Below are positions 1-64,000 of a stretch of 64,000 nt of DNA, one piece after another; positions within the stretch are counted from its first letter, which is position 1; the number at the start of each line of letters is the position of its first letter. Under the pieces are notes generated by a model, which was not told the origin of the DNA, ran no database searches, and was given only the letters and a program-made list of their open reading frames with translations. The position numbers were made by a program, and so were the translations under genes. The stretch spans positions 806,001 through 870,000 of the forward strand of contig OZ237742.1 in NCBI GenBank assembly GCA_965178125.1, read 5' to 3'. Source of the DNA: Bilabrum cf. latius. Its lineage: Eukaryota.

Positions 1-13
1 CCAAGCTACACAC

Positions 14-2593
14 TCACAGCTCCTCGTCCCTCCCGGCAGCCCCGCCATCCGCACCACCCTGCGATGCACCTCCACCGCCACTCTGTACCCCGTGCTGCCC
101 CAACAGCTTGACCAGATCAAAGTCCCTGACTCGGAGCGCAAATTGCATGGCGCTCTCTCCGTCGCCGCACCGCACGTCCTCCCCTCCCCTGCCGCCCGCC
201 TCGAGCAGAACCTGCGCGGCGCCCGTCTTCCGGTGGCGCACGGCAACCAGCAGTGCAGTGCATCCGTCGCTCCTCGGAGCCTCAAGAACAGCTAGTGCGG
301 GGGGTACTGGCACCCCCTGCGCTGACGCGCCCTCATTCTCACCCCCACTCTCACCCTCACCCGATCCATTTGAGCTCCCCGATGCGCCGGCAGCAGCCGG
401 GGCTGACTGCCTCGGGACGTGCTTCAGCATCGCCTCCAGCGCCTCCTTGTTCCCTGCCTCTGCAGCCACATGCAGGGGCGTCTCCCCCTTCAACCCTCGA
501 TCTGACGTGGAATACCCCGCGCGAAGCAGGAGGGTCACCACCTCCGGGTCACCAACCTAGGCGGCGTGGTGCAACGGGCTCCGGCCAGTGCCACTCGCCC
601 GCAGCCCCAGACCAGCCTCGCGACCCATGGCGCCCATCAGACGGTAGGCCACCGCCATAGCGCCCCTACCCCTGCCGTCGCACGCGAGGTGCAGTGGCGA
701 AAGACCGTCCTTGCCCGCCTCGGCGAACGGCGAAGCGCCGGCCTGGAGCAGCTGCTCCACAGCCTGCATAGCGTGCGTGCCCGCCGCAAAGTGCAGAGCA
801 GTGGCCCCGCTGGACTCAACGGTCCTGTTCACGTCCGCGCCCGCCCTCAGAAGCATCGAAATCACCCTCTACCCCCGCCTCCCCGCCCTCGCCGCGACGT
901 GCAGCGCAGTCTGCCCGTCGGGCCCCGCCGCATCCACCTTGGTACGCTCGTCCGCCAGCAGCTCGGCGACCACCAGCCAGTGTCCCTGCTCGGCAGCGGC
1001 ATGGAGGGGCGTGCCGCCGTCCTTGGTCGCCTTGTTCGGGTCAGCCCCGCCCTTGCGCATGAGAAGTCGCACGGCGTTCGTCCTGCCCATCCCGCTGGCA
1101 TAGAAGAGCGGCGTGGCCCCCAGCTTGCTCGCCCTGTCCACCAGAGTGCGTTCCTGGGCAAGGATTGCGTCTACGACGCCGTCGTAGCCGTTGCCCGCCG
1201 CCTGGTACAGTGCAGTGGTGCCATCCCGAGGCAAGCGCGCGTTGAGAAGGACCTGCCCGTCTCGTTTCTCAAGAAGCATGGCGGCCGCTTCTGGCCTATT
1301 GTACATGGCTGCGATCATCAGAGGGGTGCTGCCCTCCATGCTGGCCGCCTGGCGCGCCCCGCCATCCAGGAGTGCCTTCACGCAAGCGGTGTGGCCGTTC
1401 TCCACCGCGGCGTGCAGGGCCGTGGCACCGTTTCCCGCCTCGAACCCAAAATTGGAGAGATGCTCGTACCCCGTCCCCTCCACGCTCTCGCTGCCTTCGA
1501 AGAAGCCGTAGTCCGGATCGCCGGGGTCCGGGGAGCCGAACTCCTCGCTCATGCTACGGTGCAGCGTCACGTCCATGCTCGGCGGGGTCACCGGCATCTC
1601 GAAATTCGGATCGGCTCCCGCCTGCAAGAGGGCGGTTACAACCGCCGTGTGCCCGTTCTGCGAAGCGAGGTACAGAGGAGTCGTGTCCCCCAGCAGCTTG
1701 CCATTGATGTCCCCGCCGCATTTTGCCAGGGCGACGACGGCGTCCGTCATGCTCAGATCGGCAGCGGCGTGCAGCGGCGTGCCACCGTGCACTTTTTCCG
1801 CCGAAGCATCTGCTCCGTGCTCGCACAGGACCTCGATTGCCTCCACCGCGCCCATCTCGGCGGCGAAGTGCAGCGGCGTGCTCCCCGCAAACTTGTGCTT
1901 CGCATCGATGTCTGCGTGTGCTTCTACCAGCAGTCGTATGATTTCCGTTTGGTTCATGGTGGCTGCCACGTGGAGAGGCGCCATGCCTGCGTTGGATGCC
2001 TGGTCCCGCTGTGCTCCCCTCGACAGGAGGTACTTCACGACCTTGGTCTGATTCGCAGATACCGCGGCGAGCAGCGGCGTGGTTCCGTCATCGGACGGCT
2101 CGTCCACGTCGTACTCGCCCTCTTCGATCAACTCTCGCAAGCGGTCCAGGTCTCCCGTCGCTGCCGCCGAATGCAATGGCGATCTTGACCGCAGCAGGCG
2201 CGTCACGGACGGAACGATGCCGAACTCCATGAGAGTTTGCGCACTGTCTAGATTTCCTGTTTGTCCCGCCCAATAGGCATGCTTGTACCACGTTTTGGTG
2301 TCGCCAGTCCGCTATACGTACGATTGCATGCGCCCCCACTGCCGAGATCCGACCGAAGCGGGCACGTCACGAGCTGGGACAACCACATCGGTATCAACCA
2401 CAGATTCCCATACCTACGTCCCAAGCTGCAGTGCATTTTCTGCCGGGCCAGCGTGGGGATGTGGCAGACTGCCAAGATCGGTGCGCGCCAGGGGAAACAT
2501 ATCCTCGACTGGGCTTTCTTCGCCATTCGACGCATGAGCAAGGGCTATGCATACGACAAGAACAAGATAATATAATGTAAGCGAGCGCATCAT
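14..2593 (-). CDS. Ankyrin-repeat protein (~860 aa) with an N-terminal signal peptide
   Basis: Many TPLHxAA ankyrin motifs. ORF pieces 869-2230, 557-865, 14-541 and the distal part of 2414-2917 share one frame and are separated only by TAG (2414, 2312, 869, 557). Starts MMRSLTLYYLVLVVCIALAHA and ends TGA at 14-16. Confidence 0.85.
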
Positions 2594-2714
2594 CCGAGAT
2601 ATCAGTTGGTGTGCATGATGGGCTGCCTTGTGTGCGAGGTTCCGCAACATCTGGAGCAGGTGGCCCACGTCCTCAAGGCGGTTCAGCTTATGGATATAGA
2701 GCATGTGGCATAGC

Positions 2715-4025
2715 TCACGGGGCCTCCTTGCCCTGTCTCCGTATCGAGGAAATCCCGTGGGTTGCAAGTCGGCCCGCCACAGCGCTGGCGGCAAGAGGCC
2801 CCGCAGCGTCAGATGAGTCGCGCACTCCCGCCTCGGCCTCCGTGCGGCTGCCAACATTCGAGGCTGCCGAATCGCGCACCAAGCTCCTGCCGCGCCCCTG
2901 CTTCCCATGCTCTGCATCTAGCCACTGAGAGATCGCAACATCCTGATCCGCCACCGCGCGCGCATGCAGCCCGCCGTCCGAAATGTTGCGTCGCTGCTTC
3001 ACAGACGATTTGGAGTCTATTTTCGGCGCGGTGGCTGGACCAAGCAGCGGTCCGGGCCCGGTACTGCTGCTGTCACCGGCGGCAGCAAACACTGTGCCGC
3101 TACCAGTAGTCTTGATGCCAGCGCCTTTGAAATGCCCTTGCCCGTGCCCATTTCCCTGCGACATTCGACTGGAATCGAACGGCACGTTGGTTCCTTTCCT
3201 CGGACCACACCCACAAAATGATAAAATGGGCCTGGCCAACCCAGAGACACACCGGCTCACGGCCGATTGCACCTCACCCAGCGGAGGACAAGGCAGCCAG
3301 GTGCACCTTTGCCTACGACTGCTGCGCTCCTTGCCAGACTATCGCTCTCGCGCCGCTAAAGCCCAGCCGCTTAGGTGCTGCCTCGCTGCATCCCCCGCTC
3401 CCTTTCTCGCCCTGTCAAATCTAGACATTGATTCTGCCAGCAGGTAGGCGAGCATTCCGACGCACACGTGCCAGCCGGAGTGCCACAGCCGAGCGAAGTC
3501 GTGCTCGTCGTCCAAACCTTTGACAAAGCAAGCAGCGGCAGCGACACCAACTAGGAGTGCTCCTCGAAAGGCCCACGGCACAATAACAGGTGCTTGCTTC
3601 TGGTAGCACCACCGGGCAGCGCAGACAAGCGCAGACGCTGCGATCGGCAGCACCGTCCATATCACCTCCCATGGGGCCCGCTCTTGCAGAACGACAATAA
3701 TCAGTCCGAAGATCCAACGAATTATTTCGTCCATCCTGGCATCGCTGTTCTGCATCAGTGCGATAGCTATCCCAACAAATGTGATTTGAGAAGTCACGTT
3801 GTCCAGTCGGTGCCAGGTTAGGGAGGTCATATCGGCAAATTCCCCACCAATTGTGTCTAAACTGTGGTATATTACACTAGTTATTACACTTGCAAGTCCA
3901 ATCACACATTCAGTTCGCCGGCCGTTGCGCCAGCCGAGCACAATCGCCGGCAGCATTGCTACATGAGACGCTACCGATGCGTAAAGCTGCATGTTGCGCT
4001 CGTACTCGGTCGTTGGCGGCCCCAT
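2715..4025 (-). CDS. TMEM8/myomaker-like (DUF3522, CREST superfamily) multi-TM protein with a low-complexity C-terminal tail
   Basis: SxxYH, D and HSxWH motifs with about 7 hydrophobic segments. TAG at 3339 reads into the same-frame ORF 2715-3272; ends TGA. Confidence 0.7.
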
Positions 4026-4176
4026 GCCTGAAATTCAATACATAGAGGAAGGGAGTTAATCCACACGTCGTTTCATGGACTTACGATGTTGCAAAAATGC
4101 AAGTGGACCTCTTTTCACGGCACTGCAGCGCTCCCGTCGAAATGACGGCCCGAAGTTGTAGGTCATTTACGTCAAG

Positions 4177-5679
4177 ATGATTGCGCTATCGGCATGCATC
4201 GCTCTACTAATCGGGTCAGCACGTGCTATTTTGAACGTACCTCATCGTGCTCGAGGGGGGAGACTGTTCCAAGAGCTTGGTGGATCAGCGATCATGAACG
4301 CAACCATGGCTGCCAAGACCTACACGCAGCAGCAAGATCACGGCGATCCGTCAAAAGGGTAGTATTAGTAGCGCTACTACGAGGATCTCTCAGTGTACAA
4401 CGCCAGCCGTGAGCCGATGTCTACGTCTTTCCCCGCGTACGCTCCCAGAAATACTGGCGATGCTGGAGCATGTTGTCCTTTTTGAGACTCTCTGCTCGCA
4501 GACGGCCCGCTCTTCGTGTACATTGGTGGAGAAGGTCCACTCGGCGGTACTCCAAGCGGCTATGTAATGAACATCGCGCGAGCTGTCGGTGCGGCGGTGG
4601 TTGCGATCGAGCACCGATTCTATGGGGAATCCATCCCTGGGGACAGCTTCGAATCGGACAACCTGAAGCTCCTAACAGTGGACCAGGCCCTCAAGGACGC
4701 CGCGACGTTCACCACCTGGTGGCGGCAGCAAAACAACTTCAAGGACAGCCAGCGAACCCTCGCGATCGGGGGGTCGTACCCAGGTGCCCTCGCGGCCTGG
4801 GCCAGGGTGGACCACCCCGACGTCTTCTACGCGGCGTGGTCCTCAAGCGGCGTGGTGGAGGCCAAGGAATCGTTCCCGGAGTTTGACGCACACGTCGCCG
4901 CCGCCCTGACGCGGGATGTGGATCCCGCCTGCCTGCCGACGATCAAGGCAACCATGGCTGCATTTGAAAAGGCCATGGTCGCGGGCGGGCAGGAAAAAGA
5001 CGATGTCAAGGCGCTCTTTGGCGCCGAGGATGTGGAAGACGATCGCGATTTCTACTACATGCTCGCCGACAGCGCCTCGATGGCCGTGCAGTACGGCACC
5101 AAACAGGCCATGTGCTAGGCTCTCAAGACCCACGGGCCCGACAGCGATCCCAGGGATCTCAGGGAACAATTCGCGGACTTCACAAACGACCACTACGGGC
5201 ACGACTTCGGGAGCGACTGCTTCTACGACACGTTCTGCCTCAAGCAGGAAAAGGACCGCTGGCAGCCCACCGCCCGCGCGTGGAGGTGGCAAAAGTGCCA
5301 CGAGCTCGCCTACTTCCAGGTGGCTCCCACCCAGGGGTCCATCCGTCCGGCCTCCGTGGACCTGGACTACCACCTGGAGCAGTGCAGGGAGGTGTTCCAA
5401 ATCGCCGACATGAGCCCATCGGTCGACGCCATCAACGCCCACTACGGCGGGGCTCGGCCCAAGACGGACCGTGTGATCGCTAGCGGTGGGGGAGACGACC
5501 CCTGGCTTGAGGTGTCCGTTCAGAAGACGCTCGGGCCCGAGTATCCGGAGGACACGGCGTGGTGCAACGGGTGCGGCCACTGCAAGGACCTGCACTCCCC
5601 TTCTGACAGCGACCTGCCGCCCACGCAGAAGCAGAGGCAGCTGGAGGCCGCGCGGATTCTCGAGTGGATGGACGCGTGA
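4177..5679 (+). CDS. Serine carboxypeptidase S28 family peptidase (secreted); intron 4409-4501
   Basis: Signal peptide, QDH...Y(Q)(Q)RYY, GPLFVYIGGEG, EHRFYGES, GGSYPG (catalytic Ser), DPW and HCKDL. In-frame TAGs at 4360, 4366, 4369 and 5116; ends TGA. Confidence 0.92.
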
Positions 5680-6110
5680 GAACGAGAAGGGCGACGAAAT
5701 GTTTTCGTAGCTAGCAATAAGACATGGATCTGATGAGTGCTTGGCTTCGTCCGGTTCACGTGCGGCTTTGCTTCGCTGCTTGCCGGCCGTGGCTCATTGT
5801 GCGTGCTAGCGCTAGCCAAGCCTTGTGGGCACATTTGGGAAACGCAATGCTTGGGGCGCACGCTCACTCCATGATACCTGAGACCGGACAATGGCTTTCT
5901 ATTTGCGAAACCACCACCTTCAGAGCTAGTCAAAGAGCTTTTCACCGAATCCATGCAGGTTGTTGCGCATCACATCACGGACCATTGGATGCCTCACTGC
6001 CTCTCCCGGAAGGCGAACAGGCCCGCCGTCCCGTTAGTTCATGCCCGACCGCAACGCTAATAGTAGTATCCCAGCGCAACACCCTGTTTTCCACTTCCCA
6101 GCAACGTGTC

Positions 6111-7090
6111 TCACTTGCCAGCGCCACCGCCGGAAGCCTGTGCGGCGACCGCCTCTGCCTTCTTCTTGGCCTCCTCTGCGTCTCCCAGGTAATAGTGCTT
6201 GATCGGCTTGAGATCCTCGTCGAGCTCATACACGAGAGGCACGCCTGTGGGAATGTTGAGGCCCGTGATGTCCTCCTCGCTGACGTCGTCGAGCATCTTG
6301 ACGAGTGCCCTGAGGGAGTTGCCGTGCGCCGCGATGAGGATCTTCTCGCCGGCCTTGATCTTCGGCGCGATCTCGTCCTCCCACACGGGCATGAACCGCT
6401 CGCCCGTCAGCTTGAGGCTCTCGGCCGCGGGCAGCAGCTTTGGATCAACCCCATTGTACTTCTCCTCGTGGGACGGGTGCCGCTCGTCGGACGTCTCTAG
6501 AGATGGGGGCGGGGTGGCGTAGCTCCGCCGCCAGACGTGCACCTGCTCTTTTCCGTGTTTTTCTGCGGTTTCGGCTTTGTTCAATCCTTGAAGGGCTCCG
6601 TAGTGGCGCTCATTCAGCCTCCAGGTGCGCTCCACGGGGATCCACATCTGGTCTGTTTCTTCCAGCACATGCCACAGCGTGCCAATGGCTCTTTTGAGGA
6701 CAGACGTGTACGCTCTGTCAAACTTGTAGTCACCTTCTTTGAGGAGCTTTCCAGCCTGTACGGCTTCCTGGTGCCCGAGCTCGGTGAGGGCGGCGTCGTG
6801 CCATCCCTGCAAAGGCAGACGAGATTCAGCCAGCAGCAGCTAGTGTTGGCACAACGGAGGCCAGTAGAAAAATCTTTCACAGCAGTGTTCATCATGCTAG
6901 TGGCGTGGTGTGTATCGCAGTAAAGCACAGGCGGGAGTGGAAACATGGAAAGGATAGCGACTGGTAGGTGATTGGAGATTCGATCAGCTTCACTCACGCA
7001 AAACCTGTTGGATTCGTTGTAGACCGACTGGCCATGGCGCACCAACACGAGCTTAAATACCTTTCCATCGGATTTGCCAGCAGATGCCAT
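6111..7090 (-). CDS. PGAM: 2,3-bisphosphoglycerate-dependent phosphoglycerate mutase; intron ~6809-7000
   Basis: [39 protein letters not shown] and [14 protein letters not shown] motifs. No internal TAG; ends TGA. Confidence 0.95.
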
Positions 7091-7322
7091 CTTCAGCCTC
7101 AGCGTATGGAGCAACAATTCCTGACTTCGTGGCGATGGATCTTCTTCCGGTGTTTTCCCGGCTCGCGGGTGTGATGACGACCAACGATTGCAGGCTGATG
7201 TGTTGTGCAGTGCGTGTCTAAAATAGAAGCTTTATGCAGCAAAAAATGCCCTGCCTCATTGTCTAGAACCAGCTCCCGATACCATTGCTAGCCTACCCGC
7301 TTGCAGCTGTCTCAAGTGGCAG

Positions 7323-10300
7323 TCATGGCAGAGCACCCGACCCCGTAGTCGCAGAACCGTCCCCCACAGCCGATGCCCCGACAGCAGAAGGCACCACCGA
7401 CCCACCGTCTAGCCCGCCTGCTCTCATGCCCCCACCCACGGCCGAGAGCCCAGAAGGCTTCAGGAACGTGGAGCCCCCGGAACCGCCCCCCTATTGCTGG
7501 GACGGCGATGCGCCGCGGCCGCCAGCACCTGCCCTTGCGGAACCGGAACCGGCGCCGCGCGCTCCCACGAGGCTGTCTCGGGGCAGGCTGGCAGAGCTGT
7601 GACGGTCATCTGCCACAGAGCCTGGGCCGTCAGGCAGGAGCTCATTGATCCCGGGCCCGCCCACGACAGGCGACATGGGCGCCCCGCTGATCTCCGAAGG
7701 TGTCTCCATGTGGGCGACGGTCAGGGGGCCTCCCCCCGGGGGCGCCATTGCGCCTACCGGTGGTGGAGGCCGCATGGCGTCCTCGCCGGTGGGCGGTTCC
7801 GCTGTTGCACCAGCACCAGCACCAGCACCTGCAGCGTTGATGGCAAGCATCGCTGTGGGCAGCGGCCCCCTGACCGCGGGATACCTGACGGCAGAGGCGC
7901 TCTGGCTCGCGGCGCTGGCGCTGTCGTCCATCGCGTGGGGGGAAGACGCGAGACCCGCCACCACGTCGGCGTCGGGGACTCCGACGCCGGATGCCTCAGA
8001 ACCGCGAACGAAAGGGTCAGTCACGTGCACTGCACTCGTCACACCGGCACCGCTGCTCCCACTCGCAACTCCGGCAGAGGCTCGGGCGGGCGGCGGTGGG
8101 GGCGCCATTGCTACTGCTTGCTGCTGCTAAACAGCCGAACTAGAGGCCGTGTGCCCAGCGGTTTGCGCCTCCGCCGCTCGCGCCACCCTGCTCGACACGA
8201 CGGCTGGTGCTGCTGATGCCCAGGGCTGCAGCTGGCTCGAACCTACGTGGGCGCCAGAAGCACCCGATACCACGCTCACGCCGCCGATACCCCCGGGCAG
8301 CTATCCTTGAATCGTAGGCACCTGCATACCCTGCTGGATTGGGCCAGCGTTCACAGAAATTGTCCCTGCTACCATAGGTATACTCGACTGGGGCACCGGA
8401 CCGTGTCCAACTGTAGGAACTTCAATTTCATGGCTGCTGTGCCTTGGTGACAGCAGGGCAGGCGTGCTCGCCGTTGGTGTGCCGGCCGGGTAGCTGCTGC
8501 CAGGGACCGTCCCGGTGACTGCGGTGGCGGCCTGGTCTGCGCGACTGGAGCCGGCTAGAGCCTGGGATGAATCGCCGGTCCTTGGGGCTTTCGCATTCCT
8601 TCCGCCAGAATCGCCAGACGCGATCGGGGGGGGTACCTGGTCGGTTTCCCTCGGCCGTTTGGATCCCACGCGGTGGTGCTTGCTGCTGCTGCTGCTGCTG
8701 CTGCTCCTGCCACTGCTGCCGTGCTTCTTGCCGCCGCGCGACGATGATGATGACCCATGCCTACCTCTCCCGCTTGCCTTCCCACTGCTGCTGCCACTCT
8801 TCCTCTTCAGCAGGTGCGGAGCCAGCGCCTGCGCCTGCAGCTTGAGCGTGTCGTTCTGTGCCGCCAGCGCACCCAGCGCCTTGTTCATTAGCTCGGTGTC
8901 CTTTCTGGCAGCAACTGCGTCTTCTTCCATGCGACGGATGGCAGCAGTGGCGTGAGATATAGCGCGAGCTGCAGCCAACGCGGCCTGTCCCGCAGCCACC
9001 GCGGCACTTTGGGCGGCAGCCGGATCCATCTGGTGAGAGTCCGGTGCTGACGACCTGCTGCTGTCGTCTGGAATGCTGGCATCGAGCTGCATACCGTGCT
9101 CGTTCCACCGCGTGCTGTGCCCGGCTTGGCTGGTGCTGCCCCTCCTCGACCTGCTCCTGCTGCCGCCCCTGCTACGCTTCGAGCTGCCCTTGCCCGACGG
9201 CCCGCCGGTGCCTGTGGTAGAGTCAGACTTGACGGACCCGCGGCGGGAGCTTCGGCTGCGATGAGTTCCGCGGCCAGACCGCCTCGAGCTGCCACGCGAG
9301 CTGCGGCCACTTGACCTCCCGTCCTAATCCTCGTCCTCGTCCTCGTTCTCGTCTGCCTCGTTGCTGGAAGCGCCCCGACTGCGGCTCCTGCTCCTGCTCC
9401 TGCTCCTGGTTACCGGGCCCTGCTGCCTGTTGGCGTTTGCTTCCTTGCCGATGGACCCGTCCGTGGCGCGGCGACTCCCAGACGCGTGGGTGCTCGGGTG
9501 GCCGCCTGCTCCGCTCTCCGCGGCGCTGCCACCCGCAGTGCTGTTCTCGGCCTTGCCTCCGGATCCCAAGTGCCGCGGCGTCATGGCCGTGCTGACCGAT
9601 GGCCCGTCCCCACCAACCGACCCGCCGCCGATGACCAGCGATTCGGCGCCCGTGGCAGAGGATGCCAGCCTGGCCTGTAGATCGCTGGTACCCGTCAATC
9701 TCCTGGGGAGCTCTGCGCCGCCCCTGCCCCGGGATCCCCTGGAAGCCGCGCCATCGCTTGTCTGGTGCGCGGAAGACGCGGCGTCCGAATTCCCGCCAGC
9801 AGCGGCCGTGTGCGCAGCAATGATCGCCTGCGTCGCATCCACGGCCGCCGAGTTGCACAGGCTTTCCACCGCTCCGGGCGCGCCCGCGAGGGCAGCCGAC
9901 ACCCTGGATGCAGCCATGTCCCTGGCCCTAGCCTGCACATAGTCCTGCACCGCCTGGGACCTCGTGTCTCTAGAGCCCGTGTTGTGGGAGCCAGTGCCAC
10001 GAGTGGACGAGGAAGCTTGTGACGCGGTTCCTGCGGCCCCCGTCTCCACGTCAGGTAGGATGTCTGGCCCCGCGCTGTTGATGGCCTGGTTCATCGCATC
10101 GAGCTCGGCGACCGCTCTGTTCAAAGTCTCCGCGGGGTGAGCGCCGACCGCTCTCACCACCTCTACGGCGGCTTGTCTCACGGCCACGGCGGCCGCAGCC
10201 ACCTGTCGCTTCGCCTCCGTGGCCATGTCTTCCGTTGCCATGGAGGAGGCCGCCCCGCCCGACCTCTCGCTCGTGCTCATCCTGTCCTTGAGCTCCGCAG

Positions 10301-13300
10301 CACCGCCGATGCCCTGGCTCTCTAGGAGTCCTAGCGCCCCGTGGATGTTCTGCTGAGCAGCCTGAGGGTTCCTGCCAGACGACATCAGGTCTGCCGGTGG
10401 TGGAGCGGGGGCAGGCGACGGTATCTCGCCCCTTGCCTCCACGCCGACGATCACGGGGGGCGCGCTCCCCGCCCCGCTGTCGGTGGTGCCGCCCTCGCTA
10501 GCAGCCGCGATGGATTTCGCCGGCTCGGAAGGCACTGCCATGGACACGCTCCCTGCCGCAACGGCTCTTCCAGAGCTGCCGCCTCCTGAATTTGAGGCGT
10601 CGGCTTCTTCGCTTCGCCTGCTTCCACGCCATGAGGCATCAGCGGACGGGTCGCTGCCGCTGCCGCCCTCCTTCTTGTCGCTGCCATCATCGTCCCGCAT
10701 GGGCACCTAGCCCCCTGCGGCACCGCCGGACTGCTCTTTTCGTGCGCCAGAGTCCTTGGACCCTCTTCGACTGCGTGAGCTCCGAGTCGATCGTCGTGCC
10801 GAACCAGTCGAGCCAGAACGTGTCCTTGTGCTAGGTCCGGCAGCATGTGAACGCTCTGTGCCCTCAAGCACGTCATTTTTCGCATCTTGCTATGTGTTTG
10901 CGGCGTTGCTGGAGGACTCCGCTGCAGCAGACGACGCCGAGGATGATGAAGAAGTGGGCTGCTTATCCTACCCGCTCGAGCCCTCCATACGCTGCTGCCC
11001 TGCCTGCTTGCCGTTCCCTCCCTTAGGTGCAGGGCCTGCAGCATCGCTCTCCTGCTGCTGCTGCGCTCTTGAGTTGCTGTGCCCTTCCGGCGGACTGCAG
11101 CTCCGCAGGTCTGCCACATTGACCATCATGCTAGAGGCGCCCCCGTCCACGACAGCCTGCAGACTGCCGTCTTTCATGGTCAGTCTGAGCTGGATGTCGA
11201 TGGGCAAGCTGACCGTCGTGCCATTGTAGTCTAGCTTGATAGCCAGCGGCATCGTCGTGGCGGTCGAGTTGGCCGCTGCCTCCGAGCTGGAGGTGGATCG
11301 AGCCACGCTGGCGGCGAGCTGCTGCTGCAGACCTTGCTGCAAAGCCTGCTGAAGTATGGGCTGCGGGATGACCGGGGCCGGCCCCGTGGAACTCTCTCCG
11401 CTCGCCGTAGGAGACTGTGCAGAGAGCCCCCCTGCGTGCAGCGTTGCCTCCGTGGGGTCGTGTCCGGGGGGCAGCTCCTGCTCCTGCTACCTCTGCGGCG
11501 CCTCTAGCGCGGACCGTCTCTCATCCAAGGCAGAGCCGTCCGCGGCGCTCATGTAGTCAGGAATGGCGCCCTCTGCGGCAAGCTGCGGCGTAACTTGAGA
11601 GCTTGCGTCGTGTCTCTGGTTCTGGTGCTGCCCCTGCCCGGCCCTTCTAGCGGCAGATCTGTGTTCCCCGAACGAGTCCACAGACACAGCCAAGTCGGGG
11701 ATCTCCTGGTGCATGGCTCCAGACCCGCGAGTGCGGTGGTGCATCTGCTGCTGTATCTAGTACTGCTACATCTGACGGTTCCCTTGGACAGATCTCCCTG
11801 GTGGCATGCGCACGCGGCCGCTAAACGTGCCAGCACGCGCACCTACTTGCTGTAGCTGTCGAAACTGCCCTTGCCCTTGCCCCTGCTGTCCCTGTGGCCT
11901 CGGAACGGCATGCTGTTGGTGTGCTAGGCCTCTGGAGTCCCCTGAGTTCTCGCGAGGAGACATGCGCTCCTGCTGCTGCTGCTGCTGCTAACCGCCATTG
12001 TTCCCTGCGGCCGCATCCAGCCTTGAGAGGGGTCTCCCGTCGCGTGCCTTACTGGCGGAGTGTCCCGTGCCGTCTGCCTTTCTGTGCTTGCCCAGAGACA
12101 GCAGCACTTCCGATGCCACTGTGTCATCGTCACCACCCTCTTCCTGCCCGCCAGGTCCCCCAGAATTCTGACCGTGCGGCTAGCTGTGTGATGGATGCTG
12201 CGGTTGCAGTGAGACCCCCTGTCGCTGGGGCTGGAAGCGCTGCTGCTGCCGCTGCTGCTGCTGCTGCTGCTGCTGCCCAGCGTTCCTGGTCATGATTTGA
12301 TCTGGCGGCGGAAGCGATGCCGGCAAGGAGTGCAGATCATCTAAAATGCCCAACTGCGATCCACCCGCGCCCCTGGACCCCATCCCATTTCCATTTCCAT
12401 TTCCAATACCATTCCCATTTCCGGTGCCGATCTGCCCGTAACCATGGCCCATGTTAGGGGGAAATGGTCCCGCCGCTGCCCCGCCAACCCTCCCTTCCTG
12501 CCCGAGCATCGAGCCACCCGCGACAGCTCCCTGCATCCCAGAGTGAAGGCTTCCTGGCGCCATGGGTGAGGCCGATGCGGAGGCCGATGCGGAGCTCTGC
12601 ATGGCCGGGACATACGGGCCCTGGGTGGCAGCACCCATGGGCGGGGACTGAGAGAACACAGTATGGCTGACGGAGACGCCGCCCCCCATCCCAGCCCCCG
12701 CACTCCCGTGCCCGCTCATACTCATACCGCTGTGCCCTGCCGCTGTCTGGGGCACTGATGACCTCCTTGGGGGGAGGGGGCCTGGCGCCCCTACCAACTG
12801 CCCGATGCTGCTGCTGCTGCTGCTGCCGGACGTGTGGGGTCCGCTGCCGCTGCTAGTGAGATCCCCGCTTGTGGAGACGCCTTGGGTAGGCTCGAACATG
12901 CCCCCGTTCATGTCCCCGCCCCTGTGCCTCCCATCCATCATGCCAAGGGGCAACTGCTCCTGCTGCATCATCCCTCCCGTTCCTGCTCCCGCATCCATGG
13001 CCCATCGAGTTGGGCTCTGACCAGAGGAGGACCTGCCAGCCTCCTGATGCTGATGCTGGGCCATGGCCATCGAGCCAGCCTCCTGATGCTGATGCTGGGC
13101 CATGGCCATCGAGGCTGCGGCCTGGAAATGATGCTGAGTGAATTGGGCCGGGTGAGAGGAGCTTCGTTGCATCGCATTGCCGCGCTGGTAGGGCTGTTGC
13201 CCCGCGGGATACCCTCGGTGAGTCGAGTGGTACTGGGCTGCTGAGAGCCTCCCCTGCGCCAATACCTGCTGGCCTCCCTGCGCCTGTGGGGGTCCATCGT

Positions 13301-14442
13301 GCAGCCCGTGCACGAGGTGCGCCTGCATGAGCGCCGGGCTGTTCCCCCCTCCCTGCGCTCCGCCTCCCGGAGCGCCCAGGGTCGGCCCAGACGGCCAGCC
13401 AGCCATGCCGCCTGCCGGTGCTCGCACACGCGGAGGATGCCGCACCGCTTCAGAGGGCCCGAGCAGTGCCGCGTTGGATGAAGATGAGGACATGGCGTGC
13501 ACGGCAGCGGCTTCTAGGATGCCGGCACGGCCAAGCGGCTGGCTTGCAGGGAGGCCGGCGAATCCTCCAGGCTGCAAGCCAGATACTCCGGGGCTACCGG
13601 CAAGTCCCATCGGCGAAGGAGCTGGCTTTCTGGCTGAGGTTTTCGATCCAGAAGCGGCTGCAATGTGTAGGGGGGTCGATGCCGTCGCATAGAATCGAAG
13701 CGTCAGCCATTCGCACGTTGCACCACAGGCACCAAAGGAATCCCGGGACGGAACAACGCCAGTCTCTTACCTTGCAGTCGTTTCTTGCCAGTTTGGTTCG
13801 TTTTGCGAACCACAAGACAAAGAAGGTCTGGCTTCCCTTGCAAGAAGGAGGGATGAGCGTACTCATACCGTCCCGTCTTGACCTTTGGATCCCCAACCCG
13901 CTCAAAGCTGCGATAAGGGGTATGCGTAGTAGGACGAATAGTATAATGAATGCACCACGAAACGCGTGTGGCCCTCTGATGCTCCCGAGCATGGCTGCGA
14001 CGTCCAATGCAAGTAAATCCCGCCCAGGTCGACCGTTCGCGGCCAACATATCAGCTCATATACAAGCAATATACACAGTCTCGTTGACTCCTTGGTACAA
14101 TCGCACTGCATCTGTAAAAACTTACCAGTAGAAGTTCAGCTGCCTTGTAAACGAGCTAAATTGCCGATGACTGTAGTACTTTGGGAGGACGACCGAGCTG
14201 AATTGCTTGCGATCTTCTATTACAAACGACTAGCCACCCTGACCCCAGTGAACAAGATTATCGCAATCATGATCATCAACTAAACTGTACAGTGACCTGA
14301 GAAATGCAGACACGGGCCTGTGTGTCAGCTTGGGTACGGCTTCGGCTGAGATGACCGATGGCCCCCCGGCACCTTTATCGTCCCCTGCTTGGCTACTGGA
14401 TCCGCCTGATCTTTTTGATGATTTTCGACTCCTAGTAGGCAT
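7323..14442 (-). CDS. Heat-shock-factor-type DNA-binding domain protein with a very long Gln/Gly/Ser-rich C-terminus (~2,300 aa); intron ~13908-14126
   Basis: AFLRSLY...VHWGQGG(TAG)SFVI...LPKYYSHRQFSSFTRQLNFY|.FER...EYAHPSF.QGKPDLL..VVRK. Downstream ORFs ending at 12180, 11766, 11487, 10968, 9324, 8301 and 7491 are all in one frame and separated only by TAG. First TGA is at 7323-7325. Confidence 0.8.
13036..13113. repeat. 39-bp tandem duplication in the HSF CDS (SMAMAQHQHQEAG x2)
   Basis: ccagcctcctgatgctgatgctgggccatggccatcgag occurs twice in a row. Confidence 0.85.
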
Positions 14443-14595
14443 GGTGTCTAAACCAGGTACGAGAGCCTAGGTGCGTCAGTGCACGGCGGGCCACTGCGAG
14501 TGTTCCACCGCAGCGGGCTTGCGACCACTGGAACACAATGGGCAAGCCAGCGAAAGAAATTTGATGTGAGGCTCATACCTAATAAAATCCTGATA

Positions 14596-15843
14596 TTAGA
14601 AGCAACAGTTGCACAAACAACCAAATGCGACCCCTTTCATGCGCAAAGCAGGGCGCCCGGCTATGCTAGACCCGGCTCGAAGCGCCGCAGGCTCTGCTTC
14701 AATGTCCCCAGGCTTCTCAGGGGTAACTCCTGTCGTGGTCAATACCGCTCTGATGAATACTCTTTGCATTCGAAGGCCAGACTTTCTATTCCTTGACTCG
14801 ACGCATGAGTATCGGCAGCACCAGCTGCAGTGTCGATCCGACTGATCGCCTAATCTCATGCCAACCAACCCAGCTTCGGGTGTAGGCGGGGCCACACTCA
14901 TCTTCGCACTGCAGTACTTGTCACCCGGAAGCACGACTTTCAGGCTCGGGGTTCTGCTCGATGCTTGCGGGTGGCCATCAAGTGCTGCCTCAGACACCGT
15001 TTGCAGGTGCATACGTGTTTCGTCCCTAGGCTCCCACTCACCACATATGCACCTTTCTGCTTGCCTGCACAGCGCGACAAACTCTTCGAGGCTGAAAAAA
15101 TGCGTGAGGGTGCCATCAGGGCGCGCGAATGATCGCACCAGCTACCCCTCCCACACGCCGACGTCCCTGCCACCGAGCTAGTCGCGTGGCTCTGACGCGC
15201 TGGTGGCTTCTTTGGTCGCAATCGGGCCTCCTCCCAGCCCCTTGGCATTGCCACGGATCATCGCATGATCCATGATGCCGTAATCACGGAAGCAGAGGAT
15301 ACCCCCTGGTGCCAGCATCGCGAGCATAGCACCCAGCGCGCAAGGATGCTGCGCATCGGGGATCGCTGATAGAACAAAGGTGCACAAGACGGCATCAAAC
15401 TGCCCGCGCAGTGTGTGTGGAAGTGCTTGTGGACCTTTCGCGATATCAAGTATGCGAAAGCTTGCCGCACCCGGCGCACAAGCAGCTTCACATTGCTTTA
15501 TTGCAGTTTCTGCAATGTCAGAAGCCATACTTGCCACTCCCTTCAGTTTAGATAGCAAGCCCATGCTGGCCCCATTGCCAGCACCTAGCTCGTGAATTCG
15601 AAAATCACGGATTTGCCGAGATGAAAAATGAGCCAGCAGCCTTGAACGGAGCTCTGGAAAGCCAGCTAGCAAGCTATTGCGAGGCTGGAAAAACAAGCCT
15701 TTGCCATGCTGCCGATAAAACTTGTCCCACGCATCTGAACGGGCCACAGGAAACACTTCTGAGCATTTAGTTTCAGCTTCAAGGGGTGCCGTCGTCTGTT
15801 TCGGTGGAAACTCGAAATCTGCTTCGTAGTATCTTGAACTCTG
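14596..15843 (-). CDS. SAM-dependent methyltransferase, METTL2/METTL6 (tRNA m3C)-like; 5' end uncertain
   Basis: WDKFY...FFQPR..L...FPEL, ELGAGNG, FVLSAIP, GGILCFRDYG..D.AM.R and RPDGTLTHFFS. TAGs at 15178 and 15142 lie inside the domain; ends TAA 14596-14598. Confidence 0.8.
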
Positions 15844-16080
15844 AGTACTGGCAAACAGGCGGCTCTACTCCATATGCGCGCATCGAAACCGCAATAAATG
15901 GTCCTATTTGCAATTGCAATGCTAGCTTAATTCATTCATTACCATCAATGCATGATTTCGACCGCAATCACAACTTTGCGGTTACGGTGCTGATGAATCT
16001 AGTGGTGATGTAGAGAAGCAATCCAACGATCCGGATCCATCGACTTGGTGGCGCACTGAGTGGCGCACCAGCCTTCGAGA

Positions 16081-19000
16081 TTATGCGGGGCCAATGGCAC
16101 CCATCTACTCGGCTGCTATGACGCCGGGCATGGACTGGATGAACTGGACTGCCCGAGGAATGGCTTGTCGGGCCCTTGCGAGCTCCACAGCCCGCCGGCG
16201 AGCGGTTGACCGGTGCGGCTTCCACCCAGGCCGGGGCCGACTTGCCTCCGATAGTTGTGGCGTTGGCAAGCGCCCAAGGTGGAGTGAGTGCCTGGGCTTC
16301 TCCGTGTTTGCGGAGCTCGGTCCCTCGGCATACGGGACCCCTGCATGCTACTGGTGACCATAGGGTTGTGAGCCGAGCCCTCCACCCCCTCCCACTCCCA
16401 TCATGTTTCCCTTGCTATCAAGTTTGGCCGCAATCGCTGGAATGGGGCCTCGGGTCGAGTAAAGAATAGAGCGGGGCCTCGCCTAGCCTCGCAGCATGTC
16501 CTTGTAGATCTAGGCTCCCGCACTCGTCATATTAGGAAGCACAAGCGTTCGTTCCTGCTTCCTGTGCTTGACAATAGCCTCGCAGTCGCTCTTGCGCTTC
16601 CTTGCTGCTTCCAGCCCGCGGCGATACCTCACCTTGAGGTCCTCGACGCCCCAGTGAGCCATGCCGCCGCGGATGAGCTGCTGGTCCGCCCGACGAGCCG
16701 CCGCTTTCTCCTTTGACAGCGTCTGAGTTGCTTCATCCATCCGTGTTCCGTGTCTCCCCTGCAGCTGGTGCGACCGCAGCATGGCTGCCCTGCCCTTTGA
16801 TGCCAAGTAGGAGCCGCTCGCGTGCATGCCACCTACGGGCAATCCCAGCGAGTCGTAAACAAGCGCAGTCAGGCCGGTGTGGATCGCTCGTCTAGGACTG
16901 TGCTTTGACGCGCTGTGCGCGCCTGACTCACGACGGCTTGATCTGCTGGGCAACCACCTGGTCCTGTGCCTGTCGCCATGGAAAAGTCCAGGCATCAAGA
17001 GCGGTGAGCCCAGAGCATGGACGGCATCGAGCGCATTGGCAGCATCGAGCGCAGAATCGGTCTCCCAGCCTGAATCATCCTATTGATCGGTATCCGAGAT
17101 GGGGGACAGGCCGCTCCCAGCCTTGTCCATTGCATTAACTCGTTGTGGTTGCTGCTCCTTCGGTTGGCGACTCTGCGACGGCAGCCGAATGTCTCTCTGC
17201 GACATGGCGTGCTCTGTGGTACCGAGCAAGAGGCCGTGCCTCGAATGCCGTATGCTCGATGTGATCCCGTAGTTGCTCCCTGCCTGCATCGCATTGGCTT
17301 GTTGAGGCGCAAGGCACTCCTGCTCGCTCATGTGTCCGGGTTTGTGATGCACGCTTGGTGCTACTGGAGCTGTAAGCAACCCGTGGGAGCCTCCCGCGAT
17401 GCCACTCGCGGAGCCGTTGTCTTTTCGGTTCAGACCAATGCGCGCCTCTGGCTATGATCGTCCTTCATTGGTAATACCATGCAGCTCATCGCGTGCGCTA
17501 TCCCTGCCCTAGCTGTTACCTTCGCTTCCAGAGTCGCTGGCGCCGATGTCAATGTCTGGCAGAGCATCGCCAGACCCGGGGATCGGAAGCAGCGAAGGGG
17601 AGGAAGCCATCCGTTTCCGCACGAAGGGGACACGCGCACCACCGGAGCGCGATATTTCAGGACTGCCGCTCTCTGTGTCAGAGAACATTGAGCCGACCGT
17701 AGATGATCTGCTCCTGCTGCTTCGCATTGGCGAGACCGGCCTCATCTGCCGAACTGCGTTCAGTGCTGCAAGCGCGATGGGATTACTGACAGCACTGAGC
17801 CTTCGCACGTTCTTGCTCAAGTGCTTTGCATTGAGTGCCTTTGTCTTTCGAACAGACCCTGCATCGCTTCCGTTGTTGCCGTCAAAGTCGAGTGACGGAA
17901 GGCTGGCAATAGATCTACTTGGCAGGCTTCCTACGGATCCGAGCCTACGCCTGCCAACGTGCACGTGTACGAGCTGCTGGGGAGGAGAATCGTGGCTTGT
18001 GTCGCCCACGGCCTAGATTCCTAGGGGGTCGGACCGGTGGAGTAGGCCGTGGGGCTGTCGACCCAGCACGAATCCGCTGTGTCTGCGAGTACGTGGATTC
18101 GATCGCAGCTGACGTGCAGCAACAGCAGTAGCATCAGGAGGTGCAGGTGCATGATTGGCTCCACGGGGCCTTTCCGCCCGTGCACCATCGATGCTACGAG
18201 GAGAATCGTGGCTTGTGTCGCCCACGGCCTAGATTCCTAAGGGGTCGGACCGGTGAAGTAGGCCGTGGGGCTGTCGACCCAGCACGAATCCGCTGTGTCT
18301 GCGGGTACGTGGATTCGATGGCAGCTGGCGTGCAGCAACAGCAGCAGGTGCAGGTGCATGATTGGCTCCACAGGGCCCTTCCACCCATGCACCATCGCTG
18401 CTACTGCTTGAGCTTGCTGAACTGGACCTGTACGTTGGCAGAGGTTGATTTTGTCTTCCTGGAACACGAATCTTAGACGGCGGGGATATGCGAAGAACGC
18501 CGGGCGATCCCACAGGTGACGCGTCGTTCTAATGCGTCAAACCGCTAGTACCCTCCTCGATGCCACAGGCGGTGGCAAATGCTGCTGGCTATTGTACCTC
18601 TGCTGCTGTTTGATCTGTCGCCCCATCCATGCGGTCTTGCCTCCCTTCTCCATTCGATTTCGTCGTTGCCGCGCTACTGCTCGAATCGACGCTGGACCTG
18701 TTGCTCTCTGCGGTCCCAGCAGCTTTACGTCCCTCTGTTTTGCTTGCAGGTGCGTCCCGTACCGAGCTAGAACCACCAACCGCGCAATGCACGTCTCCGA
18801 TTTGAGGTCGTCGGGCTGGCTTGAATCCCGGGGGTGCTTCAATCGTGCGCCTGCGCGGCTCCGTTGACCTCTTCCTAGCTACTGACTCGCTAGATGCCTG
18901 AGGGTCAAAGCCAGTGAACGCATCGATAGCATCATCACCAGCCAAGGGCTCGCAGTCCAGCAGTCTGCTTGCTTTCAGGGTTCCCTGGTCGTCAGCAATC

Positions 19001-21219
19001 ACGCCAGGGCCGTCCAAGGAACCATCACGAGTTACTCCAGAGCGACCGACGATCCCGTGGCGCTTTGATGCGCTCTATGTTCTCGTCTTTGATTTCCCCC
19101 AATGTCGAATCGGCGCAGTACTGCGCCATTCTTGCAGCTGCCTCAGCTGAGGGATGCTGCTGTCCTGCTCAGAAGCCCCGCTGGCACCGCCACCGCCAAG
19201 GCCAGAGGACGACACTGATGCGGAGCCCCCTGGCCTAGAAGGCATGGCCATTTCCTCCCAAAGAGAAATGCCGCCGTTTCCGCCTCCTGCATGCATGGGT
19301 TGGATCTTTCTCCTAGCGGGGCCTGGAGGCCGGCTGATCGCACGTTGCTAGGAAGCCTTGTGACCAGCCCCGAGCCAGGACCCGAGCCCAGTGCCTATTC
19401 CGATGGCATCGTCCAAGCCATGGTGATCCATGCCCGCCTCATCGTCACTACTATGGTTTCCGTCTGAACCTGGATGCTCGCTCCCTTCCATTGCCGCCTT
19501 TCGCTGCTCTTCCAGGTGCTCGACGAGCCGAGTTGTCACGCCGCACGCCTCGATCGCGTGCTTGAACACGTCCTCCTTGACCCTCGCGGCCACCATGGCG
19601 AACTGAGAGGCTCCCATCTCCCACACGATGCAAGTCGTCCTGGCTCTGTACTCGAGTAGAGATGGCCTCTCGAGGAGAAATGGCAGAGCCCCGATCGTGT
19701 GGCCGCTGCTGACGTCGCACAGCTTGCGCAGTTTTCGGTGGCGGGATGCAGAGGGCGGCCGACGCGCTCCGGTGCGGCGATGTGCCTTTCCGAGGGCGTG
19801 ATGCGCGTGATTCGGTGCCCAGATCTCTGCTTCGCCAGTTTGAAGCAGCACGATGCCGCTCGCCGGGGCTCCCTCTGCCAGGATTGTCGCGCCAGGGCTG
19901 ACTTTAACAGGCCGCATGCCCAGCATGAACTCCGTGGCCTGGGTCTTTGTAAGTCTTCTCAGGAATGGAAGCCTCAAGAACATGTTTAATCGATCGCTGG
20001 AGATGTCAAGGAGGTCCTGTAGAGGCCTGTGAATGTTGAAATCGTCCCTCGATATGGACAGGAGCAGGCAGGCGCTGAGGGCTCGAACGGTAGCCGTGCG
20101 GTGCTGCGACCTCGAGCGGAGCGCCAACTCCCCGAATGTCCGCCCTTCGTTGATTCTTCCCACCAGTCGATGACCAGGAAGGGCATGAAGCGCGTCTTGT
20201 CCCAGGATGCTGAAGGGCGACGACGGGCTGTCTACAGCTATGCCTCCCGCCCCGGTTCCATGATTCGATTCGGGCTTAGCAGACGCAGCAGAGACCTGTC
20301 TTTGCGACGGGACGGGCGTGCTTTCGCCATCGGTGTGATACATTGGACTGCTGCTCGCCTAGTCTGGGCCTCCGGCGTGCTCTACTAGTTGGCTCATCCC
20401 TTGGATTTCAGTGAGGGTTAGCTGGTGCGGCAGTTGCTGCGATTTGCCGCGGCTTAGCCGACTGCTGCGGCGCGGTGAACTATCTTTAGCTTGTTGGGCC
20501 GCATCTGAGACGGACTCGGTGGAAGGTTTAGGAGACTGTCCGGGCTGACGAGAGACGCTGCCTCGTCGGGAGCGCTACGCGCTGGCAGGTCTTGAAGCGG
20601 CTGGACCACCTGCTGCCGCCGAGAGGACCATTGAACCGCGACGCTAAGACAAACGGCGTCCGCCGGTTGCCCCTAGATGCATGCCCGATAATTTGCGTAC
20701 ACTCGAGCCTACCGCTGCCGCAAGAGCGGAATAGCACAGTTCTGCTTGTTTCAGCATATCCTACGCGGGGGCTCCAAGCGGCCTGCTCTCCGGAGAAACG
20801 TGCTGCCAACGATTGCTGGAATGGTTTGGCCCACTGCTGTCTTTGTGTCGCTCAAAGACGCCGAGCTACCCGGCCAAGACGCAAAAAAGCTTATCACCCA
20901 AGTCGCCTTGTTGGAACAGGCACGTCCCTCTGTCCAGTTTCACGAGCCCCAAAACTCTTGGTAAAATTTCCAAACAAGCCTTGTTTACCCGTTTCAAGAT
21001 TGGTATTTTGTCAAAGTTTTGCAGAAGCATCGTCTGAATGGCGTTCACATCTGATCTGCATCTCTGCTTCGCATCGATTGCCAGGGCTCCTAGAATACCT
21101 GGAGAATCGAATGCTTGCTCAAAGTTTGACTCAGTTTCCTATAATGAAGTCGGTAGCGTACTCATCTCATTCGCAGGAGCTTTGCGGGAGTTCCGTTGGC
21201 CAAGGTGAATCAAGGGCAT
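16081..21219 (-). CDS. Large cyclic-nucleotide-binding-domain protein (~1,700 aa); start uncertain
   Basis: LFQQGDLGDKLFCVLAG(TAG)LGV, GRTFGELAL...RTATVRA and a second CNB domain (ILAEGAPASGIVLLQTGEAEI). All minus-strand pieces from 21048 to 16510 share one frame and are joined by TAG; ends TAA 16081-16083. Confidence 0.7.
17984..18400. repeat. ~216-bp (72-codon) in-frame tandem duplication inside the cNMP gene
   Basis: ggagaatcgtggcttgtgtcgcccacggcctagattcct... starts at ~17984 and again at ~18200. The peptide GDTSHDSP is repeated. Confidence 0.9.
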
Positions 21220-21558
21220 GCTCCGCTCCGATCACTCGTCACGGCCGAGCGTGGCAAATCTGGATGCTTGCGGTCAAACGACCCGAAGTCTGCCTTGCCT
21301 GCAAGGCCACACTCATGCGGAAGTGAACTTGACCGAGACAATCATACTATGCAGCTATACGCAGGGCATGATGTAGCCCCGCCCCACTGGCAGTGCTGAC
21401 CCCCCCCCGACAGCTAGCGATAGCAGATGCTATCTAGCTTACCACCACATCGGGAGCCATAGGCTACCTTGTGATTCCATATAAACCACCAATAGGATAA
21501 CCCAACCATCCGAAAGGGGGGGGGGGCTGGCTGCACCTATCACCGACTCCCTGTAAGA

Positions 21559-23626
21559 TCAGGAGGCAAGGCCTCTCCCGGCCGCTGCTGCCCGTAGCCT
21601 AGGCCCCGATGATGCCCTTGCTGCGGTTTCAGCCCCAGTTCCATGCCAACCTCTCGTGCTTTCCACCTTGTCCACCGCACCACTGCCGCCTACACACGCA
21701 GGCGCCGGTACCTCTCCCGTGCCAGGCCCTCGACCCGCACCCGCACCCGCACCCGCACCCGCACCCGCACCCGCACCCACACCGGCGCGAGTCCGAGCCG
21801 TTGGATCTCTGTTAACTTGCTCCCAACTGCCGGAGCTGCGACGGGACCCGCTTTGTAGTGCAACTGAACTGCTGCCCGAAGCTACTGCTCCTGCTCCAGT
21901 GAAACTTCTGGTTGGCGAAGGCTACGCCCGCGCCCTACTGGCCACACTATCACCGAGAACCACCGCCCCTGCCATGCTCTTCGCTGAGAGAGCAGCGATT
22001 CTGGTGGCACCAGGGGCAGCCTCGCCCTCGCACGATGCGGGTAACCCGCTTGTCACAGGACCCTCGTTCTCTAAGTCTGCATCCTTCGAATCCTTTTTAG
22101 TCCCGACATTTCCAGGCCCTTCTTCCGCCCCTCTCCTGCAGCACCAGGCAGCGTCGTCAGTGGAGGCGTACCTCGGAATGGAGCGGACCCGAGCACGTGA
22201 TTGAGGTGGTGACCCGCCCCTGGACGACGACGAGTGCGGACGAGATGACGAGCACAGCACGCAGCTGGACTGCCGCCTGCCACCCTCGCCGGCGCACCAG
22301 CCGCTCTGGTCGTGCTCTGCGCCGCCAAGGTCCTCCTGTTCCTTGACCCGTTCCTTGTCGTCTACCGAAGAAGTTGTGCTCAAACTGGCATCGCCAGGCC
22401 GAGCTGCCATCAAATCAAACTCCAATCTGTCTGCGTGAATGCGGCGGCTGCACCGGCAGCCGTCGAAGGTACCGCCGCTCGACGTCGCCACGGAAGATGG
22501 GGCAGATGCTACGGGGGTCCGCACCTAGTCTGGTCCACCAGTGTGGGAGGCACCGCCGGACGCTTTGTGGCATGCTTCGCACCCTTCGCCCGGCGAAGCA
22601 TCCGGCAAACTAGGAGGAGACATGGAGCCGTCGTGCGCTGCCGCAAGCAAGTGCTCCTAGCCGAGTCCCTGGGCCTCGGCCTCGGTCTCGGCCTATCCCA
22701 AACCATGCAGACCAGCCTTCAGTTCAGAACCGCGCTCATTCCGCCTCCGTAGCTCGTCAACAAACCAATCATGCCTGTGAGGTGGAGATGTTAAATAAAG
22801 TAAGCAAAGATACAGCACGAATGGGTTCTCATTTGCACCACCGAATGCCTGCAAGGCTCCGAAATGCGCAAGGTGCGATCGAGCACGTCTCAAGGTGCGG
22901 GTCCCGCTCACTTGATGCCCGGGGGCCGAGACTCCGCGAATGCGGCCAAAGCATCATCAAGGCTCAGCTTGCACCGCTAGGTTAGATATGTCACTATCAT
23001 AAAGCCCGTTCGGTTGTAGCTATAATGGCAGTGAACGGCGACAAGCCCGCCGGGCGTCCTGGTTCTGTATCTATCAACCCTACGGTTGAACTCGAGCGTG
23101 TCCAGTTCAGACGGAACTACCTTTGACTGCGAAGAGCGAATATCAGCAGAATTTAGTGGCTTTTATTTGAACCCGGGATGCGATTTCTCATGATTCAACG
23201 CAATAAGAATAGTCCGTCGGGTTCACTCACCTGCAACAGCAGTTTCGTATGCTGCAGCTCCGGCACCTCGTCACTATATGTGCTCAAGCAGTGGTGGGAT
23301 AGGTCAATAACATATCTGACGCCTGGAAAACTGCGCTTGACTTGCATTAAGGTGTGATTCTCCTGCGAATCTCCGTCAAACGGCAGCTTCATTGGCAGAA
23401 AGAGCCCTCGAATCAATCCGCCAAACTTAGGAACCTTTTGCCACTTGGAAGGGTTCTTGAGTGGTAACTCGGTGTAACCACAAGGCGATTCAATCTACAA
23501 AATCTGAGCTCGACTTGCGCTTGAATGAAACGAACACATTCGTGCGCGGCTATGCATGTCATCTGGGCTGTCCTTGCCGGAGTCATCAGCTGCACTGCTA
23601 CCGGCCCGGGCTAAGCATGACTCCAT
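21559..23626 (-). CDS. Dual-specificity / RNA triphosphatase-like cysteine phosphatase (CX5R) with a low-complexity tail; introns ~23128-23230 and ~22776-22911
   Basis: KNPSKWQKV...FLPMK, VIDLSH, SKVVP, VAVHCHYSYNRTGFMIVTYL and FAESRPPGIK|HDWFVDEL. TAGs include 23495, 22977, 22693, 22525 and 21922; ends TGA 21559. Confidence 0.78.
21733..21780. repeat. Hexamer microsatellite (cccgca) x~8, encoding a Gly-Ala repeat
   Basis: Directly visible tandem hexamers. Confidence 0.9.
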
Positions 23627-23738
23627 CAACTCTGATAAAGACTTGTGAATGTTTCCGGTGGTTGCGTTGAGTACTGTTACCGCTTCAAGGTGCGAAACAA
23701 AGGTTGGCAAGCTTGATTTGTAACGTCTAATTACATCA

Positions 23739-26089
23739 ATGGAATGTGGTTTCTACGGCAACTGGAGAAGCTATGGTGCTACAGTTCTTGTACGTCTGAC
23801 ATAGGATTTCGTTTGCGCCCACAGCCTGAAATCTGAATATCTGCACTATAACGCTGCGTTGAGTCGTAGAAATGTCCTTCTCACCGTGGTTTAGAGTTAG
23901 AAATCCTGCTTGTATAGCCCGTACTGGTTGACCCGCTATTGCTGCATGCTGTCCAATTCTTGAACGTTGTTCCTTTTTGTACCGTCTCGCAGACTGTACT
24001 TTCGGGCGTAGGATTCTGGTCGGTGAGCTCATCTGCTGGTATTCGCGTGAACCTTAGCAGCACTACGAACACTTGGAGTACTGGACACCGCTGCGCCATA
24101 CTTTGCCGAATCGGAAACGCAGGATGCCTATGATCTGTTTGCAATCGACATTGTCCGAGAAGTGAGATCTCTAGCGCCTGCAACTTGATGAAGCTCTGGT
24201 AACTTTCTCAAACCACGCTTGGTCGCTACACCTTCGCCAATATCCCTTGTCTGTGCGCAGTCCATGGCCGACGACCCGTATCTTGGGGAGAACGACAGCA
24301 CAGCAACTGATTTGGCTCACAAAAAAACGCTTGTGAGCGTGGCTGCGCTGGTTGGGGCCGTGCTAGGACAGCTCATCTTCGGCATACTTGCTGACCGGAT
24401 CGGTCGCCGGGTGATTTTCGTCGTCACGATTTCTTGCGTGATCGTCGGTGCCGGCCTGTCTGCCTCCGTGGTACCTAGCGAGCACTTTAGTCCTTTCTAT
24501 CAGCTCGCACTGTGGCAGTTCATCATGGGATTCGGGTGAGGCGAGGGACTCAACAGCCGAGTGCGCTTGTTCTCATGCTCGGCACTCGGATTTTGCGCCC
24601 CGTTGGTGTGCTTCCATCCATCCATCGATCCGCTCGATGCATGAGTATTAAGACTATGTAACCCTCACACCAACCCCACCTGCTTGTTCCCTGGTCTCGT
24701 TGCCCCCCCCGCAGGATCGGTGGTGAGTACCCCCTAAGCGCCACCATTTCCTCGGAGGCTGCCTCTACCAAGGACCGTGGAAAGAACGTGTCGCTAGTGT
24801 TTGCCATGCAGGGCTGGGGCAACCTGACCGCGGGAATGCTGGGATGGGCGCTGCTGAAGGGGCTCGAGCACCGCGACGTGGACCGCTACACGATCGTGTG
24901 GCGCTGCATGCTGGCGTTCGGCGGTGTCCCCGGACTGCTCACGGTGTACTTCAGGTACCAGATGGAGGAATCGAAGATATTCTCGAAGAGCCAGGGGCAC
25001 CCCGCAGAAGATGGAGGGGCGGGGCAGGACGCGGGCAAGGGGCAGGCGCTGCTCGCGGACCAGTCACTCGGTGGAGCCACGGCGATCAACGCGGGCTCGG
25101 GCGCGGTCGTGGCCCCAGCCGCCCCGGCGCAGGAGCTGGGGTGTGCGCGCACCATGTCGACGCTGCGAACCTTCGGCTGGATCCTCGCCGGCACCGCAGG
25201 CTCCTGGTTCCTCTTTGACGTGACGTTCTACGGCAACGCCGTCTTTGCCACCAAGATCATCTCCACGCTGCAGCCTATCGACGACGACGACACGCAGTAC
25301 GACAAGCTGCAGAAGCACGCGCTCAGCAAGTTCATCATCACCGCCATCGCGCTCCCAGGGTACTACCTCGGCGTGTTTACCATCGACGTGATCGGGAGGA
25401 GGTAGCTGCAAATGTTTGGCTTCGGCATGACGGGCGTGGTGTTCGCGCTGCTGGCTCTCTTCGCCGAGGACATGTCGCACAAGAAGCTCGGAGCTCTCGT
25501 GGTGGCCCTGTACGGCCTTAGCTTCCTGTTCGCCAACTGGGGCCCCAACACGACGACTTACGTGATCCCCTCGGAGAGTTTCCCCACGTGGGCGCGAGCC
25601 ACGTGCCACGGAATCAGCGCTGCATCTGGCAAACTGGGGGCGGTGGTGGGCAGCTTCGGGCTGGGCGAGATCATCGAGGCCGGGGGCAAGGGATGGACCC
25701 CTCTGGAGACAGTGCTGTGGATCTGCACGGGGGTGTCGGTGGCTGGGGTGCTGTGGACCTTCTTTTTCACCCGCGACATGTCGGCAGTCAGCCTGGAAGA
25801 CCTGGATGCGGGAAGGATCAACGGGCCCACCCCATCGGGGAGGGTCGTGCCCGGCACGCCAAAGCCTGGCAGCCTCTTCGCCCATGCGGATGTGGAAGCG
25901 GACAAGTACGCCCCCGTCTCTGATTTCCCAGAGAACAAGTCAGCCACCCCGGAGCTGAGGGATTCTCAGCTGTATGCCGAGGAGGCCAGCGGCAGGACCG
26001 GGCGGGCTGGAGCGGGTGGGCGCATCGAGATCCAGGGGGCGGGCCAGTATGGCAACGCGGGTGACTAGAGCAACAGCACCTACATGTGA
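23739..26089 (+). CDS. MFS inorganic phosphate:H+ symporter (PHO84/PHT1-like), 4 introns
   Basis: SGVGFWS|DAYDLF split over small exons, GQLIFGILADRIGRR, G|IGGEYPLSA, FAMQGWG, SWFLFDVTFYG and ANWGPNTTTYVIPSESFPT..RATCHGISAASGKLGA. TAG at 25403 (IGRR*LQ) and 26066; ends TGA 26087-26089. Confidence 0.92.
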
Positions 26090-26366
26090 ATGTGATTTGC
26101 GAGGCGCTGGGTTGACATGGGGTAGCGCATGGCCGGCGACAATCGATGCTAGCAGTGCTTATACTAGCACTTTGCTGGTGGGAGATTCTGGTGGTAGGGG
26201 TCGCCCCAGCTGTTTGTTTCCCCGTGTTTGGCCTTGCGTACTTGATGGGAGCTCTACTTGCGATTATTGAGCCTGTTATGTGTCATCTCGGATTCAGTTG
26301 TCATTTCCGGTTTTCGAGCATTCAGTGCCGTTGGGACTAGCCTTCATTTTCGAGTCTATCAGTGCT

Positions 26367-29300
26367 ATGGCAGACCGTTTGACACAGTTGTAGCATTTTG
26401 CAACGCGTCTCTAGGCTTTAGGCAATGCAGCAAATCGGCAAGAGGCTGACCAACTGACTAGTAGGGCAGTTGCCCTGTTGGAGGATTGCTTGCGCAAAAC
26501 CAAAGTTCCACTAGTTAGACAGGTTGTGTGCAAAACTGTGAATGAATGGTCTGCAATTGGGAAAATTCGCAGCTCTACATCAACGTTACAGAGCACTGCT
26601 CTCCTGGAGGCAGCGTAGGTTATCGATGAACAGCAGTCAAGACTCCTGTGCAGCTCACCGCTTTGGTCTGAAGGCGAGACGACGAATGTTGAGCTGCCGC
26701 AGCAACAGGGCCAAATTCATTCAGTCCATTCTATCAGTGGTGCACTGACTGAATCTCAAAGCCGCGACTCAAGCGCAGTTGAAGAGCAGTCAGTAACCTT
26801 TTCGCCTGCAACAGTGCTCGACACGATTCTATTCGATGCGCCAGACGACATCAATGAAACAATCCATGCTGCCCGAATGGTAATGAAAGTTGCGACTCAT
26901 CATGAGGCAGGCTTGCGCTGCGATGGCGGAGTAGCGCGAGCTGGCATACATGCGTCAGCCACATCATCAGCAGCAATCGACGAGCCCAATACCTCGGCAC
27001 GGCAGGATGAAGTCGCTTCAATGGTCGAGTCCATCAGACCATTCATAGCTACCTGTATGCGCCAGATTGAATCAAAGCGACCCAATGCAGCCGAGGATAC
27101 TGCCGCTGTAGTCCCACCAAGAGCCGGCAGGACGGACCGGATGGCTGTTCGGGTGGCGGTATGCTCGTGTCTGTTGTACCGTGCTATTCGATTTGCAACC
27201 GAATCAAGTGCTGTTAGTGGAAATGATGGTCTAACTGGAGTTGCCAAGAGCGGCAAGCCAACAGTACGCGGAGTATGCGGTTCAACAGCGGATCGCTTGC
27301 ACGAGCTATGCCATGGCATCCTCGACCTGATGCATTGCATGCATCAACACGCAGCTATGGCATCATGCAAAGCAATCAAATCAGGCCTAGTATCAAGTTT
27401 CGTCAGATGGTCCATCCTGACAGCGATGGAGGCGATCGCTGGGATCATGAATGCGTGGCAGCGATGGGAGCGATTGCTATCCTCACGGGACTCTACCGCT
27501 CGCCCCAAGGACACCAGCCTGCGATCAGGGGTAAATTCAGGCATTTGTTCCTCCCCTAGCTCTCCAGATGGAGGAGGAATGAGTCCCCGTGGGAACCTAG
27601 CTCACAAGGACGCCCTCAGCCAGTCGCTGTCGCAGGACTGGAGCCCAGTGTCCTTCCACGGGCTCGGACATGGTCGAAGCACGTCGCCGATCATTACTAA
27701 GGGCAGGCTGTAGAGGCCACCTGTCTCAGGCATGATTGGTAGCAGTGGTGCTCAATACGAGGATTTGGAGCGACGCACGAAGCGAGGGGGCAGGAGCAGT
27801 CCCGCGGCTGACGAACCGCTGGTAAAACTGCGGGCCAGGGCCACGTCAATGACACAGGCATGCCTTGCTGCGATTAAGAAGTCAGATGGAGACTTGGTTC
27901 TGCACATGACGTGGCTGTGTCACACACTGCGCCTCCGCGACGCTAGTCGACCCGCCATCGCCGATCCTGCACAGGACGAGCCGTCTGCATCTGGCACCTG
28001 CATGTCCGACAATGGTAGCATAGTAAACAGCGAGCCTCTAGACTCTATCCTTTCATCGCCACGGAACGCATAGTTCAGACGTGACCTACTGTCATCTGTT
28101 CCGAATGCGGTGGAGAGGCTGTATCGTGACGCGCAGGAGCAGCTGCAGCTCCTGAATTCCCGTGACCGGTCCAGCCGTCCACGCGCCAGTCTCCAGTCAA
28201 GCTCCCAGCAGCACCGCCCGCAGCTCCGTAGCCAGCTCTTTTTGACTCAGCTAGTTATCGCCAGAGTTGCGGTTCTGCGTCGCGCAGAGGAATCAAAGTC
28301 CCGAATGGTGAATGCCGCCGCAGCACCAGCCGACAAAGGGCAGAACCTAGGATGTGTCGACACACCAGTGACAGTACCAGACGACCTGTACGTGTTTGCT
28401 CTGCAATATTCAGCAGCGGCATACTGCTACAGGACTAGGCCAATGGATTTTGTTGCGAGTCCTTGCTATGCTTCGAATGTGCGTCAACTTGAACGACCTG
28501 CGAGCAAGCTCGAGCACAGCGGTGTAGTGCAAGTGGCCAGTCTCCCAAGCCATACACCTGAGCACCAGCAGCAACTGCCTGAGCGAGATGCTCTTCTAGT
28601 TGAGGTCAAACGGCTCAAGCTAGCACTGAAAAAGTCGAACCTGAGGGTGCTTGCCGCAGAGCAGAGCGCCCCCCTTTCTACCGAGGATATTCCTCCGGAT
28701 CGCGGATAGGTCGGTCAAAAGAAAGCCAGTTGCCCGCACGAGGCCGCAATTGCTCCTCGCTGCCGGATGCTGTCGACTGACAAAGGCGTAGCTGGAGCTG
28801 CCATCGCTCCATCTGCTAGCCTGCGCGCCGAGTCGAAGGCACCGACTCGCACACCGCGGTCGTGCCAGCCCGGGAGCTCGAGGAGAAGCATGGGGCGCAA
28901 GCATCTGCATGCGAGCTAGGTGGTTCCAACACAGCAAACCGTAGGGAGCCCCTACGTGATACCTGAGAGTGTCATGTCAGGCGTGGCTGCCCCCGACTCT
29001 CCAACGATTCTAGACTGCGTCATGGCTCAATTTCAGACGCCTGCAAGCGGCAGCAGAAAACTCAAAGCTGGATCATCACTTTGCAGTCGAGGCTCATAGA
29101 ATGCATCACAAATGCACGGCAGAGGGATGTAGGGAGAATCACTTGAGGCGTCGAGACTTGCAGGGGCATCTAGTGCGTCAATCGCTTCTAGTTCACCCGG
29201 ATTTGAGGGCAGCATCATGCACCGCACTGAGGACGAGAGCATGCTGCTAGACCTTGATTTGGACTATGATCCCGGTCCACCAGAGGCTAGAGAAGCTGCC

Positions 29301-29906
29301 GATGGGTGTGGTCCTCGGCAAGATCGCCGTGAGCCCAGGCTTTCGCGCAACTGTGATAGACAGAGCGATCCAGTCCACGTGCCACCGGACGCCGGTGCGG
29401 TGCGTGCTCCGAGACTCAAAGCAACTAGGAATGCAAGCCATAGTCAAAGCCCACGCGCCATGTAGCTGGCCCAAGACGAGATTGAGGATGCCTCGCCTGT
29501 TGCAGCAGTGAGTCCGGCGGCTGTGCGGCGAGTTACCGAGGGGTCAAAGAGGCCCACACTGAGTCCCCTGGCACAGTCGCTGCTCGTGTATGCAGAGAGA
29601 TCGGCCAAGAAGCCTGCCAAGAAAGTGAGGCGGAAACAGGCAGGGGCGGCAGCTACCAAGCAGCGACGGCGGCAGGCGAAAGGGCGAGGCCGATCAGAAG
29701 CATCCAGCTCAACAAAGGGATTCGGCGCTGAGACTCGCAACAAGAAGCAGCTCAAGCTCTTTAACGTACAGTCAAGCAAAAGTGGGTCTGTCGATGGTGG
29801 TACCACCAAGGTTGGAATGGTCAGGGGCAGGAATGGGGACCAAGTGGATGAATTGGCGCTGTTCACCTCAGGGACTGGCCAGTCCAAGCTGCGAATGGGA
29901 GTGTGA
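26367..29906 (+). CDS. Hypothetical protein (~1,180 aa) with a basic C-terminus
   Basis: One frame open from ATG 26367 to TGA 29904-29906, interrupted only by about 10 TAGs. No recognisable domain. Confidence 0.6.
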
Positions 29907-30065
29907 GCTCTGAAGTGTTGTCCAAGCTTGCGCTACACCTCGCCATTTGTTGGTTGAAATGCGTTGACTGAAATATACTGTACGATCGGATATTAGTTCT
30001 TACTGCAGTTGCGCTTGTCTTTTTCAAGGGGCCTCTCGCCCTTACTTTCTAAGAATGCTCAAGAG

Positions 30066-33000
30066 TTATGACACGTCCACCACACGGCTGTCTGAGTTCT
30101 CTGGATCGCCATGCTCGCGGTATGCCTCAACGTGGCCTGGCAGCACCTGCCCTGCCTGACTCCTGTCCTGTGATGCAATATCGAGCTCTTCTCCAGCGCT
30201 CAAACCGTGCTGCTATGTCTGCGAGCTTGCAGCAGAGTCAAGTGCCATCCTCTTAGCAGAACCACCTGCGGGTAGCAAAGCCTCACTAGCGGCGCTCACA
30301 TCTTGCTCTCTTCCAGGTGACGCAGAGTTCGCCAGCAGCTGCGTGCCAGTATCGCCGGCGGAATCAGTTGACTTGATCATTGGCTGGTCCTCTGTGTGGT
30401 CTCCGGACGCAGCGGCTAAGTCATTCATGATATCGTCCATTTCTTTGTTGCTCTGAGCGATTGCGAGGTTCTGTACCACGTGCTTGAACCTAGGATTATC
30501 TGCCAGCCTGTAAGTGTGGAGGCCTTGCTCCCGAAGCACCTCCCACGTCAGCATGGGCTGCCCAGCCTCGTGGTACCTGCCGTCGGGACCCGTGCCGTGA
30601 ATGGGCCACACTCGAAGCTCCGCAAGCTGGCTCGATGGAAAGTACCTGCTGTAGCCCAGCTAGACGGATTCATTCTCCAAGCTGCGCTCGCGAACCGCGG
30701 CTGCTTGTTCCTCTTTGGCAAGAAGCTTGCTGTAAGGCTCGGACAGGGCAGGGCTATAGCTGTCGATCTCGTCGACCTAAGGGGCTGGCTTGCAGCACAT
30801 GAAGCAGGTCAGCGTGTACACCATCCGGCTTATCACGGCGTACACAGCCTTTCCGAGCGTCCTTTTGAGCACGGTGAGAATCAACAACAAGATCAGAACC
30901 GTCAGTAGAGGCAGTGTAGTTATCTTGGTAGCTCGCTCCAGGAGTCCGAACGGGTCCGAATACGACGTGAGTGCCGAGCCGATGGTATCGCCAGCTGCGG
31001 CTGTGCCGTTCGTGGCTCCGCCTCCCACCGCCTCAGATGCAGACACTACATCCTCGATGGAATCTTCAATGCTGGGGGTGCCTACCCCCCCTGGCTCGCC
31101 CAGCATGTACACCGACACACCGGTGCGGACCAACACCGACACGAACACGGCGGTAGCTGTCAGGTCGGCAAGGCTTGCATCATAGCGTGGAGGTTCAGCG
31201 TACACCCTGAAGATAAGGAACTTGTCCACAATCAGGCTAGCCAGAACACCCAACAGCGCAATAAGATGCATGACTGGTAGTCCCGGAGAGTACACTATCG
31301 CGATGCACACTGTCGTCAGCACAGCAGCGACCCTTGTGGGCAGGTTGAAGGCCGGGGGCTCAAGCAGCTCGTTCAGCTGCTCCTGTGTGACCGCCTAGGG
31401 CATGCAACACCGCTGCATGCACGGAGTTACTATGTAGTACGTTGCCATGGGTGCGACATGTGGCACAAACACGTTCGCCAGCACAGAGATGCAGACTCCC
31501 ACGCCCACTGCCGCGTACCACCCGCTGTCGAAGCTCTTGTGCCCAGTGATGAAGACTCCTCCAAGGCTTTCCAAGTTCAATCCCTCTGCAAACTTGAAGT
31601 GTGCATTGACTAGTAGGACGATTAGGCCAGTGTTAATGACTTGTGCGACGAGCAGGCGAGACGCCAGGAAGGTCACCTTGGCGCTCGCAGAGGCGAACCG
31701 CTGGTACTTCGCGAGCACTTCGAGCAGCGAGATGAGCAGCACATTCACCAGAACCACGATCAAAGAGTTGCCGATGGAAATCGACTGTGCGGTCAAAAAC
31801 GCCGTGGCGATGTCAAGGCAGACACCCCCGTGCTGATCGCTTGCGGCGTCCACAGCTGCCCGGAACCCATTCTCCATGACTTGGTCTGAGAAATCCGTGA
31901 GGCAGAAGCAGCCGAGCACCGTGCTTGCAGCAAATGTCTGTGAGCGAGGGCTAGAGGGATCAACAAGCCTATTCTGCTCGTCGACGGGTGACTTGCACTC
32001 GAATGTGTCGCTCGGTCCAAAGCAAGTACCTGCGCACCGGCTATCGTGTCCGGCCAGTTGCGCAAAGTGTGCCCTGGCATTCACTTGCTCCGCCGCATGC
32101 ACATCAACATGGGACAGTTCGATTGACAGTATCTTGTCGCTAGTGTCATTGCGACTGCACTGCGATGCATCGGCAGCGGCTGCGACAAAGGACCAGTCAC
32201 CCCCCGGCGGCTACCCGCCGTACAGCAGTCCGGGCACGACAGTCTGGCACAGGGCCAGATCGGGTGCTTTTTCGAGAGAATCCCTGCTGACGACCGTCCC
32301 CACGATGACGATGACCATGGTCAGCAGCAGCACGAGGCACAGAACTGCGTTGGCGACGAGGCTCCTACAGCACCTCTCTTTGTCCGTAATCTCCACGTTT
32401 TCCCAGGCAATCGTGGAAGGGTCGTCCGCCTGTGATACGTGAATGCGGTGCTTACCCCTGAACATCAGCGCGGGTGGGGTTCCGCAGCAGAAGTACTGGT
32501 CTTGATCGCGATAGTCCGCGAGGATTCTCCGCTGGCTCATCTCGTTCTCAAAGGTCACGAATGCGCCCACGCACTCGGACGAGGCCTCGCTCAGAATGGC
32601 CTGCTGCTTGCCGTGCAGCCGCTCGGCCAAGCGGAGGATGTTGCGGCGCTCATACAACTCTAAATGCTCATCTTGTCGATGCTTCGCGATCCTGGCTCGC
32701 TCGACGGCAAGCCTGACATCTTGGTTCAAGGTCTTGGTGGCAAGCCCTGCCATGAGCATCTTGCCGTCTGGGTGGGCCACATTCACATCCGCCACCCATT
32801 TCCCGACGAACACCTGCTCCCCTGCATACGATGTGTTTTGAACAGGGTTTGCAGTCTCTCGGGGTGGCAGCTCGGCTACCAGGCGAAACTCGCTGTCCCC
32901 GTGCCTCTGCAAAAACCTGTGCAGTGTCTCGTCCGTCTCAGGCTGCAGCTGCGGCCTCGCTTGGGACTGTGCCTTCCTGCCGCACCAGATGCAGCATGCT

Positions 33001-33995
33001 CTGTACGTCCAATCCACGGCGTGCAAGTTGGCCAGCCTGTCAAAGAACTCGAGGACCTGCTCCCTGGTGGTGTCGGGCGGCAGCCCTTCCACCCAGACGG
33101 TGTAGTGGGCTGCATTTACGTCGTCCCGCTCGAAAAAGTCCCGCTTGCGCTCTGCTGCGTTGTTCGACCTCATAGATGTTACATAGTACAGCAGTACCAG
33201 CGTGACCAGTACCTCGGTTAGACCTTGCACGTATGCAACCTAGTCTCGAGAAAGCTCGCCGAGAAGCTGCGAAGCAGATATTGAACGATGTCTCAGTTTG
33301 GACAAGCGTCGGCAAATATTGACGCCAACCACTACAAGTTCAATTTGCTTCAGGGCATGCAACAGCGATCCTCACTTCTATTGAGTACTGGTCAGGCTGC
33401 ACGGGCAGCGTTGAGTTCATTGAAACCTTAGACTGTGCCGCGTTGCCGAGAGAGGTTTGCGCCAGATACAGCCCATCCCTGTCTTCTGGATTGACACCAG
33501 ACCCTGCAATTGGGGTTTATGTGGACGTAGTTGGCGGTCAGCTCTCTTGGGACAAGACACTCAAACGCTCGCCTCGAGGAGACCGCACGGACGAACTCAC
33601 CACTGAAGTTAATGAGGCACACCGGAACGGTCAAAAATACTAGGCAAAGAAGGGCTCCTGCATAACTGCATAAAAACTGCACATGCAGAAGAATGCCAGG
33701 TCCCAGACGTCTGAGAGACTCCGAGCTGCTGCAGCACACTGGCAGCCTGCCTCCGCCTGCTATTCGATTTTTCGCATGTATTCTAGCCTGCAAATACAGC
33801 AATGTGTTGGGATATATCTGAAATAGTCAGTAAATTGAGCGATTGTCCACTTTCGGCAGTCGCACCGCTCACGTCGCGCATGATAGGTTCTTGCCAGTCA
33901 AGTGGAAGCTCTTGTTGAGCTTCCAACAGGAACTGCCTCGCCGTGGACACTTGATCTTCCGCGACAATCTTATCATTATTCGTACAACAATGCAT
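30066..33995 (-). CDS. OSCA/TMEM63 (CSC1-like) mechanosensitive or osmosensitive channel; 5' exon structure uncertain
   Basis: LGPGILL...F N-terminal helix, HYTVWVEGLP, AFVTFE, QADDPSTIAWENV, WYAAVG, TQEQLNELL and DKFLIFRVYAEPPRYD. TAGs at 32211, 31395, 30777 and 30213; ends TAA 30066-30068. Confidence 0.8.
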
Positions 33996-34153
33996 GCCTG
34001 GAAAATTATTTGTTTTGGGTCCTGTCAGCGCAGTTACTGCAAGAACTCAAGTCGAGCTCCGCTCGCGTGTGCTGTTTGTTGCGCGTTAATCAAGATTGCC
34101 GGCTATATACCAGATTTGGTGATTGCACAAATCGTGCAGATCACTCACGAAAA

Positions 34154-35190
34154 ATGGAGAAGGACTTAATTTACAACAAGGTACGAACAACAAATGTGTA
34201 TTAACCAGCTAGCTCGATCAATCTGCTCAAGCAACTCCTGATGCAACACCAAAGTGGTAACTATTACGATTGCTGCTGTGGCCCTCGCAGTAGAAGCCAG
34301 CAAGTCCGTTGGATTACTTCTAGAAGTTCCGGACAAAAATCATAACGTATGCAGCTATTGCTGTTGCAGTGCTTTTGGTGTACCACTTGGTCAGCGACGG
34401 TGACTTTTCCTTCCTGCTGACGCTGGCCTCGATTGCGCGCGTTGCAGCATTTTGCATCGTTCTTTACGGATTCTTCAAGGAAAGAAATGCTCAGAGCTTG
34501 AGTCTTAAGACCATGTAGCTGTATCTTGCTACACACTTCTTGCGGCTGTGCTCCATCCTGTTCGACCAGGGTTATTTACCATACGATAGCACCGGCGACT
34601 GGCTTTACCAAGCCTCGGAGGTCCTGATCCTGCTGCTTGTTGGTGCCATCGTGCTCATGGTAACTGGAGACAAGCGAATCAAGCAGTCCTACGAGCTTAC
34701 GTCCAACGTAGACGTGTTCGGAGTGGACCGAAAAGCAAAGTTCCCGCCCCTCAACGTGCCGTTCGTGCCAGAATACCTCGGCGCTTTGGTGATCCTGGTG
34801 CCGTGCGTCGTGCTGGCAATGATTTTCCATCCGTCGCTCAACAACTTCTTCTTGATGGACGTCGCGTGGACAGCGGCACTGTACACGGACTCTCTGGCTC
34901 TACTGCCGCAGCTGTACCTGCTGCACAAGAGGCAAGCTGAGGTGCGAGCCATGAACGCCGACTACATTTTCTGCTTGGCTTCCTCATGCTTTCTGAGCGT
35001 GATTTTCTGGTTGGCGTCGTACGCCGAGCTGAACGACAGGCAGTCCAAGCACATCACGGCTGCCTACCCGGGTTACCTGGTGGTGCTCAGCCAGCTTGTG
35101 CAGGTCGGTCAGCTCCTTCGGTTCGTGTACCTCTACATTAGCAGGGATGGGAAAGTTAGGACGATGACGCTGCTGCCTCTGGGCCACTGA
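34154..35190 (+). CDS. ER lumen protein-retaining receptor (ERD2/KDELR-like); intron 34181-34290
   Basis: YHLVSDGDFSFLLTL, SLSLKTM(TAG)LY, RLCS....GYLPYDSTGDWLYQ and HPSLN....DVAW...Y.DS.ALLPQL. TAGs at 34291, 34321 and 34516; ends TGA. Confidence 0.88.
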
Positions 35191-35636
35191 GCGCGCGCGA
35201 TCTATTTTTATATTTCACTGCCGGTCCTAGCATGGACGTATGGACAGGGGACTGTCGTGAGAGTGACACGTGGAGGGAGGCAGAGACCTCTGGCGAGAAC
35301 AAGGGTGCGCGGCAGACTTGCGAGTGGTTTGCATCTGCTGGAAAGCGGCATAGATTGAATGGGGGTTTTGGTAAATGATATTTTAAAGGAGCATACAGTG
35401 TGACATACGGAAACAGATACGCCACATTGTTCTTGAATGGGGGGTTACTTGTCAAATCGAGTCTTGACAAATTTCAGTTAGGCAGGGCAAGCAATTGGCC
35501 CTAGCGATAATTCAGTGCGCAGCTCTCTTTCCAGGCTACAAGCAGGCTGAACTGTATCATGGGCTGCTCCAAAGCCTCGCGCATTGCTGCGAAGCACTTG
35601 CTCCACCGGAACCGAGCACGACCGCCAAGTCCCCCC

Positions 35637-36671
35637 TCAGAAGAGCGTAATGAGCGCAAATGTTGCGTAGAGCAAGAAGCTCGGATACGCAAGCAGGTAC
35701 CTTTGTTCCCTGGCCCGCATCACCACTTCGAGCAACCGAGTTGCCGCCCAAGTGCTCCAGCCAACGCACACCATGCCCAGCAGCGCGCCCGGCAAACTGT
35801 GCGAAGGGATCACCAAGCACAGCAGCGCGAGGAAAACTATGGGAATTAAGCTGTACCCGAAGATGGAAAGTACCTGCCCGATGCCTACCCCTTCCTCTGT
35901 TCTGGACATTAGGTTGAGCACGACGTACAGGCTGAGGCAGCCCACCACCCCAAACCCGTAAATGTAACCAAAGTGCAGCTTAGCTTCGAAGAGCAGCACG
36001 AATCCTAGCGCAAGACCCACTAGCAAAGGCCCGATCACGTCCCCGCCAGCGACCACGGTCCTCTCCGCCTCCGCAATCCGGTTCCAAGGCATCAGCACCG
36101 TCATGGTCTTGCGACCAACTTCCTCGAAGTCGATCTCCAGCTCGGCCAGAAGGCTCTTTTCTCCGTGTCCTGGGACGTCAGGGTCGTAGCCAAGCGCGGG
36201 GACAACCCCGCTGCGGCGGCCAAAGGGCCACCAAGAGCTGGGACCACCAGGTGCTCCGCCGCCAGGCTGCTGCTGCTGCTCCTCCTCGCCTGCCTACCCA
36301 GAGCCTGTCGAACCGCCAAACATGCCGCCAAACATGCTACCTGCCTGGTCATATTGCTGACTAGTGCCATCGCCTTGCCCAGGAGCAGCATTGCTGCCTC
36401 CCATCGCGCCAGAATAAGAGTTGGATGGCTCGGCAGTGCTCGGACCGGTGCCGTCTGCTGCGCCAAGCGACTGCCAACCATCTAATTCACCTGCTGACCC
36501 AGCAGAGTCGGCACCTCCAGCACCAAACAATCGTCTCCCTCCTATATGCGCTCCCTGTCCTGATGAGCCTGACTCGTCGGCGTACACGTTGCCATCTGGC
36601 GACTTCGGAGCGTTCGCACTGTCTGATATGCCTCGCCCACGAAAAGGCTATGTCGGTGAAGCAGAGGCCAT
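35637..36671 (-). CDS. YIP1-domain protein (YIPF5/7-like)
   Basis: SLLAELEIDF...KT..VL.P, D..GPL, KLHFGYIYG, SIFGYSLIP and QRYLLAYP..LLY..FAL. TAGs at 36648 and 36294; ends TGA. Confidence 0.88.
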
Positions 36672-37029
36672 GCCACTTCCATGCGAAGTCTAAAATTGCG
36701 TTGTGCCACCTTGAGATTTTCCCGCAAAAGCGCCAAATTGAAGCTGTCCTGGAGGGACGGTTGTGCCAGAGCCCGGCAAACCCCCCGTTCCAGCAGCGGC
36801 ACCCCCGGAATGTCCAAACTACGGAACTGCCGGCTTGCGAGTTCCAGAGCGATCAGCAATATCGTCTCCAAACATGGCTTCTTAGACTGAGTCGCTGGTG
36901 TAAAGAGCTCTGTATTCATTAATCTGTGCTTGATGATATCGCCGCGCAAAATTGCGAACGCGTAGCGGAACCTCGACGACGGCCACTGCGCAGAAATATC
37001 CTTGCCTCACCTGATCCAGTCCTTAGGTC

Positions 37030-40000
37030 ATGGGGCAATCATCTTCCACCAGTGGAGGGGAATTATCAAAAGAAAGTGCTTCGTCTGCTGGTATTCCTGT
37101 TCGGTTCGGCACGGAAACGAAGGAAAGGCCACTAGGAGTGTTTTTTGATCGCGGCGGGCCCAACCGCAGGAACCTTGTCCTTGCCCACAGTCGCACCGTA
37201 GATGTGTTCAATCCTGATAACGGTAAGCTGGAGCTGCTTGCATTTTTCGCTTTCTTGGAGGTGCTTGCTTGAGAAGTGATTCTTGCTTCTTCGCCATCCA
37301 CCAGCCTGCAGGAGACAAGCGAATATCGATTCGGATCTCATCCCCAGCATCCTGCGCATCTTACGCTGCGTCAACAACTCTTGGTCGACTAGTTCTGATT
37401 GGATGCCTGGACGGCAGCGTGAATTTACTTGATATCGACACGGGCAAGTGAGACGTCGTCAGTCAATTGCGGTTGGTGCCTCAATCTACTGTTCAGCCGG
37501 ATGAGTGTGCTCCAAGTTGGGTAATTTGATAAAGCGTCATATTGGCTCAGCGCAGAACGGTGAAATCTGCAGTTCTCGACCCGCCTGCTGGCATGGGCAA
37601 GCGCCCGAATGACGATCTGATTCGCTTCGAAGAGATGCACGAATCTGTGCGCCGCACTCTAGAGGCGAACGCGCGAGCGGGATCTGCAGGAGGATCCCTT
37701 GTCGCTACAAGCACGTCTGGCGAGGCCATGCCGAAGCCGAGCAGGTTCGTCACGTTCATCGCGGATGCCGGTCTTCGCGAGCAGCTGCTCGTCGGGTACT
37801 CGGACGGCTCCGCGTTCGTGATGAAAATCATCGGAGGTGAGACTTGTATTGCATTGCACCGCTTGGCGTGCTTGCGCTAGACTATTCCGCAAACCCGCTA
37901 GAACGCCAGCATGCGTGCGAGGCAGCTCCACAGCGCAACGCCAGCACACATCGCCTCGGAGCCCCACCCAGCTCATGCCCCCAACCCCCCCCCCCCCCAC
38001 TCACACCAATTCGCCCGCACACATAACGCGCCCCGTGTACACCTCCTTCCACCACTCCTCCCGTAGCCGACCCTGGCACCGCCCTGCTGCCCCCCGACAT
38101 GGAAGACACCGAGGCTGACCCGACCTCTGCGACTGCCGCTAGGTCTGCAATCGCTGCCACTGCCACTTCTGGCTCTCCGGGCAGCAGGAGTGCGAACTAT
38201 CGGGACAACATGGGCCCCGTGGTGGGCATTCGCGTCTTTGGGGCAGAGGAGGCACCCATCGTGGCGGTGGCTCACTGCAACGGAATCATCCATTGCTACG
38301 ACCTGAAAACATGTGAGAGAGATGATTAGGACGTGCAGCTCCAATGAGTTCCAGTCTGCAGTATCATCCGAGCAGCCAGCCCTGCAAGTTTTGCTAGCTT
38401 TGCGCGAGGCAGCGCACCCCTCATCTGCACTGCTACGTGGCATCCTTTGCGTACCTCTCTATCTTAACGCAGGCCAGTGGCGCGGGAATTACAAGACGCA
38501 ATCCGGGGATCGAATCTCGGCACTGCTAGGCCTGCCGCAGTACCAGTGCATCCTGGCCACGCTGCATAGGAGGAACGCGTTCCTGCTCTGGGACCTAGTC
38601 GGTCGCAAATCAGCGGAGCTTGACGTCACAGCGGAACTGGAGTCGATCGGGAAGCGGAACTCGGTCGTGACGTCAGCCTGCTTTGATGACGACAGGGGCA
38701 TGCTCACTGTGGGCACGCACGACGGGGGGCTGTTTCTCCGGGCCGTGCGGCGCATCGGGGGGACGAACGACCTCGCGCTCCGACTGCTTCGCAGCTACAA
38801 GCCAACGCACAGCCTCGGCAAGATCCTGCCGGGCACTAGCCCGCACACGCTGCCAACTGCTGTGACTTCCATGTACTTCGACAGCAGAAGCGATTCGCTG
38901 TTCACCACAGATGGATCGGGGATCGCCCGACTTGTTCCCAAGGCCACTGGCATTGCCTCAACTCGGGCGCGGGCTGCCACAGGCGACGGGCAGGTGATCG
39001 CCACAAGTGCAAGCACGTCTGGCGGCGAGGACGCCAGCCAGGGAGGAGCAGCCGGGGACGATGAAGAGTTCGGCTCCGGCGGATTGGCTGCAGCAGTGGC
39101 AGCTGCATAGGCAGACGACGAGGACTAGGGTGGCGCCGGCGCGGTGCAGATCAGGATTGGAGGAGCTGCTGCTGCGGGTGCTGCTGATGATGCCAGTAGC
39201 TCTGCCGAGGAGGAGGCTGCTGCCAAGAAGGCTGCCGAGGAGGAGGCTGCTGCCAAGAAGGCCGCCGAGGAGGAGGCTGCTGCCAAGAAGGCTGCCGAGG
39301 AGGAGGCTGCTGCCAAGAAGGCCGCCGAGGAGGAGGCTGCTGCCAAGAAGGCTGCCGAGGAGGAGGCTGCTGCCAAGAAGGCCGCCGAGGAGGAGGCTGC
39401 TGCCAAGAAGGCCGCCGAGGAGGAGGCTGCTGCCAAGAAGGCTGCCGAGGAGGAGGCTGCTGCCAAGAAGGCTGCCGAGGAGGAGGCTGCTGCCAAGAAG
39501 GCTGCCGAGGAGGAGGCTGCTGCCAAGAAGGCCGCCGAGGAGGAGGCTGCTGCCAAGAAGGCTGCCGAGGAGGAGGCTGCTGCCAAGAAGGCTGCCGAGG
39601 AGGAGGCTGCTGCCAAGAAGGCTGCCGAGGAGGAGGCTGCTGCCAAGAAGGCCGCCGAGGAGGAGGCTGCTGCCAAGAAGGCCGCCGAGGAGGAGGCTGC
39701 TGCCAAGAAGGCCGCCGAGGAGGAGGCTGCTGCCAAGAAGGCTGCCGAGGAGGAGGCTGCTGCCAAGAAGGCTGCCGAGGAGGAGGCTGCTGCCAAGAAG
39801 GCCGCCGAGGAGGAGGCTGCTGCCAAGAAGGCTGCCGAGGAGGAGGCTGCTGCCAAGAAGGCTGCCGAGGAGGAGGCTGCTGCCAAGAAGGCCGCCGAGG
39901 AGGAGGCTGCTGCCAAGAAGGCCGCCGAGGAGGAGGCTGCTGCCAAGAAGGCTGCCGAGGAGGAGGCTGCTGCCAAGAAGGCTGCCGAGGAGGAGGCTGC

Positions 40001-40187
40001 TGCCAAGAAGGCTGCCGAGGAAGGGCAGGATGATGAGGATGAAGAAGAGGATGGTGCGGCAGCTGGCGATGACGAAGACGGCGATAAAGCAGACGAAGGA
40101 GCGAAGGCTGATGACGGTGCAGCTGCAGATGGTACCAAATCAAAATCAACGGGCTCCAAGAAGAAGAGGAGGCGCCGTCGGAAATAA
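37030..40187 (+). CDS. WD40-like beta-propeller protein with a C-terminal (AAEEEAAAKK)27 helix and a basic tail; several introns
   Basis: Possible N-myristoylation start MGQSSS, LIGCLDGSVNLLD, LLVGYSDGS and VTSACFDD...LTVGTHDGGLFL. TAGs at 39108 and 39126; ends KKKRRRRRK-TAA 40185-40187. Confidence 0.7.
39201..40020 (+). repeat. 30-bp coding tandem repeat, 27 copies (GCY GCC GAG GAG GAG GCT GCT GCC AAG AAG)
   Basis: Directly visible. Apart from the first copy (TCT), units differ only at one synonymous GCT/GCC site. Confidence 0.97.
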
Positions 40188-40515
40188 AGGGTTAGGTATC
40201 GGTGTGCCCGTGGGACACCCGCCACGCGCCCCGGCTTGGCTTCGGCGATGAATATATGCCGTGAGCGCGTCCAGCGATCCACCCGTGGCGTCTGTACCTT
40301 GTCCAGTCGCGCCGTGGATGAAAACCGTTGGTGGTGGGTGCTGCCGTTCAGATGTGAGAGGCAGCATTGAAAGTTAAGCTACTCCATCAGAAGATAGACT
40401 AGTGCATCTTCTTTTGCTTCGCCAAGCGCAAACCCTGACTGCTAAGCCAAGCGATCCGAGCGGAACGGGTCGGGTGCCCGTAGGGTTGGCCAAAAATTAT
40501 AGCCCCACATGAGTC

Positions 40516-43500
40516 TCACATGAAAGCGGACTCCGCCGTCACATCCGCCTCGCCGATCTCACGCCCGTCATAGCCTTCATCATCAACACCGCACTCCTGG
40601 AGGATGCTGTCAAACCCCGCCACAAGATCGTCAGGTGGACCCCCATCGTCCTCACCGCTGCCGTGATGAGCAAGCCCGCCTGCTGTGAAGCTTGCGAACT
40701 CTTCAATTGCGTCGGTAGCCGACGGCTAAATCTGGGATATACTGGTGTCCGCAGCTGCACCATCGGCCCCTCTCGAACCTGGCGGCGTTCTAGCAGCGTC
40801 AACCTCCCGATCAAAGTCATCAAAGACAGGTGACTGCATGCTCATGGGCCTCCGCTTCCCCCTCGATCTGGAGCTTTGCTGCTTGCGTGCTGCCCTGCGA
40901 GTCGGGGTGGCTCGGCGTCGGGGCTTGCCGCTAGCATCACCAGCCCCGGCAGCCGTTGAATTGGCAGCATCCCCGGGGCCGTACAGCTCTATTCCCGCTC
41001 GCACATCAGCGGGAGACAATGGTTCGTCGCCGATTGCACCGTCCATCGCTTCCTGATCGGCTACAGACCGCTGCTGGCCTTTTCCGGATGCCTCGGTGTA
41101 CCCGCCCCACACGCCATCATCGTCTTCCATAGCAGGTTGCTGCTGCTGCCCACTCCGTGCGAGCAAAGCGTCCTCTAGCTCTCTGTCCCCCGTCTCACTG
41201 TTGATACCACCGCCCCCTACCTGATGCTGCTGCGCTGGAGTATCGAGCTGAAGGCGCCTCCCAGTCCGCCTATCAGGCGTCGCGCCCAGACTACCAGCAC
41301 CGCCCCCTTCGCGCCCCATGCCATCACCGTCTTCATTGAAGCGAACGGACCTGCCCGTATTCGGTCGCCTGCGCTGCACCGTCCTTAGGATTCCGCCGGT
41401 CATGGGTGTGTCGGGGCGTACCTGGCCCCTTCGGCCCTCCGCTTCCCGATCCGTACCGCCTGGCGTGCCGTTCTGGATGCCGCGCGCACCTGCGTTGCGG
41501 CGCTGCCCATGGATGGCCTGGCCTTCCTCCGGCTGGGGCGCTGAGGGGCGCGCGCATGCACCGCACAGGCTCGACACCGTGCTAGACCCGGCCACCAAGG
41601 CGAGCGCCGAAGCCACGATGACCCACTCTCCAACCACCGCACCGACCGACACAACGCCGCCCACCAGCCCACCGAGGCCTAGGGTCCCTTCGGCCTCGAT
41701 CCGCTGCCCGCCAGCCTGCGCATCGGCGGCAGCCTTGGCCTGTTTCTGCGTGGGAAGAGGCAGCGCCGGCACGAAACCCTTCGCCCCGACGAGCCGTCCG
41801 AGCGCATGCCGCAGGTGCGAAGGCAGCGGCAGGCTCTGCCCGGTCGTCTCGCGGAAAGCCCTTGCGATCGCAAGCGCCGCGTCTTCCGTTGCGTGCAGCA
41901 GGTCCAGGAGCTCTGCATCCAGGCCGAGGAGGACTCTCCCAGCCCTGTCTGTGATCGGCACCGTGTTGCCCCGGAAGGCAGGGCTCAGCGCCAGCCGTCG
42001 CAGGGACAGGTGCGCGTTGAGGATGGAAGAAATCGCCGCTGGTGCCAGCTCCATGACCGCGCCGCTCGTGTCGGCACCATCGGCCGCGAGCTCGACTGCG
42101 TGCTGCATCACTCGGACCGAGTGCTTGACAGCTGCGCAGTCGTAGAGGACAGCTGCTCCCCGGTCGGCCGGCGTTCGGCGAAGCGCCCTCGCAACGGGCG
42201 CAAGTAACCCGTACTCTCTCCAGCTTCGTTCCTCAACAATGTCCTCTGGACGCACGGCTGCATCCTCCAGCTCTGCCTGCCGAAGAGTCGACTGGGACCC
42301 GCCGTACAGGCCGTATGTGGTCTCGACGCCCATCCCTACACCCATGGTCTCATGCAGCCCGAACCCGACCCGCCGCGACCCAACGGCACCCCCCGCACCC
42401 AGCATCGACATGCGCATGCCTCTCAGCCCGTCGGCCCCTCGCTTCTCGCCCTGTCCGCGGTGCACCGCGCCCTCGCCCCTTTCTTCCACCTAGGGCAGTG
42501 GAGTGGCACCGAGGTCACGCACGTCCACGCCCTCCACACCCAGGGTCCGACCGCCATCGAAACGGCTGCGAGACCGAGCCCCGCGTGGTACAGGAGCAGG
42601 CTCATCTGCTGGTTCATCCGCGCCGTTGTTCCCCTGGCCCCCTCCTCGCCCTAGAGCCCCCCAGAAGGCACTGCCTTGTCCGAAGGCACCGCGGGCGCGG
42701 GCACCATGGAGCGCACCCGCCAATGTACTGGCGCTCGCGCTCGCCACCGATGCACCGAACGCCAGCCTTGAGCGACTGAGGCCATCCGCGTCCCCCACCA
42801 CGGCTTGCATCGCCTGGGAGCCGATGCCGCCGAACCTCGAAGCAGACGATGCAACCCCCCTTGCCTTCCTGCCGTGCGTCATACCGGCCACGGCGGCACG
42901 AGACGCCCGCATCTCCGAACCGAAGGCAGGATCGTCTGCCTCTCGTGCGTGCGCACCGGACCCATCCAGACCCTGCTCGGCCCGCAACGGCTCAGGTGGC
43001 GCCGGCTGCGAGTCGTCAGGTTCACGCGTAGCGAAAACCCGCCGAGCATCCTGCTCCGACCTGATCGGCCTGGTTCGTATGCCTGCCCACTCCAACGCAT
43101 CCCACGCGAGGTTGGCCATGGACCGGAGGACCAGCTTGGTCGCAGCTCGGCAGCACGCGGGCGACGACCGGATGTACTCGGCGACTCGCCGCACGGCCGC
43201 TCTGTCCCTCCCTTCCGGGACCGTGGCCGAGGCGTAGTGCCTCGCAGAGCCAGCCATGTCCAGCTGCTGCTCCTGCGCGAGAGTGGTGCGGACTCGGCGG
43301 TACTTCTCCTGGTTGAGCGCCAGCGTCTCCCCTGTGCCCTGCTGCGACAGTTGCAGGGCGACCAGCACAGAGTCGGCCCAAGCAGCCAAGGCACCGATCA
43401 CCCCGGCAAGACCGCCCCTGCACCCGCAGCAGCACAGCACAGACACGAGCACGCTACCGAAGTCGGCGCGGGCGGCCGCCTTGGCCACCTGCTCGTTGCC

Positions 43501-46500
43501 CGTGAAGTCTGTCCAGTCGTCCGAGGGATCGAGATCGAAATCGTCAAGGTCCCGCCATGCCTCTTCTTCCACATCCAGCACATCCTCATCTACGAACTCG
43601 AACTCATCCTCTTCCTCTTCCTCACCAGCAAAGCCGCCAAAGGGCACCTCACCCTCCCGGCTGGGTTGCACGTCCGACCAGCCGCCGCCACGACCCTCAT
43701 CCTAGTCGCCTCGCTTGGACTCGCCCTCGCTGCCATCCCACGAGCCGTCCGACTCGCTGCCGCTCTCAAAGGCGGCTCCATCCCCACCGCCGAGCATCTC
43801 TCTCACCGCGCGCCTCTGCCTCGCTTCCGCTCCGCGGACCCAGCGCCTGCCATTCCCGCGGCCTTCAGCACGGCCTCCACGCCCTCCCCCGCGCCTGTCT
43901 CCCCGCATTCCCTGCGCTCCTCCTGGCCTCCGGACCGCGCCTTCATGAAGGTTCGTCTGGGAGAACACGCTGTCGTCCTTGATGCAGCACAGCCGACGCA
44001 CGGCAGGGCGCGCGCACCGACGCATAGCCACAGAGGCGGGCTGCGTCCCCCCCGCGTGGCAGAAGAGATCGTTCCAGGCGGGACCAGCCGCTCGGCACAG
44101 GGCAGAGAGAGGGAACAAGCAGCAGTAGAACGGGGAGCAGGACCGCACGGCAGTCCCGCACAAGGCGAAGGAGCTGACAAACCAGCCCATGGGCACCGCT
44201 GCCATCGAGGCCCAGAACCGATCGGCGATCACACCAGACCGGCGGGCTAGCCGGTGCTGCCGCAACATCTCCTCCTGCGCTTGTTCTCTGGAAAGCCCCG
44301 ACCTCCGGAGCCACCTGGCCTGCTCCAGCACTACATCAAGGGGCCCGCTCTCTAGCACGGCTCGCTGTGTCAGCGAAGAGGCGAGCCGACCGGCAGCTCC
44401 CGGCAGGCTCCTGCACACCCTTGGACCGCCAAGCCTCGCCTGCCTGCTCTTGTATCGTGCCATGGAAGGCGCCTGCACAGACACTGCCATCGCATCGGCC
44501 GCGACAGCCTGCGCATCCACAATCCCCGAGGCCATCCACATGAGGGCGCGCTGCCTGTTTCCAGAGACGTCGCCCAACAGCTCCCGGTGCAAAGGCTTGG
44601 AGGTCGGCAGGAGCCGATCCAGGTGCGCGAGTGCTTGTTCCCTGGCCAGCAGCAGCCATGGGGGCGCCTGGCCCTGCTCCAGCCAGGCCCAGTCCAACGG
44701 ACCCGATGAGTACCTGCCGAGGGCTTTGTCGGCCGCGGCGCTGTGCCTGAGCCTGCGACCCGTGTTGGGGTCGAAGGCAGGCTCCGGCGTGGGTCGCCCC
44801 AGGATGCCCACCTCCCTGGCGTACGTGCTGGCGGTCACTGCCCTGAGGCGCTGCTGCCAAAGGAGGAGCGCCAGGGTGCCCTTCTTCCTGCCGATGCTGG
44901 TGGCGTTGACGTGCGCCTCGCTCAGCTGCGTGATCTGCGCATCCCACGCCCTCTCAGACTCGTCGAGGCCTTGCCACGGCTGGTAGTGAGCAGCGAACTG
45001 AGCGATGCTGCCTGGCCTGGCCTGCGCCATGGCCAGCAGCAGCAATGACGACCTGTCCAGCTGGTCGGGGCCGATGCCGAGGCAAGACGCCCTGTACAGC
45101 CGGAGGCCCCTTGCCAGCCATGCAGTCGGGGGGTTGAGCGGCACGGGCGGCCGCGAGGCGATGCGCTGCATGAGGGCAAGGACGGTCTGTCTAGCCGAGG
45201 CCGCAGCGGCCTCGTCTCTCTCGATGGTCGCGCCCATCTCTTTCAGGTTTGCGCGGCCGTGGTCCATCCGAAACGCGCCGGAAATCTGCGTGACCCCATG
45301 GCCGCCGGCACGTTGGCGCTGCACACCACGGCGGTGCTTTCCATCGCTGGCGGTCAACTACCCATCGGTCAGCAAGCCGTGCTTCTTTTGAAACGTGTCG
45401 AAATCGCTGCCCGTCGCCAGCAGGCAGCGCCACTGCCGCCACGCGCCCGAGCGCTTGCCCGTGCCCTTCCTCGCCTGCATGGTCTCGAACGCCTCCGAGA
45501 CTGCAACGTCCAGCGCCCGAGCACCCTCTTGCGGGTGCATGGTGGTGCGCGCCAGCCCTGTTCGGTTGGGCCTGGGCTGTACCCCCACCCCGATCACCCC
45601 GTCGAGCACCTGCTCAAAGCGGGCGCTCCTCGTCAGCCTCTCCTCCAACATGGTGGCTGCCAGCTGCCCGGCGAACGCGACGATCAATGCAGCCGCGCAC
45701 GCCTGCCGCAGCAGTAGCCACGTGGAGCACGAGGCGAACACAAACCCGCCAGGGGCACCCGTCACGGCCCAATATACCACCTGGGCAGCTGTCACGATGG
45801 GCCAGCACGCCAGCTCGACGATTTTGAGGCCCTGGGACACCAGCCAACGCACCGACCCGGCCACCACGCTCGCGACTTGCTTGGTCACGGTGGCCTGCTC
45901 CTGCACGCGCTCGTCCATCTCGAGCACTTGCCCCGCTGTTCCCTGCTGCAGCATGGCGGCGGCAGCCGAGAGCCCCTTTCCACCGGGTACCTGCTGCCCA
46001 AGGGTGCCTGTCTGCGCATTGTGCAGCATGTACCCCGCGGTGCTGTGGGCGGGCCCGGCCAGAGGCAGGTCCCACTCGGCGGTGGCCAGGACAGAGGCAG
46101 CGTCCAGATCTACAAAGGCACCTAGGCCGTGCTCCGCGATTGAGGACACGGGAGAAATGAGACCGATGGCCAGCACCAGGCCAGCCAAGGCCAGCCCGAT
46201 GGACCTGGCAGCAGACAGCAGCACGACTGCGGCGCCGTGCGCGGCCGACATCGAGTCGGGGTCGAGTCGACGTCCGGCCAGCGCGCCCGCCACGTGGCGG
46301 GTGGAGTGCTGCAAGAGACCCCCCTACGCGCCGATGGAGCCTGCTGGCAGCGTGGAGGAGGTCCCAAGCGCCGCGCTGAGGCCAATCGTGAGGCCCACGC
46401 CGGCGCCCGCAGACACCACCGCGACGCCTTGCAGGGCGGCGTGCTTGTTGTCTAATGCCAATAAAAATCCTTGGGGGCCCCAGTACTGCGCGAGTAAAGC

Positions 46501-47163
46501 CAGCGCCAAGCATGCCCCGGCCACAGTCTCGGCGGTGCAGTAGAGCGTCTGGAACTGCACGGCCCTCCTGGAAAAGATGCAGGATAGCCATCGAAACAGC
46601 AGAGCTTTCGGGTCCCGATGCACTGCGGGTCAGAAGTAGATTGATATCGCACGGCATAATTCCATTGTGTGAACGAAGGCAGCAGCGGGGGACTTGCCGC
46701 ACAATCTGGGTGTTGTTTCATGACAGCTCGTCTCACCTTCAATTACAGAGAGGCGGAGCATGGTTGCGATAACCCTGACCCCACAGGCTACTAGCAGTAT
46801 AAGCAAAGAAATAGGGTGAAGGACACCAGCGGCACCGGACTGGACCGCGCCAGGGCTTTCCCCACCGTTGGAATCCACACAGCCGAAGCCGATGGTACCG
46901 CACGAAAATGCGAACACCTCGCGAAGCAAAGCATACCTTGAAGAGTGGACTACACCATAAACGATTACAAGAGCTGCGATGACGAGCGATGCAGCCGCAC
47001 CGGCACCTATGCTTTGAATCCAAGACATGGAGTGGAACGAGGTGCTGAGCACAACTTGTGCATGCGCAGATGGAGGCGCAATGGATACAGCACCATGCCT
47101 GGAGCTTAACAATGCTCTTTGATCAGAATGTGACAGCTCCTGATCACGTCTACGCGCCGGCAT
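40516..47163 (-). CDS. Very large membrane protein (~2,150 aa), Ndc1 nucleoporin-like; intron ending near 46624
   Basis: N-terminal TM segments. The region 'VLYDCAAV...D TSGAVMELAPAAISSILNAHLSL...ATEDAALAIARAF' resembles the Ndc1 C-terminal domain from my memory of the family. Same-frame ORFs are joined by TAG at 46324, 45358, 43702, 42490 and 40726; ends TGA 40516-40518. Confidence 0.5.
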
Positions 47164-47294
47164 GGGGCTCAAACCAGGCACTGAAGGCAATTGGCCGTAT
47201 TGTACCTTTGTAAGGTATTATTTCGCTGCCGTCGGCTTAAAAACCGGACAACTCAATTTCCGATACCATTGATCAGCGACTCCCAGCTCAGTGT

Positions 47295-47895
47295 ATGGCA
47301 TCCGAAGGCGCTGCTAGTGGATCTGGAGCGGCTGATGGTAAGGCCGCGGGGCCTCCAGCTGCCGATGCTGCCGCCCCGGCAGATGACATCGTGAAGTTTG
47401 ATTCGTTTCAAGCTGACCTGGAGGGAAAGGTCACGGAAGTGAGTGCTGCTCTTATGCCGTACAAACGCGCTGCAATGTTTTCAAATAGACTTAAACTGTG
47501 TTTGTGGCCCATGCCTGCAGCATGCTGACGTTCTGCCCCGAGTTTGGCTCGCCGATCTTTGGATCGTCCCGTTGCGCACTGCGCGTGGCATCTTTCCAAG
47601 CTCTTCGCACACGCTTTTGCAGATTGTGAAGGAGGTTCTTGGAGAGAACGAGTACAATGCTAACATGGTGGCTGAGTGGAGCGGGAAAATCTCGGAGCGA
47701 TCGCTGGCTGCAGCGAGGGAGTGCACGGACTAGATGAAATTTGTCGTTAGCTGCCTGGTCCTCCAGCTGTCTGGCTCAGGAATGCACTCTTGCTCGGCTT
47801 GCTTTTGGGACAAGACCACAGACGGATGTGCAAGCGTAAAGGTAGATACAGGCAAGTGCTTCGCCGTGGTAAATGTCTTCGGCATGGGTGTGTAA
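47295..47895 (+). CDS. Dynein light chain, Tctex-1 family; intron 47440-47622
   Basis: IVKEVLGENEYN...V.EWS..I, D(TAG)MKFVVSC.V.Q..GSGMH..S.C.WD..TDG and FAVVNVFG. Ends TAA 47893-47895. Confidence 0.9.
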
Positions 47896-48098
47896 GGAGC
47901 CACGAGCACGATTCAGGCCTCATGGAGGCAAGGCACCCGTTTTGCGTGCAGATTGGCTTGTGGGGTCACTTTACAAAGAATTTGTCTTGATCTTATGCGT
48001 GCATACTCTGTTCAGCTAAGTTGTACGGGCGGTGCAGCGAACGGTCTTGCAGAACACCTGGCACATGCAACTTGCTCACTCCACCCACCCACGACACG

Positions 48099-49206
48099 TC
48101 ACGTGCCTTTGCTCCCGCCGGCACTGGCGCCCATCCCGAAGCTGTCTTTGGCCCGCCGCAGCGCCGCCACGACCTCCACGTCAGTGGCCCCTTCCTTCGC
48201 GCCAACGAACTTTCTGACGGCCGCACTGCGCGGCCGCAGGAACGGGTTTGTGGCGAGCTCTTGTGCGAGGGTCGAGGGCACCGTTGGCTTCCCCTCCTTC
48301 CTTGCTGTTGCGACCGCTTCCGCCCGCTCCTACAGAGCCTTGTTCCCTGGCTCCACCGCCGTTGCAAAACGAACGTTCGCCTCCGTGTACTCGTGCCCCA
48401 CCCAAACCCTGGTGGATGACGGGGGGCCGGCCTGGGCGATGACACCCAGGAGAGAGTGAGCGAGCTCTTCGGGCGATCCTCCTTTGTTTACGCGCCCGCA
48501 GCCGCAGACAAACAGAGAGTCCCCGGTAAACAGGTCGACGCTGTCTGTACCTGCCGCAGGTTTGCTGCTTCCGTCATCAGCACCGGCTGCCTCACCCTCA
48601 GGCTTGGCCTCTTCGTCGCCGACAGCACCCCCGGTCGCGGCCCCGCTGCCATCCTCACCTGCTCCACCCTCTCCCTCTTCGGCGCTAGATTCTTTGGTCC
48701 GAACGGCATAGCAAATGTGGCCTCTGGTGTGAAACGGCGTGTGCAGTGCAGTAACTCGAATGTTTGGCGACAGGTCGAACACGTCGCCATGCCGAACTGC
48801 TTTCGAAAGCGCTGGAACGCTGTCCTCTGAGCCACCGATTACCTCCAACTTCCAGCCGCGGTCAGCTTCACACTACTTCACAAGCTCTTCATTGCCACCG
48901 GCATGGTCCCAGTGATCATGCGTTGTGAGAATGTGGGTGAGCTTGCAGCCGACCGCATCAGCCGCAGCCAGCACTGTAGCGGGCTCAACTGGGTCGACAA
49001 CAGCAGCAATTTTTAAATATTCATCATATACTGTGACGCTAAATTACCAACGCACGCAGAGAGGATACCAGACAGTAAGCGTGAAAAAAGTAGATCGACA
49101 GCAAGCATGGCGTGCATCGGCGCATACTTATGCACGATGAAGCCCACGCGAACTCACTGAGGTATCCGTAGTTATCCTTTAGCATGGGAATCGTACTTAT
49201 TTTCAT
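48099..49206 (-). CDS. HAGH: Hydroxyacylglutathione hydrolase (glyoxalase II); intron 49031-49157
   Basis: [64 protein letters not shown] and PSTL..E..TNPFLR. TAGs at 48873 and 48330; ends TGA. Confidence 0.93.
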
Positions 49207-49329
49207 GGTGCGTAACGTGGATGGTATGTAAGGAGCCCACTACCGCAGGAATTGCGGTTCTTGCGGATTATCGAAGGTTCCTTTGGCTTCGGACTTGCCC
49301 AGGCTCCTGTCCTCGCATATTTCAGACGA

Positions 49330-51810
49330 ATGGAAATAGCCGAAGCGCGGACAGGTCATGAATTGGCTTACAATAGGCTTTCTGATCAAGAAAACCAGGA
49401 ATTACGTTGTGACGTCTGCTTTAGCGAGACATCAGAAGGCCCGCACAGTGCCGTCCAAACTTGCCAGAACTGGGATCATACCGTATGTGCCAGGTGTCTC
49501 GAGGCACACGCGCGCCAGCACATACTTTTGAGACGCGACGTGTCACAGATTCGGTGTCCATGCAGCCGCGAAGGCAGCGAGTGCGATGGATTGATCGACC
49601 GCAGAATCCTGGAAGCTGCCGCAAACGCAATTAACGACCCTGTTGGTGGCGAGCATGGCAACGATGGTGCCGGGACCGATATCATGGAGCGATACGATCG
49701 ACTGTAGACCATTCAGCGCGACCAGGGACGGGAGTGTCCGTGGTGCAACCACCTCATTCTCGGGCGCCGGGGGATGGGCAATCTCGCAGTGCGCGTGCAT
49801 TGCGACCGATGCAACCGCGTGAGCTGCAGAGTGCACGGCACGGCACACAATCCGGATGTTCTGTCGTGCCGTGAGTATCTTGCCCAGCAGCAGAACCCCG
49901 ACGGTGCCGCGGAGGAGGTCATCCGGGGGCAGGCCATCCAGTGCCCTGGGTGCACGGCCTGGGTGCACCGCATTGCCGGTTGCAACCACATGACGTGTCG
50001 GTGCGGGGTGGAGTTCTGCTACTGCTGCGGCGCAGACATTACGAGGGGTTGGGACGAGCACTTTGCCCGGGGGCACGGCATACTGGGCTACCGGAGCTGC
50101 CGCCTATACGGGGAGCCGCTGGCTCGGGCTCGCCGGTGGCTGCAAGTACCCGCTGCGATGCAGTGTGCAGCTGGCGTGCTTGCAATCGGCTGGGTTATCG
50201 TGGTTGTGTTGCCGCTAGCAGTCATTGACATCGTGAACTGGGTCATGGCGGTCCTTTTCCTGTTCCCTGCGATCCTGCTGGACATCGTGCTTGGACTGGC
50301 TGGCTGCGACTGGCGCGGACAAGCGAGCGCTGCTTCGTGGAGCTCTGCACTCGGACGCACCCCACTACTGTCCATGAATTTCTTCGGGTCAAACGGACTC
50401 CGCATGTTGCTGCAGTTGGCTGGGCTGCCCTGGCTGGCTCGGTCGATGCCCTTTGCACGGAACCTGGGACCGGCAAATGTCCTGGCGGGGGGTGCCGAGG
50501 CGGGGGCTGGGCTGCATCCCGCCGCCAGGCTCGCTTGGAGGGTCCGTTCCATGGGATTGTTGATCGCAGCTGTGACTTTGCTCGCCAATGTGGGCGCATG
50601 GGTGGGCGGCCTTCTTGATTTTGGCACTGGGTCGGCGGCAGAGACGGTTGAGATGGGCGAGCTGAACGGACCACTGGGTGTGGACGGCAGCAGCCAGCGC
50701 CAGCAGCAAGATCTCTCATTTGATGATCAGATGGGGATGAACAGCAGCGAATTGCTTTCGCGTGTGCCCGCATCCTTGGATGCATAGGATTGGAGCTGGC
50801 GAAGCTCGAGCCCATATCTGGTAGCGTGGTCCGCACACAGCTGGGCAGACTACATCTACAGCGCAGCGTTTTCACGCGCATTCTCTCAACTTGTTGTTTT
50901 TAGCATCGCATCTAGTGCATGGCATGCAACCATTGCGGCTGCCGTAGCAATTGCAGGGTGTTGCCACCGCTGGCGGGGCGAGGATGCAAACGCGTGGACC
51001 GGCCGGGCAGAGGGCATGCTCGGCTTCGTGCCCCTGTTCTGGGTCCTGCTGCAGGTAGCGTGGAACTGGAAGGCCGTTGGCTCGATCACCGTATCTTGCA
51101 CATCATGGATGGTATAGACCGCATGCATGTCCCTCTTGAGGATCCCGCACATCATCCTCACTCGAGTGTGGTGGGCCATCTTGCTTGCCCCCACAGGGGC
51201 CTCCATGGTGTGGTGGAGCCTGACAAGCGATTGGGTGTTCCCTCTCTTGATGTGCGGGCTAATTGGACTACTGTGGACATGTGGTGCGCTCATCAGATCC
51301 TGCGTGCGATCGGCACGCCAAGCATGGAACGCATTGCCAGTCGGAGTGGCTGTGCTGCTTGCGGTGAATGCCGCCGTGTTTGGCCGGGAGCTAGCCGTTT
51401 CTATGCACAACATGGTGCCACCGGGGACACTGGTATTCATTGGACGGATTTTGCTTTAGATGGCAAATACACTGAAATGGATAGGCACGCAGATGCGACG
51501 CCGCCGTCTGTGGCGAACGCTGTTGCGCGGGGAGCTGCACATGTTGAAGAGCTTCATGCTCGGCCCAGCCGTGGGCTGCGCCCTTGCCTTGACTAGCAGG
51601 ATTGCAATGGGGTTGATGATGCATGCCCTGGCAGGAAGCTACTTGCCCAGTGGGGGTGCGCTGGCTGGCACGGTCCATGCAGCGCTGCAAGGGGGGGCCT
51701 TGCAGCACGAAGGTGTGCTTGCTTGGGGGCTTGGCTTAGTCTCGGCGGCTCTGGCAGATCCCTTCGTCCTCCCTGCGGGACTGGCCCTCGGGGGATTAAT
51801 ACTCACCTGA
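49330..51810 (+). CDS. RBR (RING1-IBR-RING2) E3 ubiquitin ligase with a large multi-pass TM C-terminus
   Basis: CDVC...C..H..C..C...CP, IBR CPWC...C..C...C..H...H and RING2 CPGC...HRIAGCNHMTCRCGVEFCYCCG. TAGs at 49705, 50785, 51115 and 51457; ends TGA. Confidence 0.85.
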
Positions 51811-51967
51811 GGACCTTTCGTCCCATGCAATGCTTGTAAATGGTCTGCAGCTACTTCTTGTCTGTTTTTGCGACCAATTTTGTTAGAGATTCGGAGCCAA
51901 ATAATGAACCTTCTTTGGCGAACCACGGAAAGCTGAGTAGATTCCGGTCACAATTCAGGACGAAGCA

Positions 51968-54172
51968 ATGCGAGAATCAGTTTCAAATAAAAATCCTTTG
52001 ACTGACAGCACTCTGGATAAGCCATGCTGCTTTGGTTTGTACACGGAACGCGACTGCGTAGAGCGCGATTGGACCTGGGTTTTCGTTGACCTGGCGACTG
52101 TTCTGCTTGGCGGAGTCGTGGCTGTTGGGAGCTTCGGCACCTGGCTACAGGATCCGGACAGGAGCACAGGAGGAGTTGAAACTTGGAGGATCCCAGCACT
52201 GGTAGCGATTACAATCGTTGCCGCGCCAGTGTGTCGCCTGGTCCAAGCTGCCGTATTTCGTTGCTTGCAGTAGTGCAACTGTTCCCAGATCTGTCGAGAC
52301 ATCAACTTCATGCTTGGATCTTTTGAAGGCATCCCAGCCATGCTTTGCCTAACGGCTATTGCCGGATGGATTGCCGCTGGACCAGTCCTCGACCTGCCAT
52401 CGGGTGGACTTTCGGGAGAGCAGCAGCAGACGCAGGGTCAGATCAGTCGCGCGTTCGGATGCATCCTGACCGTGTCGCTATTATTGGGGGGTAGAATTGC
52501 CATTGTGAGGTACTTTTTGTGGGGCGTGCTGAAACGGGCAGCGTAGGAGCAGGCACATCAGCTCGATCGGCTGCAGGCAGTTGCACTGCTGCTCACCGCC
52601 TCCCTCCGACCGGATTGGCAGTGGCCAACCGTCCCGTGGAGTAGCGGAAGCGCCGACTCAAGCAGTCGTCAGAGCGGAAACGAAGCCCCCGATTCCAACG
52701 ATGGCCCACCGGGTGCTCGAGTCACGACCAACGTGCTCCTGGCGCACGACACCACCGCAGCTTCTGGCTCTGGCTCGCATTTCGCCGGCGGTGTGCCCGT
52801 CCAGCCGCGCTCGGGAACTGCCGGCTCCGCCCTCCCAGAAGATCCCGAGCACGCGCAGGCTCGCCTCCGCCGCATCCACCTCAAGGTGCTTGACGGGCGG
52901 GGGAGGGAGCACGCTATTCGGAGGGAGGACCTCGCCCGAGCAGTTGCTCGAGGAGCATTCCGGGCGCTGGCAAGGGGAAAACTAGCTTCCACTGGGGCTT
53001 CCGGGTCGGGAGGCAGCAGCGGTAAAGAGGACAGGGCGGTCCGTGTGGAGACTGCTTCCGTGGCGCGCGATGGCCCAATCGCGGGGAGCGCGGCGGCGTC
53101 CGTATCCGCTGGGGAGGTGCCGGGCATCGCGCGGGATGCTTCGTCAGGCGCCGGGGTCGGGCTGCTCGCCCGGGGCATGTCATCGATCGTGGGGTCCGGC
53201 TGGAGCACAAGCCACCGGATCAGCGACAGCGGGGAGGAAGGTGACGAGGAGCTCGAGCTGGTGGAGCACGATTTCAGGCTGCTGCTGCAGGACCCTGACC
53301 TCACCGACGATGTGTTCCCCTACTTTGACGTGTCCGAGAACGGGAGTGTCAGCATTGGGGAGTTTGAGGCGGGCTTCGCCAAGATATTCAGGACGTTCCA
53401 GGCTGCCAAGTCTTCCGTGACGGGAGGCGGCGCCGTGTCGAGCGCGATGGACACCGTGGCCGACGCGGCCTTCTACGTGCTTGCCGTGGTGATCATCCTC
53501 ACCTACGCTCACGTGCCCGTCAACAGCATTTTCGTGCCCATCGCCTCGATCATCCTGGCCTCTTCCTTTGCGCTGGGACCCGTCATTTCGGACACTGTGG
53601 CGTCCTTCGTGTTCGTGGTCATGGTGCGCGCATACGATGTGGGCGACAGGATCGTGGCAGAGGGGGTGAGAGACGAGCAGGTGCTCGTGGTGGAGGCAGT
53701 GGACATCCTCACCACCACCTTTACCATGCCTGCGACCGGTCGCAGGGTCACGGTGCCCAACCACAAGCTGGCGGGGACGTCCATCGAGAACCTCAAGAGA
53801 TCCCCGAGGGTCATCCTCACCAGCGCTGTGCAGGTCGCCCACGATACGACGGCCGCTCAGATCGACGCCATCAGGGCAGACGTCGAGTCCCTCGTCTCCA
53901 ACCCAGCGCGGGCCAAGGAGTGGAAGCCCGGCGTGAAGCTAACCGTTGAGAGCGTGGAGGGCAAGGGGGACGGCTGCTCTCAGCTCAAGCTGAGGCTGCA
54001 GGCCAGGCCCAGGAGGGGGTGGCAGGAGCTGCACAAGGTGAGGAGGGCACAGTCGGAGCTCCTGCTTCGGTTCGTGGACAGCATGCGCGCCCGCGGGGTG
54101 CATTTTCTCACAGATGAGATGGGCGAGGCGGGCGCGGGCAGGATGCGGGGCAGGTCAGGGACGGCAAGGTAA
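51968..54172 (+). CDS. Small-conductance mechanosensitive channel (MscS family) with an EF-hand-like motif
   Basis: FDVSENGSVSIGEF, SFALG...D.VAS.VFV...RAYDVGDRI and VPN..L....IEN..RS. TAGs at 52271 and 52544; ends TAA. Confidence 0.88.
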
Positions 54173-54408
54173 GTCGCACGGTTGGACGGGACCTGATGTG
54201 GTGCTTGAGTTGCGCAAGCCGGGGCAAGCGTAGGCTCGGCGCATAGGCAATGTATGTGGCCCCGACCTGCAGAGCGCCTTCGCACAAGAAGTATGATTGG
54301 TTTCCCTGTCCAAAACAGAGTACAAACGCATGTACTGCAAAAATAACACCAACCGACCGTCCTGCAAAGAAAGAGCCTATTCGGAGCCCCCCCAATTGCT
54401 CGCGCGCA

Positions 54409-55263
54409 TCATCGGGCGTTCGCTGCGCCTGCCGCCGCCTGCCGCGCCAAATCGGGATTGTCCCTGGCTGTCTGCATGGCGGCCTGTCCCGCCCTCTGCG
54501 CCACCTGGGGGTTCCTCTGCAGGTATCCAGCGATCTCGCTCTCCGCAGTGGTCTTCTTCTCGTCAGGGCTGCCGTAAAACTGCCCACCCGGCTGGTAGGC
54601 TGGGTGCACGCAGAATACGTACATGTTCAGGAAGGCGTTGACCATGGTGATTGCAGCCACAATGTAGCCTAGCCAGTAGCCCAGCGACAGGCACACGGTG
54701 GCTGTGAAGAAAATGAAGATCGACCGGCCAGTCACGGTGAACATGAATCCAAAACCGGCCCTGATCCTTGGCTGGATATTGCTAATGTTAAGCTCCACAC
54801 ATGTGATCATTAAGCCAAAAAATCTGCAGTGAGGATCCGAGCATACGAGGGCGAGACGCTTTGCAAAAGTCCTGGGAGCGGGGATGCGCAGTAGCACGAC
54901 GCAGGATTCCTTCTTACACTGTGTACGCCGACACAACAATCTCTGTGAATCCAACTTTCAATGTACCGACAAAAAAGAGGATCACAGCGGCTGTAATCAT
55001 CAGTAGCCCATTTAGAATATTTGTCATGCGAAGGGTGCGCTGCGCCTGGTTGTCTGTCCAAGCCTTTACATTCCTGCATAGACAAACGATGAATTTGTAT
55101 TATCAAGTAACGTCTAACCTAGAGGCAGCACCGCACGATCTGTGCTCTGCAGGTCTGCCAGATGATCTCACATCCAGCTCGAGGATTCTCCACCGTTCTC
55201 TCCGCCTTCGCCACCCCCAGCAGCGGGCGCAGGCTCCGCAAATGGATTCTCCTATGCTGACAT
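54409..55263 (-). CDS. COPI-associated / TVP15-like Golgi membrane protein, 2 introns
   Basis: LRMTNILNG, Y.V|FFGLMI.CVEL, FGFMFT..GRSIFIFF and HP motifs. TAG is the 4th codon (55252); ends TGA. Confidence 0.8.
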
Positions 55264-55425
55264 GGCTAGTGGGCAGGCGAAATTCTGTCGCCTTGTGCGG
55301 GTATACTGCTTCTGGCATGTTTCGTCGGAAAAATCAGTTTTCTTTTTTGTAGTGTGTCATTCGTCACTTGAAATTCAAGTATCCAACAATTGTACATTTC
55401 TCGTCTCTCTGAAGACATATCCACA

Positions 55426-57282
<1,857 letters not shown>

Positions 57283-57476
57283 AGACTGCGCGTTTCGAGG
57301 TCGGGGAGTGGGAGGGAGGAGGGGTGCGCTGCGCTCTGTTCGTATGTGGATGATGATACGTCTTGTTTCGTTTAGTCCCGCGCCAACAAATTGAGAGATT
57401 GCCGGCTGCACCGGTGTGAAGGTTCGCCATGCAAGGTGTGGCGACAACACGAACCACCGACACGTCACCCGATAGC

Positions 57477-60400
57477 ATGGCTCGATCCAATGACCAATAT
57501 AGCTACAAGGTGCCTGTAGTACTTGTAGCAGGTTTTCTTGCACCTTCCAAGTGAGTGTCGTCCAGAGGGGCGCGTCTTCATGTTACATATTGCCCAAAGT
57601 CCGTGTCTTCCAAAGTCGTTTGACACCTGGGCCGCAGGGACTGTGAGACGTATTGGGGATATGCCACGAGGCAACGGGGTATGCGAACAATTAGTGCTCG
57701 CCTATCACCAGTAGCTAGCTCGTGGGAGCGCGCATGCTAGCTTTTCTATTAGCTCAAAGGGGGCCGGATAGATTACGGGGCTCGCCATTCCAGGGCGTTC
57801 AATGTTGAGAGGTTTGGCCACGATTTTGGAGAAGGACTGTACCCGGAATGGAACGAATCTAACCCCATTCACTTGGTTGGACATTCTTTCGGCGGACAGA
57901 GCGCACGTGTCCTCCAACAGATGCTAGAAGACGGAGAGTTTGCAGGTGAGATTCTGTCGTCGTGCGGGAATACGCCCCGCGAGGCTGGCTGCACATGCAC
58001 CTCTAGTCATGCACGTTATTAATTGTTGCAGGTTATGACACATCGTCTCGGTGGGTGCTGAGCATCGCATGCATCAGTTCGCCTTTGAATGGCAGCGTAA
58101 GGTGTTGGATATCCGAGCGCCACACTTGCTTCTGAGCATTTACTGAGCACGTATCTGCAATTATTGCCATGTCTATTTGCTAGAGCAGCTTGCTGTCTAT
58201 CCATTGGGGGCAAAGTCGGATGTGCTGGGTCAGTGGGTCGGCAAAATCCTTGCTAATACGACCAGCCGCGCTGCGATGCGAGCCGCCCAGCAGGAAAGGA
58301 CCAGTGGTGTTTACCCGCGAGAAATTCCCTCCGAAGATCCATCGCGATCAAATGCACCCCTGTCTCACAGCAACGAGCCGTCGAAAGATGCCGGACTCCC
58401 GGCATCGCAATCTGCCCCTTGCCTCCCTCAAGTCGCTGCAAGCGCACCATGCGGCCGAGAGGCGAGCAGCGCCGCCAGCGGCAGCGCCTGTGCCAGCGCC
58501 ACTGACGAGGTACCACTCGGAGAGAAACCAAGAAGTACGGACGAGCGCGCACCGAGGAGCAGCGGCAGTAGGGCGATCGCTTCGACGGTTGCTCTGGTTC
58601 CGCCTTCGCAGCATGGCTCGCAGGCTGGGCAGTCTGCCCGGACGTCGCTTGCGCAGTGGCAGCCCCACCTTCCCGTCAGGTGGTTTTCTGCAGGATTTTC
58701 CCTGGGAGTCCTGATCCAAGGTCTGGAGTTCCTCGACAGCCCCGCCCTGCGCGGCACAGGGCTCGATTTCGTGATGCAGCACCACAAGCTCTCCCGCAGG
58801 CATGGGTTGACGCTGGGCTGCCTCCGCCTCTTGCGCGCACTTAACCCATGCTCTCGCGGAAGCAGGCTCTTTCAGAACACCAACACGGCTCCTTTTGACC
58901 TATCAGTGCACGGATCATTCCTGTGGAATGCTAGGATCAGGCACTACCACCACACGTACTACTTCTCATTCGTGGGCGACGGAGCCATGGGACCCGAGGA
59001 GGACCTAGCGAGCGACCAGAACACCGGCAGTTCGGTCGCGTGGTCGCACGACAGGCGCTACCCCCAGGGACTCCTGAAGGCTGGCCAGGAATGTCTCCAA
59101 GGACCTGAAGGGGCTGCGCGAAGGACAGCGGCAATGGGTGCCTGCGCACCATCGTGCAGTGCAGCTGCCAGGCATCTTCCCCCCCGTGCCGCTGCCGCTG
59201 CTGCGTGCACCTTCCCAGCTGCGCCGGGTCTTCTCTCGCCTGGATGCAGCGATGCTGGCCGCGCTGCATCCAGTCAGGACTAGCCAGATGATGACATTGA
59301 AACAGGGGTGGCTCCGCATTGCTGCGCCGCTGGACCGCAGACGGACGTTGCATCGTCCTCAGGGCAGAGCACGCTCAGCGATGCAGGCGAATCAGGCCTG
59401 CACTCCTCTCGCTCTACCAGCCCAAGCGCAGCAAGCCACGCCTCATTATCATGGAGATCAGAGTCAGGCGCTGCTTCCAGATCGTCTAGTTAGGATGGAT
59501 TGGAAGGAGGCGCATCGGACACTGCTGAGATGACGACGGCATCCATCAGAGCCTGGCCGAGCCGCCCCAGGAGAGCCAAGAGGAAGAGCAGCAGGAGAGC
59601 CCAGCCAGCGAGGCAGCCTAACTGCGCAATGACCTCGATTCAGCACGCCTTTGCGTGCTTCTACGTGGTACTGGGCTGGCTCGGCGCGATGCTTACGACT
59701 GTGGGAGTGGCGCGGGACCTCGTGTCATGGTCGGGCAAGGTGTTCTGGGCCGCCACACGCTCCTTTGGGTCCTCTGCTGGTTGCGGCTGCGGCTGCGGCT
59801 GCGGCTGCTGGGCTTAGAGGTGCGTAGATGCGGACCGTGGCAACACCCAAAACTCGTCTATCCACTCGGGCGCGATTGACAGGACCAGCGGTACTATGGC
59901 AGCAGGCGGTCAGGAGGAGGGCAGCAACCGCGTCATGGAGGTCCAGGACGCATCTGCATCTGACACTCTCGATTCTACCTCGATTGATCCTGCAGCAGGC
60001 ACTGATGGGACTGGCCCCGAACATGTTGATGAGGTGGCCTGGTGGCCGGTGGTGCCCAGCCGTCCAGATGCGTACGTGAACACGGGAGGCGAGATGCTGC
60101 GCTGCAAGTAGGGGAGAGTGCCGCACGCGACGTGGCTGGCGTGGGCCTCAGAGCAGCTGGCCCTCCCCGCGGTGAAAACTGTGCTGCTGCGGGGAATGTA
60201 CGAGGCTGTGCGGTTCTGGCCGTGGAGAGAAGAGGACTTCAGGATGATGTACCCTGGCTTTTAGGTCAAGAGCTGGCTGCGCGGCGGCCACGACGGGCTG
60301 TGCGGGGTCAAGACACAGGCCTTTCCCATTGTGTGCAGGGGTGACGGGACGGACGAAGTGATCGCACCTGCCGGTGCGATGCTGGGTCCTGCCGAGGCGG

Positions 60401-60783
60401 TGAAGAACGGGTCCACAGATTCCGATGCCTGTGGGGAGCAGCAAGCTGCGAGGAGAACGGCCTCGTCCGACCTCAGGAGGTGGGGCAGGGACGGTGACTC
60501 ATCAGGCCGCTCCACACAGGTGTGCCTGCCTGCCGTGCCCAAGCGCTGGATTCCTCCACATCGGTTTGGCCCCATTCCAGCGCATGCCAGCGACGTGCGG
60601 CCTGGCGTGTGGTATGTCCGGCGAGTGGCTGTGGACCACGTGAGCATCGTCCCGGCGTAGCACGACAGCATCGCGCAGCAGTCCCTGTTTAAGGAGCTAT
60701 TTGCGGGGCTCCGGCGAGCAGAGGAGAGGTGGAGAGCCATGAAGGAGGCGGAAGAGCACCTTCTGGAGATGGATGCGTTCTAA
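57477..60783 (+). CDS. Lipase, alpha/beta hydrolase related to bacterial family I.5/I.6 lipases, with long low-complexity insertions; 3 introns
   Basis: PVVLVAGFL, YWG, SSWERAC*LFY*LKGGRIDYG..H, GLYPEW...PIHLVGHSFGGQ, SSPLNGS, FDLS, HDGL...TQ and GVW...DH. TAGs at 57738, 57750, 59281, 59491, 59815, 60109, 60262 and 60658; ends TAA. Confidence 0.88.
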
Positions 60784-61255
60784 TTGATTGAGTTGTTGCC
60801 ATAGCCTGCAACCACTAATGCAACTTCACCTGGTAGCTTTCAAATCTCCGACATTACTGCCACGTAAGCAAGGTCCGCCGATCTCAGACCTCATCGCGTC
60901 ACCCATTTCTTTGTGTCAGCTTTGTCAGGCCCACCAAGCCAGATACGACAGCTCGGCGGTAAATGCACGCAACAACGCCGAGCGGAGCGAGCAACCCGAG
61001 CCGTCCGGAACACACACCACTCGCAGAAGCCAAATCAGAGACTGTGAGTGTACAAGAAACGATTTCGATTCGTATCATTCGATTTGGTCTGAATGCGCAA
61101 TCTGTTGCCTCGAATCGAATCACAGTGGAATAGAGATGATCTGCTGCGACTTGATGATGCTCGCTCCTCGCCGATCCTCGCAGTGCCTGTGTTATCCCAC
61201 CACAGGCAAGCTACTTGCGATCGCGTCCTTGTCACGTTGTCGAAATAGCATCATC

Positions 61256-62464
61256 ATGCGGATCGGCATCAACACTCTAGCCCGACACGCCGGTCGACGG
61301 ATGGCTCAAGCAATCAAGGGCAGGACACCAAGCGGCATGATGATGATGCCTCGCCAGCTCTGCATGCGGTCCATCGCCGGATCGGCCAGAGCTCTCCATA
61401 CCATTGACACGCCCCAGCATGACCCGCACACCGAGCCACATCTAGACTCGCAAGACGCCCAAAGCCCGGTCGTCGACCTCCCAAGCCCAGGCAGCCAGGA
61501 CCACGTGATGCAGGCGGCCAGCCAGGCCCTGGACTCCCTGCAAGAGGCATCAGCCAGCGCCAGCGAGGCTGTGGCACGCATGGATGCATTCGTCGCCGCC
61601 GCCGAGACAGCCGCGCCCGCCCATCAGGCGCTGGCGGCGGCCGAGGAGGCGGTGCGGGCGTCGATGAAATGCATGGAGCTGGACGGGAAGGCGAGCATGG
61701 CGGTTGATCCAGGTGCGGCCAGCTCTGTGGGCCAGTATGTGGATGCGCTGGGCCCGGCGGAGGATGCGCTGAGGCAGGTGCGTGCGTCGGCAGAGAAGGC
61801 GGGCGCTGCTGCGGATGCGATGCTTCGTCACATGGAGGGTCTGGGCATGGAGGCGAGCCGGGCGGCGGGGGAGGAGGCCGGCAGGGGGGTGCTGTCTTGG
61901 GAAGATGGGGACGAGGATGAGAAGGAAAAGGTAGAAGATATCATATTCGATAAAATCTATCACCGACTAGAAGTGAAGTGCGAGCAGCAGGGATACGCGT
62001 GCGGTCTCATGGCGTCAAGCGAGGAGGATGCCATGTCCGCAGGGTCTGATATTGGCGATGAGCTGTCATGCGCAGACATAGATGAAACATCATGTGACGT
62101 TGGAGAAGAGCTGGGAGAGAAGGAGGGCGCCAAGCTGGGATGGGAGGCCGGGTTCAGGGTCGGAGGGTACGTGGGTGGCGAGATCGGCAGGCGGGCGGGA
62201 GCAAAGGCTGGCACTGAGCATGGCAGTGAAGTAGCATACAACATCGCTTCCGATCACTTCGATGGAAGTGACAATACATGTATGGGCGAAGCAAGTGGGT
62301 GGGCCTAGGAAGGCTTTCTGGACAAGCAGGGCAAGGACAAGGCGTGGCTGGCGCAGCTGTGCAAGGACAAGCCGTGGCTGGATTACAAAGAGATTGTGTG
62401 GTATTGGGATGAGCAGGAGAGAGAAGAGAAGCAGTCCGAGGAAGCCCCGTCCAAGGAAGCGTGA
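61256..62464 (+). CDS. Unknown Ala-rich protein, copy 1, with a presequence-like N-terminus
   Basis: Open frame with an Arg-rich, acid-free N-terminus. TAG at 62306 reads through to TGA 62462-62464. A paralogous copy lies 1,894 bp downstream. Confidence 0.6.
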
Positions 62465-63149
62465 TGGGCTCACTGGCACCTTGGGATGCAGCAGCCTGCG
62501 TTCCATGACCGGTCTTGCACTGGCCAATTCTGTACAATGTGGTAAACTACTCGCCATCCTTGCCCGAGCAAGGTCCCTCGATCTAGCACCTCACCACCTC
62601 ACCCATAGCCACAGCATATCAGCGGCCTACTCCCTCCACCTGCTGGTGGTGTGTGCCAGAGGCAGGCCCTCAGCGCCTCGACTTGTTGAGTGCACACGGG
62701 ACGCCAAGGACATGGAGGAGGAGGATGATACCCTTGCAGGGCTGAGGCTGGTCATTGCTAGCCACTGTGCAGCCGCGCCAGTGCCAGTCCGCATCAGGCT
62801 CACCGGCCAGGCCGGGACCAGCCAGCCAGCCAGGCAGTCCAACAGCTCGGCGGTAAATGCACGCAACAACGCCGAGCGGAGCGAGGTCCTCGAGCCGTCC
62901 CGAACACACACCACTGGCAGAAGCCAAACCAGAGACTGTGAGTGTACAAGAAACGATTTCGATTCATATCATTCGATTTGGTCTGAATGCTCCATCTGTT
63001 GCCTAGAATCGAATCACAGTTGAATAGAGATGATCTGCTGCGACTTGATGATGCTCGCTCCTCGCCGATCCTCGCAGTGCCTGTGTTATCCCACCACAGG
63101 CAAGCTACTTGCGATCGCGTCCTTGTCACGTTGTCGAAATAGCATCATC

Positions 63150-64000
63150 ATGCGGATCGGCATCGACACTCTAGCCCGACACGCCGGTCGAAGGATGGCT
63201 CAAGCAATCAAGGGCAGGACAGCCAGCGGCATGATGATGATGCCTCGCCAGCTCTGCATGCGGTCCATCGCCGGATCGGCCAGAGCTCTCCATACCATTG
63301 ACACGCCCCAGCATGACCCGCACACCGAGCCACATCTAGACTCGCAAGACGCCCAAAGCCCGGTCGTCGACCTCCCAAGCCCAGGCAGCCAGGACCACGT
63401 GATGCAGGCGGCCAGCCAGGCCCTGGGCTCCCTGCAAGAGGCATCAGCCAGCGCCAGCGAGGCTGTGGCACGCATGGATGCATTCGTCGCCGCCGCCGAG
63501 ACAGCCGCGCCCGCCCATCAGGCGCTGGCGGCGGCCGAGGAGGCGGTGCGGGCGTCGATGAAATGCATGGAGCTGGACGGGAAGGCGAGCATGGCGGTTG
63601 ATCCAGGTGCGGCCAGCTCTGTGGGCCAGTATGTGGATGCGCTGGGCCCGGCGGAGGATGCGCTGAGGCAGGTGCGTGCGTCGGCAGAGAAGGCGGGCGC
63701 TGCTGCGGATGCGATGCTTCGTCACATGGAGGGTCTGGGCATGGAGGCGAGCCGGGCGGCGGGGGAGGAGGCCGGCAGTGGGGTGCTGTCTTGGGAAGAT
63801 GGGGACGAGGATGAGAAGGAAAAGGTAGAGGAAGAAATCAATTCAGCAATTAACGATGTATTGATGCTCAAATGCGAGCAGCGAGGATACGAGTGCGGTC
63901 TCATGACGTCAAACGTGTTTCATGCCTAGGATATTGGGTCTGATATTGGCGACCAGCTGTCATGCGCAGACATAGATGAAACATCATGTGAGGTAGGAAG
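63150..64000 (+). CDS. Unknown Ala-rich protein, copy 2 (runs off the window)
   Basis: Near-identical to copy 1. After TAG 63927 the frame continues DIGSDIGDQLSCADIDETSCEVG, matching copy 1 GSDIGDELSCADIDETSCDVG. Confidence 0.65.

Follow-up and report, generated by a model that had tools for sequence, protein, structure and literature searches.

UAG as a sense codon, most likely for glutamine, in an S28 peptidase gene and other long genes of a GC-rich eukaryotic DNA stretch

Introduction

Nuclear genetic codes in which UAG and UAA differ in meaning are known from only a handful of lineages (PMC5304391, PMC11687900). Reassignment of UAG alone is described there for the rhizarian exLh (to Leu) and for Iotanema spirale, a member of the Fornicata (to Gln; PMC5304391), as well as for Protocruzia tuzeti and some phyllopharyngean ciliates (to Gln and Leu; PMC11687900). 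In Iotanema, PMC5304391 puts TAG at about 8% of the Gln codons. In Scotinosphaera sp. (Ulvophyceae), TAG has become a Ser codon and TAA and TGA serve as stops, as stated in PMC8271138 and PMC11687900.

Codes in which UAG and UAA (i.e., UAR) both specify Gln (table 6) occur in many ciliates, hexamitid diplomonads, the Dasycladales, Cladophorales and Trentepohliales, Streblomastix and Amoeboaphelidium. The presumed route to these codes is a mutated tRNA-Gln. Amoeboaphelidium protococcarum is listed as a UAR-to-Gln organism in PMC5304391, and Amoeboaphelidium genomes have a G+C content of ~40% (PMC10608142, Table 1).

Here we describe a stretch of DNA, 64 kb in length and analysed as a whole (hereafter, the window), that very probably belongs to the nuclear genome of an intron-poor eukaryote with a high G+C content, in which UAG has passed from stop to Gln while UAA and UGA still terminate. 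The window resembles Iotanema, Protocruzia and the phyllopharyngeans (the table 15 pattern) in that UAG is translated, with Gln as its best supported meaning, and UAA and UGA serve as stops; if TAG is Gln, it makes up ~12% of the Gln codons here (94 of 782), compared with the about 8% reported for Iotanema. Set against ciliates, the window is, by our judgement, un-ciliate-like, with 60% G+C, long intron-poor genes and ordinary introns. It shares with Scotinosphaera a split UAR pair and a sense TAG, and one TAG site is occupied by S in a relative; it differs in that Gln is favored over Ser by 7.3 to 11.7 natural-log units, and in that an S28 column holding one of the TAGs is Q in most homologues. 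Like the UAR-to-Gln codes it turns a stop into Gln, but TAA is no sense codon here. Like the UAG-to-Leu codes of exLh and some phyllopharyngeans, it reassigns UAG only and keeps UAA as a stop, whereas Leu scores 11.9 bits under Gln in seven Pfam models.

The kind of code is already known, and the lineage may be new to a code in which UAG alone is Gln. A GC-rich, non-ciliate lineage with UAG read as Gln was not found in the literature searched, in which subscription journals were thinly covered. Amoeboaphelidium was considered as the source of the DNA and rejected, its G+C content being 40% against 60% here. The best named homologues of the window's proteins are scattered among oomycetes (S28 peptidase, about 46% identical), Mallomonas (RBBP4-like protein, 48%), and Pigoraptor and Chromera (glyoxalase II, HAGH).

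Results

TAG is read as sense across the window, with TAA and TGA as stops

When all three standard stops are applied, the longest open reading frame (ORF) of the window is 587 aa, yet once TAG is freed, ORFs of 2147, 2037, 1716, 1211 and 1101 aa emerge. Freeing TAA alone leaves the longest ORF at 587 aa, and no long ORF gains. In total, 94 TAGs occur in frame among the 15,766 codons of 19 long coding segments (0.6%), a count close to those seen off frame (123 and 98). A set of 19 long ORFs is terminated by TGA in 13 cases and by TAA in six. Across 22 TGA-delimited ORFs with a minimum length of 450 aa, no TAA lay further than about 150 codons from an end, and one TAA pair stands between a cyclic-nucleotide-binding (cNMP) domain ORF and a methyltransferase ORF that share a frame. 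Several Pfam domains run across TAGs (S28, HAGH_C, Sugar_tr, ER_lumen_recept, Ank and cNMP_binding), with homology carrying on in frame on both sides of the TAG inside conserved domains. These findings establish, with near certainty, that TAG is translated throughout the window. They also define the variant as the rarer, UAG-only one rather than UAR: TAA was tested for the same behavior and is not a sense codon in the window.

Could TAG be ambiguous instead, serving as sense inside genes and as terminator at some gene ends, or being merely read through inefficiently? Context-dependent codes are known in Condylostoma, Blastocrithidia and karyorelictids, and two of the 19 ORFs, encoding a phosphate transporter and the cNMP protein, carry a TAG 6 or 7 codons before their TAA or TGA. 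At a frequency of 0.6%, however, ~0.8 near-terminal TAGs are expected, so that two represent no excess, and TAA or TGA closes every long ORF examined. Moreover, a series of 94 internal TAGs, with up to 19 in a single ORF and three within four codons, would presumably be impassable by readthrough. We therefore regard an ambiguous TAG as very unlikely, and a sense TAG with TAA and TGA as the stops as the reading to be carried forward.

The window as a whole is ~60% G+C. Its genes are long and poor in introns, and two introns with GT..AG ends measure 93 and 191 nt. As a separate matter of composition, TAA is strongly under-represented on the two strands together (408 occurrences, 1017 expected from base composition), and the corresponding whole-window counts are 949 for TAG and 1642 for TGA, with 1531 expected for each. 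The coordinates of the genes and features discussed below are given in Table 1.

Table 1. Positions of the S28 peptidase gene, other TAG-bearing genes and neighbouring features in the window
Feature	Position	Strand	Basis
Exon 1, S28 peptidase gene	4177..4408	+	Translation; exon end set by contig joints 4408->4502 in X5, X6, X7
TAG TAT TAG TAG, protein residues 62, 64 and 65 after splicing	4360..4371	+	Sequence and spliced contigs
Spliceosomal intron, 93 nt, GT..AG, phase 1, in-frame TGA 4483-4485	4409..4501	+	Contig joints
Exon 2, S28 peptidase gene, stop TGA 5677-5679	4502..5679	+	Pfam PF05577, exon residues 1-380
Fourth in-frame TAG, residue 283, within S28 domain	5117..5119	+	Variable column; contigs unchanged
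Cofactor-dependent phosphoglycerate mutase gene, convergent to S28 gene	6114-7231	-	
Mutase intron, 191 nt, GT..AG on minus strand	6806-6996	-	Joined in X5, X7 contigs
2147-aa Q/S/G-rich ORF, 12 in-frame TAGs, several beside poly-Q	7326..13766	-	
1716-aa cyclic-nucleotide-binding-domain ORF, 19 in-frame TAGs, ends TAA	16084..21231	-	
Internal direct repeat of the 1716-aa ORF, ~210 nt, 90.7% identical	17982-18404	-	
Tandem array, 30-nt period, nearly perfect, (AAEEEAAAKK)n in 626-aa ORF ending TAA	39202-40021	+	
Glyoxalase II (HAGH) ORF, TAGs at residues 57 (48873-48875) and 238 (48330-48332)	48102..49043	-	Pfam HAGH_C, Lactamase_B
RBBP4/CAF1-p48-like WD40 gene, at least three exons, one in-frame TAG	55300-57400	+	
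Tandem duplication, ~1.16 kb, 94.5% identity, ORF of no known family	60948-62104 / 62842-63998	+	

The S28 peptidase gene is intact and retains its TAGs in spliced form

Read directly from the + strand, positions 4354-4380 run AAA GGG TAG TAT TAG TAG CGC TAC TAC. This bears out the observation from which the analysis started, made in a sequence-only reading of this DNA, that three TAGs fall within four codons (KG-stop-Y-stop-stop-RYY). The three TAGs (at 4360-4362, 4366-4368 and 4369-4371) are all in frame with the start ATG at 4177, and exon 1 also encodes an N-terminus resembling a signal peptide, as well as the DH...(T)(F/Y)xQRY motif, the T position of which is a TAG. Exon 2 alone matches Pfam Peptidase_S28 (PF05577) with E=3.7e-63 and 214.3 bits (cut-off 25), covering profile positions 29-433 of 434. 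Exon 1 alone matched no Pfam family, and the motif was therefore assessed on our own homologue alignment rather than on the Pfam S28 model suggested in the sequence-only reading; a 37-aa piece containing the motif had no match among solved structures at E values up to 10. With a profile match above the curated cut-off and both the N-terminal motif and the core residues present, the protein is a full-length member of the S28 family (PF05577).

The intron was predicted from the sequence first and then compared with contigs of the sequencing runs X1, X5, X6 and X7 (out of 14 runs found), mapped to positions 4000-7300. One contig each of X5, X6 and X7, which come from two studies, joins 4408 to 4502 and skips the 93 nt bounded by GT..AG, whereas X1, a DNA-type run, has the unspliced form and covers the whole stretch without a joint. 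That X5-X7 are RNA is a guess, as no run is recorded as RNA and X6 is marked 'probably DNA'. The joined contigs span 4197-4408, 4175-4408 and 4199-4408 without a single differing letter, so that all three motif TAGs are unchanged in them, and the TAG at 5117-5119 is likewise unchanged in contigs of X5, X6 and X7. This comparison was made on contigs, which lose rare variants, and not on raw reads. Splicing-out of 4360-4371, which the sequence-only reading had named as the observation that would overturn it, is contradicted by the spliced contigs, as they keep the stretch unchanged. TAG is kept in the mature mRNA, neither spliced out nor edited, and the gene is expressed, the RNA label of the supporting runs being a guess in both statements.

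Under the standard code the S28 gene is interrupted four times, as would be the case for a pseudogene, for an assembly or sequencing error, or for TAGs that are removed by splicing or RNA editing. Nevertheless, run X1 agrees letter for letter with the contigs in which X5, X6 and X7 are spliced, where only 4409-4501 is skipped, and the spliced protein retains 81 of the 83 columns that are conserved at 90% or more among 102 homologues. The same pattern of internal TAGs extends across all long ORFs of the window, and a protein fragment of a relative stops exactly at a shared TAG position (see below). That the TAGs are untranslated is, on this evidence, exceedingly improbable. The gene is intact, not a decaying pseudogene, and the conserved residues that it retains presumably include the catalytic triad.

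The S28 motif places one TAG in a conserved Gln column

The motif was compared with 102 S28 homologues with lengths of 430 aa or more, taken from 120 listed, in a MAFFT alignment in which it is ungapped. Where the protein under study has an ordinary codon it largely follows the family: its D and H stand in columns that are D in 94 and H in 82 of the 102 homologues, its R66 and Y67 in columns that are R in 81 and Y in 83, and its Y63 in a column that is F in 88. The TAG-bearing columns are of unequal value. The residue 65 column is Q in 90 of 102, with S, K and E all outside the five commonest residues; in the residue 64 column Q is the commonest (36 of 102), followed by K (17) and R (8); the residue 62 column is T in 82 and Q in two; and the residue 283 column is variable (D 31, S 28 and A 9 of 102).

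The codon before RYY does, then, lie in the near-invariant Q column to which the sequence-only reading had assigned it. The further equation of the two consecutive TAGs with QQ is well supported at residue 65 and fairly at residue 64. As for the broader proposition that the three TAGs identify the amino acid as Gln, Gln is indeed the best supported candidate, but the three TAGs alone are insufficient, one of them standing in a T column and only one being strongly diagnostic. Three points were absent from that reading, i.e., the first TAG in the T column, TAA as a continuing stop, and Ser as an alternative. Residue 65 is the one TAG site in a strongly conserved Gln column, and the verdict on the amino acid, including the log-odds result below, depends heavily on it. 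With TAG as Gln, the motif would read G-Q-Y-Q-Q-R-Y-Y.

A triple TAG within four codons arose in 0.9% of 20,000 random placements of 94 TAGs over the 15,766 codons, and in 10% of shuffles in which the TAGs were drawn at random from the 782 Gln-type positions. Given the latter frequency, the cluster is unremarkable once TAG is a Gln codon.

Log-odds scoring and poly-Q context favor Gln

TAG sites in the other genes are less telling about the encoded residue. In HAGH, the residue 238 column has Q as its commonest residue (34 of 150, followed by A 26, R 23 and K 21), while the column of residue 57 varies (L 30, R 22, Q 9). The TAG site of the RBBP4-like gene is variable as well (A 8 and P 4 of 19). 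Both TAGs of a METTL6-like gene lie in an insertion, outside the part that aligns to solved METTL6, and the TAG sites of the KDEL-receptor-like and phosphate-transporter genes correspond to L and K in solved structures, at variable positions.

Profile hidden Markov models were built from homologues only, and the emissions were taken at seven TAG-aligned match states. Over these seven TAGs in three genes, raw emissions without background correction gave Gln 0.79 and Ala 0.21; this raw-emission likelihood was replaced by log-odds scoring. Four more regions, with about five TAG sites in domain envelopes, were scored against Pfam with TAG translated in turn as 16 different amino acids (all but C, F, I and M); the whole-protein bits carry some noise from TAGs outside the envelopes. 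The summed Pfam bits were 327.7 for E, 327.1 for Q, 326.7 for K, 326.2 for R, 325.1 for T, 324.1 for S, 322.3 for A, 321.2 for L and 316.6 for G, and Q, E and K are indistinguishable over these five Pfam-only sites. The combined log-odds over ~12 sites gave Gln a posterior of 0.92 under default entropy weighting, where K received 0.04 and E 0.03, and of 0.9998 without entropy weighting.

The sequence context of TAG points the same way. TAG is the codon most enriched beside runs of at least three CAG or CAA codons (two of 30 flanks, 10.7-fold, p=0.015), as exemplified in the 2147-aa ORF by GG-TAG-QQQQQQ and AV-TAG-QQQ. Similarly, the frequency of Gln neighbors is 0.077 for TAG and 0.073 for CAA, compared with a background of 0.044.

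Database proteins of relatives speak mildly against Gln, in that the residues aligned to TAG sites include no Q. A ~90% identical relative has D at the site of S28 residue 283 (fragment P0002) and S at residue 1880 of the 2147-aa ORF, which is the AV-TAG-QQQ site, a third site falling in a gap; a 62% identical relative has R at HAGH residue 238. For the 2147-aa ORF, only two proteins of the relative were found (P0122 and P0123), providing one informative TAG site (the S) and one in a gap. The two relative sites shift the odds ~7-fold towards Ser by a rough estimate, far below the 7 to 12 natural-log units in favor of Gln. Some of these fragments are informative in where they end. P0144 (89% identical) ends at HAGH residue 237, directly before the TAG at residue 238, and this TAG is therefore common to the relative. 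P0122 ends just before a CAG of the window (Gln 1811), which fits a TAG in the relative, though a contig end is possible, and it was not counted; the window codon that follows the end of P0123 is GAG and that after P0002 is GAC, and neither was counted as evidence of TAG. A metagenome scan with the S28 protein yielded 29 loci, the best of them 41% identical, and no close relative for a codon-by-codon comparison.

A sense TAG might conceivably specify an amino acid other than Gln, with Ser as the leading candidate, followed by Lys and Glu. Ser has a precedent in the green alga Scotinosphaera, where TAG is Ser and TAA and TGA are stops (PMC8271138), and it occupies the AV-TAG-QQQ site in the close relative; S is also frequent at S28 residue 283 (28 of 102), and residue 62 stands in a T column. 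Glu and Lys score level with Gln over the five Pfam-scored sites. Against these candidates stand the residue 65 column of the S28 motif and the combined log-odds relative to Gln, in natural-log units: -7.3 (default) and -11.7 (without entropy weighting) for Ser, -3.1 and -13.0 for Lys, and -3.5 and -12.3 for Glu. Leu, Tyr and Trp fall 9 to 12 bits under Gln in seven Pfam models. In addition, the codon most enriched beside poly-Q is TAG, and no codon for Ser, Lys or Glu. We consider a different amino acid improbable, and Gln very probably the meaning of TAG, an assignment that is firm only with the log-odds scoring, the five further Pfam-scored sites and the poly-Q context taken into account.

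A putative mechanism and its implications

A code in which UAG alone is read as Gln could be accounted for by a tRNA with the anticodon CUA, one base from that of tRNA-Gln(CUG), that would be charged with Gln and decode UAG. Since CUA pairs with UAG only, UAA would remain a stop, and this would be accompanied by an eRF1 in which recognition of UAG is lost or weakened and that of UAA and UGA is kept. The reasoning on a CUA tRNA and a retained UAA agrees with PMC11687900. The stop-codon specificity of eRF1 is set by motifs of its N-domain, in the NIKS, YxCxxxF and GTS regions. In the window itself, a scan for tRNA genes found none, an Rfam scan at gathering thresholds had no matches, and a Pfam scan of 33 long ORFs produced no eRF1 match.

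Whether the window represents a lineage outside the ciliates and fornicates in which UAG alone became Gln, with UAA and UGA as stops, is a tentative proposal, to which we give somewhat less than even weight. If true, it would constitute a further independent origin of the rare UAG/UAA split, in a GC-rich genome with assembled DNA and transcript data, from which one could directly read the tRNA(CUA) at work and how eRF1 has changed to tell UAG and UAA apart. Each new case informs on how UAG and UAA become uncoupled and how eRF1 discriminates between the two.

The practical consequences are considerable, as annotation with the standard code would break most long genes, with about one break per 170 codons at a TAG frequency of 0.6%. 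This effect is visible in the fragmentary database proteins of the relative (P0002, P0122, P0123 and P0144). Gene calling here should use TAG as sense (Gln), and TAA and TGA as stops.

Further features of the window

Several other features of the window were recorded in the course of the analysis. The RBBP4/CAF1-p48-like gene is unusually divergent, its best database match being 48% identical (Mallomonas). Each copy of the direct repeat within the 1716-aa cNMP-domain ORF has a TAG at the corresponding place (DPLGI-TAG-AVGD). In the ~1.16-kb tandem duplication, the second copy of which is cut by the window end, the sole TAG stands opposite an ATG, in a diverged patch, and so says nothing about the encoded residue. 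The only Pfam match of the 626-aa ORF that contains the 30-nt array is to the low-complexity HC2 family.

Downstream of the S28 gene, one X6 contig runs through to 6326, past the stop of the phosphoglycerate mutase gene, such that the genes may overlap at their 3' ends. In each of the four runs, contigs have loose ends at 6291, 6340 or 6777 (window positions 6271-6340 and 6777-6798), and a 44-nt piece at 6297-6340 has a very high depth, from 128 to 1000. In this region a 39-kb X1 contig matches two 21-22-nt pieces only (within 6271-6340 and 6777-6798). It looks as though a second, highly expressed copy of the phosphoglycerate mutase gene lies elsewhere in the genome and shares short identical stretches with the one in the window.

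Follow-up and report, generated by a model that had tools for sequence, protein, structure and literature searches.

Do the TAG codons that lie within long reading frames at this locus encode an amino acid and, if so, is that amino acid glutamine? The initial annotation of the window (the whole 64-kb stretch of DNA analysed here) had described TAG codons inside poly-CAG tracts of a minus-strand frame. It had proposed that TAG is a synonymous C-to-T variant of CAG, and had taken this context as support for glutamine without any homology information. Below, we evaluate the coding status of TAG, its neighbourhood, the residue for which it stands, and the relationship of this code to those already described.

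TAG, TAA and TGA in the reading frames of the window

Under standard decoding, stop-free frames of the window reach at most 587 codons. Reading through TAG alone yields frames of 2147, 2037 and 1716 codons, and reading TAA through leaves frame lengths almost unaltered. In 18 coding segments we counted 94 in-frame TAGs among 14,393 codons; set beside 488 CAG and 154 CAA codons, TAG would account for about 13% of all glutamine codons if it encodes this residue. The TAG-containing frames carry Pfam domains, including cNMP_binding, Sugar_tr, Ank, Tctex-1, HAGH_C, Peptidase_S28, ER_lumen_recept and others, and in 11 gene pieces the TAGs sit in the Pfam-matched stretches themselves. We conclude that TAG is, with near certainty, a sense codon across the window.

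The frame to which the initial annotation referred, at 7323-13766 on the minus strand, contains 12 in-frame TAGs and neither TAA nor TGA. Each of the remaining five frames of this span holds 23-31 TAA or TGA codons, so the frame cannot be attributed to chance. It represents the last, long exon of a gene (Table 1). On its 5' side this exon is bounded by the splice site at 13657; the open frame just extends to 13766. The introns at 13658-13770 and 13908-14125 read CT..AC on the plus strand and thus GT..AG on the gene strand. The predicted product is of low complexity, rich in Q, S, A and G, and matched no Pfam family.

Table 1. Positions of the features discussed in the text, numbered from the first letter of the window.
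Feature	Position	Strand	Remarks
Last, long exon	7323..13766	-	2147 codons, ends in TGA; holds all four TAG sites of the initial annotation
Upstream exon, same transcript as 7323-13766	13771..13907	-	introns skipped by contigs of runs X5 and X8
In-frame TAG (11990-11988), then (CAG)6 (11987-11970), then GAG	11970..11990	-	
ATG TAG CAG TAC TAG ATA CAG CAG CAG	11745..11771	-	in-frame TAGs 11768-11766 and 11759-11757
In-frame TAG within acidic GAC/GAG/GAT tract (EDEDED-x-D)	9324..9326	-	indel in relative
In-frame TAG ahead of CAG CAG CAA	8127..8129	-	pairs with Ser in relative P0124
In-frame TAG preceded by CAG CAA	7491..7493	-	
TAG, cNMP-binding-domain gene	19348..19350	-	Val in P0125
TAG, cNMP-binding-domain gene	20359..20361	-	Gln in P0125
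TAG, phosphate-transporter gene	25403..25405	+	Gln in three relatives (98%, 84%, 75% identity); CAG in L001
TAG seven codons ahead of transporter's TGA	26066..26068	+	Gln in P0003; C-terminal tail conserved (P0003, P0005)
TAG, open frame 26271-29906	27711..27713	+	Gln in P0127
TAG, open frame 26271-29906	29130..29132	+	Lys in P0126
TAG, open frame 26271-29906	29463..29465	+	Gln in P0126
TAA ending Tctex-1 gene	47893..47895	+	four codons past Pfam domain end

Contigs assembled from public sequencing runs (X5-X8, whose RNA nature is guessed and not on record) cover much of this exon: those of X5, X6 and X8 span 8722-12233, 11156-12233 and 11703-12027, respectively, with 0 differences from the window. 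More generally, the long contigs of X5-X8 agree exactly with the window over the parts that they span; the small number of differing letters (16225-16274, 17858, 18240 and 18256) are found near contig ends, none of them at a TAG, and the spanned parts thus yield no CAG/TAG polymorphism between strains. Since X5, X6 and X8 cover the stretch without difference, its TAGs are neither assembly errors of the window nor edited in the contigs. Contigs of X5, X7 and X8 also join across short GT..AG segments, for example 13658-13770, 13908-14125, 22774-22910, 23127-23230 and 24535-24713, which indicates that the genes carry a few short introns.

Word-indexed and exhaustive protein searches identified ten protein fragments from close relatives, with 69-98% identity to the window's products. 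Fragments P0003-P0005 correspond to the transporter, P0123 and P0124 to the gene at 7323-13766 (95% and 92% identity over 722 and 188 aligned residues), P0125 to the cNMP-binding protein, and P0126-P0129 to the frame at 26271-29906. Two of them end exactly at window TAGs and three at a window TGA; gene calling in the relatives had thus followed the standard code and taken TAG for a stop. In these homologue searches, no fragment spanned residues 561-1107 of the 7323-13766 frame, so the four TAGs at 12182-11757 are without orthologue evidence of their own.

We next consider termination. Twenty frames of the window end in TGA (13) or TAA (7), and TAG is required as terminator in none of the 20, which is a small sample. 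Within frames delimited by TGA we counted 18 TAAs, which lie close to the edges of the frames or to junctions between genes: their median relative distance from the edge is 0.11 (n=18), versus 0.25 for TAG (n=100; Mann-Whitney p = 0.002). In the Tctex-1 gene, which has 150 residues, the domain match extends to residue 146 (profile 95/95), and TAA is codon 151. The C-termini of relatives coincide with a window TGA in 3 of 3 cases. These data indicate that UAA and UGA act as terminators, and probably as the only ones; TAA, which the initial annotation had left unconsidered, is not reassigned here.

Three other accounts of these frames were weighed. In NCBI table 6, which is used by hexamitin diplomonads, many ciliates and dasycladalean algae, UAA and UAG both encode glutamine. 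If TAA were also read through, two frames would become slightly longer (2147 to 2179 and 1716 to 2251 codons). Against it, the TAAs fall at frame edges or in the junction of two genes with distinct Pfam domains (cNMP and methyltransferase); in the Tctex-1 gene, TAA comes four codons after the domain; and the edge-distance test separates TAA from TAG. We therefore regard table 6 as very unlikely. Dual-meaning stop codons are known from Condylostoma and karyorelict ciliates, and UAG could likewise be sense inside genes and a stop near their 3' ends. The 20-frame sample is compatible with such a code, and some frames have a TAG 7-8 codons ahead of TAA or TGA. However, termination of all 20 frames can be explained without TAG, and the TAG seven codons before the TGA of the transporter is evidently read through, because it pairs with Gln in P0003 and the tail beyond it is conserved in P0003 and P0005; a dual meaning is thus unlikely. 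Finally, the TAG-containing frames might be untranslated (pseudogenes or non-coding), as the initial annotation had allowed for the 7323-13766 frame, or the TAGs might be removed by RNA editing or splicing. We found no support for this idea. Over 2147 codons the frame is free of the TAA and TGA that abound in the other five, the relatives retain 69-98% protein identity, and contigs that skip introns elsewhere cross the TAGs unbroken and unchanged, as far as the guessed RNA nature of the runs allows this comparison. The chance that TAG is untranslated or removed is close to negligible. These considerations leave UAG as a sense codon, with UAA and UGA as the stops.

Neighbourhood of TAG and glutamine codons

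The TAGs that the initial annotation had placed beside CAG or CAA, at 11990, 11771-11745, 8129 and 7491, are all present and in the frame of the gene at 7323-13766. Their description as lying inside poly-CAG tracts needs qualification: the adjacency to CAG/CAA is real, but the TAG at 11990-11988 is located at the 5' edge of (CAG)6, outside the run itself, and the others are located in short Q-rich patches. The expected enrichment of TAG next to CAG/CAA was found in this gene, where 6 of 12 TAGs touch CAG or CAA (binomial p = 0.0006), as do 203 of 1984 non-Gln codons (0.10) and 56 of 151 Gln codons (0.37). It was not found in the window's remaining 19 open frames, where the proportion for TAG is 7/83 (0.084) versus 0.073 for non-Gln codons (p = 0.40). 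When the whole window was pooled, a CAG/CAA neighbour occurred for 16 of 94 TAGs against 0.084 of all codons (p = 0.005), and for 70 of 656 Glu codons (p = 0.056). Counted as triplets, TAG stands beside CAG/CAA in 9 of 122 and 13 of 98 cases in the two shifted frames and in 13 of 95 cases in frame. Because the effect comes from the gene at 7323-13766 and one shifted frame behaves similarly, we do not use the window-wide context test as support. The tract pattern is real in this Q-rich gene but does not extend across the window.

The claim that tract context by itself reveals glutamine, independently of homology, did not hold up. The enrichment is confined to a single gene, another TAG of that gene (9326-9324) lies in an acidic tract, and the TAG at 8129 pairs with Ser. 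As an argument for the identity of the residue, tract context is weak: a TAG in a CAG run shows only that the residue is tolerated there and that the codon is one mutation from CAG, and it would look alike for any tolerated residue. We also rejected a neighbour-profile classifier, which uses the residues within 3 codons on either side of TAG: in calibration on 24 known codons, its top rank went to the correct residue in only 8 cases, and for CAA it ranked Gln 15th.

The residue encoded by TAG

The close relatives are more informative. Eight independent window TAGs lie under their fragments, and these pair with Gln (5), Ser (1), Val (1) and Lys (1), and never with Glu; both transporter TAGs pair with Gln at 98% protein identity. 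We then computed the likelihood of each meaning of TAG, using substitution frequencies drawn from the same close-relative alignments. Gln had the best likelihood, with Lys 5.0 to 5.2 and Glu 7.9 to 8.7 log10 units behind; Gln is thus about 10^5 times likelier than Lys and about 10^8 times likelier than Glu. Further behind were Trp (9.0), Tyr (9.7) and Leu (10.2), with Leu, Tyr, Trp and Ser together ranging from 9 to 13 log10 units below Gln. Canonical Gln residues in these alignments are conserved at 0.82, and the Gln share at TAGs is lower, at 5/8 (7/13 when fragment ends are included), these pairs being conditioned on a changed codon.

The ends of the relatives' fragments provide additional pairs. 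All seven internal ends fall on window NAG codons: TAG at two, CAG at two, GAG at two and AAG at one. For the five that are not TAG in the window, the probability that 5 of 5 would fall on NAG by chance is about 4e-6, which indicates that these ends correspond to TAGs in the relatives. With the fragment ends added, Gln was still best, Lys fell to 6.4 and Glu to 8.3 log10 units behind, and Glu accounted for 2 of 13 pairs.

A more distant comparison is offered by L001, a metagenome contig of 7989 bases (55% GC) that is syntenic with window positions 19600-25850 at about 73% DNA identity. Its cNMP-gene orthologue contains 16 in-frame TAGs, which must be read through for the frame to stay open over 1171 codons, and the code variant is therefore common to at least a second species. 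The window TAG at 25403 corresponds to a CAG codon in L001. Between L001 and the window (31-75% protein identity), 19 TAG pairs distribute over Q (4), E (4), D (3), S (3), P (2) and L, I and R (1 each), and the likelihoods of Gln, Asp and Glu lie 0.3-1 log10 unit apart, with Glu marginally best at local identity of at least 0.4. Pfam rescoring, in which TAG was tried as Q, E and K only, gave summed scores over 11 TAG-containing stretches (12 domain scores) of 794.7 bits for Gln, 793.8 for Glu and 792.5 for Lys; these sums differ by less than 2.3 bits. Deep homology (Pfam scores, a 31%-identical orthologue) thus does not separate Gln from Glu. For Iotanema spirale, it is reported that only 44% of the canonical Gln codons themselves fall on a conserved column dominated by Gln (PMC5304391), and the weak deep-homology signal here fits that figure.

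Could TAG, then, be a sense codon for glutamate? UAG has been reported as glutamate in the ciliate PL0344 (PMC10553269). Several observations would suit this meaning: in the L001 comparison TAG pairs with E or D (4 and 3 of 19) versus 4 for Q, one TAG lies in the EDEDED tract, the Pfam sum for Glu is just 0.9 bit under that for Gln, and two of the relatives' fragment ends fall on GAG. Yet Glu is paired with none of the 8 window TAGs under close relatives, at which Gln accounts for five; its likelihood there is lower by the 7.9-8.7 units given above; and the two transporter TAGs, at 98% protein identity, both pair with Gln. Glutamate is accordingly quite unlikely. Lysine, or another single-step neighbour of TAG (Ser, Leu, Tyr or Trp), could draw on one Lys pair, one Ser pair and one fragment end on AAG, and for Lys on a Pfam sum close to that of Gln (792.5 versus 794.7 bits), but Lys falls 5.0-6.4 log10 units under Gln and the remaining four 9-13 under, which makes this group of residues highly improbable. 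Glutamine, one C-to-T step from CAG as the initial annotation had proposed, is supported by the orthologues (5/8 Gln pairs and the CAG of L001 at 25403), and our conclusion rests on them and not on the tract argument. From these results, we are confident that TAG means glutamine. The fuller statement is that the window belongs to the nuclear genome of an intron-poor eukaryote with a high GC content (about 60%), in whose cytoplasmic translation UAG is sense, most probably for glutamine, and only UAA and UGA terminate; this, too, we consider very likely.

The TAGs beside CAG/CAA in the gene at 7323-13766 would thus be Gln codons that arose from CAG by C-to-T, or that have persisted as such. By analogy with Iotanema spirale, the decoder would be a tRNA-Gln with anticodon CUA, or a near-cognate tRNA-Gln, and eRF1 may no longer recognise UAG. 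For I. spirale, a tRNA-Gln together with a change in eRF1 has been proposed (PMC5304391; PMC9161772), and the eRF1 change reported there is one from GTS to GGS. We found no tRNA genes in the 64-kb window or in loci L001-L008, no Rfam matches in the window, and no eRF1 family among the Pfam matches of the window's frames.

Known UAG codes and the lineage of the window

The same code has already been described. The Iotanema-type code was formerly designated 'table 15'. In the nuclear code of Iotanema spirale (Fornicata), UAG encodes glutamine and UAA and UGA are stops (Panek et al. 2017, PMC5304391; PMC9161772). The window resembles it in that, of the three codons, only UAG has been given to an amino acid, Gln, with UAA and UGA serving as stops, and in that UAG is not required to end any gene (here, in a small sample of 20 frames). 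The two differ in stop usage, which comprises 104 UAA versus 15 UGA in I. spirale (PMC5304391), whereas here TGA leads 13 to 7. The window is also set apart by its GC content of about 60%, and the best named homologue of its transporter, the one protein searched by name, comes from the stramenopile Cafeteria roenbergensis at 46% identity and not from a metamonad.

Two phyllopharyngean ciliates, Hartmannula sinica and Trochilia petrani, putatively read UAG as Gln and prefer UAA as stop (PMC11687900). They resemble the window in a UAG-only reassignment to Gln; unlike them, the window consists of long, multi-gene, GC-rich chromosomal stretches with GT..AG introns, and there was no ciliate affinity among the named matches of the transporter. 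UAG is given as Leu in the rhizarian exLh (PMC5304391) and in three TARA phyllopharyngeans (PMC11687900); the window shares with them the decoupling of UAG from UAA, but here Leu lies about 10 log10 units below Gln. With NCBI table 6 the window shares UAG as Gln and differs in that TAA acts as a stop. With Iotanema and, putatively, two phyllopharyngean ciliates already known, the window probably adds a further case of this code in an unplaced lineage.

The gene content of the window, as judged by Pfam, includes ankyrin repeats, Tctex-1, an RBBP4-type WD40 protein, a KDEL-receptor-like protein, Yip1, an IBR protein, MscS- and OSCA-like channels, a PHS phosphate transporter, glyoxalase II, phosphoglycerate mutase and peptidase S28, and a gene for a cNMP-binding protein that adjoins a methyltransferase gene. 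We constructed a single-gene tree of the transporter by a quick method, with 59 rows comprising the window, those of P0003-P0045 with at least 280 aa, and named matches, the unnamed matches beyond P0045 being left out. The window and P0003-P0006 formed a clade (support 100); the grouping of this clade with that of Cafeteria was weak (87, drawn open), and the lineage therefore stays unplaced. In a limited set of full-text literature, we found no report of UAG as Gln among stramenopiles, bicosoecids or GC-rich flagellates.

We tentatively suggest, at somewhat less than even chance, that the window comes from a clade unrecognised as using a variant code. This clade would comprise GC-rich, intron-poor heterotrophic eukaryotes, possibly near bicosoecid stramenopiles, in which UAG is Gln and UAA and UGA are stops in at least two species (those of the window and of L001), and it would represent a further independent origin of this code, the first in that part of the tree. 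If this suggestion is correct, the organisms behind the 69-98%-identical fragments very probably share the code too.

Few eukaryotes are known to have reassigned UAG alone while retaining UAA as a stop; the reports cited above describe this for Iotanema, for a rhizarian and for some phyllopharyngeans. Any further case is a test of whether UAG and UAA are mechanistically separable, and is a natural model for changes in release factors and suppressor tRNAs. There is also a practical consequence: for this genome and its relatives, gene calls made with the standard code are fragmented, and the database entries for the relatives' proteins stop at TAG; TAG has therefore to be translated as Gln in annotation. 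Several sequencing runs already exist for the window's organism.

TAG codons in relatives' proteins and in a duplicated segment

We found that all seven internal ends of the close relatives' open reading frame fragments, which had been called with the standard code (P0004, P0123-P0125 and P0127-P0129), coincide with NAG codons in the window, namely TAG (two), CAG (two), GAG (two) and AAG (one). These results indicate that the relatives' proteins stand cut at TAG in public protein collections. Within the gene for a cNMP-binding-domain protein (16081-21231), a TAG occupies the identical position in both copies of an internal duplication; because the two copies share it, we conclude that this TAG is older than the duplication. 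Contigs from the four sequencing runs compared with the window (X5-X8) are interrupted at this duplication, at 18011-18274.

Repeats, duplications and a mapping artefact

Repeated features of the window, and properties of the metagenome contig L002
Feature	Window position	Properties
Internal tandem duplication	17800-18300	~72 residues; minus strand, in gene 16081-21231
Tandem repeat	39202-40021	30-base unit, 27.3 copies, 98% matches
Direct repeat	60948-61247 and 62842-63141	300 bases, 96% identical
L002		10972 bases, GC 72%; metagenome source shared with L001

The tandem repeat translates as an A/E/K-rich repeat on the plus strand or, alternatively, as AAFLAAASSS repeats on the minus strand. 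The direct repeat is a piece of a larger duplication, and the open frames 60788-62464 and 63024-63998 yield near-identical protein, for which no Pfam family was found. At the (GAC GAG)n acidic-tract DNA (9320-9361), many unrelated contigs from all four runs stack up and give rise to false joints; these reflect the repeat's low complexity and are artefacts of mapping.

Gene packing and locus L002

Genes are very densely packed at 14126-16084: some 100-135 bases separate the cNMP gene's TAA (16081) from the beginning of the adjacent open frame, a methyltransferase (14596-15981), and the 5' exons of the Q-rich gene with in-frame TAGs extend to 14126-14470, near the methyltransferase gene's 3' end. 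L002 encodes a transporter with 47% identity to the window's PHS phosphate transporter, and its source is probably a different, even more GC-rich eukaryote.

What the first reader, a model, noticed from the sequence alone, without database searches (positions are those of the whole stretch)
14596..60783. UAA still terminates, so UAA and UAG are decoded differently
Seen: my 23 complete models end in TGA (15) or TAA (8). RBBP4 (57280), Tctex (47893), MscS (54170) and the lipase (60781) end in TAA after their family C-terminal motifs, and I found no exonic in-frame TAA. The census is partly circular because I read through TAG. Inference: the organism should encode a tRNA-Gln(CUA), which reads only UAG, and an eRF1 that has lost UAG but not UAA or UGA recognition. 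Neither gene is in this window.
Basis: partly seen in the sequence, partly recalled or inferred. Interest (0 to 1): 0.75.

Follow-up and report, generated by a model that had tools for sequence, protein, structure and literature searches.

The report
Flagellate reads UAG as glutamine
This single-celled flagellate reads the stop codon UAG as glutamine while UAA and UGA still stop, a rare split code not found in print for its branch of life, and the tRNA that would read UAG looks built from a tyrosine tRNA.

Summary
The organism groups near Cafeteria (bicosoecid-like stramenopile). Ten dynein heavy chains (about 47,000 codons) hold 137 in-frame TAG and no TAA or TGA; TAG sits at glutamine in 16 of 22 conserved columns and never at tyrosine. 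All ten end at the family C-terminus (8 TGA, 2 TAA). Twenty small GTPases end right after their prenylation motif (16 TGA, 4 TAA, 0 TAG). Spliced RNA contigs keep TAG unedited. One tRNA(CUA) gene was found and no tRNA(UUA). Unexpectedly it shares 10 of 12 acceptor and anticodon stem pairs and C1-G72 with tRNA-Tyr, against 6 and 3 with the two tRNA-Gln, but has lost the Tyr determinants G34 and A73 and has a Gln-type D stem. eRF1 keeps all known UAG-reading residues; its changes (L69Q, N129S, G29A/N30D, S60V) are candidates only. AT-rich virus-like inserts use the same code, and two metagenomic relatives also show TAG at glutamine. The code itself is known from Iotanema and three ciliates; my searches found no stramenopile case. 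No proteomics or charging assay was run.

The parts
47893..47895 (+). TAA stop of Tctex-1 dynein light chain
   Evidence: Pfam PF03645 model ends at residue 86 of 90; covered unchanged by a spliced RNA contig
47731..47733 (+). in-frame TAG inside the Tctex-1 domain
   Evidence: inside the Pfam match; unedited in spliced RNA contig
57280..57282 (+). TAA stop of RBBP4
   Evidence: alignment to PDB RBBP4 reaches 418 of 425 five codons upstream; spliced model
56487..56489 (+). in-frame TAG in an internal RBBP4 exon
   Evidence: exon bounded by RNA-confirmed introns, no other letters in the RNA contig
54170..54172 (+). TAA ending the MscS frame; may instead be part of a GTAAGT splice donor
   Evidence: sequence context; no joint listed, cover not shown
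60781..60783 (+). TAA ending the lipase-like frame (6 TAG in the last exon)
   Evidence: 6 TAG unedited in an RNA contig; no Pfam hit in this exon
14596..14598 (-). TAA ending a methyltransferase frame
   Evidence: end not anchored by homology
16081..16083 (-). TAA ending a cNMP-binding protein frame (19 TAG, the last 8 codons before the stop)
   Evidence: end not anchored by homology
30066..30068 (-). TAA ending an RSN1/OSCA-like channel frame
   Evidence: end not anchored by homology
40185..40187 (+). TAA ending a repeat-rich protein frame after a basic tail
   Evidence: end not anchored by homology
26066..26068 (+). TAG 7 codons before the TGA of a sugar/phosphate transporter frame; cannot be told from a stop in this one gene

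Best explanation
The nuclear genome of this bicosoecid-like flagellate uses UAG = Gln, with UAA and UGA as the only stops. Shown from sequence: TAG is sense, sits at glutamine positions, is not edited, and genes end in TGA or TAA. Inferred: one tRNA with anticodon CUA reads UAG; C34 cannot pair with the A of UAA, so UAA stays a stop. Inferred, about 0.6: this tRNA arose from a tRNA-Tyr(GUA) copy (G34 to C, A73 to G, D arm changed to the tRNA-Gln type), escaped TyrRS and is charged by the single cytosolic GlnRS. Inferred, not shown: eRF1 reads UAG poorly through several small N-domain changes (L69Q, N129S, G29A/N30D) rather than loss of a core motif.
For: Dyneins: 137 TAG, 0 TAA, 0 TGA in 10 genes, about 16 TAA expected if UAA were also Gln; TAG at conserved columns Q16, E4, L1, N1 of 22 (CAA Q23 of 26, CAG Q237 of 291); ends 8 TGA, 2 TAA at homolog C-termini. 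20 of 30 Ras-family loci show a prenylation motif; next codon TGA 16, TAA 4, TAG 0. After TAG the coding signal goes on in 65% of 17 cases (CAA 62% of 34; TGA 6% of 16). 19 in-frame TAG covered by RNA contigs, none changed. eRF1 itself has TAG at a column with Q in 89 of 94 homologs and ends in TAA; ortholog L097 has TAG opposite CAG and TGA opposite TAA. AT-rich inserts: 13 frames, 4,394 codons, 64 TAG, 0 TAA (about 195 expected), ends 7 TGA, 6 TAA; their integrase has TAG at the conserved Q of the PQ motif. tRNA(CUA): second-best Rfam tRNA score in the genome, full cloverleaf, T-run downstream; 10 of 12 stem pairs shared with tRNA-Tyr, highest of 311 between-isotype pairs is 8; only these two of 32 parsed tRNA sequences have C1-G72.
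Against: No proteomics, no charging assay, tRNA expression not tested. Only 63 of 780 Rfam tRNA candidates were scored; His and Leu tRNAs were not recovered, and intron-bearing or odd tRNAs would escape the patterns, so a second suppressor or a tRNA(UUA) is not excluded. Over whole length the tRNA is nearly as close to Gln(UUG) (49 identities) as to Tyr (50), D stem 4 of 4 with Gln(UUG) and 1 of 4 with Tyr; a short-sequence tree put it among the Gln/Glu/Gly-type tRNAs. 4 of 22 conserved TAG columns are Glu. S60V in human eRF1 kept 94/92/72% activity (PMC3632111 supplement); N30A had no effect in yeast (PMC4381064); Q at 69 occurs in 6 of 95 homologs, including a green alga. TAG in the last 50 codons: 14 seen, 19.2 expected. 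The coding-signal test had only one TAA case.
Confidence: 0.88

Rival explanations
1. Same code, but the tRNA(CUA) descends from a tRNA-Gln gene by an anticodon change, as Panek et al. predicted; the likeness of its stems to tRNA-Tyr is chance or a patch of gene conversion.
For: D stem identical to Gln(UUG), G73 shared with it, Gln-type D loop, 49 identities overall; tree placement among Gln/Glu/Gly types; precedent in Tetrahymena and Spironucleus (PMC5304391 section 9).
Against: Acceptor plus anticodon stems: 10 of 12 pairs with Tyr, 6 with Gln(CUG), 3 with Gln(UUG); C1-G72 only in Tyr and the suppressor.
Confidence: 0.3
2. UAG is ambiguous: the tRNA competes with an eRF1 that still terminates at UAG part of the time, or only near the poly(A) tail.
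For: eRF1 core motifs intact; TAG is only 6% of Gln codons in dyneins; slight deficit in the last 50 codons, 14 against 19.2.
Against: 0 of 30 independently anchored gene ends are TAG; TAG lies 12 codons before a CAAX-type end and 20 codons before a conserved dynein end motif; dyneins carry up to 26 TAG each; last 15 codons 4 seen, 4.9 expected.
Confidence: 0.1
3. Ciliate-type code (UAA and UAG both Gln), TAA being rare inside genes only because coding DNA is GC-rich.
For: Host genes favour G-ending codons (CAG 1,820, CAA 215).
Against: 0 TAA where about 16 (dyneins) and about 195 (AT-rich inserts) are expected; TAA directly after prenylation motifs and family C-termini; no tRNA(UUA) found.
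Confidence: 0.01
4. Standard code, with U-to-C mRNA editing turning UAG into CAG, or TAG being assembly errors.
For: CAG and UAG differ by one C/U change.
Against: No other letters in RNA contigs over 19 in-frame TAG, 7 of them in spliced contigs; a CUA tRNA gene exists; contigs do drop minor variants, so partial editing is not excluded.
Confidence: 0.02
5. UAG encodes Tyr or Glu, in line with the Tyr-like tRNA stems.
For: Tyr-like stems and C1-G72; 4 of 22 conserved columns are Glu.
Against: 0 of 22 columns are Tyr, 16 are Gln; residue profile matches CAA and CAG, not GAG or TAT; G34 and A73, two of the eukaryotic Tyr determinants listed in PMC9976931, are lost.
Confidence: 0.03

Closest known systems
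Iotanema spirale (fornicate) nuclear code, PMC5304391
   Same: UAG = Gln, UAA and UGA stop
   Different: Unrelated lineage; its tRNA was only predicted (from tRNA-Gln(CUG)); its eRF1 has T32G, whereas here GTS is intact
Hartmannula sinica, Trochilia petrani and Protocruzia tuzeti (ciliates), PMC11687900
   Same: UAG = Gln with UAA kept as stop
   Different: Ciliates; no suppressor tRNA was detected in the first two; here the tRNA gene is in hand and TGA, not TAA, is the commoner stop in host genes
Rhizarian exLh and three TARA phyllopharyngean genomes (UAG = Leu); Scotinosphaera (UAG = Ser); Oligohymenophorea sp. PL0344 (UAA = Lys, UAG = Glu)
   Same: UAA and UAG decoupled; exLh also has a change at eRF1 L69
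   Different: Other amino acids; their suppressor tRNAs, where found, resemble tRNAs of the amino acid inserted; here the stems resemble another isotype
Escherichia coli amber suppressors of tRNA-Trp, tRNA-fMet, tRNA-Ser, tRNA-Asn that insert Gln (PMC9976931); su3 tRNA-Tyr discriminator mutants that insert Gln (recalled, no call)
   Same: A non-Gln tRNA body with a CUA anticodon (U35) and G73 is charged by GlnRS
   Different: Laboratory mutants in a bacterium; this would be a natural, fixed eukaryotic case; eukaryotic Gln identity elements are blank in that review's table
Endogenous Polinton-like viruses of Streblomastix strix (PMC10120064)
   Same: Integrated virus-like elements use the host's altered code
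   Different: There UAA and UAG are both Gln; here UAG only, and no capsid gene was seen in the 20 kb read

Membership tests
UAG=Gln, UAA/UGA=stop nuclear code (Iotanema type; 'code 15' per listing of PMC9523058) | in-frame TAG at conserved Gln positions | tested here: met
   16 of 22 conserved columns; eRF1 Q44 column; integrase Q
UAG=Gln, UAA/UGA=stop nuclear code | TAA and TGA terminate, never internal | tested here: met
   30 anchored ends: TGA 24, TAA 6, TAG 0; 0 internal TAA in about 51,000 codons
UAG=Gln, UAA/UGA=stop nuclear code | tRNA(CUA) present, tRNA(UUA) absent | tested here: met
   one CUA gene; no UUA gene in Rfam and pattern searches; absence is limited by incomplete tRNA recovery
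UAG=Gln, UAA/UGA=stop nuclear code | Gln shown in protein at UAG | not testable with these tools
   needs mass spectrometry
Ciliate code (UAR=Gln) | in-frame TAA at Gln positions | tested here: not met
Context-dependent codes (Condylostoma, Blastocrithidia) | the same codon internal and terminal; depleted near stops | tested here: not met
   no TAG ends in 30 anchored genes; 4 seen against 4.9 expected in last 15 codons, 14 against 19.2 in last 50; poly(A) sites not mapped
tRNA-Gln-derived suppressor | body closest to tRNA-Gln | tested here: inconclusive
   D stem and N73 match Gln(UUG); acceptor and anticodon stems match Tyr
Eukaryotic tRNA-Tyr identity (PMC9976931 table) | C1-G72, A73, G34, U35 | tested here: not met
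   C1-G72 and U35 kept; G73 and C34 instead
Bacterial tRNA-Gln identity (PMC9976931 table) | G73, U1-A72, G2-C71, G3-C70, G10, U35, G36, A37, U38 | tested here: inconclusive
   G73, G2-C71, G10, U35, A37 met; U1-A72, G3-C70, G36, U38 not; the genome's own tRNA-Gln also lack U1-A72 and G3-C70; eukaryotic set not established
eRF1 blind to UAG | change in residues shown to read UAG (T32, E55, Y125, L69, N129) | tested here: inconclusive
   T32, E55, Y125 intact; L69Q and N129S present; L69A and yeast N126S are linked to more UAG readthrough; release activity not testable here
Bicosoecida (Stramenopiles) | groups with Cafeteria in phylogeny | tested here: inconclusive
   best named eRF1 hit Cafeteria roenbergensis 69%; clade with Cafeteria SH-aLRT 87, UFBoot 89; mitochondrial UGA=Trp as in Cafileria; one gene only

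The most novel reading that the evidence does not exclude
First stramenopile nuclear code change, in which UAG = Gln is read by a natural amber suppressor that switched identity from Tyr to Gln, not by a mutated tRNA-Gln. The code is shared by a close relative (L097) and by a more distant Cafeteria-related lineage (L139), either from one origin prepared by eRF1 N129S/N30 changes or twice independently, and the host's integrated virus-like elements have adopted it.
Probability: 0.5. Interest if true: 0.88.

Novelty: new variant of a known kind. Interest (0 to 1): 0.77.

Why it matters
Nuclear codes that split UAA from UAG are known from a handful of lineages, mostly from transcriptomes or partial genomes, and for the Gln type the papers read here report no tRNA. 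This contiguous 48.6-Mb genome supplies the candidate tRNA, eRF1 and GlnRS together, so three open questions become testable: how a eukaryotic eRF1 can ignore UAG while keeping UAA and UGA, what eukaryotic GlnRS recognises, and whether stop-codon capture can run through a tRNA identity switch. An eRF1 that is naturally blind to UAG alone is what amber-suppression engineering in eukaryotes is looking for (PMC12440015). Standard-code annotation truncates these proteins: public protein P0019 runs exactly between the two TAGs of L139. The code may also act as a barrier to viruses of related flagellates; the inserts show at least one group crossed it.

Tried and rejected
No tRNA in the window. Pattern hits with TTA or long-arm CTA were not tRNAs. 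ARAGORN at lowered threshold with introns gave mostly noise; only the default-threshold set was used. Second eRF1 family hit is Pelota. Coding-continuation test could not judge TAA (n=1); a larger random sample was not obtained. Scan of viral contigs for the suppressor's 5' half: 0 matches. cox1 search gave no named close relative. No run on record as RNA was listed; three runs proved spliced, but contigs show no poly(A) sites or expression levels. S60V as the cause of UAG blindness: rejected as sufficient. GlnRS: single gene; the column next to the anticodon G36 pocket (position recalled from the E. coli enzyme) holds Gly as in 114 of 118 homologs, so no special change shown; one search was read in a wrong frame and gave nothing. 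The careful eRF1 tree did not finish; quick trees were used. Earlier findings of this scan: nothing. Literature searches for a stramenopile or bicosoecid case found none; the library lacks most subscription papers and bioRxiv supplements. File 1 of the PMC3632111 supplement was not searchable.
Full report
Setting. The window is G000:C8:806001-870000 of a 48.6-Mb, 111-contig eukaryotic assembly. The best named eRF1 relative is Cafeteria roenbergensis at 69%; quick trees join the organism with Cafeteria and an unnamed sister clade (SH-aLRT 87; UFBoot 89). The 38-kb mitochondrial contig has a tRNA with anticodon UCA, TGA inside 21 of 22 long frames and TAA at all 22 ends, like the table-4 code reported for Cafileria (PMC6723347, passages). 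I call it bicosoecid-like; this rests on one nuclear gene.

The observation. Tctex and RBBP4 are anchored by homology and by spliced RNA contigs. The MscS TAA sits in a possible donor site and the lipase exon has no Pfam hit, so these two add little.

Removing the circularity. Stops inside Pfam matches across the genome (AAA_6 28, Pkinase 148, Ras 65 matches; counted by hand) were about 153 TAG, 3 TAA and 5 TGA; all 8 TAA/TGA lie at match edges or behind a GT donor. I fetched 10 of the roughly 19 dynein heavy-chain loci. Each is one frame of 4,300-5,070 codons with 137 TAG in all and no TAA or TGA; scaling TAG by the CAA:CAG ratio predicts about 16 TAA under a ciliate-type code. Against 150 homologs, 22 TAG fell in columns at least 60% conserved: Q 16, E 4, L 1, N 1; CAA gave Q 23 of 26 and CAG Q 237 of 291. 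All ten end within four residues of homolog C-termini, 8 in TGA and 2 in TAA. Of 30 Ras-family loci, 20 show a C-terminal prenylation motif (motif types recalled); the next codon is TGA 16, TAA 4, TAG 0; the other 10 had no motif or were 5' exons. In 264 kb, coding signal continued after TAG in 65% of 17 cases, as after CAA (62% of 34) and unlike TGA (6% of 16); TAA had one case. RNA contigs cover 19 of 24 in-frame TAG listed for seven frames (two of the uncovered ones are intronic) with no other letters.

Position dependence. In 65 genes TAG in the last 15, 30 and 50 codons numbered 4, 10 and 14, against 4.9, 12.2 and 19.2 expected; 35 of these ends were set by reading through TAG. Two anchored cases have TAG 12 and 20 codons upstream of a conserved terminal motif. 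A small deficit is not excluded; poly(A) sites could not be mapped from contigs.

The tRNA. One gene with anticodon CUA lies at G000:C23:907607-907679 (-), in host-like 61% GC DNA, with the second-best Rfam score of 48 hits, a full cloverleaf and a downstream T-run. Pattern searches found Gln(UUG) once, Gln(CUG) twice and no UUA tRNA. Recovery was incomplete: 63 of 780 candidates were scored, and His and Leu tRNAs were not found. Arm by arm, the suppressor shares 6 of 7 acceptor and 4 of 5 anticodon stem pairs with tRNA-Tyr(GUA), 3 and 3 with Gln(CUG), 1 and 2 with Gln(UUG); the highest of 311 between-isotype host pairs is 8 of 12; only Tyr and the suppressor have C1-G72 among 32 parsed sequences (Phe and Cys did not parse). 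Against this, its D stem is identical to Gln(UUG) and shares 1 of 4 pairs with Tyr, overall identity is 50 against 49, and a tree put it with Gln/Glu/Gly types. By the identity table of PMC9976931 (passages) it has lost two of four eukaryotic Tyr determinants (G34, A73) and holds G73, G2-C71, G10, U35 and A37 of the bacterial Gln set; that review notes that amber suppressors of several tRNAs insert Gln. My reading, about 0.6: a Tyr-derived or Tyr/Gln chimeric gene charged by GlnRS. Panek et al. predicted descent from tRNA-Gln(CUG) (PMC5304391, section 9); McGowan et al. found no suppressor in two Gln-type ciliates (PMC11687900, passages). GlnRS is single-copy and shows no telling change.

eRF1. 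One gene (G000:C35, four exons, GT-AG introns inferred) has two TAG and ends in TAA at the family's acidic C-terminus. Against 95 homologs (human numbering, offset): GTS, E55, NIKS, S70, Y125, C127, F131 intact; changes G29A, N30D, I35V, S60V, L69Q, F117P, N129S, K130H. L69A raised UAG readthrough slightly more than the others and N30A did nothing in yeast (PMC4381064, passages). Yeast N126S was enriched in an amber-suppression screen (PMC12440015, section 5). S60V left human eRF1 at 94/92/72% (PMC3632111, passages and supplement rows; column order inferred). Q at 69 occurs in 6 of 95 homologs. So UAG blindness is plausible but unshown.

Relatives. L097 (92% identical) has TAG opposite a CAG and TGA opposite the terminal TAA. 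L139, in the sister clade, has two TAG, both opposite Q of its relative L133, ends in TGA and has a much altered N domain; L133 has 0 TAG in 18 Gln codons and ends in TAA. N129S and a change at N30 are shared by both clades and not by Cafeteria; the union of the two clades has only 44% support. Each rests on one gene.

Virus-like inserts. Two 10-kb stretches at 32-45% GC (L267, L268) encode an rve integrase, a C5 DNA methylase, an RNA ligase and a DUF5906 protein. Thirteen frames of 137-864 codons covering 13 of 20 kb hold 64 TAG and no TAA in 4,394 codons, where about 195 TAA would be expected, and end in TGA 7, TAA 6. The integrase has TAG opposite the conserved Q of Ty3 and foamy-virus integrases. 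This is the strongest test against the ciliate code, as A-ending codons are favoured there. Code matching by inserts is known for Streblomastix (PMC10120064, passages); all giant-virus isolates are said to come from standard-code hosts (PMC13524828, passages).

Verdict. UAG = Gln with UAA and UGA as stops: about 0.95. The code is known from Iotanema and three ciliates; seven searches found no stramenopile case, within a library that lacks most subscription papers. What is new is the lineage, a candidate tRNA with Tyr-like stems, and code-matched inserts. Also read: PMC10553269 (passages), PMC11412368 (passages); PMC9523058 search listing only.

Noticed in passing
L267 (G000:C3:1092001-1102000), L268 (G000:C5:276001-286000): AT-rich virus-like inserts with integrase, DNA methylase, RNA ligase, helicase-like and ATPase-like genes that use TAG as Gln; no capsid seen in 20 kb; related tRNA-Met(CAT)-like genes at six loci suggest several copies.
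   Followed up: partly
L053:323-394 (G000:C3, inside an insert): Degenerate single-copy tRNA-like gene in the insert's tRNA cluster with C1-G72, a GTGT D stem and TCTA in an irregular anticodon loop; by eye it resembles the host suppressor, but it folds poorly.
   Followed up: partly
L139 (metagenome eRF1 contig): Sister-clade eRF1 with two TAG opposite Gln, TGA stop and strongly altered N domain (NIKS to QIKS, S70A); a possible second origin of the code. Public protein P0019 is cut at both TAGs.
   Followed up: partly
L153, L157 (metagenome eRF1 contigs): eRF1 frames with both TAA and TAG inside the alignment, probably ciliate-code organisms.
   Followed up: no
G000:C95:6099-7900 (L266): A second, 1,802-base 18S rRNA gene unlike the 1,700-base tandem copies on C12; looks dinoflagellate-like from recall; probably a contaminant contig.
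   Followed up: no
P0008: A public eRF1 labelled Symbiodinium sp. KB8 groups with the Cafeteria-related clade, suggesting a flagellate contaminant in that record.
   Followed up: no
L001 (eRF1) exons 2 and 3: eRF1 carries two TAG in its own N domain, one at position 69; could give feedback if UAG were leaky, but 2 of 16 Gln codons is near the genome share.
   Followed up: no
L269 (GlnRS, G000:C33): Lineage-specific changes shared with P0392, such as a conserved Asp to Phe in the N-terminal domain and a one-residue insertion in the anticodon-binding barrel.
   Followed up: partly
window 60788-64000: Near-duplicate gene segments (frames at 61314-61940 and 63208-63837 almost identical; doubled DNA depth).
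   Followed up: no
window 39190-40030: Long perfect tandem repeat encoding an AAKKAAEEEA-type unit.
   Followed up: no
L011, L057, L253: tRNA-Ile(GAU) and tRNA-Val(GAC) genes with G34 beside Ala(AGC), Thr(AGU), Arg(ACG) with A34, a mixed wobble strategy unusual for eukaryotes (from recall).
   Followed up: no
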